IMG/VR virus record: IMGVR_UViG_3300037722_000495
Location: 1 to 63,918 of that record
Length of the DNA stretch: 63,918 nt
Strand: one strand, 5' to 3'
Origin: a virus
Lineage: Duplodnaviria; Caudoviricetes
Positions 1-63,918 of the stretch are shown piece by piece. Made by a program: the position numbers and the translations under genes. A model generated the notes under the pieces. That model ran no database searches. It was given only the letters and a program-made list of their open reading frames with translations, and was not told where the DNA came from. How positions within the stretch are numbered: position 1 is the stretch's first letter; each line of letters opens with the position of its first letter.

Positions 1-40
1 ATTATAATAATTAAAAACATAACTAAAAACTAGTTAATTG

Positions 41-100
41 AATGAACCATTAAATAATCTTAAATGAACCATTAAATGATCATTTAATGTACCATTAATT
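41..100. repeat. Degenerate AT-rich tandem repeat upstream of terminase
   Basis: AATGAACCATTAAAT at 41-55 and 63-77, with variants AAATGATCATTTAAT (74-88) and AATGTACCATTAATT (86-100). Confidence 0.6.
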
Positions 101-187
101 ATTATATTTAAAAGAAGTGATTAACTGATGTGGTAATGTAGGATTCATTAGAAGGTGCTATCGATAGCACCATGAAAGGAGTTATTA

Positions 188-589
188 ATGTTGCATAAAA
201 ATGCTATAAAGAGTCAAATAAGACTAATGGAATTACAATATGATCCAATAGAAAAATTAGTGTTATTAGAAAAGAAGCTACAAGAAGAGCTGTCCATTCA
301 TGAAAAAATAAGGGACTCTTCTAAGGTATTTTTGGATCCTAAAGGAAAACCAAGAAATTATAATCCTCAAGCTCATCAAATGGTATTAGATAAACTTCTT
401 AGTGTATCAGATAAACTTATGCGTTATATGTATGCTAGGGTGCCTGAAACATTGGAACTTAAAGAAGAATCTCCAAGACGATTAATTGTACAATTAACTG
501 GTGATAATGAAGAATATGTGTTAGAAGAAAATACCAATGAGTTTAATGGTGTAATAGATTGTGTAGATGAGAGTGTAACGAATGATTAA
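188..589 (+). CDS. Putative terminase small subunit
   Basis: 133 aa, helical, overlaps the start of the large terminase; positional call. Confidence 0.5.
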   Translation: MLHKNAIKSQIRLMELQYDPIEKLVLLEKKLQEELSIHEKIRDSSKVFLDPKGKPRNYNPQAHQMVLDKLLSVSDKLMRYMYARVPETLELKEESPRRLIVQLTGDNEEYVLEENTNEFNGVIDCVDESVTND

Positions 590-1925
590 ACTCCATAAAG
601 GTCAATCAAAGGTCTATAAGGATATCTTTATTGATCAAGTTTGTAGATTTGCTGTTGTTAGATGTTCTAGAGGTTGGGGAAAATCTTATTGTGGTGCAAC
701 TATTGCTGGTACTGCTATATTTGAACTACTTGAATTGCACCCTTATGTACCTCATAAAGTTGTCTATATAATTGCACCTACTTACGATCAAGTAATTGAT
801 ATTTATTATCCATTAATTAATTACGATTTAGGATTCGGTGATCTTGCTTTAAAGTCCTCCAAAGATACTGGTAGATTTATATTTCCTAATAATGTAGAAC
901 TTAGACTGCTCTCTTACGAATCCATTGAAAGGATGCGAGGTAAGGGAGCTTATTTTGTATTGTGGGATGAATTGTGTTCCTGCAAGAAAGGCATCAAACC
1001 AAGAGATGCATGGCAGGGTGTAATTCAACCTGCTATTATAACAAGGTGGTCTGCTGCTAGAGCTATATCCTTTGGAGCTAAATCCCCTGGGAGAGCAGCT
1101 TTTATTGGTACACCTAAAGGGTACAATTTTTTCAAAGAATTATCAGATTATGAAGAAGAAAATCCTTTGTGGAAATCTTATCATTTTGACTACAGATCAT
1201 CACCATTTTTAGATATTGATGAGATTGAATCAATTAAACATAATATTGATCCCATAGAGTTTGCTTCTGAATATATGGCAACTTTTGAGAATAGTGGTAA
1301 TAATGTCTTTTATTGTTTTGATAGAAAAATACATGTAGATAGAGAGTTGGAGTATTTCAGAGCACCTAAAGATGGTGAACCAGGAGAAGATGTTCATGTG
1401 GGAATTGACTTTAACGTTGGTTTGCAATGTTCTTCTATGAGTGCTTTAAGAGGAGGTCAATTACATGTCCTTGATGAAGTTAAAGGACATCCTGATACTG
1501 AAACATTAGCTATTTCTTTAGCGACTAAATTTAAAGGACATAAAATCTTTGCTTATCCTGATCCCACAGGACGTAGTAGGAAAACATCAGCTCCTGTTGG
1601 TGTAACTGATTTTACAATTCTAAAAGATCATGGTATTACTGTTCTTGCAAGATCACATTCTCCTGCTATCGTGGATAGTGTAGCTTCTGTTAATAGAATG
1701 TTGAAGAATGCAGCTGGAGATGTGAATGTAAGAATACATCCAAGATGTCGTGGTTTATTGGAGTCATTAGAACGAACAAAATGGGTAGACAATAATTCAG
1801 ATACTGCTACTATTGATAAATCAGAAGGTATAGAACATTTTGGTGATGGATTTAGATACAAAACTGAGTTTATGTTTCCGATTAAGAAACATTCTATTGT
1901 CACTAGCAGAGGCTTTGGTTTCTAA
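582..1925 (+). CDS. terL: Terminase large subunit
   Basis: Walker A-like RGWGKS, Walker B VLWDE, GTPKG coupling motif, C-terminal nuclease GIDFN and EHFGDG. Confidence 0.93.
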   Translation: MIKLHKGQSKVYKDIFIDQVCRFAVVRCSRGWGKSYCGATIAGTAIFELLELHPYVPHKVVYIIAPTYDQVIDIYYPLINYDLGFGDLALKSSKDTGRFIFPNNVELRLLSYESIERMRGKGAYFVLWDELCSCKKGIKPRDAWQGVIQPAIITRWSAARAISFGAKSPGRAAFIGTPKGYNFFKELSDYEEENPLWKSYHFDYRSSPFLDIDEIESIKHNIDPIEFASEYMATFENSGNNVFYCFDRKIHVDRELEYFRAPKDGEPGEDVHVGIDFNVGLQCSSMSALRGGQLHVLDEVKGHPDTETLAISLATKFKGHKIFAYPDPTGRSRKTSAPVGVTDFTILKDHGITVLARSHSPAIVDSVASVNRMLKNAAGDVNVRIHPRCRGLLESLERTKWVDNNSDTATIDKSEGIEHFGDGFRYKTEFMFPIKKHSIVTSRGFGF

Positions 1926-1931
1926 GATGAT

Positions 1932-2210
1932 TTGGATTTTGAAATGAAAGACGAAGGATTAAGTAATTGTCTACTTTTTGTGTTGAAAAAAGAAAAAGAA
2001 TGTGGCGGTTACATCGCTAGAAGAAAGACTAGGCATAATCATGCTTGGCCATTATTTAGGTACCATTATTTATGGTTACCCGAAATATGTCCTGATCATG
2101 GGACTCCTTGTCCTTACTTTGAAAGTGCTGTTCCAATAGATAAACTTCATGATAAGTTTCCTTTACCATTATTTAAATTTAAAATTGTAAAAGGAGACCT
2201 TAAGGAATAA
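1932..2210 (+). CDS. Hypothetical protein
   Basis: ORF in co-directional operon; start codon uncertain. Confidence 0.5.
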   Translation: MDFEMKDEGLSNCLLFVLKKEKECGGYIARRKTRHNHAWPLFRYHYLWLPEICPDHGTPCPYFESAVPIDKLHDKFPLPLFKFKIVKGDLKE

Positions 2211-2212
2211 TT

Positions 2213-2536
2213 ATGGCTGAATTTCAGAATCAAACACAACTTAGAGAACAAGTTATTCAAGCACTACTTCCAATGATTCCTGAATTAGAAAAATGGAAGA
2301 GTGTATGGAAAGAAATTCCAAAGGAAAAACAATTAGATTGGTTGATTGAAGGTAAATCTATGTTTCTTTCAGCTGCCGCAGGTACTTTCATTTATCTCTA
2401 CCCTTTTTTCGAAAATATCCTCTCAGATATCCAGAGTGGTAATATTATATTGAATCTAGAGACTATGATATTGAGACGTCCTGAGGATATGGTGGAAGAG
2501 GAGATCGAAGAAATCATAGAGGAGCCAATAGCATGA
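2213..2536 (+). CDS. Hypothetical protein
   Basis: AAGGA RBS, acidic C-terminus, stop overlaps next start. Confidence 0.6.
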   Translation: MAEFQNQTQLREQVIQALLPMIPELEKWKSVWKEIPKEKQLDWLIEGKSMFLSAAAGTFIYLYPFFENILSDIQSGNIILNLETMILRRPEDMVEEEIEEIIEEPIA

Positions 2537-2871
2537 TAGATTTTAGTTTTGAAGCTATTAACTATTTTAATGTAGAAGATAATTCCACTCTGTATCGTAT
2601 TGATTTTTCCCAAAAGGAGCCTGATACACCTATTTTCGAGAACAAGACAGGCCTAAACTTTATAGAATGTTGTTTGATTAATTGTTTAGTACCACCTGAT
2701 TCTTTAGTTATTGCTTGTAATACTCATAAGGTATTTCGTTGTAGTCATCTTCATGATGGTTTATCTTATACTTGCTCTGAAAATTGCCAACATCAAATAG
2801 ATAATGAGGATATCATTGTAGATGGTGTAATTGTTGATACCATTAGACGTTACTCAGATCTATACTATTAA
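2533..2871 (+). CDS. Hypothetical Cys-rich protein
   Basis: ATGA overlap with previous ORF, GGAG RBS. Confidence 0.55.
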   Translation: MIDFSFEAINYFNVEDNSTLYRIDFSQKEPDTPIFENKTGLNFIECCLINCLVPPDSLVIACNTHKVFRCSHLHDGLSYTCSENCQHQIDNEDIIVDGVIVDTIRRYSDLYY

Positions 2872-2912
2872 AAATGGTTGAGAACAATTGAGACTATTGA
2901 GGATTTATAAAT

Positions 2913-3275
2913 ATGGGTGACTTAAGTGAAAATTTTAGTAGCGAAGAGTTTAAATGTCAATGTGGATGCGGTGAAAAAGAGATGCATCCAAGGATTATCG
3001 AGGTATTAGAGTCAATTAGAGAATACATTCAAAGACCTATGAGGATTACTTCCGGTCGTAGATGTGAAAGGCATAACTCATTATTCTCGGGAGCACAATT
3101 TTCTGCACATATCACTGGCGAAGCTGTAGATTTCTATGTTGGCACTTCTATTGATCGATTTAAAATAATTCATTTGTTAATGAATTTAGGTATTACGAGA
3201 ATAGGTGTAGCTCAAAATTTCATACATTTTGATGTATCTAAAACATTACCTCAGAATGTCATTTGGTTATATTGA
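2913..3275 (+). CDS. Peptidase M15A-family endolysin
   Basis: LSENFS..EF.CQCG, ITSGRRC..HN, SAH...EAVD and FIHFDV zinc-peptidase motifs. Confidence 0.85.
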   Translation: MGDLSENFSSEEFKCQCGCGEKEMHPRIIEVLESIREYIQRPMRITSGRRCERHNSLFSGAQFSAHITGEAVDFYVGTSIDRFKIIHLLMNLGITRIGVAQNFIHFDVSKTLPQNVIWLY

Positions 3276-3313
3276 GAAATCATAATAAGGAACTATAATA
3301 AGGAACTATAAAT

Positions 3314-3622
3314 ATGAGTATTAAAGGTAAAATTCTAGGGGGTGTACTTCGTTTTCTAGGTAGGAAATTAGATGGTAAGAAGACTTATCTGGGAGCAGCT
3401 GGAAAGATCCTTACAGGATTCACTGGAATTGCTACAGGTATCGTAGGTATTATAGGCATCATGTATCCGGACTTCGGTTTTCCTGTAATGGATATCGAGA
3501 TTTCTCTTGCATCCATCAGTGGTGGTTTCTATGCCATTAGTTCTGGATTTCAGGGAATAGGAATTGGACATAAAATTGAAAAATCTAAGAGACTGGTTGA
3601 CCAGCAAGAAGAATACTACTAA
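3314..3622 (+). CDS. Putative holin / membrane protein
   Basis: Follows endolysin; GKKTY motif and two hydrophobic segments. Confidence 0.55.
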   Translation: MSIKGKILGGVLRFLGRKLDGKKTYLGAAGKILTGFTGIATGIVGIIGIMYPDFGFPVMDIEISLASISGGFYAISSGFQGIGIGHKIEKSKRLVDQQEEYY

Positions 3623-3724
3623 TAAACCAATAATGTTTAGCAAATCATTTATCTGTGATTGGGATATAATTTTAGCTAATTGGTTCAGAAAACAGATTGA
3701 TAAACTTTCTAAAAGGAGAAAATA

Positions 3725-4012
3725 ATGTGGGATAAATTTAAACTATGGAGTATGATATTTACTTCTGAATTGAAAAGTTTTCTTGTACCTCTTCTAAAAA
3801 TATATCTCACAGAAGCAGGAAAACAACTTCTTTATGTAGCCTTTGGTGCTGTGAAGATTATGGCACAAAGAGATATTCCGAATGATGAGAGACATAAGAT
3901 GGCTTCTGAGATGATTGAAACTGAATTGAAACGTAGGGGTCTTGAGCTAGGTACATCTCTTATTAATAGTGCAATTGAGACAGCTGTCATCCGACTTAAG
4001 TCTGAGCGATAA
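3725..4012 (+). CDS. Hypothetical protein, possibly holin-associated
   Basis: AAGGAG RBS; C-terminal INSAIETAV resembles LL-H-type holin tails. Confidence 0.45.
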   Translation: MWDKFKLWSMIFTSELKSFLVPLLKIYLTEAGKQLLYVAFGAVKIMAQRDIPNDERHKMASEMIETELKRRGLELGTSLINSAIETAVIRLKSER

Positions 4013-4024
4013 TATGGAGGCAGC

Positions 4025-5290
4025 ATGTCATATGTTACTAAAATCTCTTTACCAAATTGGATACAAGTAGGTGATTCGATTTGTGTATATGAAACTGGTA
4101 CTCAGAATTTAGTTTCAAATTTAACAGATATAGAAAATGGACTAGCATTAAGTAATCCTGTTATAGTACCTAATCAAGAGTATATAAGAATATGCACTCC
4201 AAACCATGAGAGAGTTGATCTTTATTGGGTTGAAGGTGATCGTTTTATACCTGATAATGTCATTGTCAGACAGATTCTGCCAGAAGATATTGATACCAAA
4301 ATTATTACTCATAATAATGAGAAACATTCAGCTGCAAATTTATGGTCTCAATTAGGTATATATGTTGGTATAGTTGAACCTTCCTTGGGTACTTACAATC
4401 AATGGGTTTCTGGCCTCTCCCAGTATTGGGCCTGGATTGACATTTCACAGGAGGCGGCTGACGGCTTGGGCTTCGGTCTTCTATCGGGCGTGACAGCGAC
4501 CACAGGAGTCAATAGTATCCTCGGCGTCGGTGTGGCTCAAGGTGTTGCCGCATTTATGGGCGTTCAGTTGACGACCTCGACCGGGGCGATTACTGGCATT
4601 GGCGTTGTCAATGACGGCTCTGGCAGCGGCCTTCTGACTGGTGTGGGAGCTATTACCTCGACCGGCAATATTTCTGGCATCGGTATCGCTGTGGGTATAG
4701 CGACATTAACTGGCGTCTCAGTGACGACTTCGGCAGGGACTATCAGTGGTAGCGGACCTGCTGCCGAACCTCAGATGGTTCTGTCAGATAGTAACGTTGA
4801 CACTGGAAATTATATCTACGATGTAGGATTTTGGTATTGGCAAGAAATTACTTTTAGCGCTCCAGTAGAGTCATCCTTTTTCATTGAAAGTGTTTGTGAA
4901 GTTAATGATGCTCCTTGGGATTGGGAACAATATAGGTTTGAAGCCTACTTTTCTTCCCAACCGCCTCAATACATGGCGAGTAATAGGGTAGGTTTCCAGA
5001 TTATTAACTTTGACGAAGATGAGGAGACCTTTGGTTCTATTAAAATATTGGAAGATACTGCGCATACTCTCACGAATTATGTTTCACCTTATTCTGGCGT
5101 AAATAGGTGGAGATTAGAGAAGATTGGCACCCAAGTGACACTCAGGAGAGGCGGAGATGCCTTGGCTGGAAATGGTTCCATTATTGGAACCAGGACGATG
5201 CCGTTAAGTGTACTCGGAACTCCATATAGTAAGATTATATTTGGAGGCAGTAGTTTTAACGTAACAGAAATCCATGTTGGTCTATTATGA
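4025..5290 (+). CDS. Gly/Thr-rich putative virion structural protein
   Basis: GGAGG RBS; central LTGV..T.TG repeats in locally GC-richer DNA; beta-rich C-terminus. Confidence 0.55.
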   Translation: MSYVTKISLPNWIQVGDSICVYETGTQNLVSNLTDIENGLALSNPVIVPNQEYIRICTPNHERVDLYWVEGDRFIPDNVIVRQILPEDIDTKIITHNNEKHSAANLWSQLGIYVGIVEPSLGTYNQWVSGLSQYWAWIDISQEAADGLGFGLLSGVTATTGVNSILGVGVAQGVAAFMGVQLTTSTGAITGIGVVNDGSGSGLLTGVGAITSTGNISGIGIAVGIATLTGVSVTTSAGTISGSGPAAEPQMVLSDSNVDTGNYIYDVGFWYWQEITFSAPVESSFFIESVCEVNDAPWDWEQYRFEAYFSSQPPQYMASNRVGFQIINFDEDEETFGSIKILEDTAHTLTNYVSPYSGVNRWRLEKIGTQVTLRRGGDALAGNGSIIGTRTMPLSVLGTPYSKIIFGGSSFNVTEIHVGLL

Positions 5291-7308
5291 TTTATACAAA
5301 TAAAATCATAATATTTGCTAAAAACATTCAGAACATTGGAAATCTACTTTCTAATTTCAGAATTGTTAGTGCATCAGAGAGGTTAAATTATGTCATCGTA
5401 AAAGTTGACAACGAGGACCCCTATGAGGCCATACAGAAAATACTTAAACACGATTCGGTTATTGATGCGACTTTTGATTTATCCGGAGAGAGAAACCTAA
5501 CCACCCTTACGCCCGCTCCAGTAACAAATGACCCGGATTTAAATCAACTCTGGGGTTTAAAAGACATGGGAGTATTTGAAGCCCATCATCTTTATGGGAG
5601 AGGAAATCCATCCATAAAGATTGCAATGATTGACCAGGGCATTGACTTAGAACATGAAGAATTTATTGGCAAAACAATCTATGGCTACGCTTCACCAGAG
5701 ACAGAGACTTGGACTGCGGATACTTCAGGGGGGCATGGTAATGCGACAAGCAGTCAAATAACTGCTGAGGGCGACAATGGAAAAGGTATTATAGGTATTG
5801 TTCCAGATGCCGTATTTTATCATTTAGCCGCAACACCTGGTGGTGCTAACTGTTTGTTAAGTGACATTCTCGAATGTATTGATTTTGGTTTAGCTAATGG
5901 TGTGAGAATATTTGCACTAAGCCAAAATTTAGGAAAAACTCTAGAACAAACAGCAATTGACTCCATTAAAAATCAAGGAGCAATCTTCGTAACAACATCA
6001 GGAAATGACGGTATCCTATTGAGTTCTCGCACTGCTGTTCAAGAATGTTTTTTTGTCATTGGCAATTATGATTCTTCCCTGGCAATGAGTCGTTCTTCTG
6101 TCTACGGTCCTCTTGTTGACTGCAACACACCTGGCACAGATATATTGATGGCCTATAAGTACAACAATACCACTGGTGAAAGCTCTTATATTACTGCCAC
6201 CGGAACCTCAATGGCCTGTCCATATTTTGCAGCTGCTGCTGCTCTAGTTTGGGGAATTAATCCTCTACTTTCTAACTATCAGGTGTCAAGGATTTTGAAT
6301 GAAAGTCGTATCCCACTTCCTACTTTTGAGGGGCAGGAAAGGGGTCCAACTGGCAGACTGAATACTCTCTTGGCCTGCCATAAAGCCTTTATCACAAAAC
6401 CTGAGAATGCTGATGCTACCATTCCTTTTGTTTGGTTTGATGGTGAAGATGTCACTAGGGAAATTATTGATGGAGAACTGGTAGTCAGTTTGTCAGGACA
6501 AGTTTCGGTAATGGCTGAAGCTGTCACGAATGCGCCTTATTATAATTTAAAATTTTATGTGGGGGATACTTGTCTTTTTGATGGCATAAAAAGTTCCAGT
6601 AGAATCTTTGATAATTTCTCAATTGATGAGGTCGTATGTGGAACCCTTGAGGACTATCAATCTTTATCAATAGCCCGCACTGGTGCCTGGTCCGTTCCTT
6701 TTGAAATCTCTACTGCCACACAGGTTTGGTTTTCTATGATATCAAGTGGTGGTTTTGTACCTGGTTATATTACAAATGGTTGTGCTGGATACATAAATAT
6801 TCCAAGCGGCGCAGGACCAACCAGCACTCAAGAGGGCGAAATAGTAATTGATTTTGGCGAGTTCGATTTGACAGACAAGAACACTCTCGTTTTTCCCCAT
6901 TATCGAGGGATGCTGCTCGCCTTTTTTATTGAGTTATTAATTGATGATGAAGTCGTTTGGAAATACTGGGAGATGGGTACAACTACTTTTACTTCTAGCG
7001 TATTCAATGCTATAGCAGACATATCTAAATATTCTGGGCTTCATCGTGTTAAATTTAGAGGTTTTCATAATACCGACCCAAAATATAAGGCGACCAATCT
7101 AACAAAGGCGAATTTAATATTCGATAATGTATACCTGAGCCGTGACAAGTGCATTGAATACGACACTATGTGGGATACATCTGCTTTGCAGGGCGATTAT
7201 CGAGTCGAAGTAACACCTCTTTGGGGTGCTTTTTCTAAAGGAAAAACGGAAAGCTTTTTTCTGAAAACAATTGGCAACAAGGTATTTTCGTTCATTCAAA
7301 AACAATAA
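5287..7308 (+). CDS. Subtilisin-family (S8) serine protease with C-terminal beta-rich extension
   Basis: Catalytic triad motifs MIDQGID, GHGNATS, GTSMACP; oxyanion-hole SGND. Confidence 0.9.
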   Translation: MIYTNKIIIFAKNIQNIGNLLSNFRIVSASERLNYVIVKVDNEDPYEAIQKILKHDSVIDATFDLSGERNLTTLTPAPVTNDPDLNQLWGLKDMGVFEAHHLYGRGNPSIKIAMIDQGIDLEHEEFIGKTIYGYASPETETWTADTSGGHGNATSSQITAEGDNGKGIIGIVPDAVFYHLAATPGGANCLLSDILECIDFGLANGVRIFALSQNLGKTLEQTAIDSIKNQGAIFVTTSGNDGILLSSRTAVQECFFVIGNYDSSLAMSRSSVYGPLVDCNTPGTDILMAYKYNNTTGESSYITATGTSMACPYFAAAAALVWGINPLLSNYQVSRILNESRIPLPTFEGQERGPTGRLNTLLACHKAFITKPENADATIPFVWFDGEDVTREIIDGELVVSLSGQVSVMAEAVTNAPYYNLKFYVGDTCLFDGIKSSSRIFDNFSIDEVVCGTLEDYQSLSIARTGAWSVPFEISTATQVWFSMISSGGFVPGYITNGCAGYINIPSGAGPTSTQEGEIVIDFGEFDLTDKNTLVFPHYRGMLLAFFIELLIDDEVVWKYWEMGTTTFTSSVFNAIADISKYSGLHRVKFRGFHNTDPKYKATNLTKANLIFDNVYLSRDKCIEYDTMWDTSALQGDYRVEVTPLWGAFSKGKTESFFLKTIGNKVFSFIQKQ

Positions 7309-7320
7309 GGAGAAACAAAC

Positions 7321-7743
7321 ATGGCTTTTGCAGCAGGAATTACCAGATACCAGAAAAAGAAGTGGCTCGACGCCCTGGTTGCCGCAGGAATGAAGATTGC
7401 GTTCTATCTGACAACGACTGGCCTCGACGCCAACCAAGACCCCGCGACCCCTCTCGCCTACACCGCAACGGGTGAATTAAGCGATTCTGGTACTGGCTAT
7501 ACTACCACAGGGTATACTGTCGCCAATGCAGTCGTCTCGGCAAACGGAAATGCTTACCAGATTGACTTCGATGATATCGTTACTGGTAGCGGAACAATTG
7601 CTTCAGGTACTTACGGTGCAATGATTTATGCACCTTCTGACACTAACAGAGCTATTGCTATCTGTCAAGTAGATGTCTCACAAGGTTCTTCTAGTGGAGC
7701 CATGACCTTTACTATCCCAGTAGATACATTAAAGCTTACTTAA
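7321..7743 (+). CDS. Putative virion structural protein
   Basis: AAGGAG RBS; KIAFY..AYTATGE.SGTGYTTTG pattern typical of small phage fibre/structural proteins. Confidence 0.5.
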   Translation: MAFAAGITRYQKKKWLDALVAAGMKIAFYLTTTGLDANQDPATPLAYTATGELSDSGTGYTTTGYTVANAVVSANGNAYQIDFDDIVTGSGTIASGTYGAMIYAPSDTNRAIAICQVDVSQGSSSGAMTFTIPVDTLKLT

Positions 7744-7747
7744 TTAG

Positions 7748-8623
7748 ATGGATTTCTTAGCCATTGGAGAAGGATGGCAAGAGTGGTTAAGATACAAGTC
7801 TCTTGATTCTCAATGGTTAATTAAAAATGGACTATCTCGAGAGACTACTTGGAAAATCTTTGGTTCCAGAATACTTGATACAAATTGGAATATCAAAGAT
7901 CTTAATACCTTACCATCTGAATGGTTTATTCAAAATGGTAGTGAGTTACCGCTTGAATATAAAATATTTACTAACACTTCTAAGGATGTCTATTGGCATA
8001 TCTTAGACAACCGACAATTAAATACAAATTGGAAGATAATGACTGTAAGATACCTTGATATTAATTATCATATCTTACAGTCTAATTCAGTACCAACTGA
8101 TTGGGTAATTCTAAATGGCTCTGAAGTAGATATCAATTGGAATACCCTTACGGAAAAAGAACAATCTATTCTATGGCACATTAAGGATACATCTAATAAG
8201 CCATTAGAATGGAATATTTATAATGCATCAATATTAGATACTAACTGGAGGATACTATCCAATGGTAAAGTATCAATTAACATTCTATGGAAAATAATTG
8301 TAAGTGCAAATCCTTATATACCTATAAATTGGCATATTCAAAATGGCACTCCTATAAATATTGACTGGAAAATATTAAATTTAAAACAAAAAGATGTACA
8401 ATGGCATATTCTTAAGGATGTAGATCTTGAAACTTTATGGGCTATCACAGCAAGTTATGCTGGATTAGGTATGAATTGGAATATATTTAATACCGATAAT
8501 CTAGAAGTCTTCTGGAAGTTTCTTGAAGCTGATGCACCTGAGCCTGGTGTAATCTTTTATGACAAAGTAAGAAAAACAATCTTTTACTCTAACCAACGAG
8601 TAACTATTTTTAGGAGTGAATAA
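7748..8623 (+). CDS. Trp-repeat protein (about 11-aa W-x-I period)
   Basis: More than 20 periodic W-x-I/L units such as TNWNIK, TNWKIM, INWHIQ. Confidence 0.7.
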   Translation: MDFLAIGEGWQEWLRYKSLDSQWLIKNGLSRETTWKIFGSRILDTNWNIKDLNTLPSEWFIQNGSELPLEYKIFTNTSKDVYWHILDNRQLNTNWKIMTVRYLDINYHILQSNSVPTDWVILNGSEVDINWNTLTEKEQSILWHIKDTSNKPLEWNIYNASILDTNWRILSNGKVSINILWKIIVSANPYIPINWHIQNGTPINIDWKILNLKQKDVQWHILKDVDLETLWAITASYAGLGMNWNIFNTDNLEVFWKFLEADAPEPGVIFYDKVRKTIFYSNQRVTIFRSE

Positions 8624-9078
8624 TGCCTTCGAATATTATTTTTAGAAAAACAACTAATGGACTCGGTGGTAATTCAACTGCCGAAGAAGTTTCCGCTGCG
8701 GGAATGAACAATATTTTTGATGATGTATCTAAAGATGAAGCTCTTGCAGGTGATACCGAATACCGTGCAATTGACCTCTTCAACAATGGTAATGCAACAG
8801 CTGTAGTGGTTACTGCTTATCTTACTGGTGATACTGTTTCCAATTATTCTGTACTACATATGGGCGCATTAGCTGCTACTGGAGGCACCCTTGCGATTGC
8901 TAATGAAAGTACTGCTCCTGCAGGTGTAACCTTCGCTGAAAGGCTATCTGGTAATGCTCTGTCCCTTCCAGACATCCCTGCTGGAAGTTATGTACGACTC
9001 TGGCTTAAGAGGACCATCGGTGCAGGGGCAGAGAATATTGCTTCAGACGGTACAATTCTAGAGGTTTCTTATGCCTGA
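8623..9078 (+). CDS. Putative virion structural protein
   Basis: LGG..NNIFDDVS..EA.AGDTEYR and LWLKR motifs; Ala/Gly-rich. Confidence 0.5.
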   Translation: MPSNIIFRKTTNGLGGNSTAEEVSAAGMNNIFDDVSKDEALAGDTEYRAIDLFNNGNATAVVVTAYLTGDTVSNYSVLHMGALAATGGTLAIANESTAPAGVTFAERLSGNALSLPDIPAGSYVRLWLKRTIGAGAENIASDGTILEVSYA

Positions 9079-9379
9079 TTTTGCCGAAATATCACCTGGA
9101 GAAGCGCTGCTTATTGGATATGATTTTAGCAATAATCTTTCTGGTGAAACTTTAGTTTCTTCAAGTAACATCAATGGTATCTCAGGAGTCAAAGTTTTTG
9201 ATTCCGATGGTATAGATGTTAGTGAAACAATGATCGAATCTAATAGTCTAATTATTTCAAATACAATGGTACAAGCAAGAATATTAAATGTTGAAGCAAA
9301 TAAACATTTCTCTATAAAATTCTATGCAGCACTTACTAATGGTGACTTCATAGAAGGTGTTGTTTTGTTGCGAAACTAA
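9071..9379 (+). CDS. Hypothetical beta-rich protein (possible fibre adaptor)
   Basis: P.E....YDFS..L.GETL.SS pattern; overlaps previous gene. Confidence 0.45.
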   Translation: MPDFAEISPGEALLIGYDFSNNLSGETLVSSSNINGISGVKVFDSDGIDVSETMIESNSLIISNTMVQARILNVEANKHFSIKFYAALTNGDFIEGVVLLRN

Positions 9380-9414
9380 TCCTTAACTTCTAATACCTCA
9401 TAAGGATAATAATT

Positions 9415-9915
9415 ATGGCAGTTCCTTGCGAAAATGGAGATGTTCTTAAAGAACACTCCTCAAAGATAAACAGTCTTGTAGTTGGTCAAGAACGTATCGA
9501 AGCTGGCAATAAAGAGATGTTAGCTGAGCTTCGTTCAGTATTGAGAGACATTAGAGATATGTTTGAATCAAGTATTGAACATAGAAAGGATATTGAAAGA
9601 CTCAGATCTGATGTAGAAAATTTAGGAAGAAAACAAAGAGAAACTAAATTCGAAATTGATGCTTCTCTTGGTGTCCTGAGAGCTGATGTTAATACTCTCG
9701 GTCTTTGGAAGGCCGGCATTAATGAGAAGATAGACTGGCGCAAAATAGATAACGTTCATGATTTTGTCCTACAAGAAAAAGGTTGGAGAAAATTCGTTCC
9801 TACCTTTTTATCTATCGTTGCTGTAATTTTAGCTATTATTACTGGTGTAGTACAATTAAATAAGGCAGTTTCCCATAATCCTATCGAACACTCAATAGAG
9901 TATGATAAGAGGTAA
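9415..9915 (+). CDS. Coiled-coil protein with one C-terminal transmembrane helix
   Basis: Heptad-rich N-terminus; FLSIVAVILAIITGVV hydrophobic segment. Confidence 0.6.
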   Translation: MAVPCENGDVLKEHSSKINSLVVGQERIEAGNKEMLAELRSVLRDIRDMFESSIEHRKDIERLRSDVENLGRKQRETKFEIDASLGVLRADVNTLGLWKAGINEKIDWRKIDNVHDFVLQEKGWRKFVPTFLSIVAVILAIITGVVQLNKAVSHNPIEHSIEYDKR

Positions 9916-9919
9916 TTAA

Positions 9920-10210
9920 ATGAGCGATCAAGAAGTTGGTTATAAAGTAGTTGACCCTGAAATTCTGAAACCTAAAATTAATGAACTTGAAATTAAGAAA
10001 CTCGAAGAACAGAAGAAAGAACTTGAAATTAAGAAATTAGAAGAACAGAAGAAAGAACTTGAAAAAGCAAAACCACAAAAGTTTGTAGATAATAGTCCTA
10101 CTCATTGGTATATCATTGCAGAAGACGAAGGAATTTTTGCTAGAAATGATCATTCCGGAGAAACTTTTAAAGGTTCTATCAAGGAGTTCAATGAAGCAAT
10201 GAGGAAATAA
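9920..10210 (+). CDS. Hypothetical protein with internal 12-aa duplication
   Basis: ELEIKKLEEQKK occurs twice; GAGG RBS. Confidence 0.6.
   Translation: MSDQEVGYKVVDPEILKPKINELEIKKLEEQKKELEIKKLEEQKKELEKAKPQKFVDNSPTHWYIIAEDEGIFARNDHSGETFKGSIKEFNEAMRK
9983..10064 (+). repeat. 36-bp tandem repeat, about 2.3 copies
   Basis: GAACTTGAAATTAAGAAA(CTC/TTA)GAAGAACAGAAGAAA at 9983-10018 and 10019-10054, plus partial copy. Confidence 0.9.
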
Positions 10211-10212
10211 TT

Positions 10213-11760
10213 ATGGCTGTAGTGAATGCTGTTCAGGCAAACAAAAAGAATGTAGGTGATCCTAATGCAGCATACGAGTCATTACGTGATTTGTGGATTA
10301 AATGTAGAGCTGTTTGTAGTGGAGAAAGATTTGTAAAAGATCTTGATTCTATAGTGGACACTTACACTTTCTCAAATCTATTGATTCCTTTTTCTACTTC
10401 AATGACTCAAATGCAATACAATTTCTATAAAGCTGAAGCAGAATTACCTGGGATTACTGCACAATTCTCCAAAATGCTTGTAGGAGGTCTACTTAGGAAA
10501 CAACCTTCTTTGGAACTCCCTGAAGAGGTTCCTGAAGAATGTTATAACTGGATTATGAATGAATTTGGTGTAGATGATTGTAGCCTCTCAGCATTCCTAG
10601 ATGAAGCCTTATGGGAAGAGGTTCAGACAAATCGTTCCTGGATCTTTGTAGATTATCCTGAAGTACCTAATGTAAATGAATTGACTAAACAAGAATTACT
10701 GGAGTACTGTCCATATCCGATACTAGTTAAAGCAGAATCTATTATAAATTGGAAAGTTTCTAATAATATTAAAGGTAAACCTCTTCTGGAAAGAGTAATT
10801 GTTAAAGGTACAGAAGAAGATTATTCTGATGAGTTTCATCCAGAATTCTTCGAAGTTATTTATGTACATGAATTAGATAAATCTGGATATTACCAAATCA
10901 GAGTATATAAATCTAATAATCCAATGAGCATTGTTCCAACAATCTCAGGAAAAAGGATTGAGACTAATCGATCTAATACTTTTGTTTTAGATAGAACCAT
11001 AAATAATATTAAAAATAATGGCAAAAGACTCGAGTATATTCCTGCATGGCCTTTAAATGGAAATATTGAGCCTTCTGAACCAATTTTAATGCCGATAATT
11101 GATAAAGAAATTTCATTATATAATAAATTGAGCAGACGAAATCATTTACTCTATGGAGCTGCGACATACACTCCTATTATTTGTTCAGATATGACAGATG
11201 GTGATTTTAATAAAATTGTTAATGGTGGTTTGGGTTCTTGGATTCATTTGGAAGCTAATGGTAAAGCTGACATTTTAAAGACACCTACAGAAGCTCTAAA
11301 GGATATGGAAAGTACCATTGCGAATACTATTGAAGAGATGAGTAAACTAGGTATCAGAATGTTAACTCCAGAAACAGCTCAATCAGGTGTTGCATTGGAA
11401 ATTCGTAATGCTGCTCAGACTGCTCAATTAGGTACTTTCAATAGAAAAATTAGTAATACACTTAAACAAGTTATTGCTTGTATGATTAATTGGCGTTATG
11501 GACTTAATCTCTCTTATAATGATGTTAAGTTTTCATTATCTGAAGACTTTAATCCTGTACCTTTAGGTGCGGATTGGTTAAGATTGGTAACTGAATGGTA
11601 CGATCTGGGTCTTATTCCTAGATCCATATGGTTGATCATTCTTAAGGCTAATGATATTATTCCTCCTGATTATGATGATGAGGATGCTCAAAAAGAAATT
11701 AATAATGATGAGTTTATCATAAATAAAAATAAAAAATTGGAAGAAGATATGGAGAAATAA
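10213..11760 (+). CDS. Portal protein (DUF4055-like)
   Basis: 515 aa, upstream of MuF/scaffold/capsid; IFVDYP, ESIINW, QSGVALEIR patterns. Confidence 0.8.
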   Translation: MAVVNAVQANKKNVGDPNAAYESLRDLWIKCRAVCSGERFVKDLDSIVDTYTFSNLLIPFSTSMTQMQYNFYKAEAELPGITAQFSKMLVGGLLRKQPSLELPEEVPEECYNWIMNEFGVDDCSLSAFLDEALWEEVQTNRSWIFVDYPEVPNVNELTKQELLEYCPYPILVKAESIINWKVSNNIKGKPLLERVIVKGTEEDYSDEFHPEFFEVIYVHELDKSGYYQIRVYKSNNPMSIVPTISGKRIETNRSNTFVLDRTINNIKNNGKRLEYIPAWPLNGNIEPSEPILMPIIDKEISLYNKLSRRNHLLYGAATYTPIICSDMTDGDFNKIVNGGLGSWIHLEANGKADILKTPTEALKDMESTIANTIEEMSKLGIRMLTPETAQSGVALEIRNAAQTAQLGTFNRKISNTLKQVIACMINWRYGLNLSYNDVKFSLSEDFNPVPLGADWLRLVTEWYDLGLIPRSIWLIILKANDIIPPDYDDEDAQKEINNDEFIINKNKKLEEDMEK

Positions 11761-12045
11761 ATGACAATCTATGATTTCCAATATGAAAAACTAATTAGAT
11801 CAGATCATGTAACAGGCTCTGCAATATGTTTACAATGTGGACATACTTTTCAATCTATAGCTCCAGCCGGAGTACATGCTTTTGAGTGTCCATCCTGTCA
11901 CACTAATAAAGCTGTATTTCAAAATGGAATAGAACCACCTATTTTTTATGTTTGTGAATGTGGTTGCAACTTGTTTGTTTTAAGTGAATATGGTTCTATT
12001 TGTTGGAAATGTGGACAAGATGTTGATCCTTATTCAGAGGAATAA
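11761..12045 (+). CDS. Zinc-ribbon protein
   Basis: CLQC, CPSC, CECGC and CWKC motifs. Confidence 0.6.
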   Translation: MTIYDFQYEKLIRSDHVTGSAICLQCGHTFQSIAPAGVHAFECPSCHTNKAVFQNGIEPPIFYVCECGCNLFVLSEYGSICWKCGQDVDPYSEE

Positions 12046-12047
12046 TT

Positions 12048-15000
12048 ATGGCTTTAAATGCGAATACACAAATTCAAGATAAAGTTGTTGACAGAGCAGC
12101 TATGGTTAGACTTTATGAAAAGCGTGTAAACGATAAAGTCGAATTAACCTTAGATGGGCATAAAGTACGTGTTGATAAACTAATAAGAGAAGCAAAACTT
12201 TCTGATAAAGGTCTATTGAGACTGAGAGAAGCTATTGATCAAGATATTAAAAGTACTTTTAAGGAGATTTATAATACCAATAAAAGATCACTTTTAGATT
12301 TATTTACAGATCAAGCTTCTTTCGCTTATCAAAATATAGAAACCACTATGGGAAAAATCTGGCGTACTCAGAGACCTACTCGTAGAGTTGCTGAAGAAGT
12401 GGTTCTAGAAAGACCTTTATACAAAGAACATACCTTAGCCGCTGGATGGGCAGGTATTGGAGAAAACGAAAGAAAACGTTTAGAGCATGTAATAAGAAAA
12501 GGAATCGCTGATGGTAAATCAGTAGAAGATATAGCTCTTGCTGTACGTAAAGGTAATATACATAATATTACTAGAGCACAAAGCAAAGCTCTCGTTGTAA
12601 CCTCAATTACTAGTGTTCATGCTCAAGCAGATCATGCAGTTTATAAAGCTAATGAAAAAGCTCTTCATGGTTGGCAATACGTTGCAAAATTAGATTCTCA
12701 AACTACTAGATTATGTGCTTTTAGAGATGGTACAATATATCCTATCAGTGATACTGAACATCTACCACCTGCACATTTTAATTGCAGATCAGTGACGGTA
12801 CCAGTTTTTAAATCTTGGTCTGACATAGCCAAACTGGAGAATGTTGCTTATGTTCGTAAAAGAAATATTCAAAAGTTATCTAAGAAGGATTTGGATTTCT
12901 ATGATGGTCTGACTCCTATGCAAGAGTCTTATCATTCTTGGCTCCAAAGACAAACCCCGGAGATTCAATTACGTCATTTAGGTGATTATCAGAAACTTGA
13001 ATTGTTCAGAAAAGGACAACTCAATGCTAAAGCTTTTTTGAATGAAGATGGTAGAAGTTTGGGCATAAGAGAATTAAGAAAACAATCAGATGAGCTTTTC
13101 ACACTTCCTAATGACACCAGACGTTTTGCTATTGCTAAAGAAAAACTAGATTCAATGCATTTAGGAGCTTCTACACCAGATGATTTCATTAATGACACCG
13201 TTCTTACTAATACTCTAAGAGATTATTATCTACTACAAGCTAGTGAACTAGATGGAACCCTTTCATTAACTAATTATAGAGGAGCCTTGATAGGAACCAA
13301 GAAAGCTGTCAAAAGACGAGTATTAATTTCTCCTCCACGAGAAGACCAAATGATTTTTAATCCTTTGACTGGTAGATATCAGGATGTTCGTCTCTATCAA
13401 CCTAATCAAGCTGTTTTGAGTAATGGTTTAAGACTTGTAGAAGAAAGTGATAAGTTATTAGATCGTGATAAGAAGTTCATTAATGACTTTATTAATTCAT
13501 TAGACCAAAGAATGGGTGCAAATGAAAGAGCAGTAATAGCTGATAATCTAAGGATAATTTTTGGTAGATACAGAGACAATAAAGAAGTATGGTCTAATTT
13601 TAAAGCTGTAGTCCAGGGACAAATCAAATATGATGTAATGAATATCTCTGATGCAATAGAAACACAAATAAGAAAAGATTCAAATGTATTTAAAAGACTA
13701 TCTCAAGATAGTTACTTGGATACCATATTAGGACCAACGTCTTTAGATGAATTGCATGATAATTTTATTGATAATATTATTGCTAAAAATAAGTGGGAAG
13801 ACACAATGGCTCCTAAGCTCGCAAGAGAATTGAGAGAAGTTTTTGATCCTCATATTCCATTGAAAGTATCTTCCAGATTATCTGAAGATGAAATAAAACA
13901 ATTTTATCTTAAGTTGGCCCATCGATTAAGTTTAGCTGATTTACCTGATTTTGACCAATTTGCTGTAACTATAGGTAGAGATCTTTATAATCTAGCTAAC
14001 TTAACTGGCAAAAGATTGGAATGGTATAATTTAGGAAAAAGCATTCTCCAGTCAAAGAATGCATCCCGCTTGTATGAATTAGAAACATTCGGAATACAAA
14101 AAAGAAGAATGAAATCCAGATTAAGTGGTTCTTATTTTGGACCTTATTATGATACTCTAGGTTTTAATATTCGTATTGTTGATCCTAGAATCCAAGAGTA
14201 TGCTAAATTAACCAGGAAAGTGGAATTGGGTTTACGTGTAAGTGTAACATCAAAGAAGAATCGATTGCTTTTTAAAGAAGGTTATAAAACCTATTTTATT
14301 GATAAAGGTCCATTAGGTACTATAGATACTAGGATTCCTATTACTAGTACATCATCTTTCTCAGATTTTCCCGAAGAATTTCTTGATAAAGACATGATAG
14401 ATGCTCTTAATTGGGCTGCTAAAGCTGAATATCGTGTTGATCCTGATTTTCATGATTTTATAAATAAACTATTGTATTTCGAGGATGATAAAGGCCGAGC
14501 AAGACATTTTAATGAACTTAATGAGTATAGAAAGTATATAGCGGCTCGTGGTGATGCTTATGAACGGTTTAAAGCCATGCAATGGTTAAGAAAAGATAAT
14601 CGTTCGTTCTCTAATCATCCATTCATAGATCATCGAGCACGTATCTATGATAGAGGCCTTATCGGTCCTCAGAGTGGTGAAACCTTCAGACCATTTCTCA
14701 ATACTGCTGAGGAAAAGATTTTAGGTGTCAATGGTTATGAGAATCTTCAAGATCAAATTGGAGCATTCTTAGGTGGTCTCAGTGATGAATTAGAAGGTAA
14801 GTATAATTCTTTGACCTTTACTGGTAGACAGAAGATTGCAGAGAAATGGCGCAATGATCTAGTGACTATTGGTAATCATATGTTGAGAAAGAAACCTAAT
14901 GATATCAGAGCTATCCTGGAACATCCTTTAGTGCATCAGATTGAAGGTGAAGAATTAGGTAAGTTCTTAAGATTTGCCATAGAACAAGCTAAGATTGATA

Positions 15001-18000
15001 ATTATCTAGAATCTTTTGATAAAATAAAAAAGTACTCCAAACAGAATCTCCTTAATTTAGAAAAATATAAAACTGCATTAGCTTTAGAACAAGATGCCAG
15101 TTCTTCAGGAGCACAGATTATTGCGCTAACAACTCGTAATAAGCAATTAGCTGAACTTTCTAATGTAATTCCAACGAATCAAAAGAAGCGTCTCTATGAT
15201 GAGATTGCTGCTGCAACTGCGAGAGATCCTCGATTTGTTAAACTCAATGAGAAATTAGGATTGACAGAGAAAGATTTACGCAAGGCAGCGAAGGCGCAAA
15301 ACATGGTAGAATGTTGCCATGTATAAACTCCGTGAATTCAGGGAAACCCATTTTTGAATGGGCAATCCTGAGCCAAGCTTTAGGAGGAATCCTTTAGAAG
15401 GTGCAACGACTAAGACAAACGGTCCAGAACGGATTATGAAGTCTGTAGAGATTATGCCGATCTCGAAGCGCGGAGACGTAATATTCCATAGTGGAGGTTT
15501 ACGTAAAAGATAGTCTAACCGTATAGTAATATACGACAAAAGGAGTAAAAATGAATTATTATAAACAATATTTTAATTTGATAGAAAAACATGGACAACA
15601 ATCAAAACCAATAGAAGGTTATTTTGAGAGACATCATATCATTCCACGCTGCTTGGGTGGTAAAGATGAGTACGATAATTTGGTCTATTTAAATGCTAGA
15701 TGTCATTTACTTGCTCATTGGTTACTGATGAAAGCTTTACCATCTGAGAAAGGACTTAAAATCGCTTACACAACAATGAGTTCTAGAGATGGTATTAAAT
15801 TATCTCCAATAATGTATCAAATAGCGAAAGATGCTATTAGTGGTGATAATTCAATGCTTGCACGTGCTGTAGTCACACCTTTAGGTGAATTTCCAACAGT
15901 AGCAGCTGCTGCTAAAGCACATAATGTAGTCAAAGCTATTATTTCTAGAAAAGCAGGAAGTAAAAGCATATTACACCAAGGTTATTATTGGAAAGATTTT
16001 ATTGTAAAAGGTGATGTAGCTGATGGTAGAAATGCACATCATTTAAGAAAAGGTGTTTGTACACCTTTCGGAAACTTTGAATCTACACGTGAAGCTGGAA
16101 GAGTGCTTGGCATTAATCACTCTACCATCACCAAAAGAATAAGACGTGGTGATAAAGGCTACTCCTATATAAATTGAACATTCTACGGAGCAGGAGAGAG
16201 AACAGGTATTTTGAATGTTGAAGGAAAGCTTGCTAAGATATTAGGAAAAGATACTGAAACATTAGTCGTTAAAGCTTCTGACAGAGATACTGTATTAAAT
16301 GAGATATCAGCTAGGATTGCAAGAGTTGAGAAATTCGATCCAGAAGCAGCTTTGGAATTACGCGCTTTAAGAAATGATGTGAAAGATGTTTTTAATAAAG
16401 GCTTAGATCCAGGTGATGATATCTTGGAAGCTTTATGGTTCCTCGATCCTAAAACGAGAGACCTGGTTGAAGTAATGTCAAAGAATTATACTAAAGTAAT
16501 CACTCCAATGGATTTTAAAATAATTGCCAATATAATGAGTGAACATCTTTCTGAACAAGTTCCTATTCTTAAAGATTTTACTCGTTTCTTCGGAAGATTA
16601 GCTGAGGAGTTTTTGATTCATTCGAAACCTTCTGAAAGTGCTATGGATTGGAAAAAGATTGCTTCCATAGCAATTACAGGGACAAGAAAGAGTGGCTATC
16701 GTTTACCACCCAGGATTAGTGAGTTCTTCGGATTAAATCCTAATGAGTCTTTAAAAGAGAAAACATTAAAACGTTTATCTTTCTGGAAACCTGATAGTCC
16801 ATTAGCTGATATTCTTTTTGGAAATAAACAATCCAAATACAGACGTACTGGAACTATTATTGGAGGAAAATCCATAGTACTGCCAAGTATAAAAATAAAA
16901 CTAGAAAAATTCAAGCATCTTAGAATGGAATTCTTTAAGAGTAAAGATATTATAAAAGAAATGCAAATATTTTACACAAACAAATTACCTAAGAGATGGA
17001 CAAATATTCCTTGGGTAAATTTTGATGGTAAAGTAGTAGAGCAGAATTTTACTCAAACATTTGAAGAAAGAATCTTTTATAAAGATAAATTTGGTAATTG
17101 GACCACTAATATTCTTCAAGTTCCTCAGAAAACTGAAGCGACTTGGTGGGAACAAGTGATTAATAAATCTGGTAAGATTAATGATATCGCAGATTCTACT
17201 AAGGCTCGTACTGCATATGCAGTTAACGGTATTGATTTGCCGTTATAAAACTCCGTGAATTCAGGGAAACTCTCTAGTAGACAATCCTGAGCCAAGCTTG
17301 AGTGGGAACACTCTTGAAGGTGCAACGACTATTATGTAGGGCAGAAGTCTGCTCGAAGCGCGGAGATAGTTAGCATAACTATAAGAGATAGTCTGATCTG
17401 TATGGTGACATACAGCAGTTAATACAAGGAGATAACTAATGAAGTTAGAACGCTTAAAAGCCCTTTTCTACTATAAAGATGGAAATCTGTATAATCGTGT
17501 TTCTAGAGGTTCAGTTAAAAAAGATTCACTTTCAGGATATATTGCAGAAGATGGCTACAGACGTATTAGAGTTGATGGTAAATATTATTATATCCATAGA
17601 CTTATATGGTTTTTAATTACTTCGAAAATAGTTCCAGATGATCTCTTTATTGATCATATTGATGGAAATCGACTTAATAATGATATAAATAATTTACGTT
17701 TAGCAACATCTTTGGAAAATCAATATAATAAATTTAGACAAAGAAATGGTTCTAGTGTTTATAAAGGTGTATGGTATGATTCGAAAAAATCATGTTGGAA
17801 AGCAGCAATACGCTTAAAAGATACTAGAAAATATATTGGACAATTTGAAAGTGAATTAGAGGCTGCTATTGCCTATGATAAAATAGCAATAGAATTGCAC
17901 GGAAGATTTGCCAAACTCAATGTATTAACGGGTCAGGAGTAACGAACCTGATTGAACATATTGAATCATTCTAATGATGCTGTAATTGTAAAAAGATTTC

Positions 18001-18353
18001 ATCTATGGGGTATGAAGAATGGTGTTTCTACTTCTACTATCCATGACGCCTTCTTTGCTAATGCTGCTGATATGTTGGAAGCAAGAAGAGCTTTACGACA
18101 AAATTACGCAAAAGCATTAGATAGAAATGTTATAAAAATGACTTTGGATGAAATGTTAAAAAGAGGATTACCTAAAGAAATATATGATAGATATCTTGAA
18201 GAAGCAATTGAAAAAGGTTTAATACCTACTCCTGGTAAATCTAGAATAAATGGTAAACTAATGAAGGATACCGATATATTGTTAAGAGAAGATATTCTTC
18301 AGGAGATTCCAGAAGGATTCTCAACAGATTATGGTTGGTATGGTGTAGGTTAA
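12048..18353 (+). CDS. MuF/SPP1-gp7 minor head protein fused to T7-type RNA polymerase; join(12048..15307,16177..17230,17964..18353), about 1567 aa
   Basis: N-terminal MuF motifs WQYVAKLDSQT..LC and PPAHFNCRS. RNAP motifs DHRARIY, motif A QDASSSGAQ, spliced motif B RKAAKAQNMVTFYG, spliced VNGNHSNDA, motif C IHDAF. Exons join in frame (4704 nt). Confidence 0.9.
15308..16176 (+). mobile_element. Group I intron 1 (869 nt) in MuF-RNAP motif B
   Basis: P1 ACATGGT/GCCATGT with U-G at splice site; P10 AGAATGTT pairs with exon AACATTCT; core GAATTCAGGGAAAC, AATCCTGAGC, GTGCAACGACT, AAGATAGTC; ends in G. Confidence 0.93.
15551..16177 (+). CDS. Intron-encoded HNH homing endonuclease
   Basis: HHIIPRCLGG..D..NLV.L...H..AH motif; two C-terminal TP.G.F....A repeats (NUMOD-like); AAGGAG RBS. 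Confidence 0.88.
   Translation: MNYYKQYFNLIEKHGQQSKPIEGYFERHHIIPRCLGGKDEYDNLVYLNARCHLLAHWLLMKALPSEKGLKIAYTTMSSRDGIKLSPIMYQIAKDAISGDNSMLARAVVTPLGEFPTVAAAAKAHNVVKAIISRKAGSKSILHQGYYWKDFIVKGDVADGRNAHHLRKGVCTPFGNFESTREAGRVLGINHSTITKRIRRGDKGYSYIN
17231..17963 (+). mobile_element. Group I intron 2 (733 nt) in MuF-RNAP
   Basis: P1 TAACGGT/GCCGTTA with U-G; P10 TGATT/AATCA; same core motifs; ends in G; splicing restores VNG-NHSND. Confidence 0.93.
17439..17942 (+). CDS. Intron-encoded HNH-AP2 homing endonuclease
   Basis: HRLIW..IDHIDGNRLNN..NLR HNH; YKGV..W.A.I..IGQF..E.EAA.AYD AP2 domain. Confidence 0.9.
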   Translation: MKLERLKALFYYKDGNLYNRVSRGSVKKDSLSGYIAEDGYRRIRVDGKYYYIHRLIWFLITSKIVPDDLFIDHIDGNRLNNDINNLRLATSLENQYNKFRQRNGSSVYKGVWYDSKKSCWKAAIRLKDTRKYIGQFESELEAAIAYDKIAIELHGRFAKLNVLTGQE

Positions 18354-18361
18354 AAACAAAC

Positions 18362-18375
18362 CGTTAAATTAACCC
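18362..18375 (+). promoter_or_regulatory. Motif A copy 1 (CGTTAAATTAACCC), candidate phage promoter
   Basis: One of 4 identical intergenic copies; upstream of scaffold and capsid. Confidence 0.65.
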
Positions 18376-18468
18376 ACATAAAAGATTCTAAGAATGTTTC
18401 TTGGAATTTTCTTTAAAATATGGAAACTGTGTTTCTAAGACTGAGTCGTACTCAAAAAGGAAATTATA

Positions 18469-19119
18469 ATGGCTGATGAAAACAATAACAATGAAAGTCA
18501 GAATAAATCTGATCAACCTAATATTGAAGAGCTTGTACAACAACAACTAGAAGAAAAGCTCAAAGATATTAAGAGTAAGCTGGATAAAGCTTATGAAGCT
18601 CGTGATGCTGCAATGCAAAAAGCAGTAGAATTGGAGCAAAAACAACGTGAAGAGAACATTAAAAGGTTAGAGGCTGAAGGAAAAGAAAAAGAAGCACTTG
18701 AGGCTAAACTGGAAGACATTAATAAAAGGCTTTTGGAAGAGCAAGCAAAAAGCAAGACTTATGAACAACGAAATGTTGAACTTTCGAGAGACATTGCCGT
18801 TAAAACAGTTCTTGCTACTATGCCTTTTAGAAATGAAAAAGCAATTGCGATGGCTTTCAGTGAAATTACCGGTCAATTGATTCAGAATGCTAATGGAGTG
18901 TGGGTCCATAAGTCTGGGTCTTCTATTGCTGATTTTGTAAAAACTTTTTCTGAAGATGAATCTAACTCTTTCTTGTTCAAAGCTGCTGAAAATAATGGTG
19001 CTGGTTTGAAACCTAATTCTGGTTCTTCCTCTAATGATAAAAACACTTCTCTTTTCTCGAAATCTCAAGAGGAAGTTCTTAAATTAGCCCGTGAGGGTAA
19101 ACTAGCAAAGCGAAAATAA
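18469..19119 (+). CDS. Capsid scaffolding protein
   Basis: Coiled-coil, charged, Gly/Ser-rich tail, directly upstream of capsid gene. Confidence 0.75.
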   Translation: MADENNNNESQNKSDQPNIEELVQQQLEEKLKDIKSKLDKAYEARDAAMQKAVELEQKQREENIKRLEAEGKEKEALEAKLEDINKRLLEEQAKSKTYEQRNVELSRDIAVKTVLATMPFRNEKAIAMAFSEITGQLIQNANGVWVHKSGSSIADFVKTFSEDESNSFLFKAAENNGAGLKPNSGSSSNDKNTSLFSKSQEEVLKLAREGKLAKRK

Positions 19120-19144
19120 TTAATTCACTAAGGATTATAGTAAA

Positions 19145-20329
19145 ATGGATATCGATCTCGCTGGAGCGGACAATTTTGTTCTTCAATCCGCTATTTCTGC
19201 ATACTCGGATGAGGCTTACACTAATGCTAAGAAGCTGTCTTCTACTGGCATTGTAGGCAGCAATCCTGATATTGACACTAAAACTGAAACTTTTATTGGT
19301 CAGGTTCGTTGGTTCAAAACGATGAATCCTACTGTAAACGTTGCTTCTCTTACCGATCCTACCGCAGGTACCAAATCTAATTATGCTTCGGACTTCCTGA
19401 CCTACGTAAAGACTGTCCGTACCTATGGTGGTGAAAAAGTAAATATGCAGCAAGTTGTTACCCAGCAGGATGGTCTTGCTAAAATTGGTCGTGACTTTGC
19501 TGAACATCATGCTCAAGATGAACACGATGCTATCCTTTCGGTTATTAAAGGTGTAGCTATTTCGGAACTGATTAACGGTACTGGTGCTGGTTCTGGTCAG
19601 GCCGGTCTTGGTGGTCAAACTTTCGAGAATGATCCTACTGATAAGCGTTACGGTTTCTACGTAGACCTCGGTGGGGCAATGCCTGTAATTGCTGCTACTG
19701 ACGTTATTTCTGGTGCAGCTCGTGCGGAAGGTTTTGTACAAGCTTTTGGTATGGCATATAAAGACTACGAGCCTGCTTATGCATATCTTGTAGTTTCCCC
19801 GGCAGTAATGGCTTCTCTGCGTTCTGCTAACCTGGTTGATTCCACTACTGTTACTGATGGTAATGTTGAATTTAACACTATCTTTAATGGTAAATTCCGT
19901 TTGATTATGACTCGTGCTAATCAGAGCCTGTTGACTGCTGAATTGACAAAGCTTAAGACCGGTGCTGGCGTGGACCTGCATGTTGATAGCACCAAAACCA
20001 GCTTCATTGTTCTTCCTGGTGCTATTGCTTTGGAGCAGCTTGAAGTGCCTGTTCCTGTTGAGATTACCAGAGATGGTAACTCTTACAAGGGTGGTGGTTC
20101 TACCTCCATTTGGCATCGTTGGGGCTATGTTGCTGCTCCTGCAGGGTACAATTGGGCTGGTTCTGCTGAGAAGTTTCCCTCGAATGCTGAATATCAATAT
20201 GCTGTTGAAGCTGGTACCCCTACTGCTGTTACTGCTCTTACTGATGCAATTGCCAACACTACTGGTACTTGGGTTCGTAAATCTGCTTCTGCTCTTTCTC
20301 TGGGAATCCTTCCGATCTTCCATAAATAA
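19145..20329 (+). CDS. Major capsid protein
   Basis: 394 aa, strong high-expression codon bias, lies between scaffold and head-tail adaptor. Confidence 0.8.
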   Translation: MDIDLAGADNFVLQSAISAYSDEAYTNAKKLSSTGIVGSNPDIDTKTETFIGQVRWFKTMNPTVNVASLTDPTAGTKSNYASDFLTYVKTVRTYGGEKVNMQQVVTQQDGLAKIGRDFAEHHAQDEHDAILSVIKGVAISELINGTGAGSGQAGLGGQTFENDPTDKRYGFYVDLGGAMPVIAATDVISGAARAEGFVQAFGMAYKDYEPAYAYLVVSPAVMASLRSANLVDSTTVTDGNVEFNTIFNGKFRLIMTRANQSLLTAELTKLKTGAGVDLHVDSTKTSFIVLPGAIALEQLEVPVPVEITRDGNSYKGGGSTSIWHRWGYVAAPAGYNWAGSAEKFPSNAEYQYAVEAGTPTAVTALTDAIANTTGTWVRKSASALSLGILPIFHK

Positions 20330-20340
20330 TAGGAGAGTAT

Positions 20341-20814
20341 ATGCTTCTCCAAAAAGGTATCAATTCATATAGTTCTGTTTCTGATGCAGATCTGTATTTT
20401 GCTGGTCGTATAGATGCATCTGAATGGGAAAATGCAGATCAGAAAAGAAAAGAGCAAGCATTGATCACTTCCACAAAATACTTGGATGGCCTTCAATATG
20501 CAGGAAGTATAAAAGATGTCTCTCAAGAATTATCATTTCCTAGAATTGGAAAATACTATGATCCTAAGTTTGGGATGTTCAGAGACCTGGACCCAATCCC
20601 AAAGAGATTAATTCAAGCTGTACAAGAGTTTGCATTACATCTTTTGAAAAACGAAGGATTGTTAGATAATACTGGAAGTATCATAGAATTAGAAATTTCA
20701 TCTATAAAGTTGAATAAAATAAAGAATCCTAGTATATTGCCTTCATTTATTCAAGAAATATTGAATCCATTAAAAATAAATGGTGGTGCTAATACATGGT
20801 GGAGAGCTAACTAA
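20341..20814 (+). CDS. Head-tail adaptor (DnaT-like family)
   Basis: NSY.SV.DAD.YF, AL..ST.YLD, Q.L.FPR motifs. Confidence 0.75.
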   Translation: MLLQKGINSYSSVSDADLYFAGRIDASEWENADQKRKEQALITSTKYLDGLQYAGSIKDVSQELSFPRIGKYYDPKFGMFRDLDPIPKRLIQAVQEFALHLLKNEGLLDNTGSIIELEISSIKLNKIKNPSILPSFIQEILNPLKINGGANTWWRAN

Positions 20815-21164
20815 TGGATATCACTAAATTATTAGACAAAAATCTTGCTAAAGTATTCATTATGTTGAAAAGTATTAGTGTACAAGCTAAATTTCACACT
20901 AAGCTTATGTCAGACTTTGATTTTTCTAATAGTGATGTCATCTCCTCCACAACAATTGTAGAGGCTTCCATTATCCCTCTTGGTATCAAAAAAGATAATA
21001 AGGACAAAAGTGTAGTTACACAATTGATACTAGTTCAAAGTAAAGATATAAATGATCTTAATTTCTATGACAAGATCTTTTTCAGTGATGATCAATGGTC
21101 TTTAAAACGCATATTAAAGAGAGATCGAAGTATCTTATTAGCTGAACTTAAAAGAGAGGGATAA
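20814..21164 (+). CDS. Putative head closure protein
   Basis: Size and synteny. Confidence 0.5.
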   Translation: MDITKLLDKNLAKVFIMLKSISVQAKFHTKLMSDFDFSNSDVISSTTIVEASIIPLGIKKDNKDKSVVTQLILVQSKDINDLNFYDKIFFSDDQWSLKRILKRDRSILLAELKREG

Positions 21165-21571
21165 TGGGAAAATATCAGGATGTACAAAAAGATATATACT
21201 CCATTTTTGGTAGTAATTTATGGAAAAATAATAATATAAAAACAGTACCAATGAACATGACTCCTGATGATAATATTACAGAATTCATCAGAATCTCTAT
21301 TATACCAAGTGGTAGAGGAGAAAACTTAAAGTCTATTTCAGGTATAGTTATTGTAGATATTTTTGTGGAATCTCAATTAGGTCCATCTAGAGTCAATTAT
21401 ATTGCTGATCTTCTAGATGATTTCTTATTAGGTAAATCCATAAAGATTCAAAATAATAAAACAACGCAATTCAAACACAGCTCTTTATATCCTAAAGGAA
21501 TTGATATTGTAAATTCCAGTTTATATAGGGCTTCTTATAACATTGATTTTAACTTTACGGAGTCTCTCTAA
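21164..21571 (+). CDS. Putative tail terminator
   Basis: G...VDIFV..G pattern; directly upstream of tail tube. Confidence 0.6.
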   Translation: MGKYQDVQKDIYSIFGSNLWKNNNIKTVPMNMTPDDNITEFIRISIIPSGRGENLKSISGIVIVDIFVESQLGPSRVNYIADLLDDFLLGKSIKIQNNKTTQFKHSSLYPKGIDIVNSSLYRASYNIDFNFTESL

Positions 21572-22171
21572 ATGGGTCATATCGCTTCTATTGGTGCAGG
21601 TCTTTTCTCCGACTTGTGTGTTTCTACTGCTGCTCTCGATGCCGTAAAATCGGCCATTACTGCTAATACTGGAGTCGAAGCCGCTTTTAAGGATTTGTTT
21701 GCTACTGCAGACATTGATACTACTGCTTTCCGTATTGCTAACGTTCGTGAGTTTCCTTCTATGGGTACTCCTCCGAACATTGTAAATGTTCCTGTTTATG
21801 GTTCCAAGACTTCTCAGCAGATTCAAGGTCAATCCGATGCTCCTTCGATGGAAATTACTTTGAACTTTGTTGCTTCTGATTGGGCCGCCGATACTGATCT
21901 TGGTGATCTCGTTGCCGATGGTAAACAGCATGCTTTCCGCTTTACTATGCTCAATAGTGAGCCTCCGGGATATGGTAGTGATTCTACTAACGATGGTCTG
22001 GGTGGTTCTACTGCTGGTGGTACTGAAACTGAGAATAGCCAGTATTTCTGGATTGGTAAAATCGAAGCCCTTCAAGTTAATCCTCAGCTGACCGATGCCA
22101 ATACTGCTACTGTAACTATTTCTGTTCAATCTCAGTTCTATGGCGCTTATACTACTGATCCTGCTGCTTAA
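21572..22171 (+). CDS. Major tail (tube) protein
   Basis: REFPSMGTPPNIVNVP.YG..QIQGQSDAP; high-expression codons; followed by chaperones and tape measure. Confidence 0.8.
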   Translation: MGHIASIGAGLFSDLCVSTAALDAVKSAITANTGVEAAFKDLFATADIDTTAFRIANVREFPSMGTPPNIVNVPVYGSKTSQQIQGQSDAPSMEITLNFVASDWAADTDLGDLVADGKQHAFRFTMLNSEPPGYGSDSTNDGLGGSTAGGTETENSQYFWIGKIEALQVNPQLTDANTATVTISVQSQFYGAYTTDPAA

Positions 22172-22262
22172 TTAAGAGAGGTGTATTTCTGGTAAAAATA
22201 CTTAAATACTAACCCTTAATTGTAGCCTCTCATTTATCATTATAAATAATAAAGGATGTATC

Positions 22263-22496
22263 ATGGATGAAAATACTGTGACTAAACCGTTTAGTCGGTC
22301 TTTCGTAGTCAATGTAACTATTCGAAATATGCGTAAAAGTGTGGACATCTCTATCAAGAAAACTCTTAAAAGAGTTGGTGAGTTCTCTCAGGATCGTGAG
22401 AAATCTCAGGAAATTCTTGAAACCTTGTCTTGCTTGTACAGTATTCAAAAACAATTGGATTCTATTAAAATTGAGGAGAATAAAAATGAGTTTTAA
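22263..22496 (+). CDS. Hypothetical protein
   Basis: AAGGA RBS, 77 aa. Confidence 0.55.
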   Translation: MDENTVTKPFSRSFVVNVTIRNMRKSVDISIKKTLKRVGEFSQDREKSQEILETLSCLYSIQKQLDSIKIEENKNEF

Positions 22497-22782
22497 AGAC
22501 CTTATTAAAAAGAAAATGACTCGTGAGACTAAATTCATGGGTGAAAGTGTCAAGATCAGTAAACTCAGTGTTGCTGAAGTTGAAGAAATTCAAGCTATTG
22601 TTAAACAACAGGATGAAAATACTGAAGACTACACAATTCTTCAAAAAGTAATTTGTCTTGCTGTAGAAGATGCCAATGAACTCTCAATGGAAGATTTTAA
22701 ATCATTTCCTTTAGATGAACTTAATAAGTTGTCCAAAGAGATCATGAAATTCTCGGGTCTTAACACGGAAGAGGGAAAGTAA
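22486..22782 (+). CDS. Tail assembly chaperone (gpG-like)
   Basis: GAGGAG RBS before ATG 22486; ends in slippery G GGA AAG TAA. Confidence 0.75.
   Translation: MSFKDLIKKKMTRETKFMGESVKISKLSVAEVEEIQAIVKQQDENTEDYTILQKVICLAVEDANELSMEDFKSFPLDELNKLSKEIMKFSGLNTEEGK
22773..22779 (+). other. -1 programmed frameshift site GGGAAAG
   Basis: Same heptamer and phase as the lambda G/GT site; -1 frame is open into ORF 22833-23141. Confidence 0.8.
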
Positions 22783-23141
22783 CACTCTCAGATGAAGAAT
22801 TAGCTATTTATGAATTAGCTTTTCATCTGAATATGCCCGTATATAAGTTACGCTATGAAATGCCATATGACGAGTTTTTAAAATGGATGGAGTATTTTGG
22901 ATTGCGTCCTATTGGTTGGAGAGATGATGAGAGAACTTATAAACTTCTGAGAGTACAAGGAGCTAAAGGTGCTCCAGAATCTCTATTCAGTAGTCTTGCT
23001 CAAATGAAATCTTCGATTGAAGCTAAGAAAAATAAAATGGCTGAAAAAGGTCGTCTTGATAAATCTTTCTGTTCTTCTGCTTTATTCCATAAATTGCTCT
23101 CTGCGAAAGGTGGTGAGAAGCTGCCTTATGATAAAAATTGA
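22780..23141 (+). CDS. Tail assembly chaperone frameshift extension (gpT-like)
   Basis: -1 frame reads VTLSDEELAIYELAFHLNMPVY..M..DEF..W..YF. Confidence 0.7.
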
Positions 23142-23406
23142 TACGAAAATAAATGCAATTATTCAAAAAGAAAAAAGGAAAATTCTGGAAAATGCTATTT
23201 CTGAGTTACGAGCAAATACACCAATAGATACAGGTGAAGCAAGAAATGGATGGAGGCTAGAAGAAGATAAAATTGTAAATGATGTAAAACACATCAATTC
23301 ATTAAATGAAGGTTCTTCTCAACAAGCTCCTGCTTATTTCGTAGAGGCAACTCTTTTAGGTATTCCAGGTATTTTACCTAATGGAACGATTGTGAAAAAT
23401 AAATAA
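23128..23406 (+). CDS. HK97 gp10-like neck/tail completion protein
   Basis: TPIDTGEARNGW and LNEGSSQQAP motifs; start codon uncertain. Confidence 0.7.
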   Translation: MIKIDTKINAIIQKEKRKILENAISELRANTPIDTGEARNGWRLEEDKIVNDVKHINSLNEGSSQQAPAYFVEATLLGIPGILPNGTIVKNK

Positions 23407-23412
23407 AAACAT

Positions 23413-23446
23413 GCCCCGCTATCCTAACCGAAGCGGGGCTTTTTTT
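23413..23446 (+). terminator. Intrinsic terminator
   Basis: GCCCCGCT/AGCGGGGC stem followed by T7. Confidence 0.75.
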
Positions 23447-23462
23447 AACGAGGATTCTTCTT

Positions 23463-26400
23463 ATGTCCGGTATTGTAATTGATGTCGATACCAGATCAGA
23501 ATCAACTAAGAAAGATCTTGGAGCTATAAATAGAAGTTTAGCAAAAATAATATCTTCTTCGAAATCTTCAAAGGACGCTTTAGGAAAGATTTCTTCTTCT
23601 GGTATAAATGGATTAAAAACGACAACTAATAGTGTAACAAAATCTTTTAAAGCACTCAAAGATACCAGTAGTTCTGCTCTAAGTACAGTTGATAAGTCTG
23701 CACAAAAGGCTGACAAATCTGTGAATAAAGTCAGAAATACTGTATTAACCTTGGCGGCCGCTTTTTTAGCAATCAAAGGTGTTAGTGTATTCTCTAAAAT
23801 GGCTGATAATATGACCAATTTAGAGAACCGATTAAAGATTGTTGTTAAAGAAACAGAAAAACTTGTACAGGTTCAAGAGAAATTGTATAAAATCTCAAGA
23901 GAAACTAGATCAGATTTTGCAATTACAGCTAGTACATATGTTGACTTTGTGAAAGGTCTAGAGAAGACTGCTATCTCAGAAACCAGAATTTTAAATGTCA
24001 TTCGTACTATTCAGAAAGCCTCTATTTTATCAGGTTCATCTCAAGAATCTATTAGAGCTGGTATGATACAGCTTCAGCAGGGTATTGCTTCAGGGACTTT
24101 ACGTGGTGAAGAATTGAACTCTGTATTGGAACAAATGAAATACCTTGGTCAAGGATTGATGTCTCAATTAGACATGAATGCAGGTTCCTTGAGAAAGTTT
24201 GCTGAAGAAGGTAAATTGACAACTGAAGTCTTGATTAATGCTGTAGAAAAAATGTCTGAAAGAACAGCCAGAGATTTCAAAGATACAAATATTACTATTG
24301 CACAAGCTGCTAGTCAATTAAAACTGTCTATTTCTGTTATGTTAGGAAATCTTCAAAATTTTCTTGGTACTAGTCAGGCTTTTGCTAATAGATTGGTAAA
24401 GATTGCAGACACTATTGATAGGATGTCTATTTCTACTACATCTGGTATCACTTTATTGAATCTCAAGATAAAGAACTTTATAGATGGTTTATCTATTTTT
24501 TCTGCAGCTCAATTAACAACTAGAGCAATGATAAAATTAGATATAACACCATTTGAAATTTTAGAGACTTATCAGAGTTATAGAAAATATAAACAATACT
24601 TAAATAAAATAAAAGATTTTCTTTCTTATCGTAGTGAGATGGAGATAAAACCTAAATTAAAATTTAATTTAACTGCTTCGAACTATAAGAATCAGATTAT
24701 TGAAACAAAAGATACAGAGAAGCAACTTAGTCCTTTAGAGAACTTCTTTTTGAATTTAAAAGAACTAGTATCAGAAACTGTTAATTTTATTAAGATTTCT
24801 ATTTCTAATTTATTAAGATTAATTCCTGTATTACAGACACCTGTTACTCCTTTATTAACTAAAATTCGTTCTGGTATTTTGGAAACATTGGCAGATTTAA
24901 AATCTTCAATTTTTCTTTATTTAGTACCTATCCGTAGTGAATTAGAGAATTTTAAAAATGCATTTTTTGCCTTTGCTACGGGAGATATGCGTCTTGAAAA
25001 TGCTTGGGTCTCGATGTTCAGAAGTAAGTCTCTGGATGATTTCGTAGATAAACTAAAGAAATTGAACAAGCTTCGCTCATCATATAAAATGAATGATAAG
25101 GTATTTCTCGGTAAAGAAATTTATAGAGATGTCATAAAAACTACTTATGCACTACAAGATTTCTTGATCTCAATAGGAATACTTCAAAATAAACTCATAG
25201 GTATTCGCCAAGCAAGAGTCGATAGATTTTTTAAGTATTTTACTAATGCAGCATCGGCGGCTTCCAGAGTTCTAAGAGATGTTATAGAACCAGTATTGTA
25301 TCCGATTTATCAAAAATTCTTATTAACATTTGTTAATATCTCTAAGACTATCATCGATATTTTATATGATACTTTTTCTCCTAATCTTGCAATACGTTTA
25401 TCTAATCGTTTAGCTGATGGTTTTGAGAAGGGTTGGAATAGTCTTTTCAAAGGTATGGAAGATTTAGAATCAGGAAAGATGAATTTTGGAAATATATTTG
25501 ATGATTCAGAACTTATACAAGCTGTAACTAAAGAATTTATTAAAATATCAAGAAGATTATTAGAATTCTTTAAAATTTTTATATCTAATCTTGGATCACA
25601 AATCTCCACTCTCTTCAAAGAACAAATATTAGGAAATATAAATTCTTTATTTGATTCCATGTTAAATAGGATCATAGAGAAATTCAAAAGATTTAAAGAG
25701 AAATTAAGTGGAATACTTGAAAACAAACTTCAAACAATAGAATTAAATTATGCATTAAATTTGGATAATTCTTTATTCGATAAAATGTTATTTAATTTTC
25801 ATAGAATGTTTCAAAAAATTAGAGAAATTACTAAAGAAGTTATTCCTGAAATTCTAGAAAAAATAAAAGAATTTTCAAACAAAGTCAATGGCTATTTCTA
25901 TGAAATTTATGATAAGATTGTAGGGCACTCCTATTGGCCAGATACAATAGATGGAATATTGAAACATACCGATCGCTTAAAAGACTCCGAAACAAAAGTT
26001 AGAAGTTTTAAGGATAGACTGTTAGAAATCTTTTCTGGAATAAAAGATAAAATACGAAATTTAGCTAGTGAATTAGGCGGTAATTTCGAACAAGCAATAA
26101 ATGCATTATTAAATGTTAATTTAGCAGACTCCTTCAAAGTACTCTCAAAGAATGTTGGTGCAGCTTTAATGGCAGGCTTTATGTTATTCTTTGGAAATAC
26201 TAAAGCCAAAATGATTGGAACTACATATTTATTCTCTGTTTTTAATGGTGCATTAAATAATGCATTCTCTTATATAACTCCTATGTTAGCAAAAGGAATT
26301 GGAACGAGTGGAGGATTATTAGCTGATCACGTAGTGAAAGGCTTCTTTAATGCCTTAAATTCGATTGTAATTGCCCTACCAGGTTTCTTCAAGACACTTT

Positions 26401-29400
26401 TTAAAGAGGTAGTACCTGGCGGTAATATGTTGTTAAAAATATTTAATATATTTCCAATGTTTCATAATAAACTTTTATATGCACTAGCAGGTCTAGCACT
26501 TGGTTATGCAAAATTTGCTAAGGGTGGTTCAAAAACTATTTTTGAAATTTTATTTGGCAAGAGTGCGACTAAAAAAGGTCCTGCTACCGAAGGAATCCTC
26601 TCATATGTAAGAGAAATATTTCGAATAAGACCAGCTAGAGGAGTCACCGATCCTTTCTGGAGAAACTTATTTGTAAATAAAACAGCAGCAAAATTAGCTG
26701 CACTCTCTTTTAGTAGTGTTCTTATTGAAAGCATTAGTTTTTTAGAAGCGGCAACAGTTGGTACTCCTCTTTTATTATTCGCATTATTGGGAAAAGATGG
26801 TGGTGCAAAGGCTAGTAGGGTGTTCTTTGTAACTGCTGAAATGATGATTGGTGGTCTATATAAACTGATAGCTAACAAAGTTTCATCTGTATTTGGTAAT
26901 AACTCTAAATTCACTAAAGTAGTAAATGCACCATTCAATTTACTCAATTTCATAAGAAGACCTAAATCAAATGAATTGGGCAAATTAAGTACATCTTTCG
27001 TAGATGATGCAAAAACACTTATTACTAATTTTAAAAGAAATTCTGATAAATGGGCAAAAGGAGAATTAAGTGCAAAGGAAGCTTTCACTACGATATTTTT
27101 AACAGATACTTTGAGTGGAGTTACTATTCCTTTTCAAGGATTCAAGCAAGAGATTACTGATTTCTTTAATAAAGATTTAGGAAAAGGTATTACTTTAGCC
27201 GGTTTATGGATAAGAGTAAAAGAGAGTACACTTAATGTCTTCAATAGACTCACTACATTCCTAACCAGTGGCACATTAAAACAAGCTTTTATTAGATTTG
27301 CAGAAGGTACTGGTGGTGCAATATCGAAAGTCTTTGCTAGTTCTACCAATCTGATAGCGGATGGTTGGCGAGTTTTAGTGAAATTAATTATGAATAAATG
27401 GTCTTTAATTGCACTGTTTACTATTGGTTTCGCTTCAGTTGCTAGAGCGGCTGTAGATGTAAAAGAATCTGTGTCAGATATTTCTTCTGGACTCAAGACT
27501 TTGTTGAAAGTAGTTGGCAGTATTACGATTGCTTTGATTGCTCTCGGATATGCTTTTAAATTAGTATCTGCATTTCAAATGGGTATGGGTTTATCTAAAG
27601 CATTCTTTCCAGAAAAATCTCAATTCTCACATGCAATAGAAGGATTCAGAGCTGTTGGACAACATGTTGCAGGAACCGTTTCTGGATTAATTAATTTTGG
27701 AAAAAGTACATATAATATTACCAAAAATAAATTATTTAATAAATCTTGGTGGACATCTATCGGTGGTGCGTTCTCTGACTTCTTAGGATTATCTGATGGA
27801 ACTAAAGGAAATTTCTCAGCTGTATTCGAAAGTATTTCTAAACTAGGCAATCCTTTCAAAGATTTAAAAGGTAATTTATCAGCTGTCAAAGAGATAGGGG
27901 TCAATGCTTTTGCAGCTTTGGTTGGTTCCAGCAGAGATATTACCAAAAACATAAAGAATATGGGTAAGGGTGTAAAGAAAGTTTTTGAAGGTGTAGGCAC
28001 AGCTTTATGGGATATTGGTGCATTGGCTTTCTCTGGTCTGGGAAGTATCTTCAAAAGATTAGGTGTAATGTTATTGAAATTTTTGGCACCAATCTTGGGT
28101 ATAGTTGCTGCAGTGTCTGGAGTAGGTGTTATTGGTTTATGGTTATTTGGACCTGCAGATACTTTTTTCGGCAATCTTGAATGGGCTTACGATAAAATAA
28201 GAGGAATCTTTGGGTTAGCTCCAAAGACCACTGAAGGTAAGTTTCAAGCATTTGCTAAAGAATTAGGACAAATCAGAGTAGGAAATGAAATTGTAGATTT
28301 CAGATCCATGATAGATAAAATTGATTTCAAACAAATAGATGAAGCTCATATTCCTATTCTTTTAGGTATTGGTAAAGAAGCTAAGGAAGGTTTGAAGAAT
28401 CTCAATGAATTGTATGTTAAACAAGGTTATGTATTAGACACACAATTAGCTGAACAAAAGAAATTAGAAGAACAAGTTAGAAAAACCTTAGGTCGTCAAC
28501 CTCAAAAAGAAGAAGCAACTCATTCAAGAAGATGGGAAGAATTTTCTAAAGACATCATAAAAGTAGATAACTCTTTATGGACTCTTATTAAAAGAGCTCT
28601 AGGTTGGACGCCTGAGCTGCGTAAACAAACAAAACAGATAGAAGAAATAAATAAAAATTCTATGAAAATATGGAGTCTCAGTGGATCTGAAAAATTAGAT
28701 AATTCAGTGAGATTACTAAAGAAATCTTTTGAAGATCTCTCTAATTTGAATCTGATAGATGCTTTCAATAATCTAGGGTTCTCGATGTACAATGCAATTT
28801 GGGGTTCTTTGGAATTTATATTCTTAGATATTCCTAAATGGCTTATTGAATTAGGCCAGGATGCAACTAATGCAATTAAAAATTGGGGTTGGGTAGATGA
28901 ATTAACCCTAGTATTTAAATTTATATCTGATAAATATTATGCGCTATTCAATGGAAAAGAAAGAATAAATCAATTTAAAGAAGGTGGCGAATATTTAGTT
29001 GCTTTATTTCAACGTAAATTCAACCAGGGTCCCTCTGAAGAACAATTAGGTCTATCAGCCTTTGGAAGCAGAATGCGCAGGAAAACTTCCAAGGAACTTG
29101 CTCCAGGAGTTTCTACTGAAAGTTATTTCACTAAAGAAGGTAGTGAAAGACTTAAGAAACTTGACGAGGAAATTATAAGAAAAAGTACAGAATTGTATGG
29201 TTATAATAAGACATCAGATACTTACGGTTTGAAACAAACTGAAAGAGACCCAGAATTATATAGAGATAATCGAGAACATGAAAGAGCAATGAGGATTCTG
29301 AAGAAAGAAATTACTAAATTAAAAGCTGATTATGAAAGATTTGTTTCCTTGGATGCTTATAGAGCTTTTGTAAAATTCGAATCTGAGAAGATTAATACTG

Positions 29401-32400
29401 GATTAGAAAATCTTAATGAAAATACAAAGAAATTTTGGAATATTGATTTAGGTGAAAAAGGTTCTGAATTCTTGGGAAGTAGTTATGACTTCATTGATTG
29501 GGAAAAGGAAGTTAAATTTGCTCAACAATTAAGAGATGAATTAAAAGAAGCAACTAACTTTGTTGATAGAAGATATATTCTGGGTAGATTAGATGTAATA
29601 TTCAGAGAGATGACTCATAAAGCTGAAAAATTAAAAACATCTCTAAATAGAAATGAACAAATAGAATTTGAATTAAAAATAATAGGTGAAAGAAAAACTA
29701 AGGAAACTATCAGTAGATTGAAACTGAATGGTGGTGTAATTAATTATAGAATAGCTTTTGACAAATTGGATAAAGCTAAGTCCGCTTTAGATAGTCTCAC
29801 TGCGAATGACTCTCCAGAAAAAGTTAGAGACACTAATGAGATCTATAAAATTGCTCTTAAGAATTTCAATACAATGGCACCTACAACTCCTTGGTTGGAT
29901 GACATAAATAATAAATTAAAGTCATTCCAATTGACTGAAATAAATATGTCTGATTTTATAAAGTATGATCCCAAGATAATAAAGTCTTTGGCACAAGACT
30001 TAGACAAAGTCACTGATGCCTTTGATGATTATACTTATGTTTTAAATGTAGGTAGTACATATGATCAACAAATAGATGCTATGGATAGGTATCTTCGTAA
30101 GTTAAGAGAAGTATCCAGTAAAATTGAAGAAATGTCTTTACAACAATTAAAAGATATCAATTCTATGCCTTTTACTGATCCATTAGCAAAAACATTTGCA
30201 ATTATGAATAAGATGGGTCAAGATACTACTGGATTAACTTTAGATAGATCGGATGCAGAAGCTTATAATAAACTTCTAATTTCTAAAGCAGAAAAGACTA
30301 ATCAACTAAAACAAATCAAAGAAAATCCTTCATCTCCTTTAGGATTCAGTGCTGAAACAATTCAGAAAGAACTTAATGAGATTGAGAAGAAGCTTACTAA
30401 ATTTACAGATAAATCTAAACTTAATTTAGATTCTTTGGTTGATGCTCTAAGCTCTATAGATGACTCTTTTAATAAAAAGAAGTTCTTGAGCCTAAAATCA
30501 ACAGATCAGGAGACATTACTCAAGTCTATTAAGAAAATAAATGATCTTAATAGAGAGAATGAAGATAAATCTGCAACCTCTCCAGAAGCACAATCTAATG
30601 CGAAATTAATCTTGGAAGAAGAAAATAATCTTCGGAAGCTTCTTAAGACTTATAGACAATTAGAACCCATAAGAATACTCAATCTTTTCGAAGATAGTGG
30701 TTTTGATATCAATGAAAGATTACTGAATGCAGACGCCAGCTTAAAAGATGCTTTTATTAATAGTAAATTACAAGCAGAAGACTATAAAAAGAACATGGAA
30801 GATGGCCTCGGAGGTAGTCTTGAAGGTTATGATAGAGTTATCACTATTTCCAGAGAAGCAGAAGTAGCTCTCAAGAACTCTATATTAACCCCCGAAGAAC
30901 GTCTTTCCAAAATAAATGAAGCTTTTTCTACTGAATTTAAATTGGGAGATCTCCAATCTGATGTTATATTAAATCTTTCTGCTCAAGCTTTAGATATCTT
31001 GAAACAATTGGAAGATTTCAAGAATGGTAAGACCGAATTAGATATCCAAGTATTCAATAGTAAAGTAGAAAAAGATAAGTTTAATATTAATAAACAATTC
31101 AGTGATCTTCCTTTCGATAAAGCTTTAAAGAACTTTGATACTACTCCATTAGACGTAATTGTGTCTAAAATACTTGAATTAGTTCCTGGTCTATCGGATA
31201 TAGAGGAGCTATTGAGTAAAAGTAAAGATGATATTAAATTATTATATACTGGTGCCATAGAGATCGAAAGAGAAAAGGAAAGAAATAAATATAGAGATAC
31301 ACCTGTTCCTTTAAAAGATATGGGTGAGAATCTCTTAGAAAATATTCTTAATTTCATTGAACAAAAAGATCCTTTGCGTGCCTTATCTGAGAAATCGAAG
31401 TTACTTGGTAAAGAAATATCTAAAGAAACACAAAATTACTTAGATGAATTCGATACACCATTACTCAGTTCTCTAGTCAATCATATGCGTTATCAGAAGA
31501 GTCTTTTAAATGATCCTAAGATTGGTCAGAGTGTCAAGAACAAGATTCAGAAAGATTTTGAAATTCTTGAGTTCTATTTTGCAAATGCAATCGAAGAAGC
31601 TACATTTAATAAGCAATTAGAACGAATTAAAATGGCCAAAGAATCAGGTCAGAATTTCTCTAATAGTATACAAGAAGGAATGAAGTCAGGATTATTTGAT
31701 TTAATTAAAGGCGAAAAAGATGTACAAGAGTTTGTTCAAGATATCGTCAAAACATATACCGACAATGTGCTACAATCTTTTGTAAATGGATTAGTAGATG
31801 CTGTAATGGGACAAGGTTCCACTCTGGATAAAAGTTTCAAGAATTTAGGTGGTACCTTATTCTCTATGTCCAATAAATTCGTTGAACAAGACAAGAAAGA
31901 TCCTTCAGAAGCTATTGAGAATAATACTGAGAAACTAATTGAGAATGCAAATAATAATAACCAAGGACTGATAGGTAATTTGTGGAATGCATTAGCTACT
32001 AACTTGAATATTGTTAAAGATTCTATAATTAGTTTAGGAACATTTTTATGGAATGGTTTGAAAGCTTTCTTTGTAGGTAATCAAGCAACTGGTGAATCCT
32101 CTACGTTAGGTACAATTATTGGTGGTATAGGAAAATTCTTCGGTAGTTCCTCGAATAGTGAAGATACTGTAACAGCTGCCACAGGTGGCTTAATCCGAGG
32201 AATGGGAACTGCGACTTCAGATAGTATTCCTGCAATGCTTTCTAATGGTGAATTTGTTATCAATGCAAAATCCACAAAGAGATACAGAAATCTTTTAGAA
32301 GCAATTAATAATGGTTCTGTAAGAGGTTTTGCTGAAGGTGGTATTGTTAAACCTTCTATTCCAACATTTACTAAAGTAGATGATATCGCTCAGACTGGTT

Positions 32401-33038
32401 CCAATTTTGATAAATCTATTCAAACCAATACCGTAGAGACAGTCAAAGGTTTCAACGCTGTAAATAATACTTTACAAGAAGGCTTTGATAATCTCGTAGC
32501 TGCTACCATTGTGAAAGACATGAAAGAAGCAGTAGCTTATGCAGATTCCATAAAGAAACCTAAAATTGACTGGATAGGATTAACTCTAGCTGTCGTAGGA
32601 GCCATAGCAGGAGCAAAAGCTGGGGCATCTACAAAACCAGCTGATCCGCAGCTTGTGAAGGCAGCTGTAGGTGGTTTTGTTAAAGGTCCAGGAACGAATA
32701 CCTCTGATAGTATTTCTGCAAGACTCTCCAATGGTGAGTTTGTAATAAATGCTAATGCCACTAAAAAGAATAGAGCATTATTAGAGTCAATAAATAGTAA
32801 TAAAAAGACAATAAGAGGTTTTGCTGAAGGTGGATATGTAGGTGATTCAATTCTTACACAACCTAATTTCAATGATTCCTCCAATGTGTCTAATAAGAAA
32901 GAATCTAGTTCTCAAGTAATCAAATATGAAATCAATGTTACTGGAGATGTTAGCAGACAAACCAGAAAAGAAATTATGAATATGATTCCTAATATAGCAA
33001 GTGGAGTCAATCTGCATAATCGCAATTATCAACGTTAA
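23463..33038 (+). CDS. Tape measure protein (3191 aa)
   Basis: N-terminal tape-measure domain (QL.Q...SG.LRGEELNSV.EQ); C-terminal GG...G.GT..SDSI.A.LSNGEFV; synteny. Confidence 0.92.
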   Translation: MSGIVIDVDTRSESTKKDLGAINRSLAKIISSSKSSKDALGKISSSGINGLKTTTNSVTKSFKALKDTSSSALSTVDKSAQKADKSVNKVRNTVLTLAAAFLAIKGVSVFSKMADNMTNLENRLKIVVKETEKLVQVQEKLYKISRETRSDFAITASTYVDFVKGLEKTAISETRILNVIRTIQKASILSGSSQESIRAGMIQLQQGIASGTLRGEELNSVLEQMKYLGQGLMSQLDMNAGSLRKFAEEGKLTTEVLINAVEKMSERTARDFKDTNITIAQAASQLKLSISVMLGNLQNFLGTSQAFANRLVKIADTIDRMSISTTSGITLLNLKIKNFIDGLSIFSAAQLTTRAMIKLDITPFEILETYQSYRKYKQYLNKIKDFLSYRSEMEIKPKLKFNLTASNYKNQIIETKDTEKQLSPLENFFLNLKELVSETVNFIKISISNLLRLIPVLQTPVTPLLTKIRSGILETLADLKSSIFLYLVPIRSELENFKNAFFAFATGDMRLENAWVSMFRSKSLDDFVDKLKKLNKLRSSYKMNDKVFLGKEIYRDVIKTTYALQDFLISIGILQNKLIGIRQARVDRFFKYFTNAASAASRVLRDVIEPVLYPIYQKFLLTFVNISKTIIDILYDTFSPNLAIRLSNRLADGFEKGWNSLFKGMEDLESGKMNFGNIFDDSELIQAVTKEFIKISRRLLEFFKIFISNLGSQISTLFKEQILGNINSLFDSMLNRIIEKFKRFKEKLSGILENKLQTIELNYALNLDNSLFDKMLFNFHRMFQKIREITKEVIPEILEKIKEFSNKVNGYFYEIYDKIVGHSYWPDTIDGILKHTDRLKDSETKVRSFKDRLLEIFSGIKDKIRNLASELGGNFEQAINALLNVNLADSFKVLSKNVGAALMAGFMLFFGNTKAKMIGTTYLFSVFNGALNNAFSYITPMLAKGIGTSGGLLADHVVKGFFNALNSIVIALPGFFKTLFKEVVPGGNMLLKIFNIFPMFHNKLLYALAGLALGYAKFAKGGSKTIFEILFGKSATKKGPATEGILSYVREIFRIRPARGVTDPFWRNLFVNKTAAKLAALSFSSVLIESISFLEAATVGTPLLLFALLGKDGGAKASRVFFVTAEMMIGGLYKLIANKVSSVFGNNSKFTKVVNAPFNLLNFIRRPKSNELGKLSTSFVDDAKTLITNFKRNSDKWAKGELSAKEAFTTIFLTDTLSGVTIPFQGFKQEITDFFNKDLGKGITLAGLWIRVKESTLNVFNRLTTFLTSGTLKQAFIRFAEGTGGAISKVFASSTNLIADGWRVLVKLIMNKWSLIALFTIGFASVARAAVDVKESVSDISSGLKTLLKVVGSITIALIALGYAFKLVSAFQMGMGLSKAFFPEKSQFSHAIEGFRAVGQHVAGTVSGLINFGKSTYNITKNKLFNKSWWTSIGGAFSDFLGLSDGTKGNFSAVFESISKLGNPFKDLKGNLSAVKEIGVNAFAALVGSSRDITKNIKNMGKGVKKVFEGVGTALWDIGALAFSGLGSIFKRLGVMLLKFLAPILGIVAAVSGVGVIGLWLFGPADTFFGNLEWAYDKIRGIFGLAPKTTEGKFQAFAKELGQIRVGNEIVDFRSMIDKIDFKQIDEAHIPILLGIGKEAKEGLKNLNELYVKQGYVLDTQLAEQKKLEEQVRKTLGRQPQKEEATHSRRWEEFSKDIIKVDNSLWTLIKRALGWTPELRKQTKQIEEINKNSMKIWSLSGSEKLDNSVRLLKKSFEDLSNLNLIDAFNNLGFSMYNAIWGSLEFIFLDIPKWLIELGQDATNAIKNWGWVDELTLVFKFISDKYYALFNGKERINQFKEGGEYLVALFQRKFNQGPSEEQLGLSAFGSRMRRKTSKELAPGVSTESYFTKEGSERLKKLDEEIIRKSTELYGYNKTSDTYGLKQTERDPELYRDNREHERAMRILKKEITKLKADYERFVSLDAYRAFVKFESEKINTGLENLNENTKKFWNIDLGEKGSEFLGSSYDFIDWEKEVKFAQQLRDELKEATNFVDRRYILGRLDVIFREMTHKAEKLKTSLNRNEQIEFELKIIGERKTKETISRLKLNGGVINYRIAFDKLDKAKSALDSLTANDSPEKVRDTNEIYKIALKNFNTMAPTTPWLDDINNKLKSFQLTEINMSDFIKYDPKIIKSLAQDLDKVTDAFDDYTYVLNVGSTYDQQIDAMDRYLRKLREVSSKIEEMSLQQLKDINSMPFTDPLAKTFAIMNKMGQDTTGLTLDRSDAEAYNKLLISKAEKTNQLKQIKENPSSPLGFSAETIQKELNEIEKKLTKFTDKSKLNLDSLVDALSSIDDSFNKKKFLSLKSTDQETLLKSIKKINDLNRENEDKSATSPEAQSNAKLILEEENNLRKLLKTYRQLEPIRILNLFEDSGFDINERLLNADASLKDAFINSKLQAEDYKKNMEDGLGGSLEGYDRVITISREAEVALKNSILTPEERLSKINEAFSTEFKLGDLQSDVILNLSAQALDILKQLEDFKNGKTELDIQVFNSKVEKDKFNINKQFSDLPFDKALKNFDTTPLDVIVSKILELVPGLSDIEELLSKSKDDIKLLYTGAIEIEREKERNKYRDTPVPLKDMGENLLENILNFIEQKDPLRALSEKSKLLGKEISKETQNYLDEFDTPLLSSLVNHMRYQKSLLNDPKIGQSVKNKIQKDFEILEFYFANAIEEATFNKQLERIKMAKESGQNFSNSIQEGMKSGLFDLIKGEKDVQEFVQDIVKTYTDNVLQSFVNGLVDAVMGQGSTLDKSFKNLGGTLFSMSNKFVEQDKKDPSEAIENNTEKLIENANNNNQGLIGNLWNALATNLNIVKDSIISLGTFLWNGLKAFFVGNQATGESSTLGTIIGGIGKFFGSSSNSEDTVTAATGGLIRGMGTATSDSIPAMLSNGEFVINAKSTKRYRNLLEAINNGSVRGFAEGGIVKPSIPTFTKVDDIAQTGSNFDKSIQTNTVETVKGFNAVNNTLQEGFDNLVAATIVKDMKEAVAYADSIKKPKIDWIGLTLAVVGAIAGAKAGASTKPADPQLVKAAVGGFVKGPGTNTSDSISARLSNGEFVINANATKKNRALLESINSNKKTIRGFAEGGYVGDSILTQPNFNDSSNVSNKKESSSQVIKYEINVTGDVSRQTRKEIMNMIPNIASGVNLHNRNYQR

Positions 33039-33043
33039 CTTAC

Positions 33044-33085
33044 AGAGCCACGCATAGATCAAAAATAGATTTAGTGGCTCTTTTT
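33044..33085 (+). terminator. Putative terminator
   Basis: AGAGCCAC/GTGGCTCT stem followed by a T run. Confidence 0.5.
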
Positions 33086-33098
33086 CTCAGGAGATTTT

Positions 33099-33707
33099 AT
33101 GGCCCTTTTTGGAGTTCTCAAAGGATTAACTAATACGGGGCTGGATAGCGAACTTGAATATGTTTTCTCAGCTCCATTATCAATTAACAGTAATCAACCC
33201 GCTTTTGCAAATGACTCAATGACTTTAAAGAGACAAGGAATTTTCACAGGTATTCAAAGATGGGAATTAACTGTCTCAGTAGTCCCTGAAACCATTCCTG
33301 CTGGATATCTTGTGCATTCTATCTTACATGGGTATACTGAAAGATTTTATGTAAGGATGCCTCAATTATACACTCTTTGTAAAATACCTCAGAGTACTGT
33401 AGTTAAATCAAATTTTAATTATGCTGCTAAAGAACATCAAATAGAAGTGAATACGAATTTATTTCAGAAAGGCGAATTTATAAGATTTTCAGGACACTCT
33501 AAAGTATATCTTATCACTAATGTAGTGGATGATCTTATAGATATTTACCCTAAACTTTTGAAACCAATTGTTCTCAATGAAGTTATCCAGAAGGGTAGTG
33601 CAGTTACCATGAATGGTATGTATGATACTGATGTAAATCTTGGATTGACATTTACAGATGGTATATTAACTAATACTGAGAATGTTCGAATAATAGAGAG
33701 TTTATAA
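33099..33707 (+). CDS. Putative distal tail protein
   Basis: First gene after tape measure; QRWEL and GEFIRFSGHSKVY motifs. Confidence 0.65.
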   Translation: MALFGVLKGLTNTGLDSELEYVFSAPLSINSNQPAFANDSMTLKRQGIFTGIQRWELTVSVVPETIPAGYLVHSILHGYTERFYVRMPQLYTLCKIPQSTVVKSNFNYAAKEHQIEVNTNLFQKGEFIRFSGHSKVYLITNVVDDLIDIYPKLLKPIVLNEVIQKGSAVTMNGMYDTDVNLGLTFTDGILTNTENVRIIESL

Positions 33708-33708
33708 T

Positions 33709-34176
33709 ATGGACTTAATAAAGATAGATGAAATGTTAATAAATACAGATTTTTTATGTAATTTACCACAAGCAAACTTAAATTATACTCATCAGTTTTT
33801 TGGAGGAATGTACCTAAGAAAATTGTGTCTGGAGAAATATACTTTTATAGTAGGTTTAACTTTGAAAACTGATACTATTCTGATATTATTGAAAGGCAAA
33901 ATTAAAATAGCGACTAACAATAGAAAATCTCAAATGTTTGAAGCTCCTTATGTTATCAAGGCACCTCCTAATACTCAAAGAGTTGGATTTGCATATGAAT
34001 ATTCAGAGCTTTTAATGGTCATTCCTACGGATAAAATTAATATAAATGAGATAATAGATGATATAACAATAGAAGGTCATGAAATGGTAGTTGGAAATTC
34101 TGAAAATATTCAACTCAAAAGAAATAAGGAGCTTATTCATGAAGAATTTAAGCCTGGTTGTAAAATCATTTCTTGA
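33709..34176 (+). CDS. Hypothetical cupin-like protein
   Basis: H.F.GG.Y.R......T..VG and AP.....P...R pattern. Confidence 0.5.
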   Translation: MDLIKIDEMLINTDFLCNLPQANLNYTHQFFGGMYLRKLCLEKYTFIVGLTLKTDTILILLKGKIKIATNNRKSQMFEAPYVIKAPPNTQRVGFAYEYSELLMVIPTDKININEIIDDITIEGHEMVVGNSENIQLKRNKELIHEEFKPGCKIIS

Positions 34177-34774
34177 ACAAGGTTTTTTCAGTGTTTTCTT
34201 TTTGATTGATTTAAAATTAATAAATGATTCTGGAACAATTGTAAATCTACATTTTACTAGTTTATCCTTTGATGTTTTAGTAGAAGGTATTACCTATTCC
34301 TCAGATAATTTTCTTTCAAAAATAGATTCACATAGAGCTACTACAATCTTGAATAGAAATGAATATAAATTAATGTTTTTAGATAATAACTATTTATTCA
34401 AACCATTTGTAAACAAAAGTTCTGCTGGTGGTCTATTAAATATTAGAATCGGCTTTATAAATACAACTGGAGATATTTTAGTTAGTTCTAATGGTTATTC
34501 TTTTGAACCCCATATGCCAATATTAGATCCATTAGATTTGTTTATCGCTTATAAAGGTGGAATAGATAATTTTAAATATATTATTTCGGAAGATCAAGGT
34601 GCTTTTGTAGAAATCACAGGTGCATCACCTTTAGCTGCGCTTGATGCAGTAAATACTTTCTATTCTAATGCATTTGCACTCAAACAAAGATTACCAGCAG
34701 GCACAATCGATACTTCCTTCGATCAAATAATGGAAGGTAGTAAAAAGATTGAGCTATTATGGGGAAAGATGTAA
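34139..34774 (+). CDS. Tail tip / baseplate hub-like protein
   Basis: AAGGAG RBS before ATG 34139; ends D..F.......LWGK; synteny. Confidence 0.6.
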   Translation: MKNLSLVVKSFLEQGFFSVFFLIDLKLINDSGTIVNLHFTSLSFDVLVEGITYSSDNFLSKIDSHRATTILNRNEYKLMFLDNNYLFKPFVNKSSAGGLLNIRIGFINTTGDILVSSNGYSFEPHMPILDPLDLFIAYKGGIDNFKYIISEDQGAFVEITGASPLAALDAVNTFYSNAFALKQRLPAGTIDTSFDQIMEGSKKIELLWGKM

Positions 34775-34777
34775 ATT

Positions 34778-37700
34778 ATGAGTATGGGTTGGGTAGCAGC
34801 TATAATCGCTGTAATTAGTGGAATTTATTCAGCAGTTAATCAGGCGAAAGCACGAAAAGCAGCCAAAAAACAAAAACGAAAAGCAGAAGCTCAAGCAGAT
34901 GCACAAAAAGGTTTTCAATTAGTAGTAGAAAAAGAAGTCAAATCACTCCCAGTAGCTTTCGGGAGAAATAAACTGGGTGGAGTGAGAGTATATCATAAGG
35001 TTAAAAGAAATTTCGTTTATTCAGATATTTATGGAACAGGAAGGAAGTTCTTTGCAAATCATGAAGCTTCAGCTATTAATGGAAAACATTATCGCCTTAT
35101 AAATCTTCTGTCAGGTACTCCTTCATTAGAGTTAGATGGTACAGGAAAGCCTGTAGTATATTCTTTAACACAAGCTAATCAACTCTCTGTATTTTATATT
35201 ACAAGAAACGAAGATTTATGGATACCAAGAAGTTATAAAAGTTTTGATGACTCCATAATATCTGGTGTAATGAAAACGATTACCCCTAATTTTTATTGGA
35301 TTGATAAATATCCAAATATAGATACAATATTTACATCTGAATGTTATACAGAAACGAAAAATGTAAAAGACCTTCAAGGAAATATTGAAGAGTTAGTTTT
35401 ATCTGATCTCTCCATGAGACCTAGCTCATTAGAAGATTTGAATATTATATTTCCTCCTTTTATTCCTGGTGGTCATAACAGTCTGGGGGCTTCTGAAGGA
35501 TGGATTTATAACAATTATTATTATATTCAACAAGTATTATCTCAAGGCAGTTTAAATGAAATCATTGAGCTCAATGTAGATGATAAGTATTATAATGATC
35601 CATCATATAAACCAGGATTACTTATTCATGCGTACAAAGATGGTGGTACTCCTTGTGCATTAATGACATCTAATGATGTAGAAAGAGCAAATGCTAAATT
35701 TACTAATATGTCCTTTCTAACGGGCGCCTTTAAATTGAATCGAGATGATCCCCAATTTATGGGTACTCCTGAAGTGCAAGCTTTTGTAGAAGGAATTAGG
35801 ATTAGAAGTATTAATAAAATTAATGGAATTTATTCTGAGAATTCCATACAAACTTACTCAAATAATCCTGCAAGAGTTCTTTTAGAGTATCTAAGAAACT
35901 CTAATTTTGGTATGGGTTTAGATGAAACTCAGATAGATTATGAGTCATTTTATAATGCAATGATCTTGTGTGATAGAGTAATCCTGGAAGATCAACCGAA
36001 AGTGGGAAAAATATGGATGAACAATCCTCATGTTTTAGGTGAAACTAATACTAAAACAAGAGATATAAAGATCTTTGAATGCAACCTTTCTATTGATACC
36101 ACGAAAGATTTCAGATCGAATATTGAGATGATTCTTGGTACGATGCATGAAGCTGATTTAATCTGGTCAGATGGAAAATACAAATTACAATTTTTATATC
36201 CTAGATTATTTGAGGACAATAATTATTATTCTCCAGGAGAAGTCATTCAAATTGATGATGAATATCCTAGACTTTTCAGGTGTATTACAGCAACAGATCA
36301 AAGTCCTCTGATTAATCCTACTAATTGGTTGGAAGATGTTGTTCAAATTACAATTACAGATGATGACATTCAATTATCTTCGGAAGTTACAATAGATTAT
36401 CCTTCAGCAGATAATAAGCTTAATTTTGCAACTATCAGATATTTTTCAGAAGATATGGATTTTGAGGAAGATACTGTTAGTTGGCCCAATAAAGAACCAG
36501 ATGATGTGAATGACATTGTCTATCAGACCTATTTTACTGAAGATAATAATATACCTTCAGAGACTGATGAATTTTTCTATGGTTGCTCCACCAGTATCCA
36601 CGCATTAGCTTATGCTGAGCAATTAGTAAGAGCTTCCAGACATCTGATAACATACTCTATGAAGGTCTCTTCTAGGATAATCGGAATTGAACCTGGTGAT
36701 ATTGTAAGAGTAAATTCTCAAATATTTTCAATAGATAATATCTTAATCAGAATTTCAGATGTTGAAACTGAAGATGGTGGTGTAGTTAAGATAACTGGTG
36801 AACAATTCGATGCTAATATTCTTGCATATAATATTCCATTTTATGAATTAGAAACTCCTGCTACATCCTATATAAATAACACAATCAAACAAGCAACTGA
36901 TCTAAGATTAACAGAAATAAAAGGTGAAAATAGAATCACTTACAGATTGTCATGGGCAAAATCCAATGACTCAAGAGTATCAAAGTATGCAATTAAATAT
37001 ACTACAGATACAATAGAAAATATTTCCAGTGCAACAGTATGGGAAGAGTATATTATAACTTATAATAATCAATGTAATATTTATACTTTGGATGGTACTT
37101 TCACTTTTGCTGTAGTAGCAATGACGGCTTCAGGTAGACAAGCACCATTTGAAGATTATGAATATGGTTCTACTTGGCCAGTCATAAGTGCCAATGTAAC
37201 ATCATATGAAAATGATATGGATCTCAAGTATGCAGATCTTGGTAATAAGATTGCAGATTTATTGTATGATAATATTCTAACTGCACAAGAAAAAATACTT
37301 TTATTAGAAGTATGGATTACTTATACTGCACAACATTCTCAGATAGTGTCGGAGGCTAATGCACTAAACATTACACTTGAATTGGTTTCTTATACAGAAA
37401 TTTTTGATGTACTAAACTCCTATATGCCAGTACTTCTTTCAGATTTAGAAAGTAATTCCAGGTTTGAAGATTTCTCATTTGTGGATACTGACTTATCTGT
37501 AAAACAACTTTCTGGAACATTGTTCAGGAGACATTGGTCATTAATATCAGAATACCTGATTATTCTTAAAAACAAAATGTCCATAAATAGTCTAATTCCA
37601 TTGCTCCCTGATACGCCTTATAATCTTGTAGTAACTGCTTATTTTAAAGAAATTGGATTAACTTGGGAAATCTCAGATGAAACCAATATAATGAATTATG

Positions 37701-40700
37701 AGGTTTGGAGAAATGTAATAAATGATCTAGGTACAGCCAGACCAGTAAAAATTACAACTTCCAGATTCGCATTAGATGCTCCTCCTGATCTATTTTTGGA
37801 AAGGGATTTTTATTATTGGGTAAGAGGAGTTAATAAAGATGGTCAGCCAGGAGAGTTCAATGCCATAGAAGGAACTCACTGTATAACTGTAAAAGATCCT
37901 TCTTACATTCTACAATTGCTTCAAGATGAATTAACAGAAAGCCAACTCCATTCTGATTTGACTTCAAGGATAGATCTAATTGATGCACCCTCTACTGGAC
38001 TTGTTGCAAAAACAGATTTAATTAATCAACAATTGAATAACCTCCAAGGTGAAGTTGCTGAGCTTTCTAATACTCCTTCGTATGAAGATACAGTCACATA
38101 TGAGATAGATGATTTAGTGGTTTATGAAGAAGCACTTTATAGAGCTTTAGCACAAACCACTAGTAATCTTCCCACTGATTTAAACTTCTGGATTAAGATT
38201 GGTGATTACACATCTTTAGGTGGTGTAGTATCCGGTCATTCTATACAATTAAATGATCATGAAAGTAGAATAACTTACAATGAAGGAGAATTTGAGATTG
38301 TAAATGGGAAAATTGATGGTACAATAATTTTAATTGATGATTTAGAAGAAGATGTTTCCTTACAATCCCAAGATATTACCTCTATAAAGAATACAATAAA
38401 TCACACAGAGTCAGGCAATGCTGCATTATATTCTAAGCAAAATTTAATCAACAATACTCTTAATTTAAATCTTAATGCTGATCAAAAGTGGACTGATATT
38501 GACAATAAACCAACTAATTTTGGTGGTCAAAATCTAATGAATCCTCGTTACAGTACATTCGAGGAAACAGATACACCTTCAGTATTCAATTCTAATATTA
38601 TAACAGATTTTTCTACAGTAGGTAATATTAGTCCAAAAGCTTTGAGAGTTTATGCTACAAGTTCATATGGAAATACTAAATTAGGAGTTAATTTCAGTGA
38701 TTATAATATTAATCTACCTCCTAATGGCAAATGGTTAGTAAGCTTTTATATAAAAAGTTCAACTACTAATAGAACAATGTATGCCCGTCTATTAGATGAC
38801 GGTGGATTTGCTTATGGTACTAATACATTTACTATGACTACAATAGATACTTGGCAAAGAAAATCTTTAATTTGTGATTGTTCTAGTGTGATAAGAACTA
38901 AATTTATAATTATGTTTGTTGCAGTATCTGCATATACCTATTTTACCATTGATGGAATTATGATAGAACCTGTTATAGGTGATCAAATAGAACCATCACC
39001 ATTTATCAGACCTGCATTTAACATTAATTATGCTCAATATGGTGCAGATGTTACTGCTACTTCAATTGCGTTTACTGGATTAGAGTCTAGGGTTGAAAAT
39101 ACTGAAGAGAGTATAAATACATTTACACAATCAATTAATACATTACAATCTACTATTAATAATGAAACTACTGGTTTAGATGCTACATATCAAAAAGCTG
39201 TTACTGTAGAAGGTGAATTAGATACTTTAAGTGGTACAGTTGGTAGTCATACTAACTCCCTTACTACTTTAAGCAATACCTTAAATTTAAATCTTAATGA
39301 AGATCAAAAATGGTCTCAAATTTTTGATAAACCTACCAATTTTGCTAGTGGAAATATAACACCATCAAGATATAGTGATTTTGAAGAGGATTTATTACCT
39401 CCATTAAGCTTGTTCAATTGTACTGCAATACAAGACAATACAATATTTTATTATGGTCATAATTCTTTAAAATTAACAAAAACTGGAATAGATGCATATT
39501 GCTTTTTATCTAATACCATAATTGATTTTAATGTAAAATTAACTCCAAATAGAAAATGGATTCTTTCTGCTTTTATTAATTGTGAATTAACTAATCAACC
39601 AATTCAATTAACAATTAGAAAAAGTGATTTATCTTATCCTGTAATTGAAACTTTATACACATCCGCTATATCAGGGCAATGGATTCGTTTACACACCATC
39701 GTAGATTTAAGCTCATCTCCAGTAAATGCTGGCAACATAAAAATTGATTATGATGGTGAAATAGGTTCTAGTATTTGGATTGATGGTGTAATGTTAGAAC
39801 CATTAATTGGAGATCAAACTACTCCTTCTATATATGTAGTGCCTAATTTAGAAACAACTTTTTCTCAATACGGAGCAGATATTACTGCAACTTCAGATGC
39901 TTTCGTTGAATTAGATACCACAGTTACTTTAATGGATGGTGTTGTAGTTGGACATACTAATAGTATTACATCATTAGATACAGCAATAAATCATCCTGAC
40001 ACAGGTTTACTAAAATTAAATTCTGAACATTCTGTTAGATTAGATGCAATTGATAATATAGAGACTGGTGCTCTTGCAACTTTAGGAACACAAGTCAATA
40101 TTTTATCTGCAGATATTTCTAATGAAGAAACTGGGTTAGCTGCTGCACACGCTGAGATAATTACGATTTCAAATGATTTGACTACTATAGCTGGTTCTGC
40201 TTCTTCTAGTGCAGAAAAGATATCTCAATTGTCTGCTATTGTAGAAGGTAATATTGTGATCTTTGAAGAGAAATTTAATTCTCCAGGAGGTTATAATTCT
40301 TGGGATAAATTTTCAGGAACAACTAACCTTACTCTGTTAGAAGATTCAACTAGAATAGGAGGTAAATATCTTCGAATAGGAAATAATTCAGGAAATGATA
40401 CAGCGTGGATTAATAATATACTCAGAATCCCTGTTAGAGATGATGTGATCTATAAGATTACAATAGTTATACGAAGGGTATATGGAAGTGGTACATTTTT
40501 TGGAGGTTTCACAGGTTTCAATGAATCTTTAACAAAAACTATAAGTTCAGTAGATAATGAATACCCCTTGCGCAATGTTTGTGCTTCTTTTTATACTGCA
40601 GCTAATAGTAATCCTCTTAGTAATCCTGAATGGACAACTTTAGTAGGTTATTCAAGATCTATTAATGGTCCAGAATGGCCAGAAGAAGCTGTTGGACAAA

Positions 40701-41821
40701 GACAAGTAATTTTCACTTCCAAAGTAAAATATATTTCTCCACTTGCAATTTGTAATTATAATGGTTTAGCAGGTATAACAGACATTGATCACATTAAAGT
40801 TGAAGCAATTGGTGGAACTAACTCAGCTGTAATGGAAATCAGATCATCTGTAATGTCCAATATTGATGGGAGATTAGCTGCTCAACATACACTAAAAACA
40901 GATGTAAATGGTAAGTTAGCTGGATTTGGTTTAGCTAATGATGGAACAATCTCTTCATTTGATTTTCTAGCTGATAAATTCTTCTTTTCAAAACCAGATG
41001 GTACAGGTACTAAATTATTAATGGCTATTGATGGTACTCATGGAGTAATCATTGATAATGCATTAATTAAGAATCTAACTGCAGCAAATATAGTAGCAGG
41101 TTCTATTACAGCTGACAGATTCTCTGTAGTAGATTTGTCAAGTATCACAGCAAATATGGGTGCGATAACTGCAGGTACAATATTAATGAGTAATACCTCG
41201 TCATGGGTCAAGAGTAATAATTATATAGCAAATTCTGCAGGATTTTTAATTCGTGGAGATGGTTTTTCAGAATTCCAAAATGTGAAAGTAAGAGGGGATG
41301 TCGAAGCTACCTCATTAAAAGCAAATACTCTAATGGTAAATACTGGTAACATTGTTGATCTATCTGTCAATTCATTCAAGATTGCCAATGGTGCCATCGT
41401 AGAAACTGCCTTCTTTAAGAAAACAACTAATACAACTATCAATGCAGGGTCCACTGTAAATTTGGCTACTTTATCTGGATTTGTTCAATCAGGTTACCCT
41501 ATACAGTGTTATATTGAAACCACATTTTTAGGAGCTACTGGATTAAACGGAGATAAAATTACAAATATCCGTTTTGAAATTCTTAGAAGTGGTGCAGTAA
41601 TTTATACTTTTCCTTGGTCAGATTCACATATACACACAGTTGATGCATTTGATAATGAAATAATAACTGCTGAGATGAAAGTAGTGCCTGCACATATAAT
41701 TTATGATACATCTACCATAACAGCTGATTTAGTGTTCAGAGTAACCTGTCCTTATAATGGTGATAATTGGTACGGCACTTTTGGACCTATTTCATTATTT
41801 CTTATGACACCGAGGAAATGA
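34778..41821 (+). CDS. Central tail fibre / host-specificity protein (J-like), 2347 aa
   Basis: LPV.FG, SNNPA.VLLEYL, EPGDIV hub motifs; FN3-like YYWVRGVN; TLKTDVNG..AGFGL..F.ADKF (DUF1983-like). Confidence 0.85.
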   Translation: MSMGWVAAIIAVISGIYSAVNQAKARKAAKKQKRKAEAQADAQKGFQLVVEKEVKSLPVAFGRNKLGGVRVYHKVKRNFVYSDIYGTGRKFFANHEASAINGKHYRLINLLSGTPSLELDGTGKPVVYSLTQANQLSVFYITRNEDLWIPRSYKSFDDSIISGVMKTITPNFYWIDKYPNIDTIFTSECYTETKNVKDLQGNIEELVLSDLSMRPSSLEDLNIIFPPFIPGGHNSLGASEGWIYNNYYYIQQVLSQGSLNEIIELNVDDKYYNDPSYKPGLLIHAYKDGGTPCALMTSNDVERANAKFTNMSFLTGAFKLNRDDPQFMGTPEVQAFVEGIRIRSINKINGIYSENSIQTYSNNPARVLLEYLRNSNFGMGLDETQIDYESFYNAMILCDRVILEDQPKVGKIWMNNPHVLGETNTKTRDIKIFECNLSIDTTKDFRSNIEMILGTMHEADLIWSDGKYKLQFLYPRLFEDNNYYSPGEVIQIDDEYPRLFRCITATDQSPLINPTNWLEDVVQITITDDDIQLSSEVTIDYPSADNKLNFATIRYFSEDMDFEEDTVSWPNKEPDDVNDIVYQTYFTEDNNIPSETDEFFYGCSTSIHALAYAEQLVRASRHLITYSMKVSSRIIGIEPGDIVRVNSQIFSIDNILIRISDVETEDGGVVKITGEQFDANILAYNIPFYELETPATSYINNTIKQATDLRLTEIKGENRITYRLSWAKSNDSRVSKYAIKYTTDTIENISSATVWEEYIITYNNQCNIYTLDGTFTFAVVAMTASGRQAPFEDYEYGSTWPVISANVTSYENDMDLKYADLGNKIADLLYDNILTAQEKILLLEVWITYTAQHSQIVSEANALNITLELVSYTEIFDVLNSYMPVLLSDLESNSRFEDFSFVDTDLSVKQLSGTLFRRHWSLISEYLIILKNKMSINSLIPLLPDTPYNLVVTAYFKEIGLTWEISDETNIMNYEVWRNVINDLGTARPVKITTSRFALDAPPDLFLERDFYYWVRGVNKDGQPGEFNAIEGTHCITVKDPSYILQLLQDELTESQLHSDLTSRIDLIDAPSTGLVAKTDLINQQLNNLQGEVAELSNTPSYEDTVTYEIDDLVVYEEALYRALAQTTSNLPTDLNFWIKIGDYTSLGGVVSGHSIQLNDHESRITYNEGEFEIVNGKIDGTIILIDDLEEDVSLQSQDITSIKNTINHTESGNAALYSKQNLINNTLNLNLNADQKWTDIDNKPTNFGGQNLMNPRYSTFEETDTPSVFNSNIITDFSTVGNISPKALRVYATSSYGNTKLGVNFSDYNINLPPNGKWLVSFYIKSSTTNRTMYARLLDDGGFAYGTNTFTMTTIDTWQRKSLICDCSSVIRTKFIIMFVAVSAYTYFTIDGIMIEPVIGDQIEPSPFIRPAFNINYAQYGADVTATSIAFTGLESRVENTEESINTFTQSINTLQSTINNETTGLDATYQKAVTVEGELDTLSGTVGSHTNSLTTLSNTLNLNLNEDQKWSQIFDKPTNFASGNITPSRYSDFEEDLLPPLSLFNCTAIQDNTIFYYGHNSLKLTKTGIDAYCFLSNTIIDFNVKLTPNRKWILSAFINCELTNQPIQLTIRKSDLSYPVIETLYTSAISGQWIRLHTIVDLSSSPVNAGNIKIDYDGEIGSSIWIDGVMLEPLIGDQTTPSIYVVPNLETTFSQYGADITATSDAFVELDTTVTLMDGVVVGHTNSITSLDTAINHPDTGLLKLNSEHSVRLDAIDNIETGALATLGTQVNILSADISNEETGLAAAHAEIITISNDLTTIAGSASSSAEKISQLSAIVEGNIVIFEEKFNSPGGYNSWDKFSGTTNLTLLEDSTRIGGKYLRIGNNSGNDTAWINNILRIPVRDDVIYKITIVIRRVYGSGTFFGGFTGFNESLTKTISSVDNEYPLRNVCASFYTAANSNPLSNPEWTTLVGYSRSINGPEWPEEAVGQRQVIFTSKVKYISPLAICNYNGLAGITDIDHIKVEAIGGTNSAVMEIRSSVMSNIDGRLAAQHTLKTDVNGKLAGFGLANDGTISSFDFLADKFFFSKPDGTGTKLLMAIDGTHGVIIDNALIKNLTAANIVAGSITADRFSVVDLSSITANMGAITAGTILMSNTSSWVKSNNYIANSAGFLIRGDGFSEFQNVKVRGDVEATSLKANTLMVNTGNIVDLSVNSFKIANGAIVETAFFKKTTNTTINAGSTVNLATLSGFVQSGYPIQCYIETTFLGATGLNGDKITNIRFEILRSGAVIYTFPWSDSHIHTVDAFDNEIITAEMKVVPAHIIYDTSTITADLVFRVTCPYNGDNWYGTFGPISLFLMTPRK

Positions 41822-41822
41822 T

Positions 41823-42212
41823 ATGTATATTATTACAAGATATTCAATAGACACAGGTCAAGTTATTGATTCAATTGGTAGTTCTTCATCTGTTCCAACA
41901 ATAGAAGAAGCACCCGAAATTGGGTTATATTCTGGCTTTGTGGATGGAGAGACTCATTATTTTCAATCTAACGAACCAATAAAAAGGCCAGATAATACAA
42001 GCACAATATCTGAAAATACGGTGATTGCAAATGATTTTGACATTATACAACTTTCAAACATACCAGTTCCTAGTAAGATTTACATTAATAACGATTCATA
42101 TGATGTAATTGAAGAAATTGTCGAACTTACTTTCGGAACTCCAGGTACATATAAACTTAGAATAGAAGCATTTCCTTATTTACCTTGGGAGGAAACTATA
42201 AATGCTTATTAA
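41823..42212 (+). CDS. Tail-associated protein
   Basis: Follows fibre; PGTY.LRIEAFPYL. Confidence 0.5.
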   Translation: MYIITRYSIDTGQVIDSIGSSSSVPTIEEAPEIGLYSGFVDGETHYFQSNEPIKRPDNTSTISENTVIANDFDIIQLSNIPVPSKIYINNDSYDVIEEIVELTFGTPGTYKLRIEAFPYLPWEETINAY

Positions 42213-42627
42213 AATTGCGGAGAGATCTTTAAATCAACATAAAGAACAAAAACTCAAAGAAGTTCACAGACAATATGAATTAGTAAAAAATGGGATTCAC
42301 CCAATCACTGGTGAAAAATTATCTGTAGAATGTGTGACATCTCAGGGTAACTTTATAATGAATGCAGGTGAGAATGCTGCTGTAAAAATGTCTTTAGGTG
42401 TACAATTATATGAACGTTTAGGTAAAGCTACAATGAAGAAGATAAGAGATTTCTATAATGTAGACCATTTAGATGTTCCTCTGCCTGTAGCAATTGAAAT
42501 AATGCTTCAACAAGGTACAACTGGAAATAATCATTGGGAACGTAAAGGCGAACTTGTAAGCCTAATAGAAAATTCAAATGATATCCAAGAACTCCTCAAT
42601 CTAGAAATTGACTTCTTCGGGAGTTGA
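42202..42627 (+). CDS. Tail fibre assembly-like protein (DUF4376-like)
   Basis: K..KL.E, RD..N..H and terminal I.......EL pattern; last late gene. Confidence 0.5.
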   Translation: MLIKIAERSLNQHKEQKLKEVHRQYELVKNGIHPITGEKLSVECVTSQGNFIMNAGENAAVKMSLGVQLYERLGKATMKKIRDFYNVDHLDVPLPVAIEIMLQQGTTGNNHWERKGELVSLIENSNDIQELLNLEIDFFGS

Positions 42628-42796
42628 CCCTCAAATTTCGACAACTTAGTAGCCAGACTGGACCGGAGTGCCTCGACCTGCAGCCGGTCTAAGTCCCATA
42701 CTGGAAATTTCCCTGGCTCGACAGAGTGGAAAATTAGAGAGAGTTATTAAATGAAATTTTAGGGTCATTGTTATCTCAGGAAAACTCCGAATTTCC

Positions 42797-42810
42797 CGTT
42801 AAATTAACCC
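42797..42810 (+). promoter_or_regulatory. Motif A copy 2
   Basis: CGTTAAATTAACCC; 42791-42810 is identical to 62370-62389. Confidence 0.65.
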
Positions 42811-42938
42811 ATAAGCAGGTCCCTCCGATAGTAATATAAAATGGTGATAACTGCCAGTAGTCTCTTTTTAAATTATATGTAAATATTCTTACTTAATTCT
42901 TAGTTATGATTTTTAATAATTGAAATAATTTTTAATAT

Positions 42939-42956
42939 GCCCTCTTAATTGAGGGC
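42939..42956. other. Hairpin GCCCTC-TTAATT-GAGGGC
   Basis: Inverted repeat; near-identical copy at 63251-63270. Confidence 0.6.
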
Positions 42957-42965
42957 TTTAAAATG

Positions 42966-42993
42966 CGGAAAATGAGGTATCTTATATGAAAGA
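42966..42993 (+). promoter_or_regulatory. Motif B copy 1 (CGGAAAATRARGTATCTTATATGAA), candidate phage promoter
   Basis: One of 3 near-identical intergenic copies; upstream of early small genes. Confidence 0.7.
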
Positions 42994-43043
42994 GATAATA
43001 TCGTAATAACTCTTACAACTAATCTCATATAAGGAGACTCATC

Positions 43044-43226
43044 ATGTTGGACATTATTTACATCATTCTCGACATCGTTTCTCAGGTAGCGCTTGTTGGT
43101 CTTGAAGTGTTTGATTATCTATTTATGAATTTCATTGAAGCTATTTTTTGGTTGTTAGGTTTTATTTCTATTGTGTTTTATATTGGAATGGTTGGGCTCG
43201 AACTTTTTTGTTGTATTAAAGATTAA
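43044..43226 (+). CDS. Small membrane protein
   Basis: AAGGAG RBS, hydrophobic. Confidence 0.55.
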   Translation: MLDIIYIILDIVSQVALVGLEVFDYLFMNFIEAIFWLLGFISIVFYIGMVGLELFCCIKD

Positions 43227-43260
43227 TATCAAAGACAATCATTATAATAAGGAGACTAAA

Positions 43261-43620
43261 ATGTCTGAAAAAACACTCGATATACTCACAAGAGAGATAC
43301 TGAAAGATCTTTATGAGAAAAATCTAGAAGCTCTTAAACAGTTACAAGATGCATATGAAAATGGAATAGAATTGAAGCATTGTCCTCTCTGCGAAGCAGT
43401 ATATGAATGTGGAGTATGTGTTTGGAATATGATGTTCGAACAGGGAGAAAGTCAATATGAATTGTGCAGCTCTTTCTTTTTATATCAATGTGAATTTTCT
43501 GCTTCTGTGTTTCGTGGAAATGTAATCTTACGAAATGAAACTTCTTTGGCACTTAGATTGGACCATCTTCTGGAACAAAGAAGATTTATTTTGAGAAAAA
43601 TTGAGGAGTTGGAAAAATGA
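43261..43620 (+). CDS. Hypothetical protein with CPLC..C..C motif
   Basis: AAGGAG RBS before ATG 43261 rather than the track start at 43171. Confidence 0.55.
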   Translation: MSEKTLDILTREILKDLYEKNLEALKQLQDAYENGIELKHCPLCEAVYECGVCVWNMMFEQGESQYELCSSFFLYQCEFSASVFRGNVILRNETSLALRLDHLLEQRRFILRKIEELEK

Positions 43621-43805
43621 AAGACAGACCATTGGTACTAGTGATTTTTCTGAACATTGTTGACGCAATACTGGTGAGACAAGATAATGTATCAGAACAA
43701 ATAGACGCATTCTGTACTACCTTTCATCGATATGAAAGTTTGTGTAAAGCTCTCCATTCCACAAAAAGAATTATGGATGAATCGATATTTCATTAGGAGA
43801 AGAAT

Positions 43806-43886
43806 ATGTGGACAATTGTAGGTATCATTTCAGTAGTTTGGGTTCTCAGTAAACTAGTAGTACTTGAAAACAGGTTACTTAAATAA
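43806..43886 (+). CDS. Small hydrophobic peptide (26 aa)
   Basis: AGGAG RBS; MWTIVGIISVVWVLSKLVVLENRLLK. Confidence 0.45.
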   Translation: MWTIVGIISVVWVLSKLVVLENRLLK

Positions 43887-43919
43887 ACTCAACAAAACTC
43901 TTGAAAGGAGACACTGAAA

Positions 43920-44276
43920 ATGTTCTACTTAAATGCGATCACAACGATGGGTCGGAAGATACTTTTCGGTGTCTTTGAAACGAAACAGGCAGCATTGGAT
44001 GTTGCAAGAAAAATGATCTTCGAAAGAAAAGATATTGAAGGTTTCTCAGTGACAGATACTTCACTTTTAATGAAACCTCCTTTAACTTTTTCGGAAGCAA
44101 TGGAAAAGAGTCAATGTAAAGGTCTTAATTGTGAACCTTGTCTTGATTGCACACTTTCAACTTGTTGTTCGATTAAATGTATTGGTTGTAAATTACCAGT
44201 ATATTTTGAATGTATAATCGAGGATATTCCTTATTTCTTTCAATGTCCTCATTGTGGAAAACATCAAACATCTTAA
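43920..44276 (+). CDS. Cys-rich hypothetical protein
   Basis: AAGGAG RBS; multiple CxxC. Confidence 0.55.
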   Translation: MFYLNAITTMGRKILFGVFETKQAALDVARKMIFERKDIEGFSVTDTSLLMKPPLTFSEAMEKSQCKGLNCEPCLDCTLSTCCSIKCIGCKLPVYFECIIEDIPYFFQCPHCGKHQTS

Positions 44277-44295
44277 AAATTGTTAGGAGAAAAAC

Positions 44296-44499
44296 ATGAT
44301 TGTTACCAGAACTTCACTTCTTACTAGAAAAATACATTCTATAGAAATAGATGTAGATCCTGAAAAACTTGAAGTATATGAACAAGGTGAAGGATTAGCT
44401 CAAGACATGTTTCCTAATTTAACACCCGATGAACGTGAATTTATTATAACTGGCATTACAAAGGAGGAGTGGAATGTTGCGTTTTCTAATGATGAGTAG
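44296..44499 (+). CDS. Conserved-type phage hypothetical protein
   Basis: QD.FP.LT.DEREFI.TGIT.EEW motif; AGGAG RBS. Confidence 0.6.
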   Translation: MIVTRTSLLTRKIHSIEIDVDPEKLEVYEQGEGLAQDMFPNLTPDEREFIITGITKEEWNVAFSNDE

Positions 44500-44953
44500 T
44501 TTATTGTTTTTTCTTGTAGGTTGTTCTTCAGAGGTCAAATTAGAGGAAACTTCTGAAGAACAACCTTTACAACAAGTCCAACCTTTACAAGAAAAGGTTG
44601 ATCGTTATGAATCGATTCTTAGTAAAATTTTTCCAGATTGGCATCCAGAAAAAACAGTATTTAGTAAAGATGTTACAGTAACTTGTTATACATCCAGACC
44701 TGAAGAAACAGATGATACTCCCTGGACAACAAGTAGTAATACAAATGTTAGACCAGGGATTATTGCAGTGAGTAGAGATCTTTATCCATTACTGATTGGA
44801 AAAACTGTTATCCTTGAGGGTTACGGTACTTTTAAAGTAAGAGATAAAATGAATGCCAGATATGCTAATTCTGTGGATATTTGGTGTGGTGATCTTGAAG
44901 CAGCTAAGAGGCACGGAAGAAGAGCTACGAAAATGATCTGGTTAAGTGAATAG
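44474..44953 (+). CDS. 3D-domain (MltA-like) lipoprotein
   Basis: Lipobox LVGC; T.Y.S....TD..P..T.S, IAVSRDL, V.D.M and VDIW motifs. Confidence 0.75.
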   Translation: MLRFLMMSSLLFFLVGCSSEVKLEETSEEQPLQQVQPLQEKVDRYESILSKIFPDWHPEKTVFSKDVTVTCYTSRPEETDDTPWTTSSNTNVRPGIIAVSRDLYPLLIGKTVILEGYGTFKVRDKMNARYANSVDIWCGDLEAAKRHGRRATKMIWLSE

Positions 44954-44972
44954 AAGAGTAACATGTAAAACA

Positions 44973-45000
44973 CGGAAAATAAAGTATCTTATATGAAAGA
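44973..45000 (+). promoter_or_regulatory. Motif B copy 2
   Basis: CGGAAAATAAAGTATCTTATATGAAAGA, intergenic, upstream of the genes leading to RNAP2. Confidence 0.7.
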
Positions 45001-45105
45001 TAGAAATCATATTTCAGAAAGGAGGTTAATATTTCTAAATGAATAAAGAGTAAAATCTTAACAGAATCTTAACAGAATCCTACTAGAACTCAAAAGGAGA
45101 AAACT

Positions 45106-45336
45106 ATGAAAAAACTTATTGAAACTACCCTCAATTTCACACTCGCAGTATTCGTCATTGGTCTCGGTATTATGGCATTCAAATCACCCACCTTCTTCGG
45201 TAACCTCATCATCTCCCTCGCAAACATCAAAGTATTGGCAATTGCTGCTGTAGCTTTCGGTGTTCTTTACATGTTTCTTCTTTGGCGTCATAAGAACCGT
45301 CAGGAAGAAAACAAGGAAGGAGGTCACAAATGTTAG
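45106..45336 (+). CDS. Small membrane protein (2 TM)
   Basis: AAGGAG RBS; hydrophobic segments. Confidence 0.6.
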   Translation: MKKLIETTLNFTLAVFVIGLGIMAFKSPTFFGNLIISLANIKVLAIAAVAFGVLYMFLLWRHKNRQEENKEGGHKC

Positions 45337-45521
45337 GAGTACTTTTTACCTGGGTGATCATTTTCGCGCTTATCGCATACACTGCCGACAAGATCATGCG
45401 TCTCTCGGTCTTCATGACAAGATTCTCCCAAAAACAAGAAAAAGAGAAACAAGAAAAGAATCGAGAACAGAATATTAAATCAGCAATCGTCAAACCAGGA
45501 TGTCTTTCGAATCCTAATTAA
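45330..45521 (+). CDS. Small membrane protein
   Basis: GGAGG RBS; N-terminal TM segment. Confidence 0.55.
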   Translation: MLGVLFTWVIIFALIAYTADKIMRLSVFMTRFSQKQEKEKQEKNREQNIKSAIVKPGCLSNPN

Positions 45522-45536
45522 ATAACAGGTTACTCT

Positions 45537-45662
45537 ATGGCTGCGAAGAAGGATAATTTATTAATAGAACTTTTAATAGCATCCTTAATAATTGTTCTGT
45601 TAACAAAATTAATCTTTCTCGCAGTCATCTTTCTTATCCTACTCTTATTGATTAGGATTTAA
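45537..45662 (+). CDS. Small hydrophobic peptide (41 aa)
   Basis: MAAKKDNLLIELLIASLIIVLLTKLIFLAVIFLILLLLIRI; weak RBS. Confidence 0.35.
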   Translation: MAAKKDNLLIELLIASLIIVLLTKLIFLAVIFLILLLLIRI

Positions 45663-45664
45663 TC

Positions 45665-45748
45665 ATGTGGTACATAATCTTGTTTATAATCGTAGTAATA
45701 ATTTTTTTCATCGGATTTATCGCAGAATTTATAGATAGATTAAAATAA
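45665..45748 (+). CDS. Small hydrophobic peptide (27 aa)
   Basis: AGGA RBS; MWYIILFIIVVIIFFIGFIAEFIDRLK. Confidence 0.4.
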   Translation: MWYIILFIIVVIIFFIGFIAEFIDRLK

Positions 45749-45800
45749 CCCAGGGGGACCCTAAATCAGTTCCCCCTGGGTTCACCTTCTTTTTTTTTTT
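45747..45800 (+). terminator. Strong hairpin with T11 tract just upstream of RNAP2
   Basis: AACCCAGGGGGA/TCCCCCTGGGTT 12-bp stem, then CACCTTC and T11. Confidence 0.6.
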
Positions 45801-45809
45801 GGAGTATGA

Positions 45810-48503
45810 ATGAGAGATATTCTAATCAACGATCTCAAGAAAAGACTGGCAGATGAAATAACAAATAACATGCCATTAAAGTATCTCAGAAATCATTCCA
45901 TTGAAGAATGTTTCAACTTAACTGTACCAGTAATGTATCTGTATACAAAGAAACCTAAGAGGCAACAAGATGTGATCATTTTGATGTCTGAATTAATCTG
46001 TGCAATAGGACATAAAATAAGAGATACATTTAAACTTAAGAAAGACACTTCTTTAGCTGCAAAAACTGGTGCATTTTTTCTTTATTCTTTTGAAAGAGCA
46101 GAAATCGTAAGAACGTTTTTAGGTAAAGGAAAAAATGATCACGGAACAATGCTGGTTGATCTTTTAGAACCGGATACTCTCTCAGAGTTATGGACTAACT
46201 TACCAGAAGAACACAAGGATAAACTACCTTCAGAAACACCTTTCGAACCTTGGATGACTACTAAACATCCAACTGGTAAAAACATGGTGAAAACTCGTTA
46301 CAATCCTGTTTTAAAAACAATCAAATTAGACACCCACAAAATTCTATTTGATAATTTAAACAGATCACAACAAGTTGGTTGGTTAATTAACAAAGAGATT
46401 TATAGTATATCAAGGTGGGCTTTGAGAAATAAAGTTGAAGCCTTTTCAGATATTTGGGAACAACACAATCCCGAAGCTAAAGCAACAAAGTTAAGAGAAG
46501 CGAAATCTATAATTGAAATTGCTACATTGTTTTTAGATAAAACTTTCTATCATCTTTATAGCTACGATTTCAGAGGTAGAAAATATGTTTCTACAGCCTA
46601 TCTAAATGAACAAGGGGGTGATCTGTCAAGAGGATTACTTTTGAGAAAAGATAAGAAATCAATAGGAAAACAAGGTTTCTTTTGGTTGATGGTCTCAATT
46701 GCAACAAATTGGGGTGGTGACTCCGGTAGAGAAGATGAATTGAAAACTGACAAGATCCCATTAGAAGACAGATGTCTTTGGTCGGTAGATAATGAAGAAA
46801 TCTTATTAGCCTATGCAGAGCAACCTAAGATTAATCAGGGGTGGATGTCAGCTGATAAACCTTGGCAATTTTTGGCTGCTTGTATTGAACTAAAGAATCT
46901 AAGAGTATGGCAATGTAATTTCACAAGAGAAAGAATTGATACTCCTTCTGGAACATTTTATACTAGTCCAGATTTCAATAATTTTGAATATGAGTCTCAT
47001 CTTGAATGTTATGTGGATGGTAGCAACAACGGTAGTCAACATTTATCTGCACTCACAAGAGATCATGTGACTGCACCCTTAGTTAATCTTGTAAAAAGTA
47101 AATTTCCTGGAGATCTTTATAAGTTTATAGCAGATAATGTATGGGATAAGATACAAGCCATCTTAGATGATTTTGATGATTCGATTATCATGAAATGTGA
47201 AATTTTCATTGATAACATGATAGAGTTTAAGAAACGAATTATCGCAGCTGAACCAAATAGTGATATACGGAAGGAAGCTGTAGAAAGTATCAAAAAGTTA
47301 AAAAATGATAATAAAGGTATCAGTGAACAGGCATGTGCAGTGTTCTGGTGTAGGATAAAGGACGCTAAACATAAGAGAAAAATTGTTAAAAGAAACATTA
47401 TGACACTTCCGTTGATTGGCGGAAGTAAAATCGGGTGAACTCAGGAGATCTCCATTCGCCGTGGACAATCCTGAGCCAAGCTTGAGTGGGAACACTCTTG
47501 AAGGTGCAACGACTAGAACATACCATCCAGGACGGATGATGAAGTTCATAGAGTCAAGTGACTCGAAGCGCCCGACTTATAAGCGACCAAATTGCTTATT
47601 TGATGATATAGTCTGGTCTGTATAGTAATATACAGCTGTAAGTGATTTTGAACAGAAAGGAGGATATAAAGGAAAGAAATTATATTTAGGTCTTTTCGAT
47701 ACTGCTGAGGAGGCCAATAAACGTGTAAAAGAAGAAACGAAGAGATTGTACGGCGAATTTGCAAACTCTGATTAACAAAAATCACTTACGGGTAAAGTCT
47801 AATGAACTTTGCTGAACATTACGATGGCGGAACTCCTTATGGCTTAGGACAACAGCAAATAGATGATGCAAAGAAACATGGGATAGAGCTGCTCTATTAC
47901 ATGGAACATAAATGGGGAGCATACCTAGGGAGACTTATATTTGAGACATGTAAAAGTGCTCTCCAAAGACCAATGCAATTGCTATCTATATTTGAACAAG
48001 CTGGAAAGAAAGCAGAAGAGGAAAATAGATGTTTATCTTGGACAGTTCCAATAACTAACTTTCCCGTAGTACAATATTATACTGAAGGAATTGTTCAAAA
48101 AACTTGGATACAATATGGTCCTCCTTATGGTCCTAAACTAAGTACTGGTTATTACCGTAATACCTTACAATTACGTTTATGCTTCATTGAGAAAACAATT
48201 CTATCAAAAAGAAAGCAATCTCAGGGAGCCAGTCCTAATGCTATTCACAGTTTAGATGCAGCGCATTTAGCATTGACAATCGATAGGTGTCCTTTTCCTG
48301 TGACTACTATTCATGATTCTTTTGGATCACTCCTTGCTGATATGCCAGATTTATACAGAATTGTCAGAGAGACTTTTGTAGAGTTGTATCTGGAAAATCC
48401 TCTGACAAAATTAATGGAAGATATAGGAGGAAACATAGATGAAATAGAAATGGGTGAACTAGATATCACAGAAGTCTTGGAATCCGAGTATTGTTTTTCT
48501 TAA
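45810..48503 (+). CDS. T7-type single-subunit RNA polymerase (RNAP2); join(45810..47412,47824..48503), about 760 aa
   Basis: DFRGRKY, motif A DGSNNGSQH, spliced motif B RKIVKRNIMTLPYGG, SPNAIHSLDA, motif C IHDSF, terminal YCFS. Confidence 0.93.
47413..47823 (+). mobile_element. Group I intron 3 (411 nt) in RNAP2 motif B
   Basis: P1 ACTTCCGT/GCGGAAGT with U-G; core AATCCTGAGC, GTGCAACGACT, GATATAGTC; P3 TCGGG/CCCGA; ends in G; T+AT restores the motif B Tyr. Confidence 0.92.
47662..47775 (+). pseudogene. Remnant of HNH-AP2 homing endonuclease (AP2 tail only)
   Basis: Reads GYKGKKLYLGLFDTAEEANKRVKEETKRLYGEFANSD*, similar to the intron 2 endonuclease C-terminus; no in-frame start. Confidence 0.75.
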
Positions 48504-48560
48504 AAAGGAATAACATGTTAATACGAATCAAAAATAATTGACACTGCTGAAGGAGAAGTA

Positions 48561-48842
48561 ATGATGATTCGTGAGTTTAAGCTTAATGTAAAAAATAAAA
48601 TAATGTTATACTTGTTTCTTCGATATCCTACACAAAAAAGCATTACAGAAGCTTTAGAGCTATCCGAAAATTTTACAACAGAAACGTATGTAGAAGGTTT
48701 CTATCCATTATGGCTACTTATTATTGAAGACGAGACTATCGGACTCATTGGACATAAAAACGATACTTTTTGTTATGCTGATAATTCAGTCTGTGGTGGA
48801 TACCTTCTTTCCGAAATATGTAATAATCTGAATAATGTTTAA
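48561..48842 (+). CDS. Hypothetical protein
   Basis: AAGGAG RBS. Confidence 0.55.
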   Translation: MMIREFKLNVKNKIMLYLFLRYPTQKSITEALELSENFTTETYVEGFYPLWLLIIEDETIGLIGHKNDTFCYADNSVCGGYLLSEICNNLNNV

Positions 48843-48875
48843 CAACTAAAGTATCAATTATTTTTAAGGAGTAAT

Positions 48876-49316
48876 ATGTTAAAACTGACAAAAAAAGAAC
48901 ATATTCAATTAGTTCGAGATGACGAACTTAAAGAAGAGCTTTACGCATTAATGCAATTATTTAGTATAACAGATACTGAAACATTTGAAGAATATTTTGG
49001 TGGCAATACTTATATAGTTGAAAAGGAAGATGATCTAAAAGATATTTCAACTTATTTAACTACAGAAGATGATAGTAGATTTTTAAATCTTCATGAAATT
49101 GCTGCAAGTTTTGATGTAGCTGAATATTTACCCTCCATGAATTGGATTCATATTTTCTCTGTTACGAATAATGCTGGAGGACCTGCTTATTACATACCAA
49201 AAGAAGTATTTAATAAAAATCGAAACGCACAAGACTCAATTATCATAACACATTTCGGGGAAATTAAAGTAAATAGTGTAACAACTTATCTGAAAGATAG
49301 ACAAAATTCTTTTTAA
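48876..49316 (+). CDS. Hypothetical protein
   Basis: AAGGAG RBS; TNNAGG..YYIP motif. Confidence 0.6.
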   Translation: MLKLTKKEHIQLVRDDELKEELYALMQLFSITDTETFEEYFGGNTYIVEKEDDLKDISTYLTTEDDSRFLNLHEIAASFDVAEYLPSMNWIHIFSVTNNAGGPAYYIPKEVFNKNRNAQDSIIITHFGEIKVNSVTTYLKDRQNSF

Positions 49317-49330
49317 AAGAAAAGTAAACT

Positions 49331-49344
49331 CGTTAAATTAACCC
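49331..49344 (+). promoter_or_regulatory. Motif A copy 3
   Basis: CGTTAAATTAACCC(AC) directly upstream of the SSB/replication operon. Confidence 0.65.
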
Positions 49345-49376
49345 ACTAGAAATTCTTAATGAAAGGTATCAGAAAA

Positions 49377-49928
49377 ATGGCAATTATTAAAAATGCAGAA
49401 CTATGGTTTCCCCGTTTGTCCCCCAACCATCCCTCAATGCGCTTTTCAAAAACCAATCCTCAATGGGAAGTACAACTAAGAACATCGAACAAAGATGTTA
49501 AAAATGAATGGAAAGCTTTAGGTCTTAAAGTTGTTTCTGTTGTACCTGATGATGACCCTACCCAGATGTACTTTCGCGTAAACCTGAATAAGAAAAAATT
49601 TAAAGCAGATGGCAGTGAAGCAAAACATGTGGAAGTAATCGATGGTAAAAGACAACCAATTGATCCTAATAGTATTGGAAATGGTTCTATTGGAAATGTC
49701 CGTGTATTTGTACGTGATTATACCAAGCCGGATGGAACTGAAGGTAAAAGTTTTGTTCTTATGGCAGTTCAAGTAGTAAAACATATTATTTATATTGGTG
49801 AACATGAAGATTTTGATGTAGAGGATACAGAGATTATCGTTCCAGAAGGTATGGAATTGAATGATAGTGATGATGAACCCAAGGAACCAGTAAATCCTAA
49901 AAATCAAAGGCCGGAAGACACTTTTTAA
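49377..49928 (+). CDS. Single-stranded DNA-binding protein (T7 gp2.5-like)
   Basis: IGNGS.GNV and L.AVQV motifs; acidic tail ending in Phe; precedes polymerase. Confidence 0.75.
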   Translation: MAIIKNAELWFPRLSPNHPSMRFSKTNPQWEVQLRTSNKDVKNEWKALGLKVVSVVPDDDPTQMYFRVNLNKKKFKADGSEAKHVEVIDGKRQPIDPNSIGNGSIGNVRVFVRDYTKPDGTEGKSFVLMAVQVVKHIIYIGEHEDFDVEDTEIIVPEGMELNDSDDEPKEPVNPKNQRPEDTF

Positions 49929-49940
49929 ATAAAGCATGAT

Positions 49941-49966
49941 GAGGGGGGTCCTTCGGGACCCCCCTC
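49941..49966 (+). other. 11-bp GC hairpin with C(UUCG)G tetraloop
   Basis: GAGGGGGGTCC-TTCG-GGACCCCCCTC, no U tract. Confidence 0.75.
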
Positions 49967-49980
49967 TAATGGAGACATTA

Positions 49981-50388
49981 ATGAATTCAGATATACTTAT
50001 TACTTGTCCAAAATGTATGAAAGCTTGTCCAATACATGAACAATACTGTTACCATTGTAATGCACCTTTACTTAATATTACATCAGATCATTCAGAACAT
50101 ATTCTAAACGATAATGTGAATCCTAGTCATTATCAAGGTTACTTCGAAGATCTACAATGGTTAGAAACAATGTGTAGAATTGAACCTTTCACAGTAAATC
50201 CAGATAAATTTGAAGGTGCTCTTGAATTACAAATTCGAAAATACTTAGATCGTAAAGGTAAAAAAGATAAAGATATACAAGAAGTCTGTAAAGCTCTTTG
50301 GTATATGAAATTCCTTACAGCTTGGTTGTTGAATGATAAGAAGCCAATTAAAGTATCTGAAATAAATAATATTCTTAAGGATATCTAA
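49981..50388 (+). CDS. DUF3310 / T7 gp1.7-like nucleotide kinase with N-terminal zinc ribbon
   Basis: DNVNPSHY, KYL.R.GKK, KA.WY motifs; GGAG RBS before 49981. Confidence 0.65.
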   Translation: MNSDILITCPKCMKACPIHEQYCYHCNAPLLNITSDHSEHILNDNVNPSHYQGYFEDLQWLETMCRIEPFTVNPDKFEGALELQIRKYLDRKGKKDKDIQEVCKALWYMKFLTAWLLNDKKPIKVSEINNILKDI

Positions 50389-52274
50389 TGTCTAGATGGG
50401 TTCTAGATACCGAAACAAACGGTCTATTATTACAAGCAGACAGATTGTGGGTACTTAGTATTTATAATATGGATACAGGAGAACATCTGACTTTTTTAGA
50501 AGGAGATATGAGATGGATTGATATTCTCAAAGATGCAAAACTCTTAGTTGGTCATAATCTCTTAGGTTATGATATTCCTGTTTTAGAAAAGATATGTGGC
50601 TGGAAACCTTCTAAAGACACTACTCTACATGATACTCTGATTCTTTCTCAAACTTTGGATTATAATAGACTGAATTGCAAGCATAGTCTGGAAGCTTGGG
50701 GTGAATACTTCAATTACAAGAAAATTGAATTTCATGAATTCGAACAATTCTCACCAGAAATGGTTCCATATTGTGAACAAGATGTAAGATTGACATTTAA
50801 GATCTATGAAAAACTGCTAAAAGAAGCCGGAGAATTAATTTCCAAAAATTTCCTATTCAAGATTTATCTTCAAGCAGAACACGCAGTAGCAAAATGGTGC
50901 GCCAAAGCTACGCTACATGGTTGGCCTTTTGATGTCGAAGAAGGACTCAAGCTGATCACTCAGCTAGAAGCAGAAATGCAAAAAGCTAAGGATGCATTGG
51001 AATCAAAATTAGGCTGGAAATGTGTTGCAGTAGACAAATGTAAAGGTGTCTATGAAACGAAATATCCTCAGTGGACTAAACAAGGTCTCTATAACCAATC
51101 CACAGCTAGATGGTTCGGTGTAACTCCTGAAAGTGGTATCGATGATCCTTCTATGTCACATCTAAAAGGTCATCGAATGATAAATGGTGAGTATTCCAGA
51201 GTTGAATTTCAACCACTTAAATTAAGCTCTTCTGCAGATGTTAAAATGTTTTTATACAGACATGGTTGGGTTCCTACAGAATGGAACTTTGTAAAAGATC
51301 CAGTAACAGGAAATAAAAGAAAAAGTACACCCAAAATTACAGAGGAGTCTTTAGAACTATTGGGTGGTGAAGGCGCTCTTTATCCATTATATCAGACTGC
51401 AAAATCCAGGTATGGTATATTGAAAACTTGGTTGGAAAATGTTGATGAAAATCACCTTCTTCATGGTACGTGTATACCAATTGGTACACCAAGTATGAGA
51501 GCGACACATAATATAATAGTAAATATCCCTTCCGCAGATTCATTGTGGGGTAAAGAATTAAGAAGTTTGTTTAAATGCAAACCTGGATGGAAACTCATAG
51601 GTTGTGACTCTTCTGGTAATCAAGCAAGAGGTTTAGCTCATTATTTAGGTGATAAAGATTTTATTGAAACATTATTAAATGGTGATATACATCAGTATAA
51701 TGCAGATGTGTTAACAAGAGTTTTATCTGATATGGGTATTGATTTCACGGTTCCCAGACCAGCAGCAAAGAGAATCTTATATGCTTTTCTCTTCGGTGCT
51801 TCAGGAGCTAAGCTTTGGAGTTATCTTTTTGGAATTCCTAATCCAATTAAAGGAAATAAACTTAAAGATGGTTTTCTCAAAGCTGTCCCTGGATTTAAGA
51901 AATTAATTGACAGATTAGAAGAAGTATTTAATAAGACTTCTGCAGTAGGTGATGGATATATTCCTTCACTTGTCGGAAACAAACTTTATGTAAACAGTAA
52001 ACACAAGCTTCTTGTCTTTCTTCTTCAAGCTACTGAAAAGATAACTTGTTCAGCTGCAATTATGTTAACAATGCAAAGATTAGAAGAAGAGAATATTCCT
52101 TATATACCATGTATATTTTACCATGATGAAGAAGATTTTATGGTACCAGAAGAATATTCTGAAAAGGCTGCAGCCATTGGTAAACAATCTTTTATTGATG
52201 GTCCAAAACTTTTCGGAATTGAAATTATGAATGGTGATTCTAAGATTGGAGACAATTGGTATGAAATCCATTAA
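50388..52274 (+). CDS. polA: Family A DNA polymerase with 3'-5' exonuclease
   Basis: LDTET, GHN..GYD, YCEQDV; motif A GCDSSGNQAR, motif B R.AAK...YAFLFG, motif C YHDE. Confidence 0.92.
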   Translation: MSRWVLDTETNGLLLQADRLWVLSIYNMDTGEHLTFLEGDMRWIDILKDAKLLVGHNLLGYDIPVLEKICGWKPSKDTTLHDTLILSQTLDYNRLNCKHSLEAWGEYFNYKKIEFHEFEQFSPEMVPYCEQDVRLTFKIYEKLLKEAGELISKNFLFKIYLQAEHAVAKWCAKATLHGWPFDVEEGLKLITQLEAEMQKAKDALESKLGWKCVAVDKCKGVYETKYPQWTKQGLYNQSTARWFGVTPESGIDDPSMSHLKGHRMINGEYSRVEFQPLKLSSSADVKMFLYRHGWVPTEWNFVKDPVTGNKRKSTPKITEESLELLGGEGALYPLYQTAKSRYGILKTWLENVDENHLLHGTCIPIGTPSMRATHNIIVNIPSADSLWGKELRSLFKCKPGWKLIGCDSSGNQARGLAHYLGDKDFIETLLNGDIHQYNADVLTRVLSDMGIDFTVPRPAAKRILYAFLFGASGAKLWSYLFGIPNPIKGNKLKDGFLKAVPGFKKLIDRLEEVFNKTSAVGDGYIPSLVGNKLYVNSKHKLLVFLLQATEKITCSAAIMLTMQRLEEENIPYIPCIFYHDEEDFMVPEEYSEKAAAIGKQSFIDGPKLFGIEIMNGDSKIGDNWYEIH

Positions 52275-52465
52275 GTTTTATATTTGTACAGATTCATTAA
52301 AATCATACCATTCTTTAATGAAATGGCGTGGACTTAATAAAGAAACATATAAATTTCTTCCATCAGTGGAAACAATTATTGGTAACAGATTTAAGATTTT
52401 TTATGTCGGTAATTTCGAGAAACATCCTGATTTTAAAAGCATTTTCAAATTAGATAGGATACGAA

Positions 52466-52744
52466 ATGGCAAAATTGAACCTTAATAGTGAACTTGTGAT
52501 TTTTATGAATGATATTTCAGAAGAAACAATTAGATTGTTCTTCGAAGGATATAGTAGAGCTGATACTGTATTAATTGGTAGAGCATGTAATGTTATTAAG
52601 GAGATTGGAGGAATCTTATTTTACAAAGACAAAATCTTGAAACCCAGATTTCATTTTCAAACTAATGGAGAGCCTGCTAGATTGGAAGAATTGTATATCT
52701 ATGATGGACAGGAGTTCACATTAGCACAAATATTAATGAGTTAG
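52466..52744 (+). CDS. Hypothetical protein
   Basis: Co-directional ORF with AGGA RBS. Confidence 0.5.
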   Translation: MAKLNLNSELVIFMNDISEETIRLFFEGYSRADTVLIGRACNVIKEIGGILFYKDKILKPRFHFQTNGEPARLEELYIYDGQEFTLAQILMS

Positions 52745-52752
52745 GAGTAAAA

Positions 52753-53184
52753 ATGTATTGGAAATATTTTAGGCTCTTATTACATTACAAGTATATTGCA
52801 TTCTTCGAGTGTTTGAAAAGAGGTATATTCATTTACGCTTTTACTTTTTATAATTATGAATTTAGACCAAGTATTTTTATCCATAAAGCTAAGAAATTCT
52901 CCGACATAAGTAGGGTGACTCAAGAAGAAATAGAGAAAATTAAACTCGTTGAATACCATATAAATAAACAAAGTCTTAAATATTGGAGTAATGATAAGAT
53001 AAAAATCGAAATTCCTAATAAATATGCAAATCGTTTTTATATTACTTTACTTGTTTTGGGACGAATGGGTGGCTTTTCACCGAGGAAATTCTTTGAAGTA
53101 AATTGTGATAATATTAAAAAAATATCTCATCCAAAAACATATGCTAAAATAGGTCGAATTTGTATTACGGGAGAACTTCTATGA
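52753..53184 (+). CDS. Hypothetical protein
   Basis: AGGAG RBS; ATGA overlap with exonuclease. Confidence 0.5.
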   Translation: MYWKYFRLLLHYKYIAFFECLKRGIFIYAFTFYNYEFRPSIFIHKAKKFSDISRVTQEEIEKIKLVEYHINKQSLKYWSNDKIKIEIPNKYANRFYITLLVLGRMGGFSPRKFFEVNCDNIKKISHPKTYAKIGRICITGELL

Positions 53185-53984
53185 TTGCTATAATTGATGG
53201 AGATATCTTGTGTTATTCAGCCTGTAAAGATAGATGGAAAACAAAATATGATACTCCACCACCTATTCAGCTAGACTCTAATGGTAAAAAAATACCATTG
53301 GAATTCACAAAAGTTGATGATACACTTTATATGAAAACTGTCTGGAAGAATTTCAAGAAAGAATTACAAGAATTATTAGATGAATTATTCTGTGATGAAT
53401 TCATGATGGCTGTCAAAGGTGGAGAAGATAATTATAGAAATGCTATTTATCCAGAATATAAAGCAAATAGAAATCCTCAAAATGAGTTTGTTCCAGCTAT
53501 CAGAAAATTGGCTGTAAGAGAAGGTTTAGCAATCGAAGCTTCAGGTAGAGAGGCAGATGATCTGGTACGAATCTGGGCAGAGGAATGTCGTAAAATTAAC
53601 AAAGATTTTATAATCTGTTCCATTGATAAAGACCTTTTATGTATACCTGGTAAACACTATCTTATGCACAAAAAGACTTTCAAAGAAGTCTCTGAAGATG
53701 AAGGAATTAGACATTTCTATGAACAACTCTTAAAAGGTGATTCTACAGATAACATCCCAGGAATACCGGGAATTGGTAATGTTAAAGCTGCTAAACTTCT
53801 AAAAGATTTTAATACAGAAGAAGAATTTCAAAGAGTAATCGTGGAACAATACTTTCTATATTATGGTGAAGCATGTTGGTTAGATATGCTTTTGGTAAAT
53901 GGCAAGATGTTGTATATACAAAAAGAGCCTTATGATTTCTTCTCGTGTTTACATTGGTCTTCAGTGGAGGAGATGGTAATTTGA
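53181..53984 (+). CDS. 5'-3' exonuclease (T7 gp6 / FEN family)
   Basis: IIDGD, YKANR, EADD, SIDKDL, GDSTDNIPGIPGIG motifs. Confidence 0.9.
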   Translation: MIAIIDGDILCYSACKDRWKTKYDTPPPIQLDSNGKKIPLEFTKVDDTLYMKTVWKNFKKELQELLDELFCDEFMMAVKGGEDNYRNAIYPEYKANRNPQNEFVPAIRKLAVREGLAIEASGREADDLVRIWAEECRKINKDFIICSIDKDLLCIPGKHYLMHKKTFKEVSEDEGIRHFYEQLLKGDSTDNIPGIPGIGNVKAAKLLKDFNTEEEFQRVIVEQYFLYYGEACWLDMLLVNGKMLYIQKEPYDFFSCLHWSSVEEMVI

Positions 53985-54160
53985 AGAGATACGTAAATAA
54001 AAAGAATAATAAAGTATATTTTGTTTTATTTGAAGATGTACTTGAAGCAACAAATGGACAAGAAGATATAAAGAAAATTGTATATGTTTCAACAAGTGGA
54101 CAGCTTTTTTGTAGAGAGAAAAATGAATTTATGGAAAAATTTCAAAGGAGAGATTTTTAA
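53981..54160 (+). CDS. DUF1653-like small protein
   Basis: K...Y.V..ATN..VY..F.RE..EF..KF pattern; probable TTG start. Confidence 0.45.
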   Translation: MKRYVNKKNNKVYFVLFEDVLEATNGQEDIKKIVYVSTSGQLFCREKNEFMEKFQRRDF

Positions 54161-54363
54161 TGTTCTATCGTTGTGATGCTTGTAAAAGGCCTTCTGCTAC
54201 TGAAGATTGGGACAAAGCTACTAGGAGAGTTGATCCAGGTCTACAGAAAAGTAATTGGACAATAGATAGAGCATTTAAAGATCATTTGGTTGCATGTCCA
54301 TTATGTGATTTTATCGATACTTTTGAGTTTGTCAAGAAAGTTGATATAGCTTATGTTGAATAA
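54160..54363 (+). CDS. Small zinc-finger protein
   Basis: CDAC and CPLC; AGGAG RBS. Confidence 0.5.
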   Translation: MFYRCDACKRPSATEDWDKATRRVDPGLQKSNWTIDRAFKDHLVACPLCDFIDTFEFVKKVDIAYVE

Positions 54364-54775
54364 TGGTCATTGGAAATTTGATAAACAAATGGGTGATGGT
54401 GTAGGATTTATATACATAATTCGGGATAAAGATCTCAGACGATTTTATCTGGGAAAGAAATCATTTAAAGTAGGTAGAGGTCAACATAAAGGAAAAGACT
54501 CGGGTTGGCGAAAGTATAAGACTTCCTCACCAATAATGAAGACTCTTTTTGAGGGTAGACCACTTTCTGATTTTGAATTTATTTGTATTGAAGAATATAA
54601 AACAAAAGGGACCTTGAGTTATGCTGAAACTTGGACTCTATGTTTAGTGGAAGCACCTACTACGAGTACCTTTTATAATAAAAGAATCGAAGCAGTCTCT
54701 TGGAATGTTAAAGAACCTATTTCAGACAAACATAAGGAACGTCTTAGACAGGTTATTAATTGGGAGAAAGTATAA
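54353..54775 (+). CDS. GIY-YIG (Seg-like) nuclease
   Basis: GFIY.I.......YLGKK, W..Y.TSS, E, FYN motifs. Confidence 0.7.
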   Translation: MLNNGHWKFDKQMGDGVGFIYIIRDKDLRRFYLGKKSFKVGRGQHKGKDSGWRKYKTSSPIMKTLFEGRPLSDFEFICIEEYKTKGTLSYAETWTLCLVEAPTTSTFYNKRIEAVSWNVKEPISDKHKERLRQVINWEKV

Positions 54776-54955
54776 TGTATAAAGCATTTGAAAATGCTAT
54801 TAAATTCGTCCTGTTGATGATTATTATTGTTTCTTCATTTTATAATTGTTTTGAAATAATTCAAGGCTTTCAATTTGATACTATCAATTTGGGTTTATTG
54901 TCTTTTCATTCTTTTATAATTTATCTAGTGATTGCTAATCTAGGCTGCATAGGGA

Positions 54956-56605
54956 GTGATTGTGGGAAAGATCGCGAAGAGTAATTTACCTTGTGTTGAT
55001 CCAGACTGTGGTTCCTCGGATGCACTACAGGTATATGAGGATGGAGATTCTTTTTGTTTTTCATGTCAGAAATTTTTCACAAAAGAACAAACACAAAATA
55101 GAGTAGTAAAGGAGTCTCCTCCTAAGCAAAACAAAGGTTATGAGAAAGAACTTTCTGTAGAACAAATAAGAGAACTTCCTGTAAGAGGATTTAAAGAAAG
55201 AGATATAACAAAACAAATTTCGGAATTCTATGATGTAAGAATCTCTTATGGAACAGATGGTAATATAGATGCACACTATTATCCATATAATAATTGTGAA
55301 TCTTATAAGAAAAGAAAATTGCCAAAAGAATTTTATTGGATAAACAAATCAGATGATCTCTTCGGAAGACATAAGTTTCAAGGGGGAGGCAAACGATTAA
55401 TTATCTGTGAAGGTGAGATTGATACACTTTCAGTAGCACAAGCCGTATTTGACCATTATAATACAATTTATCCAGTAGTAGGAATATCTTCTTCTGCTAT
55501 GACTAAATCAATTCTCAAACATAGAGAATGGATAAGATCATTCGGTGAAGTTATTATTTGTTTCGATGAAGATGATGCAGGAGAAAAGGCAAGAAAAGAA
55601 GCAATAAAAATAGTCGGTTACGATAAAGTCAAAATAACGAAATTGCCAACAAATGATGTAAATGAATTACTTCTAAAAGAAGGTTCAAAAGCTGTAATGA
55701 GACAGCTCTTTGACGCTGTACGATATATACCTTCTGGAATAATCGGTAAAGATTTATTATGGCAATCCCTGATAGATTATAATAACAAACCCTCTATACC
55801 TTTTCCAGAATGTCTTGAAGGAGTTAATCATAAAACAAAGGGTAGAAGATCAGGTGAAATTACACTATTTATATCAGGAACTGGCTCTGGTAAGACCACT
55901 CTGTTAAGAGAAATCATAATCGATATTATTCAGAATAAAGAAGAAAAACTAGGAATTATTTCCTTGGAAGAATCTCCTGCGGAGACAGCTCGAAAATTAT
56001 CTGGTATGGCTTTGAACAGGAATCCCGCCAATGAAGAAATTCCAATAGAAGAATTAAAAGCTGGTTTTGATCAAATATTTGGAAATGATCGTATTTTAAT
56101 ATTAGACCATCAAGGTTCAATAAATGACAATTCAATTACAGATCAATTAGAATATATGTGTTTAATGGGTTGTACTACCATTCTAATTGATCATATCACT
56201 ATTCTAGTTTCAGAAGGAGTTGAAAACTTGACTGGAAATGAAGCCCAAGATAAAATGATGAATGAGCTTCTCAGATTGGTTAAGAGACATCCTGTATGGA
56301 TCGGTTTAGTTTCACATTTAAGAAAAACACCTAGTGGTGGTAAATCTTTTGAGGAAGGTAGACTTCCTACTTTAGATGATATCAGAGGTTCTGGTTCTAT
56401 TAAACAAATCTCATTTGATATCATCGCTTTTGCAAGAAATCTTTCAGCTGCAGATGATGTTGAAAGAAATATAATGTTAATGAGTGTTTTAAAGTGTAGA
56501 TTTACGGGTTTGACAGGTCAAGTACCAGGGGCCTACTATGTATACGAAACAGGAAGATTGAAACCACTAAATTCTTCCGTGGTTGAATTCACTTCATTGG
56601 ACTAA
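54956..56605 (+). CDS. Primase-helicase (T7 gp4-like)
   Basis: Zinc finger C..CGSSDA..CFSC; TOPRIM EGEID and FDED; GTGSGKT, DHI, HLRK, DIRGSGSIKQ. Confidence 0.93.
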   Translation: MIVGKIAKSNLPCVDPDCGSSDALQVYEDGDSFCFSCQKFFTKEQTQNRVVKESPPKQNKGYEKELSVEQIRELPVRGFKERDITKQISEFYDVRISYGTDGNIDAHYYPYNNCESYKKRKLPKEFYWINKSDDLFGRHKFQGGGKRLIICEGEIDTLSVAQAVFDHYNTIYPVVGISSSAMTKSILKHREWIRSFGEVIICFDEDDAGEKARKEAIKIVGYDKVKITKLPTNDVNELLLKEGSKAVMRQLFDAVRYIPSGIIGKDLLWQSLIDYNNKPSIPFPECLEGVNHKTKGRRSGEITLFISGTGSGKTTLLREIIIDIIQNKEEKLGIISLEESPAETARKLSGMALNRNPANEEIPIEELKAGFDQIFGNDRILILDHQGSINDNSITDQLEYMCLMGCTTILIDHITILVSEGVENLTGNEAQDKMMNELLRLVKRHPVWIGLVSHLRKTPSGGKSFEEGRLPTLDDIRGSGSIKQISFDIIAFARNLSAADDVERNIMLMSVLKCRFTGLTGQVPGAYYVYETGRLKPLNSSVVEFTSLD

Positions 56606-56666
56606 GTATGATATCTCTTATAGTTAAGGGTCTACTTATCTTAATAACTATTTGAAAGAGATTTTA

Positions 56667-58583
56667 ATGATCACAAAAAATTTTCTACCTAATGTATCTA
56701 CTCCTTGGAGTTCAATTGGTTATCTGACTTTTAAAAGGACTTATGCAAGAGAGCTTAATGACTCAACAGAGGAATTTGAAGATGCTATTATAAGGGTTAT
56801 CAATGCATGTGATAACCAATTTGGATGTAATTTCACAAAAGAAGAGGAATATCGATTAGCAAATTATTTTCTTAAATTAAAATGTTTACCTGCGGGAAGA
56901 TATCTTTGGCAAGCAGGAACAGACACTGTAGAAAGATTTGGTCTATCCTCTTTGCAAAACTGTGCATTTGTTACAGTTGATGCACCCATTAGACCATTTA
57001 CTTGGACAATGGACATGTTAGCTTTGGGAGCCGGAGTAGGTTTCAATATCCAAAGAGAGCATGTAGATAAGCTTCCTGTTGTTCGAGATTGGTTCTCTGC
57101 TCCTGTTCGTACGGATGATAATGGTGCAGATTTTATTATTCCTGATAGTCGAGAAGGTTGGGTTAAATTTCTGGGAAAAACTCTCAAAGCAGCATTCCTT
57201 TCAGAAAGTAAAGAGAAAGGAACATTTACATACTCTACAAAATGTGTACGTGGAAAAGGTTCTCCGATAAAAGGTTTTGGTGGTGTAGCAAGTGGTCCAG
57301 AAGATTTGGTCTGGGGTATTGGTAAGATTTCAGAGATACTCATTAAAAGGAAAGGCAGAAAAATAAGACCAATAGATTGTCTTGATATTATGAATATTAT
57401 TGCACATATTATTGTAGCAGGTAATGTTCGTAGAAGCGCTCAAGTAGCAATTGGTGACCCTGATGATGTAGAGTTTCTTTTAGCAAAACGTTGGGATATG
57501 GGAAATATTCCTTCCTGGCGTGCAATGTCAAATAACTCTGTGGTATGTGATGATATCCGTGATCTTCATGAATTCTTTTGGGAAGGTTATGAAGGTAAAG
57601 GTGAACCTTATGGTCTTATTAATCTTCGTTTGTCCAGAAAAGTAGGACGTCTTGGAGAAGAACAGTATCCAGATCCTGATATTCAGGGATATAATCCGTG
57701 TTGTGAGCAAGGACTTGTTCCTTTCGAAAGTTGTTGTTTAGCAGAAATTTTTCTACCAAATATAGACTCTTATGGAGAACTTCTAGATTGTATAGAACTC
57801 CTTTATAGAATATGCAAGCACTCACTCTTACTTCCATCTCATAATAAAGAAACAATGGATATTGTAAGAAAGAATATGAGAATGGGCATCGGAATGACAG
57901 GTGTCTTACAAGCACCAAAAGAAAAACGAAAATGGCTATCCGATGCTTATGACTATTTAAGAGATCTAGATGAACGTTACTCAGAAATGCATGATCTCCC
58001 AGAGTCTATTAAGCTGACTACAGTAAAACCTAGTGGGACCCTTTCTTTATTGCCTGGAGTTACTCCTGGTATTCATCCCGCTATTGCACAATATATGTAT
58101 AGGAGAATTCGTATTGCCTCTGATCACCCATTGATTAATGTTTGTAGAGAGCATGGTTTTCCAATTGAATATCAAAAGAATCTTGATGGTACAAATGATA
58201 GAAATACATTGATTGTTACATTTCCTTATGCATATCCAGAAGGAACTAAACTTGCAAAAGATATGACAGCCTTATCACAGTTGCACGAGATTAGACAAAT
58301 GCAGACAGTATGGTCTGATAATAGTGTTTCTTGTACCATTTATTATGAAAAAGAAGAACTACCGGAAATTAAAGAATATTTAAAAAGACACTATAAAAAT
58401 AATCACAAGACACTTTCATTTCTATTGAAGCGTGAAAGTGGTTTCTTCCAACAACCTTATGAAGGAGTAACTAAGAAAGAATATGAAGCCTTACTAGCTA
58501 GCACAACTCCGATAACTAGTATTGATAAAGCTGACTTTGAAGGTATTTCTGAATGTGATAATGGAGCTTGTCCAATTAAGTGA
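56667..58583 (+). CDS. nrdJ: Class II (B12-dependent) ribonucleotide reductase
   Basis: NCAF, GNVRRSA, NPCCE, TTVKPSGT, terminal C..GACPIK; no beta subunit nearby; start codon uncertain. Confidence 0.88.
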   Translation: MITKNFLPNVSTPWSSIGYLTFKRTYARELNDSTEEFEDAIIRVINACDNQFGCNFTKEEEYRLANYFLKLKCLPAGRYLWQAGTDTVERFGLSSLQNCAFVTVDAPIRPFTWTMDMLALGAGVGFNIQREHVDKLPVVRDWFSAPVRTDDNGADFIIPDSREGWVKFLGKTLKAAFLSESKEKGTFTYSTKCVRGKGSPIKGFGGVASGPEDLVWGIGKISEILIKRKGRKIRPIDCLDIMNIIAHIIVAGNVRRSAQVAIGDPDDVEFLLAKRWDMGNIPSWRAMSNNSVVCDDIRDLHEFFWEGYEGKGEPYGLINLRLSRKVGRLGEEQYPDPDIQGYNPCCEQGLVPFESCCLAEIFLPNIDSYGELLDCIELLYRICKHSLLLPSHNKETMDIVRKNMRMGIGMTGVLQAPKEKRKWLSDAYDYLRDLDERYSEMHDLPESIKLTTVKPSGTLSLLPGVTPGIHPAIAQYMYRRIRIASDHPLINVCREHGFPIEYQKNLDGTNDRNTLIVTFPYAYPEGTKLAKDMTALSQLHEIRQMQTVWSDNSVSCTIYYEKEELPEIKEYLKRHYKNNHKTLSFLLKRESGFFQQPYEGVTKKEYEALLASTTPITSIDKADFEGISECDNGACPIK

Positions 58584-58590
58584 GGATTAA

Positions 58591-59919
58591 ATGCAGAGTG
58601 ATTTAATAAAAATGGCTATCAATGATATAGCTTCTACTTCTAGCACAAATTCTAAAATTGATAAATTGAAAGAGTACAGCAGTATCGATGGATTTAAATA
58701 TGTTTTGGAACAAGCTTATAATCCATTTATTAATTTTGGTGTTTTGAATGCCACTCTACCAAAAGAATTTGGAGATAAACATTTTAATGAAACCACAATT
58801 AAGCTCTTAAAAAATTTATCAGAGAGAGAACTTACAGGTAATGCTGCAAGAGATGAAATTCAAAATCATCTTGAAAAACTTGATTCTTATTCAGCGGAAT
58901 TGTTTCTTCATATTTTAGAGAAAGATTTACATGCAGGTTTTAATGTAAAATCCATAAATAAAGCGATAAAAGGTTTAATTCCAATTATGCCTTATATGCG
59001 TTGTAGTACACAAAAAGAAGTTGACCTAGATTCCCTTAATTGGAAATTGGGAGTATATTCTCAATACAAAGCTGATGGTCTTTTTTGTAATATAACTAAA
59101 AGAGGAAAAAATATCCTTTTACAAACGAGAAAAGGAAAAGAGTTTCCTACAAATCAATTTTCTAGTATCGTATCTGAAATAATAAATATACCTTTTGACC
59201 AATTTCAAATACATGGAGAATTACGTGTATATGAGAATATTAATGGTCACTCTTATAAAATTTTAGATAGAAAGACAGGAAATGGAATATTAAACAGTGT
59301 ATTACAAGGTGGTGCTTTTCCACTCGGTTGTTATCCACTTTATGATTGTTGGGATATAGTAAATCTAGATGTAATTGAAGGAAAAGTAAAACCATCAAAA
59401 CCTTATAAACTTAGATTTGCTATATTACACGAACTTTTGACTGGTTGTTTCAGTTGTAATCTTATTAATACAAAAATAATATATTTCAAAGAAGATGCTA
59501 TAAAACATTTTGAAGAAGTTCTTTCAAAAGGTGGAGAGGGCACTATTCTTAAATCCCCAGAAGCCCTCTGGGAGAACAAAACAAGTAGACAACAAGTTAA
59601 ATTTAAGGCAGAAAAAGAGTGTGAACTGATTATTGTTGGTTTTAATCAAGGAAATGGAAAAAATGAAAATACCTTCGGTTCCTTTAAATGTGAATCTTCC
59701 GATGGTTTACTGAAAGTCAATGTAACAGGAATATCAGACGATCTAAGAAAAGAGATCCATGAGAATAGAAAAGATTGGTTATATTCAATTATAACTGTCA
59801 AATTTAATGAGTTAATAACAGATCTTTCAGGAGGACATTCTTTGTTTCTTCCTAGATTTATTGAACGTCGTAATGACAAAGATGAAGCTGATACTTTGAC
59901 CTACATAAGGAGCCTGTAA
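58591..59919 (+). CDS. ATP-dependent DNA ligase
   Basis: KADG, HGEL, EGTILK, KFK, SLFLPRF...R.DK motifs. Confidence 0.9.
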   Translation: MQSDLIKMAINDIASTSSTNSKIDKLKEYSSIDGFKYVLEQAYNPFINFGVLNATLPKEFGDKHFNETTIKLLKNLSERELTGNAARDEIQNHLEKLDSYSAELFLHILEKDLHAGFNVKSINKAIKGLIPIMPYMRCSTQKEVDLDSLNWKLGVYSQYKADGLFCNITKRGKNILLQTRKGKEFPTNQFSSIVSEIINIPFDQFQIHGELRVYENINGHSYKILDRKTGNGILNSVLQGGAFPLGCYPLYDCWDIVNLDVIEGKVKPSKPYKLRFAILHELLTGCFSCNLINTKIIYFKEDAIKHFEEVLSKGGEGTILKSPEALWENKTSRQQVKFKAEKECELIIVGFNQGNGKNENTFGSFKCESSDGLLKVNVTGISDDLRKEIHENRKDWLYSIITVKFNELITDLSGGHSLFLPRFIERRNDKDEADTLTYIRSL

Positions 59920-60866
59920 TGGGTGCAAAAAGACGCACGATTAATTTGATTCTTGATAATAAAATCAATGACTGGATCAAAAGTATCGAGGATGAACAAC
60001 TACAAAATCTTGTCAAGAAAGATGCATTCTTATCAGGTGGTGCAATTACGAGTTTACTTCTAGATGAAAAGATTAACGATTATGACGTTTATTTCAAAAC
60101 AGAAGAAACAGCTTACCAAGTAGCTTGTTATTACGTAGAGCAATTCAAGAAGAATAATCCAGATAAACTTAATCATTATGTACCCGAAGTAAAACGAGTT
60201 GAGCTACAAAACCGTTTCGGTAAGCCTGAAGAACGCATCGTAGTTTGGATGAAATCAGCAGGTGTTATTGGAGAGGAACAAACAGACTATTCTTATTTTG
60301 AATTAACTCCTGAAGCACCTGAAGACAGATTTATGAGTTCTCTAGGTGAAGAACCTATGGAGATTATAGAGAATCGTAAAAAAGAGAAAGCAAAATATAG
60401 ACCTATCTTTATGACAGATAATGCGATAACTCTTTCTGATAAAATTCAATTAATCATTAGATTTCATGGTCAACCTGAAGATGTACATAAAAGTTTCGAT
60501 TTTGCTCATACTCATAACTATTTCGACTATGAAAAAAGAGATATCACTCTTCATCCATTAGCAATGGAGTCCTTACTTTCAAAAGATCTAAAGTATCTCG
60601 GTAGTTACTATCCTATTGCAACTCTGTTCAGACTGAGAAAATTTTTGGAAAGAGGTTGGAGAATCTCTGCAGGAGAAATTCTTAAGATTGTATGGCAAAT
60701 TAATGAGCTTGATCTGAATAATAAGGCTATGCTCAGAGATCAACTTATTGGAGTCGATCTTGCATATATGACAGAGTTAATTCATAAAATTACTAATACA
60801 ACAGAGAGGGTTGATAGCTCTTATATTGCGAAACTAATAGACAAGATCTTCGATAAAATTGATTAA
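59919..60866 (+). CDS. Nucleotidyltransferase-like protein
   Basis: GGAI.SL......NDYDVYF, FDF.H and R..K...RGW motifs. Confidence 0.7.
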   Translation: MGAKRRTINLILDNKINDWIKSIEDEQLQNLVKKDAFLSGGAITSLLLDEKINDYDVYFKTEETAYQVACYYVEQFKKNNPDKLNHYVPEVKRVELQNRFGKPEERIVVWMKSAGVIGEEQTDYSYFELTPEAPEDRFMSSLGEEPMEIIENRKKEKAKYRPIFMTDNAITLSDKIQLIIRFHGQPEDVHKSFDFAHTHNYFDYEKRDITLHPLAMESLLSKDLKYLGSYYPIATLFRLRKFLERGWRISAGEILKIVWQINELDLNNKAMLRDQLIGVDLAYMTELIHKITNTTERVDSSYIAKLIDKIFDKID

Positions 60867-60869
60867 TAT

Positions 60870-60957
60870 GCCTGGGTGGTGGAATTGGTAGACACAAGGG
60901 ACTTAAAATCCCTCGGATTTTGCGTCCATACGGGTTCGACTCCCGTCCCAGGTACCA
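60870..60957 (+). tRNA. tRNA-Leu(UAA)
   Basis: Acceptor GCCTGGG/CCCAGGT, D arm TGGTAGAC, anticodon stem AGGGA/TCCCT with loop CTTAAAA, long variable arm, GGTTCGAC, encoded CCA. Confidence 0.95.
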
Positions 60958-60971
60958 TTAAAGGAGAGATT

Positions 60972-61136
60972 GTGAAATTATATAAAGTTAAATTTTGGGT
61001 TAGATACAAAGGAAAAAACTCTTTAAGGGAAGAAACAGTAAAAGCAAAAAAGATTGAAGATGTGTTTATAGTGCTACGAGAGGTATATAGATCATTTTTA
61101 TCAGAGGTTGTTGCTGTTCAAAGGATTGATATATGA
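60972..61136 (+). CDS. Small basic hypothetical protein
   Basis: AAGGAG RBS then GTG at 60972, downstream of the tRNA. Confidence 0.5.
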   Translation: MKLYKVKFWVRYKGKNSLREETVKAKKIEDVFIVLREVYRSFLSEVVAVQRIDI

Positions 61137-61272
61137 TTAGTGACTTTTTAGATATTCTCAAAGAAGAAGAAAACAGATTGCTATCTTTAAAAACAAATTG
61201 GGGTAGAAATGAATTGAAAATGATCCTGGCTGAGGCTAAAGCAAATGCTATGGCAAGAATTATGGATGAAAG

Positions 61273-61482
61273 ATGCTAATTGCAAACGATATCGAAATTC
61301 CAGATGATTGTCCTGAAGTGTGTACAGTAGAATCCTTAAAATACTGTACTAGTTGTCCAATCTTTTTATGTAGAAAGGAGCCTAATTTACCCATTCCTAG
61401 GTTAAGAAGTCCTGACAGCTACAACAGAGAGTTGGCGATTAAATGGCAAAATTTTTTCTACGGAGGTGTTATGCCGTTCTGA
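61273..61482 (+). CDS. Cys-rich hypothetical protein
   Basis: P..C...C.....C..CP..C pattern. Confidence 0.45.
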   Translation: MLIANDIEIPDDCPEVCTVESLKYCTSCPIFLCRKEPNLPIPRLRSPDSYNRELAIKWQNFFYGGVMPF

Positions 61483-61490
61483 GGTGATTA

Positions 61491-61679
61491 ATGAAAAACA
61501 AATGTAGGTTCTGCCACATTCAATGTAAACACCCAGATGAAGCATGTCCCAATTGTGATCATCAAAATACAATCTTATGTATTGATTGTCGTGATGACTT
61601 TTGGTCATTTTGTTATTACAGACCCAGGAACAAAGGAGATGTCAATGCGAGGCTCAAAAGCCAAGAAAATCAGAAATAA
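61491..61679 (+). CDS. Zinc-finger hypothetical protein
   Basis: GAGGTG RBS; three CxxC. Confidence 0.45.
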   Translation: MKNKCRFCHIQCKHPDEACPNCDHQNTILCIDCRDDFWSFCYYRPRNKGDVNARLKSQENQK

Positions 61680-61793
61680 AGTTTACGGTGATCGTTCTCA
61701 GAGAACAAAAAGAGAGTATTTGAAAGATAAAAATGGAATGGTCAGAAATGCTATCGGGACTCTTCGTAATCTCTATAAAAAAGCTAAAAAGCA

Positions 61794-62027
61794 ATGAAAA
61801 CTAACAGAGATGTCTTAAAGACATTAATTGATGAAACTGATGGTCTGGAGCATGTAGCTATTGCTGAGGCTATCAGATATTACACTTCTCTTTACCCCGA
61901 AGATCGACCGACTGAACATGGTGATACAATAATTTCTAATATTGTTTGGTGGGATGCTATCAAGAGTGTTGAATCAAAATTGGTAAAACATTTTGAGAGA
62001 CCTATTTATGAAAAACAAGACATGTGA
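61794..62027 (+). CDS. Hypothetical protein
   Basis: ATGA overlap with previous ORF. Confidence 0.45.
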   Translation: MKTNRDVLKTLIDETDGLEHVAIAEAIRYYTSLYPEDRPTEHGDTIISNIVWWDAIKSVESKLVKHFERPIYEKQDM

Positions 62028-62375
62028 AGTCTGTAAACTTGATTTTTGTAAGGGTGGTAAATATGTAATACTTCACAATAACCTTTTCCGTAAAAAATAT
62101 GTATGTCATAGTTGTATAATCGATAATAAAGATGAATCAGTAAAAAAATTCAATCAATTACGACTCTTAAATTTCGAATCTGACGATCCCCGGAAGGGTC
62201 TTGTCTGCCCCCCGTCCTGCAGAGAAAAACAGCAGAGGTACTGCGGTAGGCTACCAGCTTACAGTTTTTCGGAAGGATCGCGCTTCAAGTTTCGATAATA
62301 GAAGTGACAGTTATAAGGTATTGAAATTAATGGAGAAAATTCGAGGACCGCCCTGAAGTGATTTTCCCGATTTCC

Positions 62376-62389
62376 CGTTAAATTAACCC
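62376..62389 (+). promoter_or_regulatory. Motif A copy 4
   Basis: CGTTAAATTAACCC, 11 bp upstream of motif B copy 3. Confidence 0.65.
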
Positions 62390-62400
62390 TAAAAAATCTT

Positions 62401-62425
62401 CGGAAAATAAAGTATCTTATATGAA
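62401..62425 (+). promoter_or_regulatory. Motif B copy 3
   Basis: CGGAAAATAAAGTATCTTATATGAA upstream of ORF 62475. Confidence 0.7.
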
Positions 62426-62474
62426 GAGACAATAAGGTCTCTCATATCATTAACCTCATGAAAGGTATTAAACA

Positions 62475-63146
62475 ATGAGTTCTTTGCTTAAACAAGTCGT
62501 AGTCGCTCCCGATGGTACTCAGTTTGACAACATGAAAGATGCTGAAGAGTATCTGCGCAAACCTAAGGTTATTGAAGCATTGATGGATCTCACCAGTATT
62601 GATGAGGAACTGTCGGAATGGCTCTATAACCAGCAAGAGCTGCTTGAAGAATCATTTGCCGTTGGTAGTATCCGTAGGTTTCGTAAGAGTGATAAGAAAG
62701 CCTATGAGAAAGACCTCAACACTATCAAGGAAAAATTCCAGAAAGAACTCCCTTGGTTGGCGGAACATGGTCTCAAGATCAACATTTCTTGGCCCAAACA
62801 GCGTAAGATTGATGAAACTGAAAAGAATACCCTCATCATCAACAGTCTGGCTGCAGCTCGTGATGAAGAAACCGCTAAATGGTGCGTGGAAAATCAGACC
62901 AAATTGATGGAAGCTTTTGAGGCTGGTAAAGAAAAGCGTGAGGCTCCTAAAGAAGGTACTCAAGCTCTCTTTATTCACCACACCAAAATGGCAATTCTCA
63001 AAGGTGTCAACAAGGAAGGTCTCTCTCTTGAAGATGCCGTTGAAGCTCTTGATAAAGAGAAACACACTGAAGATCGTATCAGTGAAGCTCTGAAGATCAT
63101 CGCAGCGGATATGGAAGCTGCAGAAAAAGAAACTGAAGAAGCTTAA
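62475..63146 (+). CDS. Hypothetical protein, probably highly expressed
   Basis: Capsid-like codon bias (CGT, GGT, CTG, ATC); both motifs upstream. Confidence 0.7.
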   Translation: MSSLLKQVVVAPDGTQFDNMKDAEEYLRKPKVIEALMDLTSIDEELSEWLYNQQELLEESFAVGSIRRFRKSDKKAYEKDLNTIKEKFQKELPWLAEHGLKINISWPKQRKIDETEKNTLIINSLAAARDEETAKWCVENQTKLMEAFEAGKEKREAPKEGTQALFIHHTKMAILKGVNKEGLSLEDAVEALDKEKHTEDRISEALKIIAADMEAAEKETEEA

Positions 63147-63250
63147 TTAATTAGACCTGGGCATGTCATTAAAAGGCCCTTTTAAACAGGTTATCGTGAT
63201 GACCTATAAATGTTTACCCGAAAGGATAACATTTAAATATCACGAATAAT

Positions 63251-63270
63251 GCCCCTCTTAATTGAGGGGC
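63251..63270. other. Hairpin GCCCCTC-TTAATT-GAGGGGC
   Basis: Near-identical to 42939-42956. Confidence 0.6.
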
Positions 63271-63432
63271 AAAAAATTGAAAGGAGAATATTCATGCCAT
63301 CAAAAAGCGAGAAACAAAGAAAATTGTTTGGATGGTTATATTCGAAAGTCAAGAAAGGAGAGAAAGTACCGAGGCCTTATACCAAGTTAACAAAAATCCA
63401 AATCAGAGACATGGCTAAAAAGGAAAAATAAC

Positions 63433-63723
63433 ATGACATTTGAATTGTACATGGAGACCCGTTATGATGAGCGGATCTCTCTTTTAAAGGAGCAAGTTGA
63501 ATTCATTATTAAGAATGAAAAATCTGATGTAATTAGAAGGAGAAAAATAGCTGAATTGTTATTTGAATTTGATGCAAAGACAAATGAACACCTTGCTACA
63601 TTTGAGCTCAATCCAAACTATATCATAGAAGATCGTTTCTATGAAAAAATTACCAGTCGTTATCTTGCACAGAAAGTTCAACAACCAGAATTTACCCTAG
63701 TGTTAAACTTAATGAATCCTTGA
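63433..63723 (+). CDS. Hypothetical protein
   Basis: AAGGA RBS, 96 aa. Confidence 0.5.
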   Translation: MTFELYMETRYDERISLLKEQVEFIIKNEKSDVIRRRKIAELLFEFDAKTNEHLATFELNPNYIIEDRFYEKITSRYLAQKVQQPEFTLVLNLMNP

Positions 63724-63918
63724 TATCAGGAGAGTAAAGTGGAAAGATTTAAAATTGGTGATGACACCTTCTTAGTTGTAAAACCTGTGGAGAAACTTTT
63801 ACAAAGTAAAATGATTAAAGATGTAATACAATCTGGAAGGTGCTTATGTATTAATGTCCAAACCAATGAATTAACAATAAGATCTTTTCCAAAAGAAACA
63901 AAAGAAGAACATGACTTG

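Follow-up and report, generated by a model that had tools for sequence, protein, structure and literature searches.

A phage gene coupling a MuF minor head protein with a full T7-type RNA polymerase: a candidate virion-delivered enzyme

T7 RNA polymerase (RNAP) is a free 883-aa early product that is not in the virion, and in T7-like phages the host RNAP transcribes the early genes, the phage's own RNAP gene among them. N4 (Schitoviridae) carries in its capsid gp50, a late-encoded single-subunit RNAP of the T7 superfamily that is ejected for transcription of the early genes; a smaller T7-like RNAP acts later. N4 gp50 comprises about 3500 aa; its RNAP is central, the encapsidation region with its metallopeptidase domain is C-terminal, and the portion of the source covered here reports N4-like virion RNAPs in N4-like podophages only (PMC5512222). 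In the Thermus siphophage P23-45, the virion RNAP gp96, a fusion with the tape measure, is responsible for transcription of the pre-early genes, that of the non-virion RNAP gp64 included (PMC10770324).

MuF proteins carry C-terminal cargo into the phage head for delivery at infection (PMC6316719; PMC5512222). Toxins, RNases, ARTs, RelA/SpoT, PRTase and domains of that kind have been described as cargo; no polymerase is among them in the portion of PMC5512222 covered here, and the word 'polymerase' is absent from the main text of PMC5576092. In SPP1, gp6 directs a few copies of the MuF protein gp7 into the procapsid interior, and virions lacking gp7 are about 25% infectious (PMC6316719).

The locus described here lies in the window, the whole 63,918-nt stretch of IMG/VR virus record IMGVR_UViG_3300037722_000495. 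Sequence comparison confirmed that a single gene, MuF-RNAP, is predicted to join a MuF module to a complete T7-type RNAP (Table 1). The spliced coding sequence of 4704 nt has its sole stop at the end and encodes 1567 aa (180.5 kDa), the length given in a preliminary description of this DNA. Exon 1 terminates in ...AQNMV, behind base 2 of the Val codon, with the 5' splice site after T15307; the bounds of exon 2 were taken from tblastn with the intronless homologues from phage DSS3_VP1 and P0002, plus a frame check. The junctions fall between NMV and TFYGAG in polymerase motif B (residue 1085) and between VNG and NHSND (residue 1436). In a global alignment with P0002, 1102 of 1567 residues were identical, with no gaps at either junction, and P0002 reads ...AQNMVTFYGAG... 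and ...AVNGNHSND..., the same joins as in the spliced protein. The spliced product also aligns gap-free over both junctions to intronless homologues of 1540-1560 aa. The preliminary description had expected automatic annotation to fragment the gene, and the protein collection indeed holds only a 1092-aa first fragment (P0001), to which PF04233 alone is assigned.

Table 1. Positions in the window of the MuF-RNAP gene, its neighbours, the second polymerase gene and the intergenic motifs
Feature	Position	Strand	Family match
Portal gene, directly upstream, same operon	10213..11760	+	DUF4055 E 7.6e-9; phrog_145 E 3e-58
Zinc-ribbon ORF, 94 aa, between portal and MuF-RNAP	11761..12045	+	weak Zn_ribbon_8/HypA/DZR, all sub-cut-off
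MuF-RNAP gene (exons 12048-15307, 16177-17230, 17964-18353)	12048..18353	+	
MuF module, exon 1 part a, aa 1-350	12048..13097	+	Phage_Mu_F, TIGR01641, phrog_241
Helical middle region, exon 1 part b, aa ~351-565, no assigned family	13098..13742	+	
Exon 1 part c: N-terminal domain of the RNAP, T/DxxGR motif (DHRARIY), motif A DASSSG, first half of motif B	13743..15307	+	
Group I intron 1, 869 nt, within polymerase motif B	15308..16176	+	Rfam RF00028
Intron 1 homing endonuclease ORF, 208 aa	15551..16177	+	HNH + NUMOD1 (Pfam)
Exon 2: TFYGAG (second half of motif B) and enlarged fingers; ends ...AYAVNG	16177..17230	+	
Group I intron 2, 733 nt, immediately ahead of NHSND	17231..17963	+	Rfam RF00028
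Intron 2 homing endonuclease ORF, 167 aa	17439..17942	+	HNH_3 + AP2 (Pfam)
Exon 3: NHSND, motif C IHDAFF, C-terminus ...DYGWYGVG, stop	17964..18353	+	
Class II motif CCGTTAAATTAACCC, 8 nt past the MuF-RNAP stop, ahead of scaffold/capsid genes	18361..18375	+	
Scaffolding protein gene	18469..19119	+	phrog_206 E 3.8e-10
Major head protein gene	19145..20329	+	phrog_247 E 1e-21
Class II motif, further copy	42796-42810		
Class I motif (A/G)GTATCTTATATGAA, 27-nt consensus CGGAAAATAAAGTATCTTATATGAAAGA, ahead of small ORFs	42975..42990	+	
Class I motif, further copy, ahead of small ORFs and RNAP2	44982-44997		
RNAP2 exon 1, closing within motif B at ...KRNIMTLP	45810..47412	+	RNA_pol E 6e-31; phrog_414 E 4e-57
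Group I intron 3 in RNAP2 motif B, 411 nt, no endonuclease ORF	47413..47823	+	
RNAP2 exon 2: YGGTPYGLG..., HSLDAAH, IHDSFG	47824..48503	+	RNA_pol E 3e-24
Class II motif, further copy	49330-49344		
Class II motif, further copy	62375-62389		
Class I motif, further copy	62410-62425		

Both interruptions matched the Rfam group I model RF00028 well above its gathering score of 50 and over the full model (positions 1-253), intron 1 at 15298-15536 (75.6 bits, E 3e-18) and intron 2 at 17152-17415 (72 bits, E 3.7e-17). Each is preceded by T and closed by G, and inspection revealed P1 and P10 pairings in intron 1 (CATGGT/GCCATG and the 7-bp GAATGTT/AACATTC) and in intron 2 (TAACGGT/GCCGTTA and TGATT/AATCA), with the last U of the upstream exon facing a G in P1. 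Ligation of the exons restores the frame, and the junctions are those of intronless P0002 and the DSS3_VP1 protein. We infer that both are self-splicing group I introns, with splicing in vivo predicted. Their ORFs matched Pfam homing endonuclease families (HNH E 8.7e-8 and NUMOD1 E 4.7e-5 in intron 1; HNH_3 E 7e-15 and AP2 E 1.9e-7 in intron 2), and the TGA of the intron 1 ORF spans the 3' splice site. The motif B site is also interrupted in 11 of 38 loci, and across relatives homing introns occupy motifs A, B and C and the position before NHSND.

Pfam, NCBIfam and PHROG all place the N-terminal module, which amounts to a complete MuF/SPP1-gp7 head protein, with SPP1 gp7 and Mu gpF, and its gene occupies the same slot behind the portal gene. 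Phage_Mu_F (PF04233) matched aa 145-250 with 43.9 bits (cut-off 29.6), TIGR01641 phageSPP1_gp7 scored 55 bits (cut-off 39.65), and phrog_241 (head morphogenesis) extended across aa 1-347 (E 3e-59). The MuF motifs and the position between portal and scaffold genes in the preliminary description both held: LDSQT is found at aa 215, PPAHFNCRS at aa 240, and the portal, scaffold and major head protein genes flank MuF-RNAP on its own strand. A predicted model of the MuF part was too poor for use (pLDDT 56.6). MuF-RNAP residues 1-351 align to residues 1-351 of the 399-aa stand-alone MuF protein of Pseudomonas phage JG054, whose gene shares the slot (terL-portal-MuF-scaffold-capsid), and the polymerase therefore occupies the MuF cargo position. 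The PHROG search gave no match for aa ~351-565. A portal homologue lies upstream of MuF-RNAP in 27 of 38 IMG/VR loci. The intervening zinc-ribbon ORF, separated by 0 nt from the portal gene and by 2 nt from MuF-RNAP, is missing at this place in close relatives, with 10-19 nt from portal stop to MuF start in L014 and L003. The phage also encodes a tape measure protein of 3191 aa and, at 54956-56605, a primase-helicase.

All of the T7-family catalytic motifs that the preliminary description had placed in the product of two splices were located in the 1567-aa protein: DASSSG at 1016, RKAAKAQNMVTFYG at ~1076-1090, NHSND at 1438 and IHDAFF at 1464. DHRARIY lies at 861. T/DxxGR, the motif A Asp, motif B R..K....Y.G and the motif C H-D are thus all present. 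In HMMER profile alignments DHRARIY paired with T7 DWRGRVY, NHSND with H784 and IHDAFF with D812, and exon 3 aligned to T7 RNAP residues 769-843 and to positions 306-371 of the Pfam RNA_pol model. The window's unspliced RNAP fragments scored 17.2 and 19.1 bits against Pfam RNA_pol (PF00940), each below the cut-off of 22, versus 38-48 bits for intronless homologues (70% identity); the polymerase module also matched phrog_414, RNA polymerase (E 6e-23). The motif B to motif C spacing is 448 aa, about 200 residues longer than in T7 RNAP. Against solved RNAPs, phmmer returned no hits and a profile search reached a best E of only 0.012.

Fold comparison was made on a model of the homologue P0002, which is 70% identical to the window's own protein. 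The AlphaFold model of its residues 351-1550 was of middling confidence (pLDDT 61.9, pTM 0.56). Among the Foldseek matches listed (73 at E <= 0.001) there were only single-subunit RNAPs, the best E values being 5e-14 to 1e-11 against POLRMT, T7 and Rpo41. VIA-align superposed 502 residues on T7 RNAP residues 34-882 (Z 22.0, rmsd 4.3 A), followed by Rpo41 (Z 21.2), POLRMT (20.0), the N4 mini-vRNAP (3c46; 13.8) and gp50 (9pnt; 11.2). The T7-aligned part comprises model residues 214-1198, corresponding to aa ~565 onward, and leaves the helical middle region outside. As modelled, aa ~565-1567 is a full T7/mitochondrial-type single-subunit RNAP with a right-hand fold and a T7-like N-terminal domain. 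Across 22 full-length representatives (21-53% identity) there is no variation at the Asp of motif A, at the Lys, Tyr and Gly of motif B or at either C-terminal Asp, and judging by these catalytic residues the module is apparently active. The architecture set out at the start, in which one spliced gene encodes a MuF module and, behind it, an entire and apparently active RNAP of the T7 class, was thus borne out at the level of predicted sequence features.

Judged by its sequences, the fusion forms a large conserved family with members in the roseophages DSS3_VP1 and DSS3_PM1. Pfam Phage_Mu_F was found in 22/22 and RNA_pol in 18/22 full-length representatives. Intronless homologues, which the preliminary description had proposed seeking, were found and make the fusion widespread; our literature search turned up neither a description of it nor a virion proteome of a relative. 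A true homologue is DSS3VP1_00028 of DSS3_VP1 (Naomviridae), a 'minor head protein-like protein' of 1463 aa that is intronless, is encoded between portal and coat protein and shares 28-30% identity with MuF-RNAP over its full length. In EBPR siphovirus 1, gp47 and gp49 together form a 58% identical homologue with an HNH gene at the same motif B site. The homologues in these three phages are annotated as head proteins only. In the paper that introduced DSS3_VP1 and DSS3_PM1, the main text mentions neither RNA polymerase nor MuF and holds no virion proteomics. The DSS3 phages have dU-DNA; dCMP-deaminase-type and YfbR-type genes were not found in the window.

A second, intron-split RNAP gene (RNAP2), overlooked in the preliminary description, lies in the early/replication region. 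With the junction taken from the intronless L072, its spliced product is a canonical T7-like RNAP of 760 aa, which also matches phrog_2166 'N4-like RNA polymerase' (E 1.6e-29) and is only 23% identical to the MuF-RNAP polymerase. The intron within it matched RF00028 with 75.5 bits, has the P1 pairing CTTCCGT/GCGGAAG and lies behind a T, with G as its last base; over 55 nt its core shares 98% identity with the intron 2 core (family D2). RNAP2 was found in all six relatives examined, namely four of four near-complete relatives plus DSS3_VP1 and DSS3_PM1. Given this second RNAP, the layout is therefore a two-polymerase one like that of N4 or P23-45.

Comparison with these systems brought out likenesses and differences. 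As with N4 gp50 and N4 RNAPII, the structural-region enzyme is a late-encoded single-subunit RNAP of the T7 superfamily accompanied by a second, smaller T7-like RNAP, and as in P23-45 a siphophage has an RNAP fused to a structural protein plus a second RNAP. P23-45 differs in having two-barrel polymerases, akin to cellular RNAPs, and the tape measure as carrier; here a head protein takes the place of the tape measure and both polymerases belong to the T7 class. Unlike N4 gp50, MuF-RNAP has 1567 aa, an N-terminal MuF carrier and a phage with a long tape measure; an N4-like virion RNAP architecture was ruled out by this length and by Pfam, which shows only Phage_Mu_F and RNA_pol. The contrast with N4 drawn in the preliminary description extends to the enzyme, which in the homologue model appears closer to T7 and mitochondrial RNAPs (Z 20-22) than to the N4 vRNAP (Z 11-14). 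T7 and mitochondrial RNAPs are the best structural matches over nearly the whole enzyme and have T/DxxGR and motifs A, B and C in common with it; unlike T7 RNAP (Autographiviridae), the enzyme here stands behind 565 fused residues and is encoded in the head module. Described MuF fusions differ in that the cargo here is a 1000-aa RNAP. A reading as a MuF polymorphic toxin was rejected, since the C-terminal part is an RNAP; the sole toxin-family match was a sub-threshold Tox-REase-7 in P0002 (18.1 bits vs 25).

With its virions, this phage probably brings a polymerase of its own into the cell, a reading based on the location of the gene in the late portal operon and on gp7 being a known portal binder. 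The late-operon place, the presence of RNAP2 and the cargo position matched in JG054 fit such delivery. In the model that we favour, at a probability of roughly 0.6, the mRNA of a single late siphophage structural gene would shed two group I introns and yield a 180-kDa protein of three parts, with aa 1-350 as the MuF/SPP1-gp7 module, aa ~351-565 as a helical linker and aa ~565-1567 as the RNAP. By analogy with SPP1 gp7, the MuF module would bind the portal and thereby draw the fusion, in low copy number, into the procapsid, there to remain with the packaged DNA. At the next infection the fusion would exit via the tail alongside the DNA, and the RNAP module would initiate at phage-specific promoters without host RNA polymerase. 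Its targets would include the operon encoding RNAP2, which would then take over middle and late transcription. Against this model, a 180-kDa protein must traverse a very long tail.

If true, this would add a third route, of independent evolutionary origin, for loading an RNAP into virions, after the N4 C-terminal-domain and P23-45 tape-measure routes, and the first case of the general MuF cargo system delivering a polymerase, not a toxin. We lean slightly towards extending it to a large, as yet undescribed group of aquatic siphophages that includes this phage and the dU-DNA Naomviridae, in which a portal-packaged, MuF-tethered T7-class RNAP would be ejected and transcribe the first genes, that of a second, free T7-like RNAP included, in a host-independent cascade of two polymerases.

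Transcription helps pull T7 DNA into the cell, and T7-class RNAPs synthesise RNA primers for T7 and mitochondrial DNA replication. An unlikely alternative is that the fusion is packaged and ejected with a main job as a genome-pulling motor or first-round replication primer, not in making early mRNA. It draws on the same structural evidence as the delivery model and on the report that the MuF protein gp7 binds DNA and supports the initiation of infection (PMC6316719, in the portion covered here). A tape measure of 3191 aa implies a very long tail, so DNA entry may need help; the phage's own primase-helicase, on the other hand, makes priming by an RNAP unnecessary. Sequence would look alike for this role and for early transcription, and the roles are not mutually exclusive.

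We likewise give little credence to the fusion staying in the producing cell, as a late-gene or procapsid-tethered polymerase, with host RNAP acting early and RNAP2 afterwards as in T7. Some sigma-70-like sites do exist in the early region, but at 42.4-49.5 kb they are not enriched and are rarer than in shuffles (19 vs 28.5 +/- 4.2). The Pelagibacter phages Kolga and Aegir have an RNAP2 homologue and a MuF protein without polymerase and manage without MuF-RNAP, and RNAP2-type phages can therefore dispense with it. Yet the gene lies inside the portal-to-capsid operon, and an enzyme required for the operon's transcription would appear too late; all 22 of 22 diverse representatives keep the MuF module, and the portion of PMC6316719 covered here gives MuF no known role beyond head entry via the portal. 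That the polymerase module is catalytically dead, a merely structural or DNA-binding head cargo, is very improbable: its sequence diverges strongly from solved RNAPs and there are large insertions between motifs B and C, but no catalytic residue in motif A, B or C varies among representatives down to 21% identity and the homing introns of many relatives hit exactly these motifs, as is typical of essential conserved active sites.

Two classes of intergenic motif were examined as candidate promoters. Class II occurs in four window copies at <=1 mismatch, versus 0.007 expected, and in 3-5 copies in three of four related genomes, with 0 in the reversed control. TTAAATTAACCC lies 12-15 nt past the MuF-RNAP stop in all six loci checked (L003, L013, L017, L028, L030 and L034), and 12 of 40 loci have at least one match. 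Class II is a candidate phage-RNAP promoter or regulatory site; it includes an 11-nt palindrome, GTTAAATTAAC, which would equally suit an operator. Class I has three window copies at <=1 mismatch, versus 0.014 expected; in relatives, at <=2 mismatches, the 2-4 copies per genome are near the chance expectation of about 2. From the terminase gene to 18361 there is no copy of either class with 0-1 mismatches, and 3-mismatch hits are at 53 and 17068. The first class I copy in Table 1, directly preceded by a hairpin and T run at 42941-42960, is a candidate early promoter. Any pairing of motif classes with particular polymerases is conjecture. Both near 42.8-43.0 kb and near 62.4 kb the two classes occur as a tandem pair, and the pair at 62.4 kb may also head the terminase and structural genes if the genome is circularly permuted.

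Residues 1-350 of the MuF-RNAP protein matched Phage_Mu_F in Pfam (43.9 bits, cut-off 29.6), phageSPP1_gp7 in NCBIfam (55 bits vs a cut-off of 39.65) and, over aa 1-347, phrog_241 'head morphogenesis' (E 3e-59), and the gene lies between the portal and scaffold genes. Both the MuF/SPP1-gp7 N-terminus and the MuF gene slot claimed in the preliminary description were thus borne out. When phage records were searched by tblastn, 979 of 50,697 matched, with coverage limited to approximately aa 1-351 in all but four. The matching gene of Pseudomonas phage JG054 encodes a 399-aa stand-alone head protein with portal and capsid genes on either side. Judged from such stand-alone matches, residues 1-350 are equivalent to an entire MuF protein and the remainder would be C-terminal cargo. 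A predicted structure of the MuF module (350 aa; pLDDT 56.6, pTM 0.34) was too poor for meaningful fold matches. Pelagibacter phage Kolga has a 633-aa MuF protein (gp59; locus L079, 3501-5402) whose match to the window protein was confined to the first ~343 aa, so that its C-terminal extension of ~290 aa would be a different cargo; Kolga also has a homologue of RNAP2, the second polymerase gene of the window.

At 17.2 and 19.1 bits, the RNAP fragments of the window did not reach the Pfam RNA_pol cut-off of 22; intronless homologues scored above it (38-48 bits), and phrog_414 'RNA polymerase' was matched at E 6e-23. A phmmer search of PDB sequences with P0002, an intronless 1550-aa homologue, gave no matches at E <= 1. 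With a 12-sequence profile searched against solved structures, T7 RNAP was a weak match (E 0.012) yet aligned at the correct sites, with DHRARIY over T7 DWRGRVY and NHSND...IHDAFF over T7 residues 784...812; the top match of this profile, the archaeal regulator 1uly (E 0.0012), is unrelated and was taken as chance. The fold was tested on an AlphaFold model of P0002 aa 351-1550 (pLDDT 61.9, pTM 0.56). Foldseek returned 73 matches at E <= 0.001, and those listed were all single-subunit RNAPs (E 5e-14 to ~1e-11). By VIA-align, the model matched T7 RNAP with Z 22.0 (rmsd 4.3 Å, 502 residues, T7 residues 34-882), yeast Rpo41 with Z 21.2, human POLRMT with Z 20.0, N4 mini-vRNAP and N4 RNAPII each with Z 13.8, and N4 gp50 with Z 11.2. 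On the strength of this model, the evidence for a single-subunit RNAP fold is clear. The RNAP module of the model extends from ~aa 565 to the C-terminus and includes a T7-like N-terminal domain; aa ~351-565 are modelled as helical and matched no PHROG family.

Full-length group I intron cores were detected by Rfam at 15298-15536 (75.6 bits) and 17152-17415 (72 bits; gathering score 50), and the splice junctions were set from the intronless DSS3_VP1 protein aligned to the window, together with sequence inspection. Both 5' exons end in a T whose partner is a G in a P1 of 6-7 bp, the final base of each intron is G, and in both introns the loop ahead of the guide sequence could form a P10 (7 bp and 5 bp) with the first bases of the following exon. 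The spliced frame of 4704 nt encodes 1567 aa (180.5 kDa, pI 9.3), and its sole stop is the terminal one. At the two junction sites P0002 reads ...AQNMVTFYGAG... and ...AVNGNHSND..., and its global alignment with the spliced protein contained 1102 identical positions of 1567, with neither junction gapped. The intron cores, the open joined frame and the gap-free junctions support the earlier proposal that two splices would yield a single 1567-aa product.

Table. Features of the window, in order of position where one is available
Feature	Position	Strand	Remarks
Large terminase	582-1925	+	
Subtilase, 673 aa	5287-7308	+	Peptidase_S8, E 5.7e-24; between terminase and portal genes
Portal	10213-11760	+	
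Zinc-ribbon ORF, 94 aa	11761-12045	+	four-cysteine; wedged between portal and MuF-RNAP genes
MuF-RNAP gene	12048-18353	+	
MuF-RNAP exons	12048-15307, 16177-17230, 17964-18353	+	
Intron 1	15308-16176	+	
Intron 1 homing endonuclease ORF	15551-16177	+	HNH+NUMOD1; TGA spans 3' splice site
Intron 2	17231-17963	+	
Intron 2 homing endonuclease ORF	17439-17942	+	HNH_3+AP2
Scaffold	18469-19119	+	
Major head protein	19145-20329	+	
Tape measure protein, 3191 aa	23463-33038	+	TMP_3 domain at aa 111-298
Tail-tip protein, 2347 aa	34778-41821	+	next after tape measure gene
Hairpin GCCCTC-TTAATT-GAGGGC, then TTT	42941-42960		read by eye; immediately before first class I motif
Small ORFs	43-45.7 kb	+	
RNAP2	45810-48503	+	
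RNAP2 intron, 411 nt	47413-47823	+	no endonuclease ORF; placed by comparison with intronless relative
SegE-like GIY-YIG homing endonuclease	54353-54775		free-standing; E 2e-13; just upstream of primase-helicase gene
Family A DNA polymerase, 5'-3' exonuclease, primase-helicase, class II ribonucleotide reductase, DNA ligase	after RNAP2	+	
tRNA-Leu			last in listed order

The extent of the family was assessed with both parts of the protein. Exon 1 gave 427 matches at E <= 0.001 among 8000 candidates scored. Within the best 120 of these, each at least 63% identical, PF04233 and PF00940 occurred together in 83 and PF04233 alone in 37; most of the latter were 1065-1152 or 1412-1419 aa long, lengths indicating that the PF04233-only proteins mostly break off at one or other of the two intron sites. 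When 1.84 billion representatives were searched with a profile of the polymerase part, it matched 204 clusters (50% identity) at E <= 0.001 and 98 at E <= 1e-30. Among 22 full-length representatives picked from this list and aligned (21-53% identical to the first), Phage_Mu_F was present in all 22 and RNA_pol in 18, and the MuF motifs, the motif A Asp, the motif B Lys/Tyr/Gly and both C-terminal Asp residues were invariant. Together with the modelled match to T7 residues 34-882, these invariant catalytic motifs uphold the claim that a complete T7-type RNAP follows the MuF module. The ESM Atlas held three clusters with both domains (109, 146 and 184 members). The preliminary description had asked how widespread the fusion is and whether it is already known; these matches point to a large family, and full-text searches of the literature gave no description of the fusion, though supplementary files may contain virion proteomes or domain tables.

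Of the cultured or named phages, DSS3_VP1 and DSS3_PM1 (Naomviridae, dU-DNA; both cultured on Ruegeria pomeroyi) and EBPR siphovirus 1 were the only ones with the fusion, and the gene is annotated in them as 'minor head protein-like protein' or 'head protein'. As for a link to dU-DNA, genes with PF00383 or PF12917 were not found in the window (63,918 bp, 92% complete by CheckV), and a Pfam scan of 39 of its ORFs gave none. A search of 185,579 species genomes yielded two loci, both in one Gammaproteobacteria MAG; just one MAG in this collection gives no sign of prophages or lysogeny, and its taxonomy is a weak hint of the host.

Every recognisable gene in the window is on the + strand. A classical prohead protease was not seen in the portal-to-capsid interval, and the close relatives L003 and L014 lack an ORF at the zinc-ribbon position in the interval between portal and MuF-RNAP genes. 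Tape measure proteins scale at ~1.5 Å of tail length per residue, so the 3191-aa protein would specify a tail of roughly 0.45-0.5 μm. The hairpin before the first class I motif, which was not listed by the scan that assessed sigma-70-like sites, resembles a terminator for the tail operon and adjoins the beginning of the small-ORF region. In genome G002, a 'direct terminal repeat' was rejected as a genome end, as it is just 123 nt and the contig begins within a 1402-aa gene; the repeat was treated as an assembly overlap and therefore as uninformative on genome ends or the first-entering end.

RNAP2 was overlooked in the preliminary description. Its two parts (45810-47438 and 47802-48503; Pfam E 6e-31 and 3e-24) belong to a canonical T7-like RNAP into which a third group I intron (75.5 bits, Rfam) is inserted, likewise in motif B. 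Automatic annotation would yield one ORF of 542 aa and another of 233 aa, and predicted splicing gives a 760-aa protein. MuF-RNAP and RNAP2 share just 23% identity over 206 residues. RNAP2 was present in all four near-complete related genomes and also, under the annotation RNA polymerase, in DSS3_VP1 and DSS3_PM1.

Two classes of conserved, strand-specific intergenic motifs were observed. Class I, CGGAAAATAAAGTATCTTATATGAAAGA, has three copies in the window (at 42975, 44982 and 62410; 0.014 expected), ahead of the small-ORF clusters and of the RNAP2 operon, and its shape is reminiscent of T7 and SP6 promoters. Class II, CCGTTAAATTAACCC, has four copies at no more than one mismatch (at 18361, 42796, 49330 and 62375; 0.007 expected), one of which starts 8 nt past the MuF-RNAP stop, and was present at 3-5 copies in three of four related genomes, with none for the reversed control. 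TTAAATTAACCC was found 12-15 nt past the MuF-RNAP stop in all six loci examined at the gene end, and 12 of 40 loci had at least one match to it. As sequence patterns, the two classes fit a phage-polymerase-driven programme; the class II palindrome could equally serve as an operator. Sigma-70-like sites were not enriched in the early region of the window, and no consistent stem of the N4-type hairpin promoters was apparent when the class I copies were inspected by eye. The class I 17-mer gave 29 single matches over IMG/VR, none in a relative (tblastn, all window ORFs), and these were dismissed as chance matches. With up to two mismatches, the class I 14-mer matched 2-4 times in each of four related genomes, near the chance expectation of ~2; in these relatives, what counts as suggestive is limited to copies with 0-1 mismatch and to CCATCTTATATGAA, a variant that recurs; all of these lie on the coding strand.

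Gaps of 0 and 2 nt place the MuF-RNAP gene directly against the portal operon, so its product should be made late, alongside the head proteins. By analogy with known systems, the simplest reading of a late-made polymerase joined to a MuF module is that it is a virion enzyme serving the next infection. MuF-RNAP would be expressed late with the head proteins, carried by its MuF module into the virion in the manner of SPP1-gp7-type cargo, and act in the next infection, after which RNAP2 would take over as in N4 or P23-45. MuF-toxin fusions are thought to share the MuF head-protein (SPP1 gp7) route (PMC6316719), and in P23-45 a virion polymerase is followed by a second phage RNAP (PMC10770324).

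To our knowledge, virion-borne RNAPs occur in only a few phage lineages (N4-like, phiKZ/AR9-type jumbo, crAss-like and P23-45), each with its own loading device. By the same analogy, MuF-RNAP would combine a virion-borne polymerase with MuF cargo delivery. A survey of polyvalent proteins places N4-like virion RNAPs in N4-like phages only (PMC5512222), and the main text of a MuF-toxin paper (PMC5576092) does not mention polymerases. The terms 'RNA polymerase', 'RNAP' and 'MuF' were likewise absent from the main text of the Naomiviridae paper and from a 2025 study of Naomiviridae that are abundant in the sea. The MuF and RNA_pol domain pair is already visible in precomputed Pfam annotations, and the architecture seems to be present in databases yet uninterpreted. 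The gene is mis-annotated everywhere as 'head morphogenesis protein' and, where it has introns, as two to five fragments. If the virion-enzyme reading is true, a whole transcription machine, here a tethered T7-class enzyme, can travel by the widespread MuF cargo route, a large group of environmental siphophages joins the viruses independent of host RNAP, and the family would supply new compact promoter-specific RNAPs. It may also explain gene expression in the dU-DNA phages DSS3_VP1 and DSS3_PM1, and the idea is directly testable because these two are cultured.

Homing elements within catalytic motifs, as predicted here, are what one expects for an essential, conserved enzyme. The motif B site was interrupted in 11 of the 38 loci spanning it, and other relatives were interrupted in motif A, ahead of NHSND, in motif C and elsewhere. 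Of the 10 interrupted loci outside the window, eight (all but L030 and L032) were scanned with Rfam, and 11 group I introns were detected in six of them, with a maximum of four per gene; L001 and L029 had no group I intron match. The four introns of the IMG/VR locus L036 (12626-16190; 71.9-89.4 bits) lie within its MuF-RNAP gene, an unusually high intron load for a single phage gene. The window phage has three homing endonucleases, the GIY-YIG gene and the two intron HNH genes. Its three intron cores are alike (15358-15412, 17277-17331 and 47461-47515), with 98% identity between introns 2 and 3 over 55 nt and 82% for intron 1, and the MuF-RNAP and RNAP2 genes are interrupted ~7 nt apart in homologous motif B. 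This similarity suggests that introns moved between the two polymerase genes. Part of the intron 2 core (17255-17297, 43 nt) was also 97.7% identical to a stretch within the gene for DNA polymerase I in Escherichia phages Bas93 and Bas94, where related group I introns are presumably present.

Follow-up and report, generated by a model that had tools for sequence, protein, structure and literature searches.

Two polymerase genes and the introns within them

The 63,918-nucleotide window analysed here (IMGVR_UViG_3300037722_000495:1-63918) comes from a siphovirus with kinship to the Naomviridae; the contig is 92% complete and encodes two T7-type single-subunit RNA polymerases (RNAPs), one of which is fused to a MuF domain (Table 1). 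Both genes lie at the places given in the original prediction, and PF00940 matches within the contig are confined to them.

The first gene, MuF-RNAP, consists of three exons with a spliced product of 1567 aa. It adjoins the portal gene (10213-11760, immediately upstream) on one side and the scaffold gene on the other, in a late head operon ordered portal, MuF-RNAP, scaffold and capsid. Exon 1 covers MuF, a linker, the RNAP N-terminal domain, the T/DxxGR element, polymerase motif A and the first half of polymerase motif B, and exon 2 the second half of polymerase motif B, the fingers and the specificity-loop region; PF00940 positions 306-371 match 17967-18164 in exon 3. The spliced catalytic set is complete (R863, D1016, K1082, Y1090, H1440 and D1466) and was aligned to the matching T7 stretches, and the C-terminal ~980 residues form a complete RNAP of the T7/mitochondrial type. 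We rejected the ORF at 12048-15326 (1092 aa) as the whole MuF-RNAP, because it represents exon 1 only and the gene extends to 18353.

The second polymerase, RNAP2, has two exons, which score 108.1 and 86.1 bits against PF00940, above the cut-off. The predicted size of about 760 aa proved exact after splicing, although the raw sequence holds two ORFs; reading these (45810-47438 and 47802-48503) as the gene products was rejected, since a 411-nt group I intron lies between them. The spliced protein retains a complete catalytic set (R255, D403, K527, Y535, H676 and D699). RNAP2 adjoins genes for a T7-like SSB, DNA polymerase, exonuclease, primase-helicase and ligase, and occurs alongside MuF-RNAP in four of five related records, including all three that are at least 90% complete.

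Table 1. Features of the window discussed in the text; SSB, single-stranded DNA-binding protein.
Feature	Coordinates	Strand	Basis and content
MuF-RNAP exon 1	12048..15307	+	aa 1-1086 + 2 nt of Val1087; R863, D1016, K1082; tblastn exon mapping
Phage_Mu_F (minor head protein) domain	12480..12797	+	PF04233, 43.9-48.8 bits, cut-off 29.6
Group I intron 1 (869 nt)	15308..16176	+	RF00028 75.6 bits, E 2e-17; omega-G 16176
Intron-1 homing endonuclease ORF (208 aa, HNH + NUMOD1)	15551..16177	+	Pfam HNH 8.7e-8, NUMOD1 4.7e-5
MuF-RNAP exon 2	16177..17230	+	Y1090; tblastn to EBPR gp49 + DSS3_VP1; single-frame match in relatives
Group I intron 2 (733 nt)	17231..17963	+	RF00028 72.0 bits; omega-G 17963
Intron-2 homing endonuclease ORF (167 aa, HNH_3 + AP2)	17439..17942	+	Pfam HNH_3 7.1e-15
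MuF-RNAP exon 3	17964..18353	+	H1440, polymerase motif C D1466, C-terminus WYGVG, stop
Motif A copy	18362..18375	+	9 nt after MuF-RNAP stop, 5' of scaffold and major capsid genes
Motif A copy	42797..42810	+	After tail genes, 170 nt 5' of motif B copy 1
GC-rich hairpin + TTT, terminator-like	42939..42959	+	Read from the sequence; flanked by the motif A copy at 42797 and the motif B copy at 42966
Motif B copy 1	42966..42990	+	54 nt 5' of first small ORF (43044)
Small-ORF cluster, candidate early genes	43044..45662	+	Between motif B copy 1 and RNAP2
Motif B copy 2	44973..44997	+	5' of small ORFs 45106-45662 and RNAP2
RNAP2 exon 1	45810..47412	+	aa 1-534 + first nt of Tyr535 codon; R255, D403, K527; Pfam RNA_pol 6.2e-31
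Group I intron 3 (411 nt)	47413..47823	+	RF00028 75.5 bits; splits polymerase motif-B tyrosine codon of RNAP2
RNAP2 exon 2	47824..48503	+	Y535 completed, specificity loop, H676, polymerase motif C D699, C-terminus EYCFS, stop; Pfam RNA_pol 3e-24
Motif A copy	49331..49344	+	Directly 5' of SSB gene (49359) and T7-like replication genes
Motif A copy	62376..62389	+	12 nt 5' of motif B copy 3
Motif B copy 3	62401..62425	+	5' of ORF 62475-63146

Three group I introns occur in the contig; MuF-RNAP has two and RNAP2 has one. Each scores above the Rfam RF00028 gathering score of 50 bits, and every junction shows the P1 U.G pair and omega-G. Intron 1 is inserted in polymerase motif B of MuF-RNAP, between NMV and TFYG; its 5' splice site follows CAUGGU, the U of which pairs with G in P1, and the TGA stop of its endonuclease spans the 3' splice site. 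Homologs without the intron carry the joined reading KAQNMVTFYGAG unbroken. Intron 2 (P1 AACGGU/GCCGUU with a U.G pair) separates AVNG from NHSND, likewise contiguous in homologs, just 5' of the conserved His1440; the AP2 match in its endonuclease (1.9e-7, 31.7 bits) falls under the cut-off of 33.3. For intron 3 (P1 CUUCCGU/GCGGAAG with a U.G pair), the joined reading MTLPYGGTPYGLG equals the uninterrupted RNAP2 of the related genome G001. Of an HNH_3-AP2 endonuclease this intron retains just the final ~35 codons; an intron of the relative G004 at the same site encodes an intact endonuclease, and the C-terminus of that protein matches the remnant. The sites of introns 1 and 3, both in polymerase motif B, are 8 nt apart in homologous codons.

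Both spliced frames are open with zero internal stops. Among related IMG/VR loci, 14 of 24 read in a single frame through both MuF-RNAP junctions, and the copy in the roseophage DSS3_VP1 is an uninterrupted 1463-aa gene. The RNA runs searched for the window sequence gave no match. As read from the DNA, mobile group I introns interrupt both polymerase genes, at polymerase motif B and immediately 5' of the codon for the motif-C histidine. With these introns in place, both enzymes would depend on self-splicing, and an active enzyme from either gene should be impossible without it.

Kinship of the two polymerases

The Phage_Mu_F domain occupies residues 145-250 of MuF-RNAP (E 4.5e-11, Pfam) and is the only Phage_Mu_F match in the whole contig, so that the MuF role must fall to MuF-RNAP. 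A general Pfam scan of exon 1 and six relatives returned Phage_Mu_F and RNA_pol only, and the MuF N-terminus is kept in all six diverse full-length family representatives. Across 34 family sequences, the motif-A Asp and the motif-B Lys, Tyr and Gly of the polymerase are invariant, with conservation of 90% or more for the T/DxxGR Arg, the His and the motif-C Asp.

The exons of the window's own MuF-RNAP stay under the PF00940 cut-off (17.2-19.3 bits versus 22), which three of six family representatives pass (22.9, 27.8 and 90.7 bits). The profile of the 34 sequences matched T7 RNAP by hhalign with 99.0% probability (E 7.4e-18, 436 columns, T7 residues 398-877) and RNAP2 with 97.9%. This similarity across the polymerase domain identifies MuF-RNAP as a T7-type single-subunit RNAP. 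We also used an AlphaFold model (pLDDT 83.3, pTM 0.80) of the intron-less relative L004, which is 68% identical to, and stands in for, the window's own spliced protein. Foldseek matched it to POLRMT (E 2.8e-17) and T7 RNAP (E 5.5e-17), and superposition on T7 RNAP gave Z 30.4 and an r.m.s.d. of 3.4 Å for 525 aligned residues, with T7 residues 30-883 covered in other rows of the comparison. The model thus predicts a right-hand fold with a T7-like N-terminal domain.

The original prediction drew a parallel with phage N4. The order of events it had in mind resembles that of N4, whereas both the sequence and the fold of the fused polymerase are T7/mitochondrial-like rather than N4-like. The hhalign probability against N4 mini-vRNAP was 1.2%, over 41 columns at motif C only, and we therefore rejected MuF-RNAP as an N4-type vRNAP by sequence; no mini-vRNAP chain was among its PDB sequence hits. 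The L004 fold likewise scores higher with T7 and mitochondrial RNAP (Z 22-30) than it does with mini-vRNAP (Z 16.5-20.0). RNAP2, by its sequence a T7-type single-subunit RNAP, groups with T7, HTVC011P, Xp10 and Kolga in a supported clade (SH-aLRT 98). The two T7-type polymerases are anciently diverged.

Intergenic motifs and a possible two-polymerase relay

Two distinct repeated intergenic motifs had been predicted, and both exceed what shuffled sequence yields. Motif B has the core GTATCTTATATGA in the layout ..CG[C/G]AAA-N6-GGTATCTTATATGA; CGGAAAATRARGTATCTTATATGAA occurs three times in the window, and any match was found in 0/100 shuffles. Motif A reads CGTTAAATTAACCC and is found ahead of the scaffold/capsid and replication genes; CCCGTTAAATTAACCC occurs four times with at most three mismatches, against 0.40 expected, and four was reached in 0/100 shuffles. 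Eight ORFs of the small-ORF cluster were scanned against PHROG, with no match for six and families of unknown function for two.

The motif B core is present in all five relatives, heading small-gene clusters as in the window and always on the coding strand, and the reversed control gave 0 hits. In the four relatives bearing RNAP2, two to four copies lie within a few kb upstream of that gene. Over 17 sites, the motif stands roughly 20-85 nt upstream of a Shine-Dalgarno sequence and start codon. The equivalent placement of motif A recurs in G004, with one copy (32281) after the MuF-RNAP stop and another (65664) before the SSB homolog. Neither the first 50 kb of DSS3_VP1 nor EBPR siphovirus 1 contains the exact core string of either motif.

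Taken with these placements, the complete catalytic residues, the position of the MuF domain and the co-occurrence of RNAP2 agree with the two-stage cascade of the original prediction, which had overlooked the three introns. We lean towards a relay of the following kind. The N-terminal minor-head domain would place MuF-RNAP in the capsid beside the portal, and a few packaged copies could exit with the DNA. The injected enzyme would then transcribe the motif B-headed ORFan clusters, the RNAP2 gene included, and RNAP2 would next use motif A to transcribe the genes for replication and structure.

Such a relay presumes that MuF-RNAP reaches the new host. Its polymerase part might instead be cleaved at head maturation, act in the producing cell only or be a decaying relic; the main text of the Naomviridae paper, which is without virion proteomics, leaves room for this. 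We hold it to be very unlikely, as both the fusion and the catalytic residues persist across the family (95 representatives at E <= 1e-30), related loci keep the intact single frame noted above, and the only MuF protein of the contig must still serve the MuF role.

Alternatively, host RNAP could begin the infection as in T7 or Xp10, with motif B a host-type promoter or other regulatory site and the packaged MuF-RNAP employed mainly in DNA entry by transcription, in priming or in a late transcription boost. T7-like RNAPs of other phages, such as Xp10, do need host RNAP for their own expression. We regard this start as unlikely, since the CG dinucleotide of motif B, 10 nt before TATCTTATATGA at the 17 sites, misfits sigma-70 spacing. 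A sigma-70 scan over 41.5-50 kb missed motif B and found no enrichment (27 sites versus 34.5 +/- 5.7), with a consensus that may not be the host's. The 13-nt core is moreover kept among phages whose proteins are just 43-65% identical, as is more usual for a site recognised by a phage-encoded protein.

The suggested pairing of each motif with an enzyme in the relay derives from position and from a three-versus-two genome pattern, which also follows phylogeny. A 12-aa insertion in the specificity-loop region of RNAP2 is found in the window, G004 and G002, all with motif A. G001 and G005 have RNAP2 without the insertion, and motif A is absent in the former and at best weak in the latter. Presence of motif A therefore tracks the specificity-loop variant of RNAP2 in five of five genomes. 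In MuF-RNAP, the window, G004 and G001, which all bear motif B, show conservation of the matching region. Both patterns speak against a reversed or shared assignment, in which motif B would serve RNAP2 to amplify its own operon, while MuF-RNAP would act on motif A or on both motifs. An injected enzyme acting on motif A would, furthermore, first transcribe the scaffold, capsid and tail genes (18362 onward). Motif B does persist in the two genomes that lack motif A, G001 and G005, and the motif A copies at 42797 and 62376 stand 5' of motif B, so that both could feed the same genes; even so, we judge this exchange of roles very unlikely.

Motif A is found just 5' of motif B in three genomes (the window, G004 and G002), an arrangement unaccounted for by the relay model. 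The hairpin between the two at 42939..42959 was not among the calls of a terminator scan. The bases 3' of the motif A block are unconserved, unlike the initiation region of T7-group promoters.

Comparison with known systems

In N4 (Schitoviridae), a capsid-carried single-subunit RNAP, gp50, transcribes early genes and is followed by a second T7-like RNAP, RNAPII (gp15/gp16). The proposed relay is similar in this order, in its few early promoters (three motif B copies here) and in that both enzymes belong to the T7 superfamily. Here the carrier is the MuF domain at the N-terminus and the phage is a siphovirus, whereas N4 is a podovirus and its vRNAP of 3500 aa is described with N- and C-terminal regions for injection and encapsidation and a zincin-like domain (Iyer 2017). 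RNAP2 is a single chain, in contrast to the two subunits of N4 RNAPII. As for the hairpin promoters of N4, stems occur 3' of motif B at many, not all, of the 17 sites, with loops of varying size.

A two-polymerase relay in a long-tailed phage has a published precedent in Thermus phage P23-45. According to the account in PMC10770324, this long-tailed phage has a virion RNAP fused to the tape measure, which transcribes the gene of a second, non-virion phage RNAP. Its polymerases are of the two-barrel cellular type, whereas both enzymes here are of the T7 type with a right-hand fold, and the carrier is the MuF head protein.

The cultured Naomviridae roseophages DSS3_VP1 and DSS3_PM1 show the same synteny as the window: portal, a 1463-aa 'head morphogenesis' protein, scaffold, capsid, tail, small genes, a 732-aa RNA polymerase and a T7-like DNA polymerase. 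The 'head morphogenesis' protein aligns end to end with MuF-RNAP, with 28-30% identity over 100% of exon 1. Both polymerase genes are intron-free in these phages, unlike in the window, and DSS3_VP1 has its own repeated motif, with CGTTAAA in common. The Naomviridae paper describes an intron in TerL of DSS3_VP1, and RNA polymerase has 0 occurrences in its main text. Our search of the literature found no published description of the MuF-RNAP design.

RNAP2 resembles the RNAPs of Autographiviridae and Xp10 in its clade and in adjoining T7-like replication genes. To our knowledge, these phages have no second capsid-linked polymerase and express their early genes via host RNAP. MuF-fused polymorphic toxins and effectors of phages and prophages also join a MuF carrier to a variable C-terminal enzyme, supposedly delivered along with the DNA (Iyer 2017), and a MuF-RelA_SpoT fusion is another case of a MuF-carried enzymatic domain. 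The cargo of MuF-RNAP differs in being a transcription enzyme of ~1200 aa for the phage itself rather than a toxin with an immunity gene.

Phage RNAPs with a catalytic motif interrupted by a mobile group I intron that encodes a homing endonuclease have been reported before. In g16 of the G7C-like N4 coliphages, splicing was demonstrated by RT-PCR, with a junction peptide in polymerase motif B, as for introns 1 and 3 here (Babenko 2019), and PhiPA3 has a group I intron in an RNAP gene (PMC11620839). The window differs from these in that three introns interrupt both paralogous polymerases of one phage, one of them without an intact endonuclease.

Gene structures and identity of the two polymerases

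Both single-subunit RNA polymerase (RNAP) genes of the original prediction are present in the window, but their structures had to be corrected, and the ORF at 12048-15326 that was taken for the whole MuF-RNAP gene is only the first of three exons. Rfam places three group I introns in the window, all of them within the two polymerase genes and all above the gathering score of 50: intron 1 at 15298-15536 (75.6 bits), intron 2 at 17152-17415 (72.0 bits) and intron 3 at 47335-47635 (75.5 bits). We mapped the MuF-RNAP exons with the uninterrupted 1463-aa protein of the phage DSS3_VP1 and with gp47 and gp49 of EBPR siphovirus 1; the exact junctions were settled by inspecting the individual bases. 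At the 5' splice sites, U is paired with G in P1 (CAUGGU/GCCAUG, AACGGU/GCCGUU and CUUCCGU/GCGGAAG for introns 1, 2 and 3), and a G immediately precedes every predicted 3' splice site. The Rfam start of intron 3 is too early, the real P1 lying at 47406-47426. Neither spliced frame contains an internal stop. A single unbroken frame crosses both MuF-RNAP junctions in 14 of 24 related IMG/VR loci; among the remaining ten, three stop short of the junctions and seven are interrupted, either at the window's two sites or at an extra site near residue 990-1020. The two MuF-RNAP exon joins, KAQNMVTFYGAG and AVNGNHSNDA, are contiguous in intron-less relatives, and the uninterrupted RNAP2 of the related record G001 reads VMTLPYGGTSYGLG at the third junction. 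Removal of the three introns by self-splicing is a prediction from sequence for the window's polymerase genes, and no RNA run was found to contain this sequence.

Features of the window and motif sites of its cultured relative DSS3_VP1
Feature	Position	Strand	Basis or remark
Terminase large subunit, C-terminal part	582-1925	+	PHROG/Pfam
Portal	10213-11760	+	PHROG/Pfam
MuF gene	from 12048	+	PHROG/Pfam
MuF-RNAP (1567 aa), exons	12048-15307, 16177-17230, 17964-18353	+	
MuF-RNAP, introns 1 and 2	15308-16176 (869 nt), 17231-17963 (733 nt)	+	
Intron 1 endonuclease ORF	15551-16177		HNH + NUMOD1; stop codon spans 3' splice site
Intron 2 endonuclease ORF	17439-17942		HNH_3 + AP2 (Pfam)
DNA motif A, CGTTAAATTAACCC, first of four sites	18362		9 nt past MuF-RNAP stop, ahead of scaffold gene
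Scaffold	18469-19119	+	PHROG/Pfam
Major head protein	19145-20329	+	PHROG/Pfam
3191-aa ORF	23463-33038	+	aligns with tape-measure genes annotated in relatives
Major tail protein, distal tail protein	among tail genes		PHROG/Pfam
2347-aa ORF	tail region		first third aligns with position of the EBPR gene annotated 'tail protein'
DNA motif A, second site	42797		past tail genes, 170 nt ahead of motif B
GC-rich hairpin	42939-42959		between motif A and motif B
DNA motif B, CGGAAAATRARGTATCTTATATGAA	42966, 44973, 62401		
Small-ORF cluster, then RNAP2	after tail genes		
RNAP2 (760 aa)	exons 45810-47412, 47824-48503; intron 3 47413-47823 (411 nt)	+	
DNA motif A, third site	49331		immediately ahead of SSB gene
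T7-like replication set	after RNAP2		gp2.5-like SSB, nucleotide kinase, family A DNA polymerase, exonuclease, primase-helicase, ribonucleotide reductase, ligase
tRNA-Leu (anticodon TAA)	60870-60957		after ligase and unknown 315-aa gene
DNA motif A, fourth site	62376		12 nt ahead of motif B
DSS3_VP1 motif	2332, 6580, 7408, 19202, 19236, 29396, 45925, 46392, 46551		sites in DSS3_VP1

The N-terminal part of MuF-RNAP holds the only Phage_Mu_F match in the contig (residues 145-250; Pfam, E 4.5e-11), and the remainder is a complete, strongly diverged T7-type RNAP. The window's own exons score below the Pfam RNAP cut-off (17-19 vs 22 bits), and PDB searches with a single sequence or an 8-sequence profile gave weak T7 matches (E 0.0044 and 8.6e-4, respectively). 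A 34-sequence family profile aligned with T7 RNAP residues 398-877 (probability 99.0%, E 7.4e-18), taking in the T/DxxGR motif and catalytic motifs A, B and C; the same profile matched the RNAP2 of G001 at 97.9%, N-terminal domain included, and did not align with N4 mini-vRNAP (1.2%). The catalytic set is complete (R863, D1016, K1082, Y1090, H1440 and D1466), with D, K, Y and G invariant among the 34 sequences and R, H and the motif-C D at least 90% conserved. For the fold, we modelled the polymerase part of a 68%-identical intron-less relative (L004) instead of the window's own protein. The 34-sequence alignment gave a model with pLDDT 83.3 and pTM 0.80, remedying one from seven sequences that was discarded (pLDDT 47.7, pTM 0.29). 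Foldseek ranked mitochondrial (E 2.8e-17) and T7 (E 5.5e-17) RNAPs at the top, and a second aligner superimposed the model on T7 RNAP over 525 residues (Z 30.4, r.m.s.d. 3.4 Å). The Z scores were 22-30 for the T7 and mitochondrial enzymes (T7 residues 30-883) vs 16.5-20.0 for N4 mini-vRNAP. The linker of about 200 residues between MuF and polymerase (about aa 360-565; window 13125-13740) is mostly helical, and nothing matched it among the hits listed, which were dominated by the polymerase.

RNAP2 is recognised directly, its two exons matching PF00940 with 108 and 86 bits and its catalytic residues being R255, D403, K527, Y535, H676 and D699. The kinship of the two enzymes was examined in a quick maximum-likelihood tree (22 sequences, 564 columns, arbitrary midpoint root), from which N4 vRNAP was omitted as unalignable and in which N4 RNAPII and P0123 sit on long branches. 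The free enzymes of T7, HTVC011P, Xp10 and Kolga fall into one clade with RNAP2 from the window, G001 and DSS3_VP1 (SH-aLRT 98). Of the 14 MuF-linked enzymes, 12 are united in a separate clade on a long stem (SH-aLRT 100), and two are unplaced. The separate MuF-linked clade speaks against a recent origin of the fused polymerase as a copy of RNAP2, a possibility that we considered and rejected.

Introns in the catalytic motifs

All three introns are inserted in the most conserved codons of the two enzymes. Intron 1 lies in catalytic motif B of MuF-RNAP, at the Val three codons ahead of the catalytic Tyr; intron 3 interrupts the Tyr535 codon of RNAP2, also in motif B and 8 nt from the position homologous to that of intron 1; and intron 2 lies two codons ahead of His1440 of MuF-RNAP. 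Over 100-113 nt, their ribozyme cores share 79-82% identity. Introns 1 and 2 carry endonuclease ORFs, and intron 3 retains just the final ~35 codons of an HNH_3 + AP2-type ORF. This remnant matches the C terminus of an intact endonuclease in the related record G004, whose RNAP2 has an intron at the same site (Rfam, 80.3 bits). Eight further group I introns were found by Rfam in these genes among ten related loci searched. In G7C-like N4 coliphages, a T7-like RNAP likewise has a group I intron in its motif B, and this intron has been shown to splice (Babenko 2019).

Further interruptions were observed in relatives. A third MuF-RNAP site (residues ~988-1021), just before catalytic motif A, is filled in four loci (L011, L013, L018 and L027); a group I intron was confirmed by Rfam only in L013, and the gaps of L011 and L018 had no Rfam match. 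In the related record G002 (40682-43795, minus strand; loci L031-L033), RNAP2 is broken near residues 255 and 408, giving at least three pieces; an Rfam search of two of these loci (L031 and L033) yielded no group I intron. In G004 (loci L034-L037), the primase-helicase match is broken by about 970 nt (75908-76878), and the ribonucleotide reductase match is split across the record ends (79309 to 117). Core-gene insertions seem to be frequent among these phages. The introns bear on annotation, since records of the group routinely show both polymerase genes as separate 'head protein' and 'hypothetical' ORFs. EBPR siphovirus 1 gp47 and gp49 are an example, the intron 1 region of that record reading 'head protein', 'HNH endonuclease' and 'hypothetical protein'.

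Intergenic motifs and a proposed two-polymerase relay

The 13-nt core of DNA motif B occurs in all five related records on the coding strand only, with no matches for a reversed control, and the four relatives with RNAP2 have 2-4 copies within a few kb upstream of it. The 17 sites in six genomes have in common a CG dinucleotide, usually followed by C or G and an A-rich stretch; after a fixed gap comes GGTATCTTATATGA, and the sites lie ~20-85 nt ahead of a Shine-Dalgarno sequence and start codon. An N4-like hairpin promoter was not adopted for motif B, downstream stems being found at many but not all of these sites. Motif A recurs in G004 at the window's relative places, in G002 as five exact coding-strand copies and in G003 as near-copies. 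The search found none in G001 and only two matches with two mismatches in G005; in G001, no equivalent was recognised after the MuF-RNAP stop or before the SSB gene. The sequence following the conserved motif A block is not conserved. In a scan that is a weak test, sigma-70-like sites were not enriched between 41.5 and 50 kb (27 vs 34.5 ± 5.7).

The original prediction had an injected MuF-RNAP transcribe early genes including RNAP2, which would then drive replication and structural genes. Such a relay is the best-supported reading of the window, and we regard it as reasonably likely on sequence grounds: motif placement and the specificity-loop pattern speak for it, and packaging, ejection and promoter use are what we infer. 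Motif B precedes small-ORF clusters running into RNAP2, and motif A precedes the replication and head/tail genes. Six of eight ORFs scanned in the small-ORF cluster have no PHROG match, and the other two match families of unknown function only. In the three genomes that have motif A (window, G004 and G002), the RNAP2 region aligned with the T7 specificity loop shows similar residues and an insertion of 12 aa; G001 and G005, which are without motif A, have no such insertion. In MuF-RNAP, the window, G004 and G001, all with motif B, share a conserved counterpart of this region. These patterns also track relatedness, so they are only suggestive. The RNAP2 of G001 and G005 must use a signal other than motif A. 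In three genomes motif A closely precedes motif B, and this order, with the hairpin between them in the window, is unexplained by the relay.

More tentatively, and with slightly more doubt than confidence, we propose that a widespread group of long-tailed phages, Naomviridae and their uncultured relatives, independently built an N4-style transcription programme free of the host polymerase. The MuF domain would dock a complete T7-type RNAP to the portal; the polymerase would be injected and would then read motif B as a conserved promoter of ~27 nt, switching on the second T7-type enzyme, RNAP2. In the window phage, each step would also need self-splicing of homing introns in catalytic motifs of the two enzymes.

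Neither exact motif core occurs in the first 50 kb of DSS3_VP1. This phage has a motif of its own of ~20 nt, ATAGG[G/T]T[G/A]CGTTAAAGAGGGGGA, which is repeated about nine times and has CGTTAAA in common with motif A. Several copies closely precede annotated genes, the portal and PhoH genes among them, and the motif is a candidate phage-polymerase promoter.

Distribution, significance and genome context

A profile search of 1.84 billion representatives returned 190 proteins with E <= 0.001, of which 95 reach E <= 1e-30; fragments or intron-split pieces make up many of these proteins. All six diverse full-length representatives have the MuF N terminus, and five have PF00940, three of them above the cut-off. 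RNAP2 accompanies MuF-RNAP in four of five related records, the fifth being a 65%-complete fragment. Among named phages, EBPR siphovirus 1 is the nearest relative (58% identity over exon 1), and megablast of the MuF-RNAP gene against 50,697 phage records gave a 43-nt match and nothing more. The cultured Naomviridae DSS3_VP1 and DSS3_PM1, which grow on Ruegeria pomeroyi, show the same synteny with both polymerase genes intact, making the injection idea directly testable. We found no published MuF-RNAP fusion in the literature searched, which covered the main text of the Naomviridae paper, where 'RNA polymerase' has no occurrence and whose supplements may list the gene.

Polymerases are delivered with the genome in N4, the phiKZ/AR9 jumbo phages, crAss-like phages and P23-45. 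Injection of the MuF-linked enzyme would add a further origin, here a plain T7-type enzyme on a common head protein. If true, MuF would be a general vehicle for very large cargo, and it would become clear how these siphoviruses can have T7-like replication genes and yet be independent of host transcription. The two enzymes and candidate promoters would form a new orthogonal single-subunit polymerase pair. Siphovirus P23-45 is also reported to combine two RNAPs in a long-tailed phage, namely a virion RNAP fused to the tape measure, in contrast to MuF in the window, and a second RNAP (PMC10770324).

The window is an entire linear IMG/VR virus record of 63,918 bp (completeness estimate 92%, G+C ~33%) with every large ORF on the + strand and a siphovirus layout, as obtained from PHROG and Pfam scans. 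Terminal repeats in G004 (42 nt) and G001 (127 nt) were considered as physical genome ends; they look like assembly overlaps and give no entry order. In G001, a 132-nt unit is in tandem across the record ends (1-260 and 76860-77325; loci L038 and L041), which makes an assembly overlap within a repeat array the probable source of the 'direct terminal repeat' of this record. The match of the window's terminase ORF is limited to profile positions 267-595 of 807; its N-terminal portion lies either beyond the contig's left end or is split off by another insertion. The terminase gene is split in DSS3_VP1, by an intron that carries an endonuclease VII gene, and in G004, by a gap from 16422 to 17015. 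Upstream of the portal gene, a tandem 36-nt pair, AATGAACTTGAAATTAAGAAACTCGAAGAACAGAAG, 92% identical, lies at 9980-10051.

Follow-up and report, generated by a model that had tools for sequence, protein, structure and literature searches.

The window analysed here is the complete 63.9-kb viral record (63,918 nucleotides) of an uncultured sediment phage, and it carries three group I introns distributed across both of its RNA polymerase genes (Table 1). The first of these genes (MuF-RNAP; 12048–18353), which comes after the portal gene (10213–11760), encodes a MuF domain fused to a T7-type polymerase and is interrupted twice; the second (RNAP2; 45810–48503) is interrupted once.

Table 1. Exons, introns and intron-borne reading frames of the two RNA polymerase genes.
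Feature	Coordinates	Strand	Remarks
MuF-RNAP exon 1	12048..15307	+	MuF domain, motif A, first half of motif B
Group I intron 1	15308..16176	+	869 nt; RF00028 match 15298–15536, 75.6 bits
Intron-1 homing endonuclease gene (predicted)	15551..16177	+	208 aa, HNH + NUMOD1/HTH
MuF-RNAP exon 2	16177..17230	+	collinear with genes that are contiguous in DSS3_VP1 and at 35 IMG/VR loci
Group I intron 2	17231..17963	+	733 nt; RF00028 match 17152–17415, 72.0 bits
Intron-2 homing endonuclease gene (predicted)	17439..17942	+	167 aa, HNH_3 + AP2-like domain
MuF-RNAP exon 3	17964..18353	+	His784 equivalent, motif C (IHDAF)
RNAP2 exon 1	45810..47412	+	motif A, motif B to first base of Tyr codon; PF00940 107.3 bits
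Group I intron 3	47413..47823	+	411 nt, no intact ORF; RF00028 match 47335–47635, 75.5 bits
HNH_3-AP2 endonuclease remnant, intron 3	47644..47775	+	C-terminal ~40 codons only
RNAP2 exon 2	47824..48503	+	rest of motif B, His784 equivalent, motif C; PF00940 86.2 bits

Both exons of RNAP2 score above the PF00940 cut-off of 22 bits, and the protein aligns with T7 RNAP at the motif A aspartate, the motif B signature R-x3-K-x7-YG, the His784 element and the HD of motif C. Its exon 1 product shares 32% identity with the RNA polymerase of DSS3_VP1, and exon 2 is collinear with both DSS3_VP1 and T7 RNAP. When the pieces of MuF-RNAP were scanned separately, exon 1 reached 16.9 bits and exon 3 19.0 bits against the same cut-off, which is exceeded by the intron-less DSS3_VP1 gp28 (27.1 bits) and by EBPR gp49 (23.8 bits). 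Comparison of the MuF-RNAP family with the T7/RNAP2 family by hhalign gave a probability of 95.8%. The MuF-RNAP family aligns with T7 at the DxRGR region, at motif A and from His784 to motif C, and exon 3 is covered by a profile alignment to T7 residues 769–843. Exon 1 lies in an ORF spanning 12048..15326, and its product shows 58% identity to gp47 of EBPR siphovirus 1 and matches Pfam Phage_Mu_F at residues 145–250 (43.9 bits). This MuF domain, together with the position of the gene directly behind that for the portal, suggests that the polymerase is packaged, making the MuF-fused enzyme a candidate virion RNAP.

Each intron was recognised by the Rfam covariance model RF00028 (Intron_gpI) over its full length (model positions 1–253; E 2e-16 to 2e-17), with scores of 72–76 bits against a gathering score of 50, and the boundaries read from the sequence agree with those originally proposed. 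No further match to the model was found in the whole 63.9-kb record. Alignments to T7 RNAP and N4 RNAPII place the introns in or beside active-site elements of both polymerase genes, as had been predicted. Intron 1 interrupts motif B, splitting a valine codon between its second and third bases (NMV/TFYG). Intron 2 separates the codons that correspond to T7 F782 and V783 in the alignment (AVNG/NHSND), one codon before the His784 equivalent, and intron 3 follows the first base of the motif B tyrosine codon that aligns with T7 Y639. The original prediction had further placed introns 1 and 3 in motif B of the two paralogues, 8 nt apart. This holds if the MuF-RNAP sequence R-K-A-A-K-A-Q-N-M-V-T-F-Y-G is motif B. 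A sub-profile of motifs A and B, whose best solved relative is N4 RNAPII, aligns with that enzyme (E 0.0027) with R, K, M, Y and G matched, and in this alignment the site of intron 1 lies three codons upstream of that of intron 3; global MAFFT and hhalign, however, did not align motif B of MuF-RNAP with that of T7 and so do not reproduce the 8-nt register.

The exon junctions expected after splicing are ATGGT/AACATTC for intron 1, AACGGT/AATCAT for intron 2 and CCGT/ATGGC for intron 3. When every T...G junction lying no more than 45 nt from the proposed sites and leaving no stop in the product was considered, 43, 71 and 68 candidates, respectively, were obtained, and in all three cases the junction first proposed scored highest against an intron-less homologue. 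The features cited in its favour were likewise present in all three introns, namely a P1 helix ending in U-G, a 3′-terminal G and a restored reading frame. Each intron follows the U of that terminal pair. P1 comprises 7 bp in intron 1, 7 bp by script or 6 bp by eye in intron 2, and 8 bp in intron 3; shuffled exon ends matched these lengths in 23, 126 and 25 of 5000 trials. A P10 pairing of 7 bp can be drawn for intron 1 and one of 5 bp for intron 2, and a search of the sequence found none for intron 3. The P10 of intron 1 covaries in a relative (L023), a compensatory change accompanying a synonymous change in the exon. An in-frame stop lies 6–9 codons inside each intron (at 15324–15326 in intron 1), and the spliced frames are open for 1567 aa in MuF-RNAP and 760 aa in RNAP2, with products collinear with the intron-less genes of DSS3_VP1, EBPR siphovirus 1 (at the intron-2 site) and T7. 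A contig from another sediment run tracks the window as far as 15307 and then continues into exon-2-like sequence, as expected of an intron-less relative. A search of RNA runs found none with this sequence. All three introns are predicted to be self-splicing on the basis of their sequence.

The reading frame in intron 1 matches the Pfam families HNH (32.6 bits) and NUMOD1 (23.9 bits); an AAGGAG lies 6 nt upstream of its ATG and its stop codon straddles the 3′ splice site. That in intron 2 matches HNH_3 (54.8 bits), with an AP2 score of 31.7 bits that is slightly below the cut-off of 33.3. The same intron site in relatives carries the same endonuclease: homologues of the intron-1 protein with 72–80% identity occur in L011, L023 and EBPR siphovirus 1, within introns at this site, and a more distant one (34%) in L018/L020, and the intron-2 protein is 74% identical to the ORF of the same-site intron of L014, which itself scores 60.4 bits with RF00028. 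Since these two HNH genes are intact and have ribosome-binding sites of their own, introns 1 and 2 are probably still mobile. Intron 3 encodes no complete endonuclease. The remnant there has no Pfam match by itself, and it aligns with the C-terminus of intact ORFs of 151–152 aa that L114 and L115 carry in their introns at this position. Of its endonuclease gene, intron 3 retains no more than the tail, and the element is now limited to being inherited or lost. An identical stretch of 52 nt is common to introns 2 and 3.

Amongst relatives in IMG/VR, at least one intron is present in 8 of 44 MuF-RNAP loci and in 15 of 80 RNAP2 loci, the genes being contiguous in the other 36 and 65, respectively, as they also are in the cultured phages DSS3_VP1, DSS3_PM1 and Kolga. 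Occupancy is patchy even between near-identical genomes, with pairs that differ in the presence of an intron (L045 vs L044; L123 vs L105) sharing 96–98% identity in the flanks. RF00028 matches 13 of the 16 RNAP2 loci that gave split matches. Several insertions that we read as introns score below the gathering value of 50 bits (48.1 for L041, 39.5 for L045/L048), those in L091, L117 and L121 gave no RF00028 match at gathering, and that in L023 gave no Rfam match at E 0.1. The site of intron 1 is occupied by homologous introns in EBPR siphovirus 1, where the intron is present in the GenBank entry without annotation, and in L011, L018, L023 and L041. The intron-2 site is contiguous in EBPR siphovirus 1 and DSS3_VP1; at the intron-3 site, introns with similar ends (...ACG or ...ATG) are found in L091, L114, L115, L116 and L124. 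Up to four introns occur in a single gene, and micro-exons of 19 nt and ~27 nt lie between introns in L124.

In total, at least eight intron sites are used over the two gene families, all of them within the most conserved stretches. The three MuF-RNAP sites lie at the 96th–98th conservation percentile, a result equalled by 2 of 100000 random triples, and the five RNAP2 sites at the 89th–97th, equalled by 13 of 100000 random sets. Intron-less alleles match the spliced junctions of the window at 24–32 of 36 nt, with differences chiefly at third codon positions. The common phage intron hosts TerL (582–1925), PolA (50388–52274) and RNR (56652–58583) are single ORFs in the window, as the original prediction stated. 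Its emphasis on the polymerase genes as the intron targets is correct for this window, but these are not the sole hosts in the clade, as TerL and RNR are split by introns in relatives.

Taken together, these data make it very likely that all three are ordinary phage-type group I introns, inserted in both T7-type RNAP genes via endonuclease-driven homing. Each endonuclease would recognise an invariable piece of DNA encoding part of the polymerase active site, and because such targets cannot vary, the introns would end up in catalytic motifs. On transcripts of the two genes, ribosomes would be halted by the early in-frame stop in each intron, P1 (with P10 where present) would align the exons and the ribozymes would excise themselves from the mRNA, so that a MuF-fused polymerase of 1567 aa and a second polymerase of 760 aa are restored. 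If the MuF-fused enzyme is assumed to be the early (virion) polymerase, the structure of the two genes implies that both stages of transcription would depend on splicing.

A more speculative possibility, which extends the homing explanation rather than replacing it, is that the endonucleases act as weapons of competition, cutting the intron-less RNAP genes of co-infecting relatives and so crippling transcription by the rival. We regard this as possible, though distinctly less likely than not to apply. Two intact HNH genes lie inside the candidate virion polymerase gene, and potential targets abound: the junction 36-mers of introns 1, 2 and 3 are matched at no fewer than 24 of 36 nt in 34/44, 42/44 and 68/80 loci, intron-less alleles with a closely matching target are common in the same habitats, and the intron-less relative described above comes from a sediment run that is not the likely source of the window. 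The intron in PhiPA3 gp210, a virion RNAP gene of a jumbo phage, is a reported precedent (10.1101/2023.09.30.560319). The absence of an endonuclease from intron 3, on the other hand, confines the idea to introns 1 and 2, and the predominance of intron-less relatives is what would be expected of plain selfish elements cycling through gain and loss. Somewhat less probable again is the broader proposal that, in this widespread clade of environmental phages, the two T7-type polymerase genes form the main battleground of homing endonucleases, on which an intron would immunise the transcription machinery of its own phage and also disable the virion and second polymerases of a rival.

It seems improbable that splicing serves as a regulatory gate, in which condition-dependent self-splicing would time or throttle production of the two polymerases. 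Both genes would indeed need splicing to be read, and published work on T4, as cited in PMC10914365, ties the efficiency of splicing to translation and growth state, but the uninterrupted genes of most relatives, including the three cultured phages, indicate that the polymerase programme runs without introns, and the patchy occupancy amongst genomes 96–98% identical also argues against such a role. Least plausible are genes in pieces whose unspliced fragments are translated apart and then assemble, in the manner of the split nrdA of phage Aeh1 or of N4 RNAPII, a working two-chain T7-type polymerase (6dt7 chain B, named RNAP2): in-frame TTG codons do occur at 16211 in exon 2 and at 17952 ahead of exon 3, but a full-length ribozyme match with site-specific P1 pairing sits exactly at each break, introns 1 and 3 break codons and do so in the middle of motif B, no ribosome-binding site was seen before the downstream fragments, and the micro-exons of L124 are too small to be separate genes.

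T7-type single-subunit RNAPs join the short list of phage genes favoured by homing introns. Gene callers fragment such polymerases, so that neither the fusion of MuF to a polymerase nor the programme of two polymerases is visible; in the GenBank annotation of EBPR siphovirus 1 the pieces are labelled 'head protein', 'HNH endonuclease' and 'hypothetical proteins'. The naturally occurring range of sites, some occupied and some empty, with endonucleases that are intact, degraded or missing, is well suited to study of the cycle of gain, decay and loss, and would also allow the role of homing elements in competition between phages to be tested. Finally, the endonucleases offer candidate tools for site-specific cleavage of sequences encoding polymerase active sites.

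The introns described here belong to the standard homing type, and what is new is the family of host genes. The original prediction gave no examples in T7-type RNAP genes, and our literature search likewise found no paper reporting group I introns in these genes; the sites are nonetheless occupied in IMG/VR relatives and in EBPR siphovirus 1. In their Rfam family they resemble the T-even introns of td, nrdB and nrdD and the introns of phage DNA polymerase, terL, RNR and psbA genes, and blastn matches to the core of intron 3 lie in introns of Pseudomonas, Vibrio, Aeromonas and Synechococcus (psbA) phages and of phages of E. coli B. They share with these classical introns an endonuclease ORF, an early in-frame stop and insertion at conserved codons of essential genes, and differ in the gene that is occupied, terL, polA and RNR being uninterrupted here. 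The closest parallels are in phage multisubunit RNAP genes: published accounts describe an intron in the gene for PhiPA3 gp210, a subunit of the jumbo-phage virion RNA polymerase (bioRxiv 10.1101/2023.09.30.560319), and introns in the RNAP genes of AR9/PBS1 (PMC12350094). As reported, these systems have in common with the present one a group I intron, together with its homing endonuclease, in a phage RNAP gene, virion-associated genes included, and the possibility of several introns per gene; the hosts here differ in being T7-type single-subunit enzymes (PF00940), one of them fused to a MuF head domain. The multisubunit polymerases of PhiPA3 and AR9/PBS1 have a fold unrelated to that of T7 RNAP. 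With regard to the transcription programme, the pairing of two T7-type polymerases, one of them probably delivered with the virion, recalls the relay of coliphage N4, in which the virion RNAP gp50 is followed by the T7-like RNAPII; for N4-type RNAP genes, our literature search turned up no report of introns. The present phage departs from N4 in having a 1567-aa MuF fusion as its candidate virion enzyme, and in that the named relatives of its genome, EBPR siphovirus 1 and Kolga, are called siphoviruses.

The whole 63,918-base IMG/VR record, estimated to be 92% complete, contains exactly three matches to RF00028, the Rfam group I intron model (gathering score 50 bits), each spanning the full model (see table). 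Base-level reading reproduced exactly the boundaries given in the original prediction, and an Infernal-type check with the group I model recovers all three introns at 72.0–75.6 bits. As had been claimed, the P1 helix closes with a U-G pair that includes the exon-terminal U, and the terminal base of the intron is G, in every case. P1 comprises 7–8 bp, its partner strand being a guide sequence a few bases inside each intron, and 5000 shuffles of the exon ends matched its length in 23, 126 and 25 trials for introns 1, 2 and 3, respectively. P10 pairing extends over 7 bp in intron 1 and 5 bp in intron 2, and none was found for intron 3 by sequence reading. Unspliced, the frames would close at stops 6, 6 and 9 codons past the 5′ splice sites (ORF ends 15326, 17248 and 47438). 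The observation of three group I introns in the polymerase genes is real and cleanly supported. DNA contigs of four runs contained no joints across the introns. A 52-nt core segment is identical between introns 2 and 3, and this repeat is the exact break or branch point of contigs assembled from the likely source run.

Positions of the polymerase genes, their introns and other features in the window and in related IMG/VR loci (L) and whole records (G)
Feature	Position	RF00028 match	Bits	Remarks
94-aa Cys-rich ORF	11761-12045			between portal and MuF-polymerase genes
MuF-polymerase gene	12048-18353			portal gene directly precedes; N-terminal Phage_Mu_F minor-head domain
Intron 1	15308-16176	15298-15536	75.6	208-aa ORF, HNH + NUMOD1
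Intron 2	17231-17963	17152-17415	72.0	167-aa ORF, HNH_3 + AP2-like
Intron-2 core matching phages Bas93 and Bas94	17255-17297
52-nt repeat, copy in intron 2	17280-17331
3191-aa ORF	23463-33038			structural region 3′ of capsid gene
2347-aa ORF	34778-41821			structural region 3′ of capsid gene
Second polymerase gene	45810-48503			clear PF00940 member, 107 and 86 bits
Intron 3	47413-47823	47335-47635	75.5
52-nt repeat, copy in intron 3	47464-47515
tRNA-Leu, anticodon taa	60870-60957			single
Free-standing HNH_3-type ORF	L011:415-861			just 5′ of MuF-polymerase gene; 36% identical to intron-2 endonuclease
Insertions at residues 989-996	L018:3406-3840; L022:986-1417; L046:4293-4724; L041:3104-3784			in frame
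Insertions at residue 1113	L045:5082-5459; L048:4456-4833			in frame
Segment 3′ of L045 intron	L045:4443-5068			626 nt
Four introns, second polymerase	L124:4680-8334		83.2, 79.3, 58.5, 72.1
Four matches inside MuF-polymerase gene (L152, L155, L158, L160)	G021:C1:31679-35243		72-89	91.9-kb relative

For the splice junctions, every pair of an exon-end T and an intron-end G no more than 45 nt from the proposed sites that left no stop was scored against an intron-less homologue. Among the 43, 71 and 68 candidates for introns 1, 2 and 3, the junction originally proposed scored highest in all three cases and also gave the longest P1. Splicing at these positions would yield open frames of 1567 aa for the MuF-polymerase (a T7-type RNA polymerase fused to a MuF head domain) and 760 aa for the second polymerase, collinear with contiguous genes, and the claim of in-frame restoration holds. 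The intron 1 product, AQNMV/TFYGAG, is collinear with AANMVTFYGAG of phage DSS3_VP1; that of intron 2, AVNG/NHSNDAVIV, with GVNGNHSNDAVIV of DSS3_VP1 and GVNMNHSNDAVIV of EBPR siphovirus 1; and that of intron 3, IMTLP-Y-GGTPYG, with TMTLGYGGTEYG of DSS3_VP1 and VMTLAYGSKEFG of T7. The intron 1 junction gains further support because one contig, from a sediment run that is not the likely source, tracks the window to 15307 (5 mismatches in 46 nt) and is then exon-2-like, and because in the related locus L023 a synonymous 3′-exon change is offset by a guide-loop change that keeps the P10 pairing. This single contig looks like the intron-less allele of a relative.

The C-terminal half of the MuF-polymerase reads as a divergent T7-type polymerase. 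Its exon pieces in the window, searched individually, score 16.9 and 19.0 bits against PF00940, the Pfam T7-type RNA polymerase family (cut-off 22), while the contiguous DSS3_VP1 protein scores 27.1 bits and gp49 of EBPR siphovirus 1 23.8 bits. Three conserved regions align collinearly between the family profile and T7 RNAP, and hhalign against the T7/second-polymerase family gives a probability of 95.8%. At full length the profile reached T7 RNAP only at E 0.005–0.01, and phmmer with an intron-less homologue against solved structures returned nothing useful.

The introns had been predicted to target catalytic motifs, and their positions bear this out. Intron 3 splits the Tyr codon equivalent to T7 Y639 after its first base, intron 2 separates the codons equivalent to T7 F782 and V783, one codon ahead of H784, and intron 1 lies inside the stretch R-K-A-A-K-A-Q-N-M-V-T-F-Y-G. 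Neither MAFFT nor hhalign aligned this stretch with T7 motif B, and we rejected their register and replaced it with that of a motif A–B sub-profile, for which N4 RNAPII is the best solved relative (E 0.0027), motif A and the motif B residues R, K, M, Y and G being matched in one stretch. We take the N4 RNAPII register as the probable one for motif B, given this one alignment and the residue pattern; on it, intron 1 would precede the Tyr by three codons and lie 8 nt from the intron 3 position, which is the spacing first proposed. Site conservation was expressed as the percentile of 8-residue windows and compared with 100000 random sets. The three MuF-polymerase sites lie at the 96th–98th percentile (equalled by 2 of 100000 random triples) and five second-polymerase sites at the 89th–97th (equalled by 13 of 100000 random sets); the intron sites lie in the most conserved parts of both polymerases.

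The nearest named relatives are EBPR siphovirus 1, at 58% identity, two Naomviridae roseophages (DSS3_VP1 and DSS3_PM1) and the Pelagibacter phages Kolga and Aegir. In EBPR siphovirus 1, whose locus is annotated as 'head protein', 'HNH endonuclease' and 'hypothetical protein', intron 1 is present at the identical site (RF00028 40.5 bits, E 3e-8), its endonuclease being 74% identical, and intron 2 is absent. Both DSS3_VP1 polymerases, the DSS3_PM1 MuF-polymerase and the Kolga RNA polymerase are encoded by contiguous genes. Among 44 MuF-polymerase loci from IMG/VR (36 clusters at 97% nucleotide identity), the intron-1 site is occupied in 4 of the 37 loci that span it, plus L020, which begins inside an intron; the intron-2 site in 1 of 43; and a third site, GETF/RPF, aligned with T7 T440/K441, in 2 of 33. 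These relatives' introns score 79.1, 66.3, 60.4, 48.1 and 39.5 bits against RF00028; the L023 insertion gave no match at E 0.1, and its sequence and endonuclease suggest an intron. In G021, the MuF-polymerase intron sites include GETF/RPF and approximately KA/Q, the counterpart of KR/N in the paralogue. Insertions at residues 989–996 (four loci) and 1113 (two loci) were rejected as introns, being in frame, stop-free and without an RF00028 match. They measure 126–227 codons, immediately precede motif A or follow motif B, and are extra protein domains.

For the second polymerase gene, introns are absent from all 9 close loci. Of 519 confirmed relatives from a profile scan, the best 80 (64 clusters) were retained, and 15 of these 80 have at least one intron. 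Within these best 80, RF00028 gave 15 gathering-level matches in 13 of 16 loci with split matches. L091, L117 and L121 had no match at gathering, the only threshold used, and their interruptions are read as putative introns from sequence; the split match of L129, which had no gathering-level match and no convincing junction, was left uncounted. Read at base level in T7 numbering, the sites among the best 80 are FYH/LY, just before DFRGR in T7 (1 locus); DG/S in motif A, at G538/S539 (4 loci); KR/N, at R632/S633 (4 loci); the window's own intron-3 site, past base 1 of the Tyr639 codon (5 loci); A638/Y639, one base 5′ of it (2 loci, one cluster); and GLG/EQQ, at R647/Q648 (2 loci). The four introns of L124 occupy DG/S, KR/N, the Tyr639 codon and GMG/EQV, with micro-exons 19 nt and about 27 nt long between them.

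A Shine-Dalgarno sequence lies ahead of both endonuclease genes, in introns 1 and 2, and in intron 1 the 3′ splice site falls within the stop codon of the ORF, as it does in EBPR siphovirus 1 and L023. No intact ORF is present in intron 3. At the same site in L091, L114, L115 and L116, introns of 714–751 nt encode an intact 151–152-aa protein, which in L114 and L115 aligns as an endonuclease of the intron-2 type, and the window's intron 3 retains only about the last 40 codons of an L114/L115-type endonuclease. Precise presence or absence of an intron distinguishes two genome pairs, L045 from L044 and L123 from L105, the flanks of the latter pair being 96–98% identical. Immediately 3′ of the L045 intron, identity to intron-less L044 is 85.6%, against 93–98% in the flanks, a dip of the pattern expected from co-conversion if homing took place. 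The window's spliced-junction 36-mers share 24–32 of 36 nt with intron-less alleles, with mismatches mainly at third codon positions.

RF00028 was also run on 23 related whole records, the records of L030 and L127 lying outside the sample, and matches were assigned to host genes by tblastn. Six introns fell in the MuF-polymerase (G001 1, G022 1, G021 4), eight in the second polymerase (one each in G010, G017, G018 and G022, four in G023), three in terL (G008, G010, G018), two in RNR (G003, G023) and none in polA in any record, proportions that are biased because 6 of the 23 records were picked for already-known polymerase introns. In the 17 records chosen for length only there were six introns, of which a single MuF-polymerase gene accounted for four and terL and RNR for one each. 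Polymerase genes are frequent intron hosts in this clade, not the sole ones. Matches in relatives' RNR genes (L144/L145, L161) fall between residues 349 and 350 and those in terL (L146, L147, L151) each at a different position. In the window neither gene is interrupted. Megablast against GenBank phages found no close DNA relatives of the window, the sole match being a 43-nt intron core. This core, from intron 2, has a 97.7% identical counterpart in the DNA polymerase I genes of the Escherichia phages Bas93 and Bas94, where related introns probably lie.

Plain homing is the best reading of the polymerase introns. The endonucleases would recognise the invariant DNA encoding the polymerase active site, the intron would be copied into the target by repair, and self-splicing would render the insertion harmless; the endonuclease gene may decay afterwards, as intron 3 would exemplify. 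It is possible that the intron endonucleases also act as weapons between competing phages, a role reported for gp210 of PhiPA3 (bioRxiv 10.1101/2023.09.30.560319). A regulatory role for the introns is unlikely, because they are missing from most relatives. Separate translation of the polymerase fragments is very unlikely, given the ribozyme at every break, the breaks within codons and the micro-exons.

In keeping with the original prediction, full-text literature searches, supplements aside, yielded no report of group I introns interrupting T7-type polymerase genes, and an unannotated example lies in EBPR siphovirus 1. The published account of DSS3_VP1 describes a terL intron only, and the words 'RNA polymerase' do not occur in it (PMC8323127). 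Phage group I introns are known in td, nrd, DNA polymerase, terL, psbA and multisubunit RNAP genes (PMC5746245, PMC10914365, PMC12350094, PMC8323127, PMC8541194); the main value of the present finding is the family-wide pattern of intron sites.
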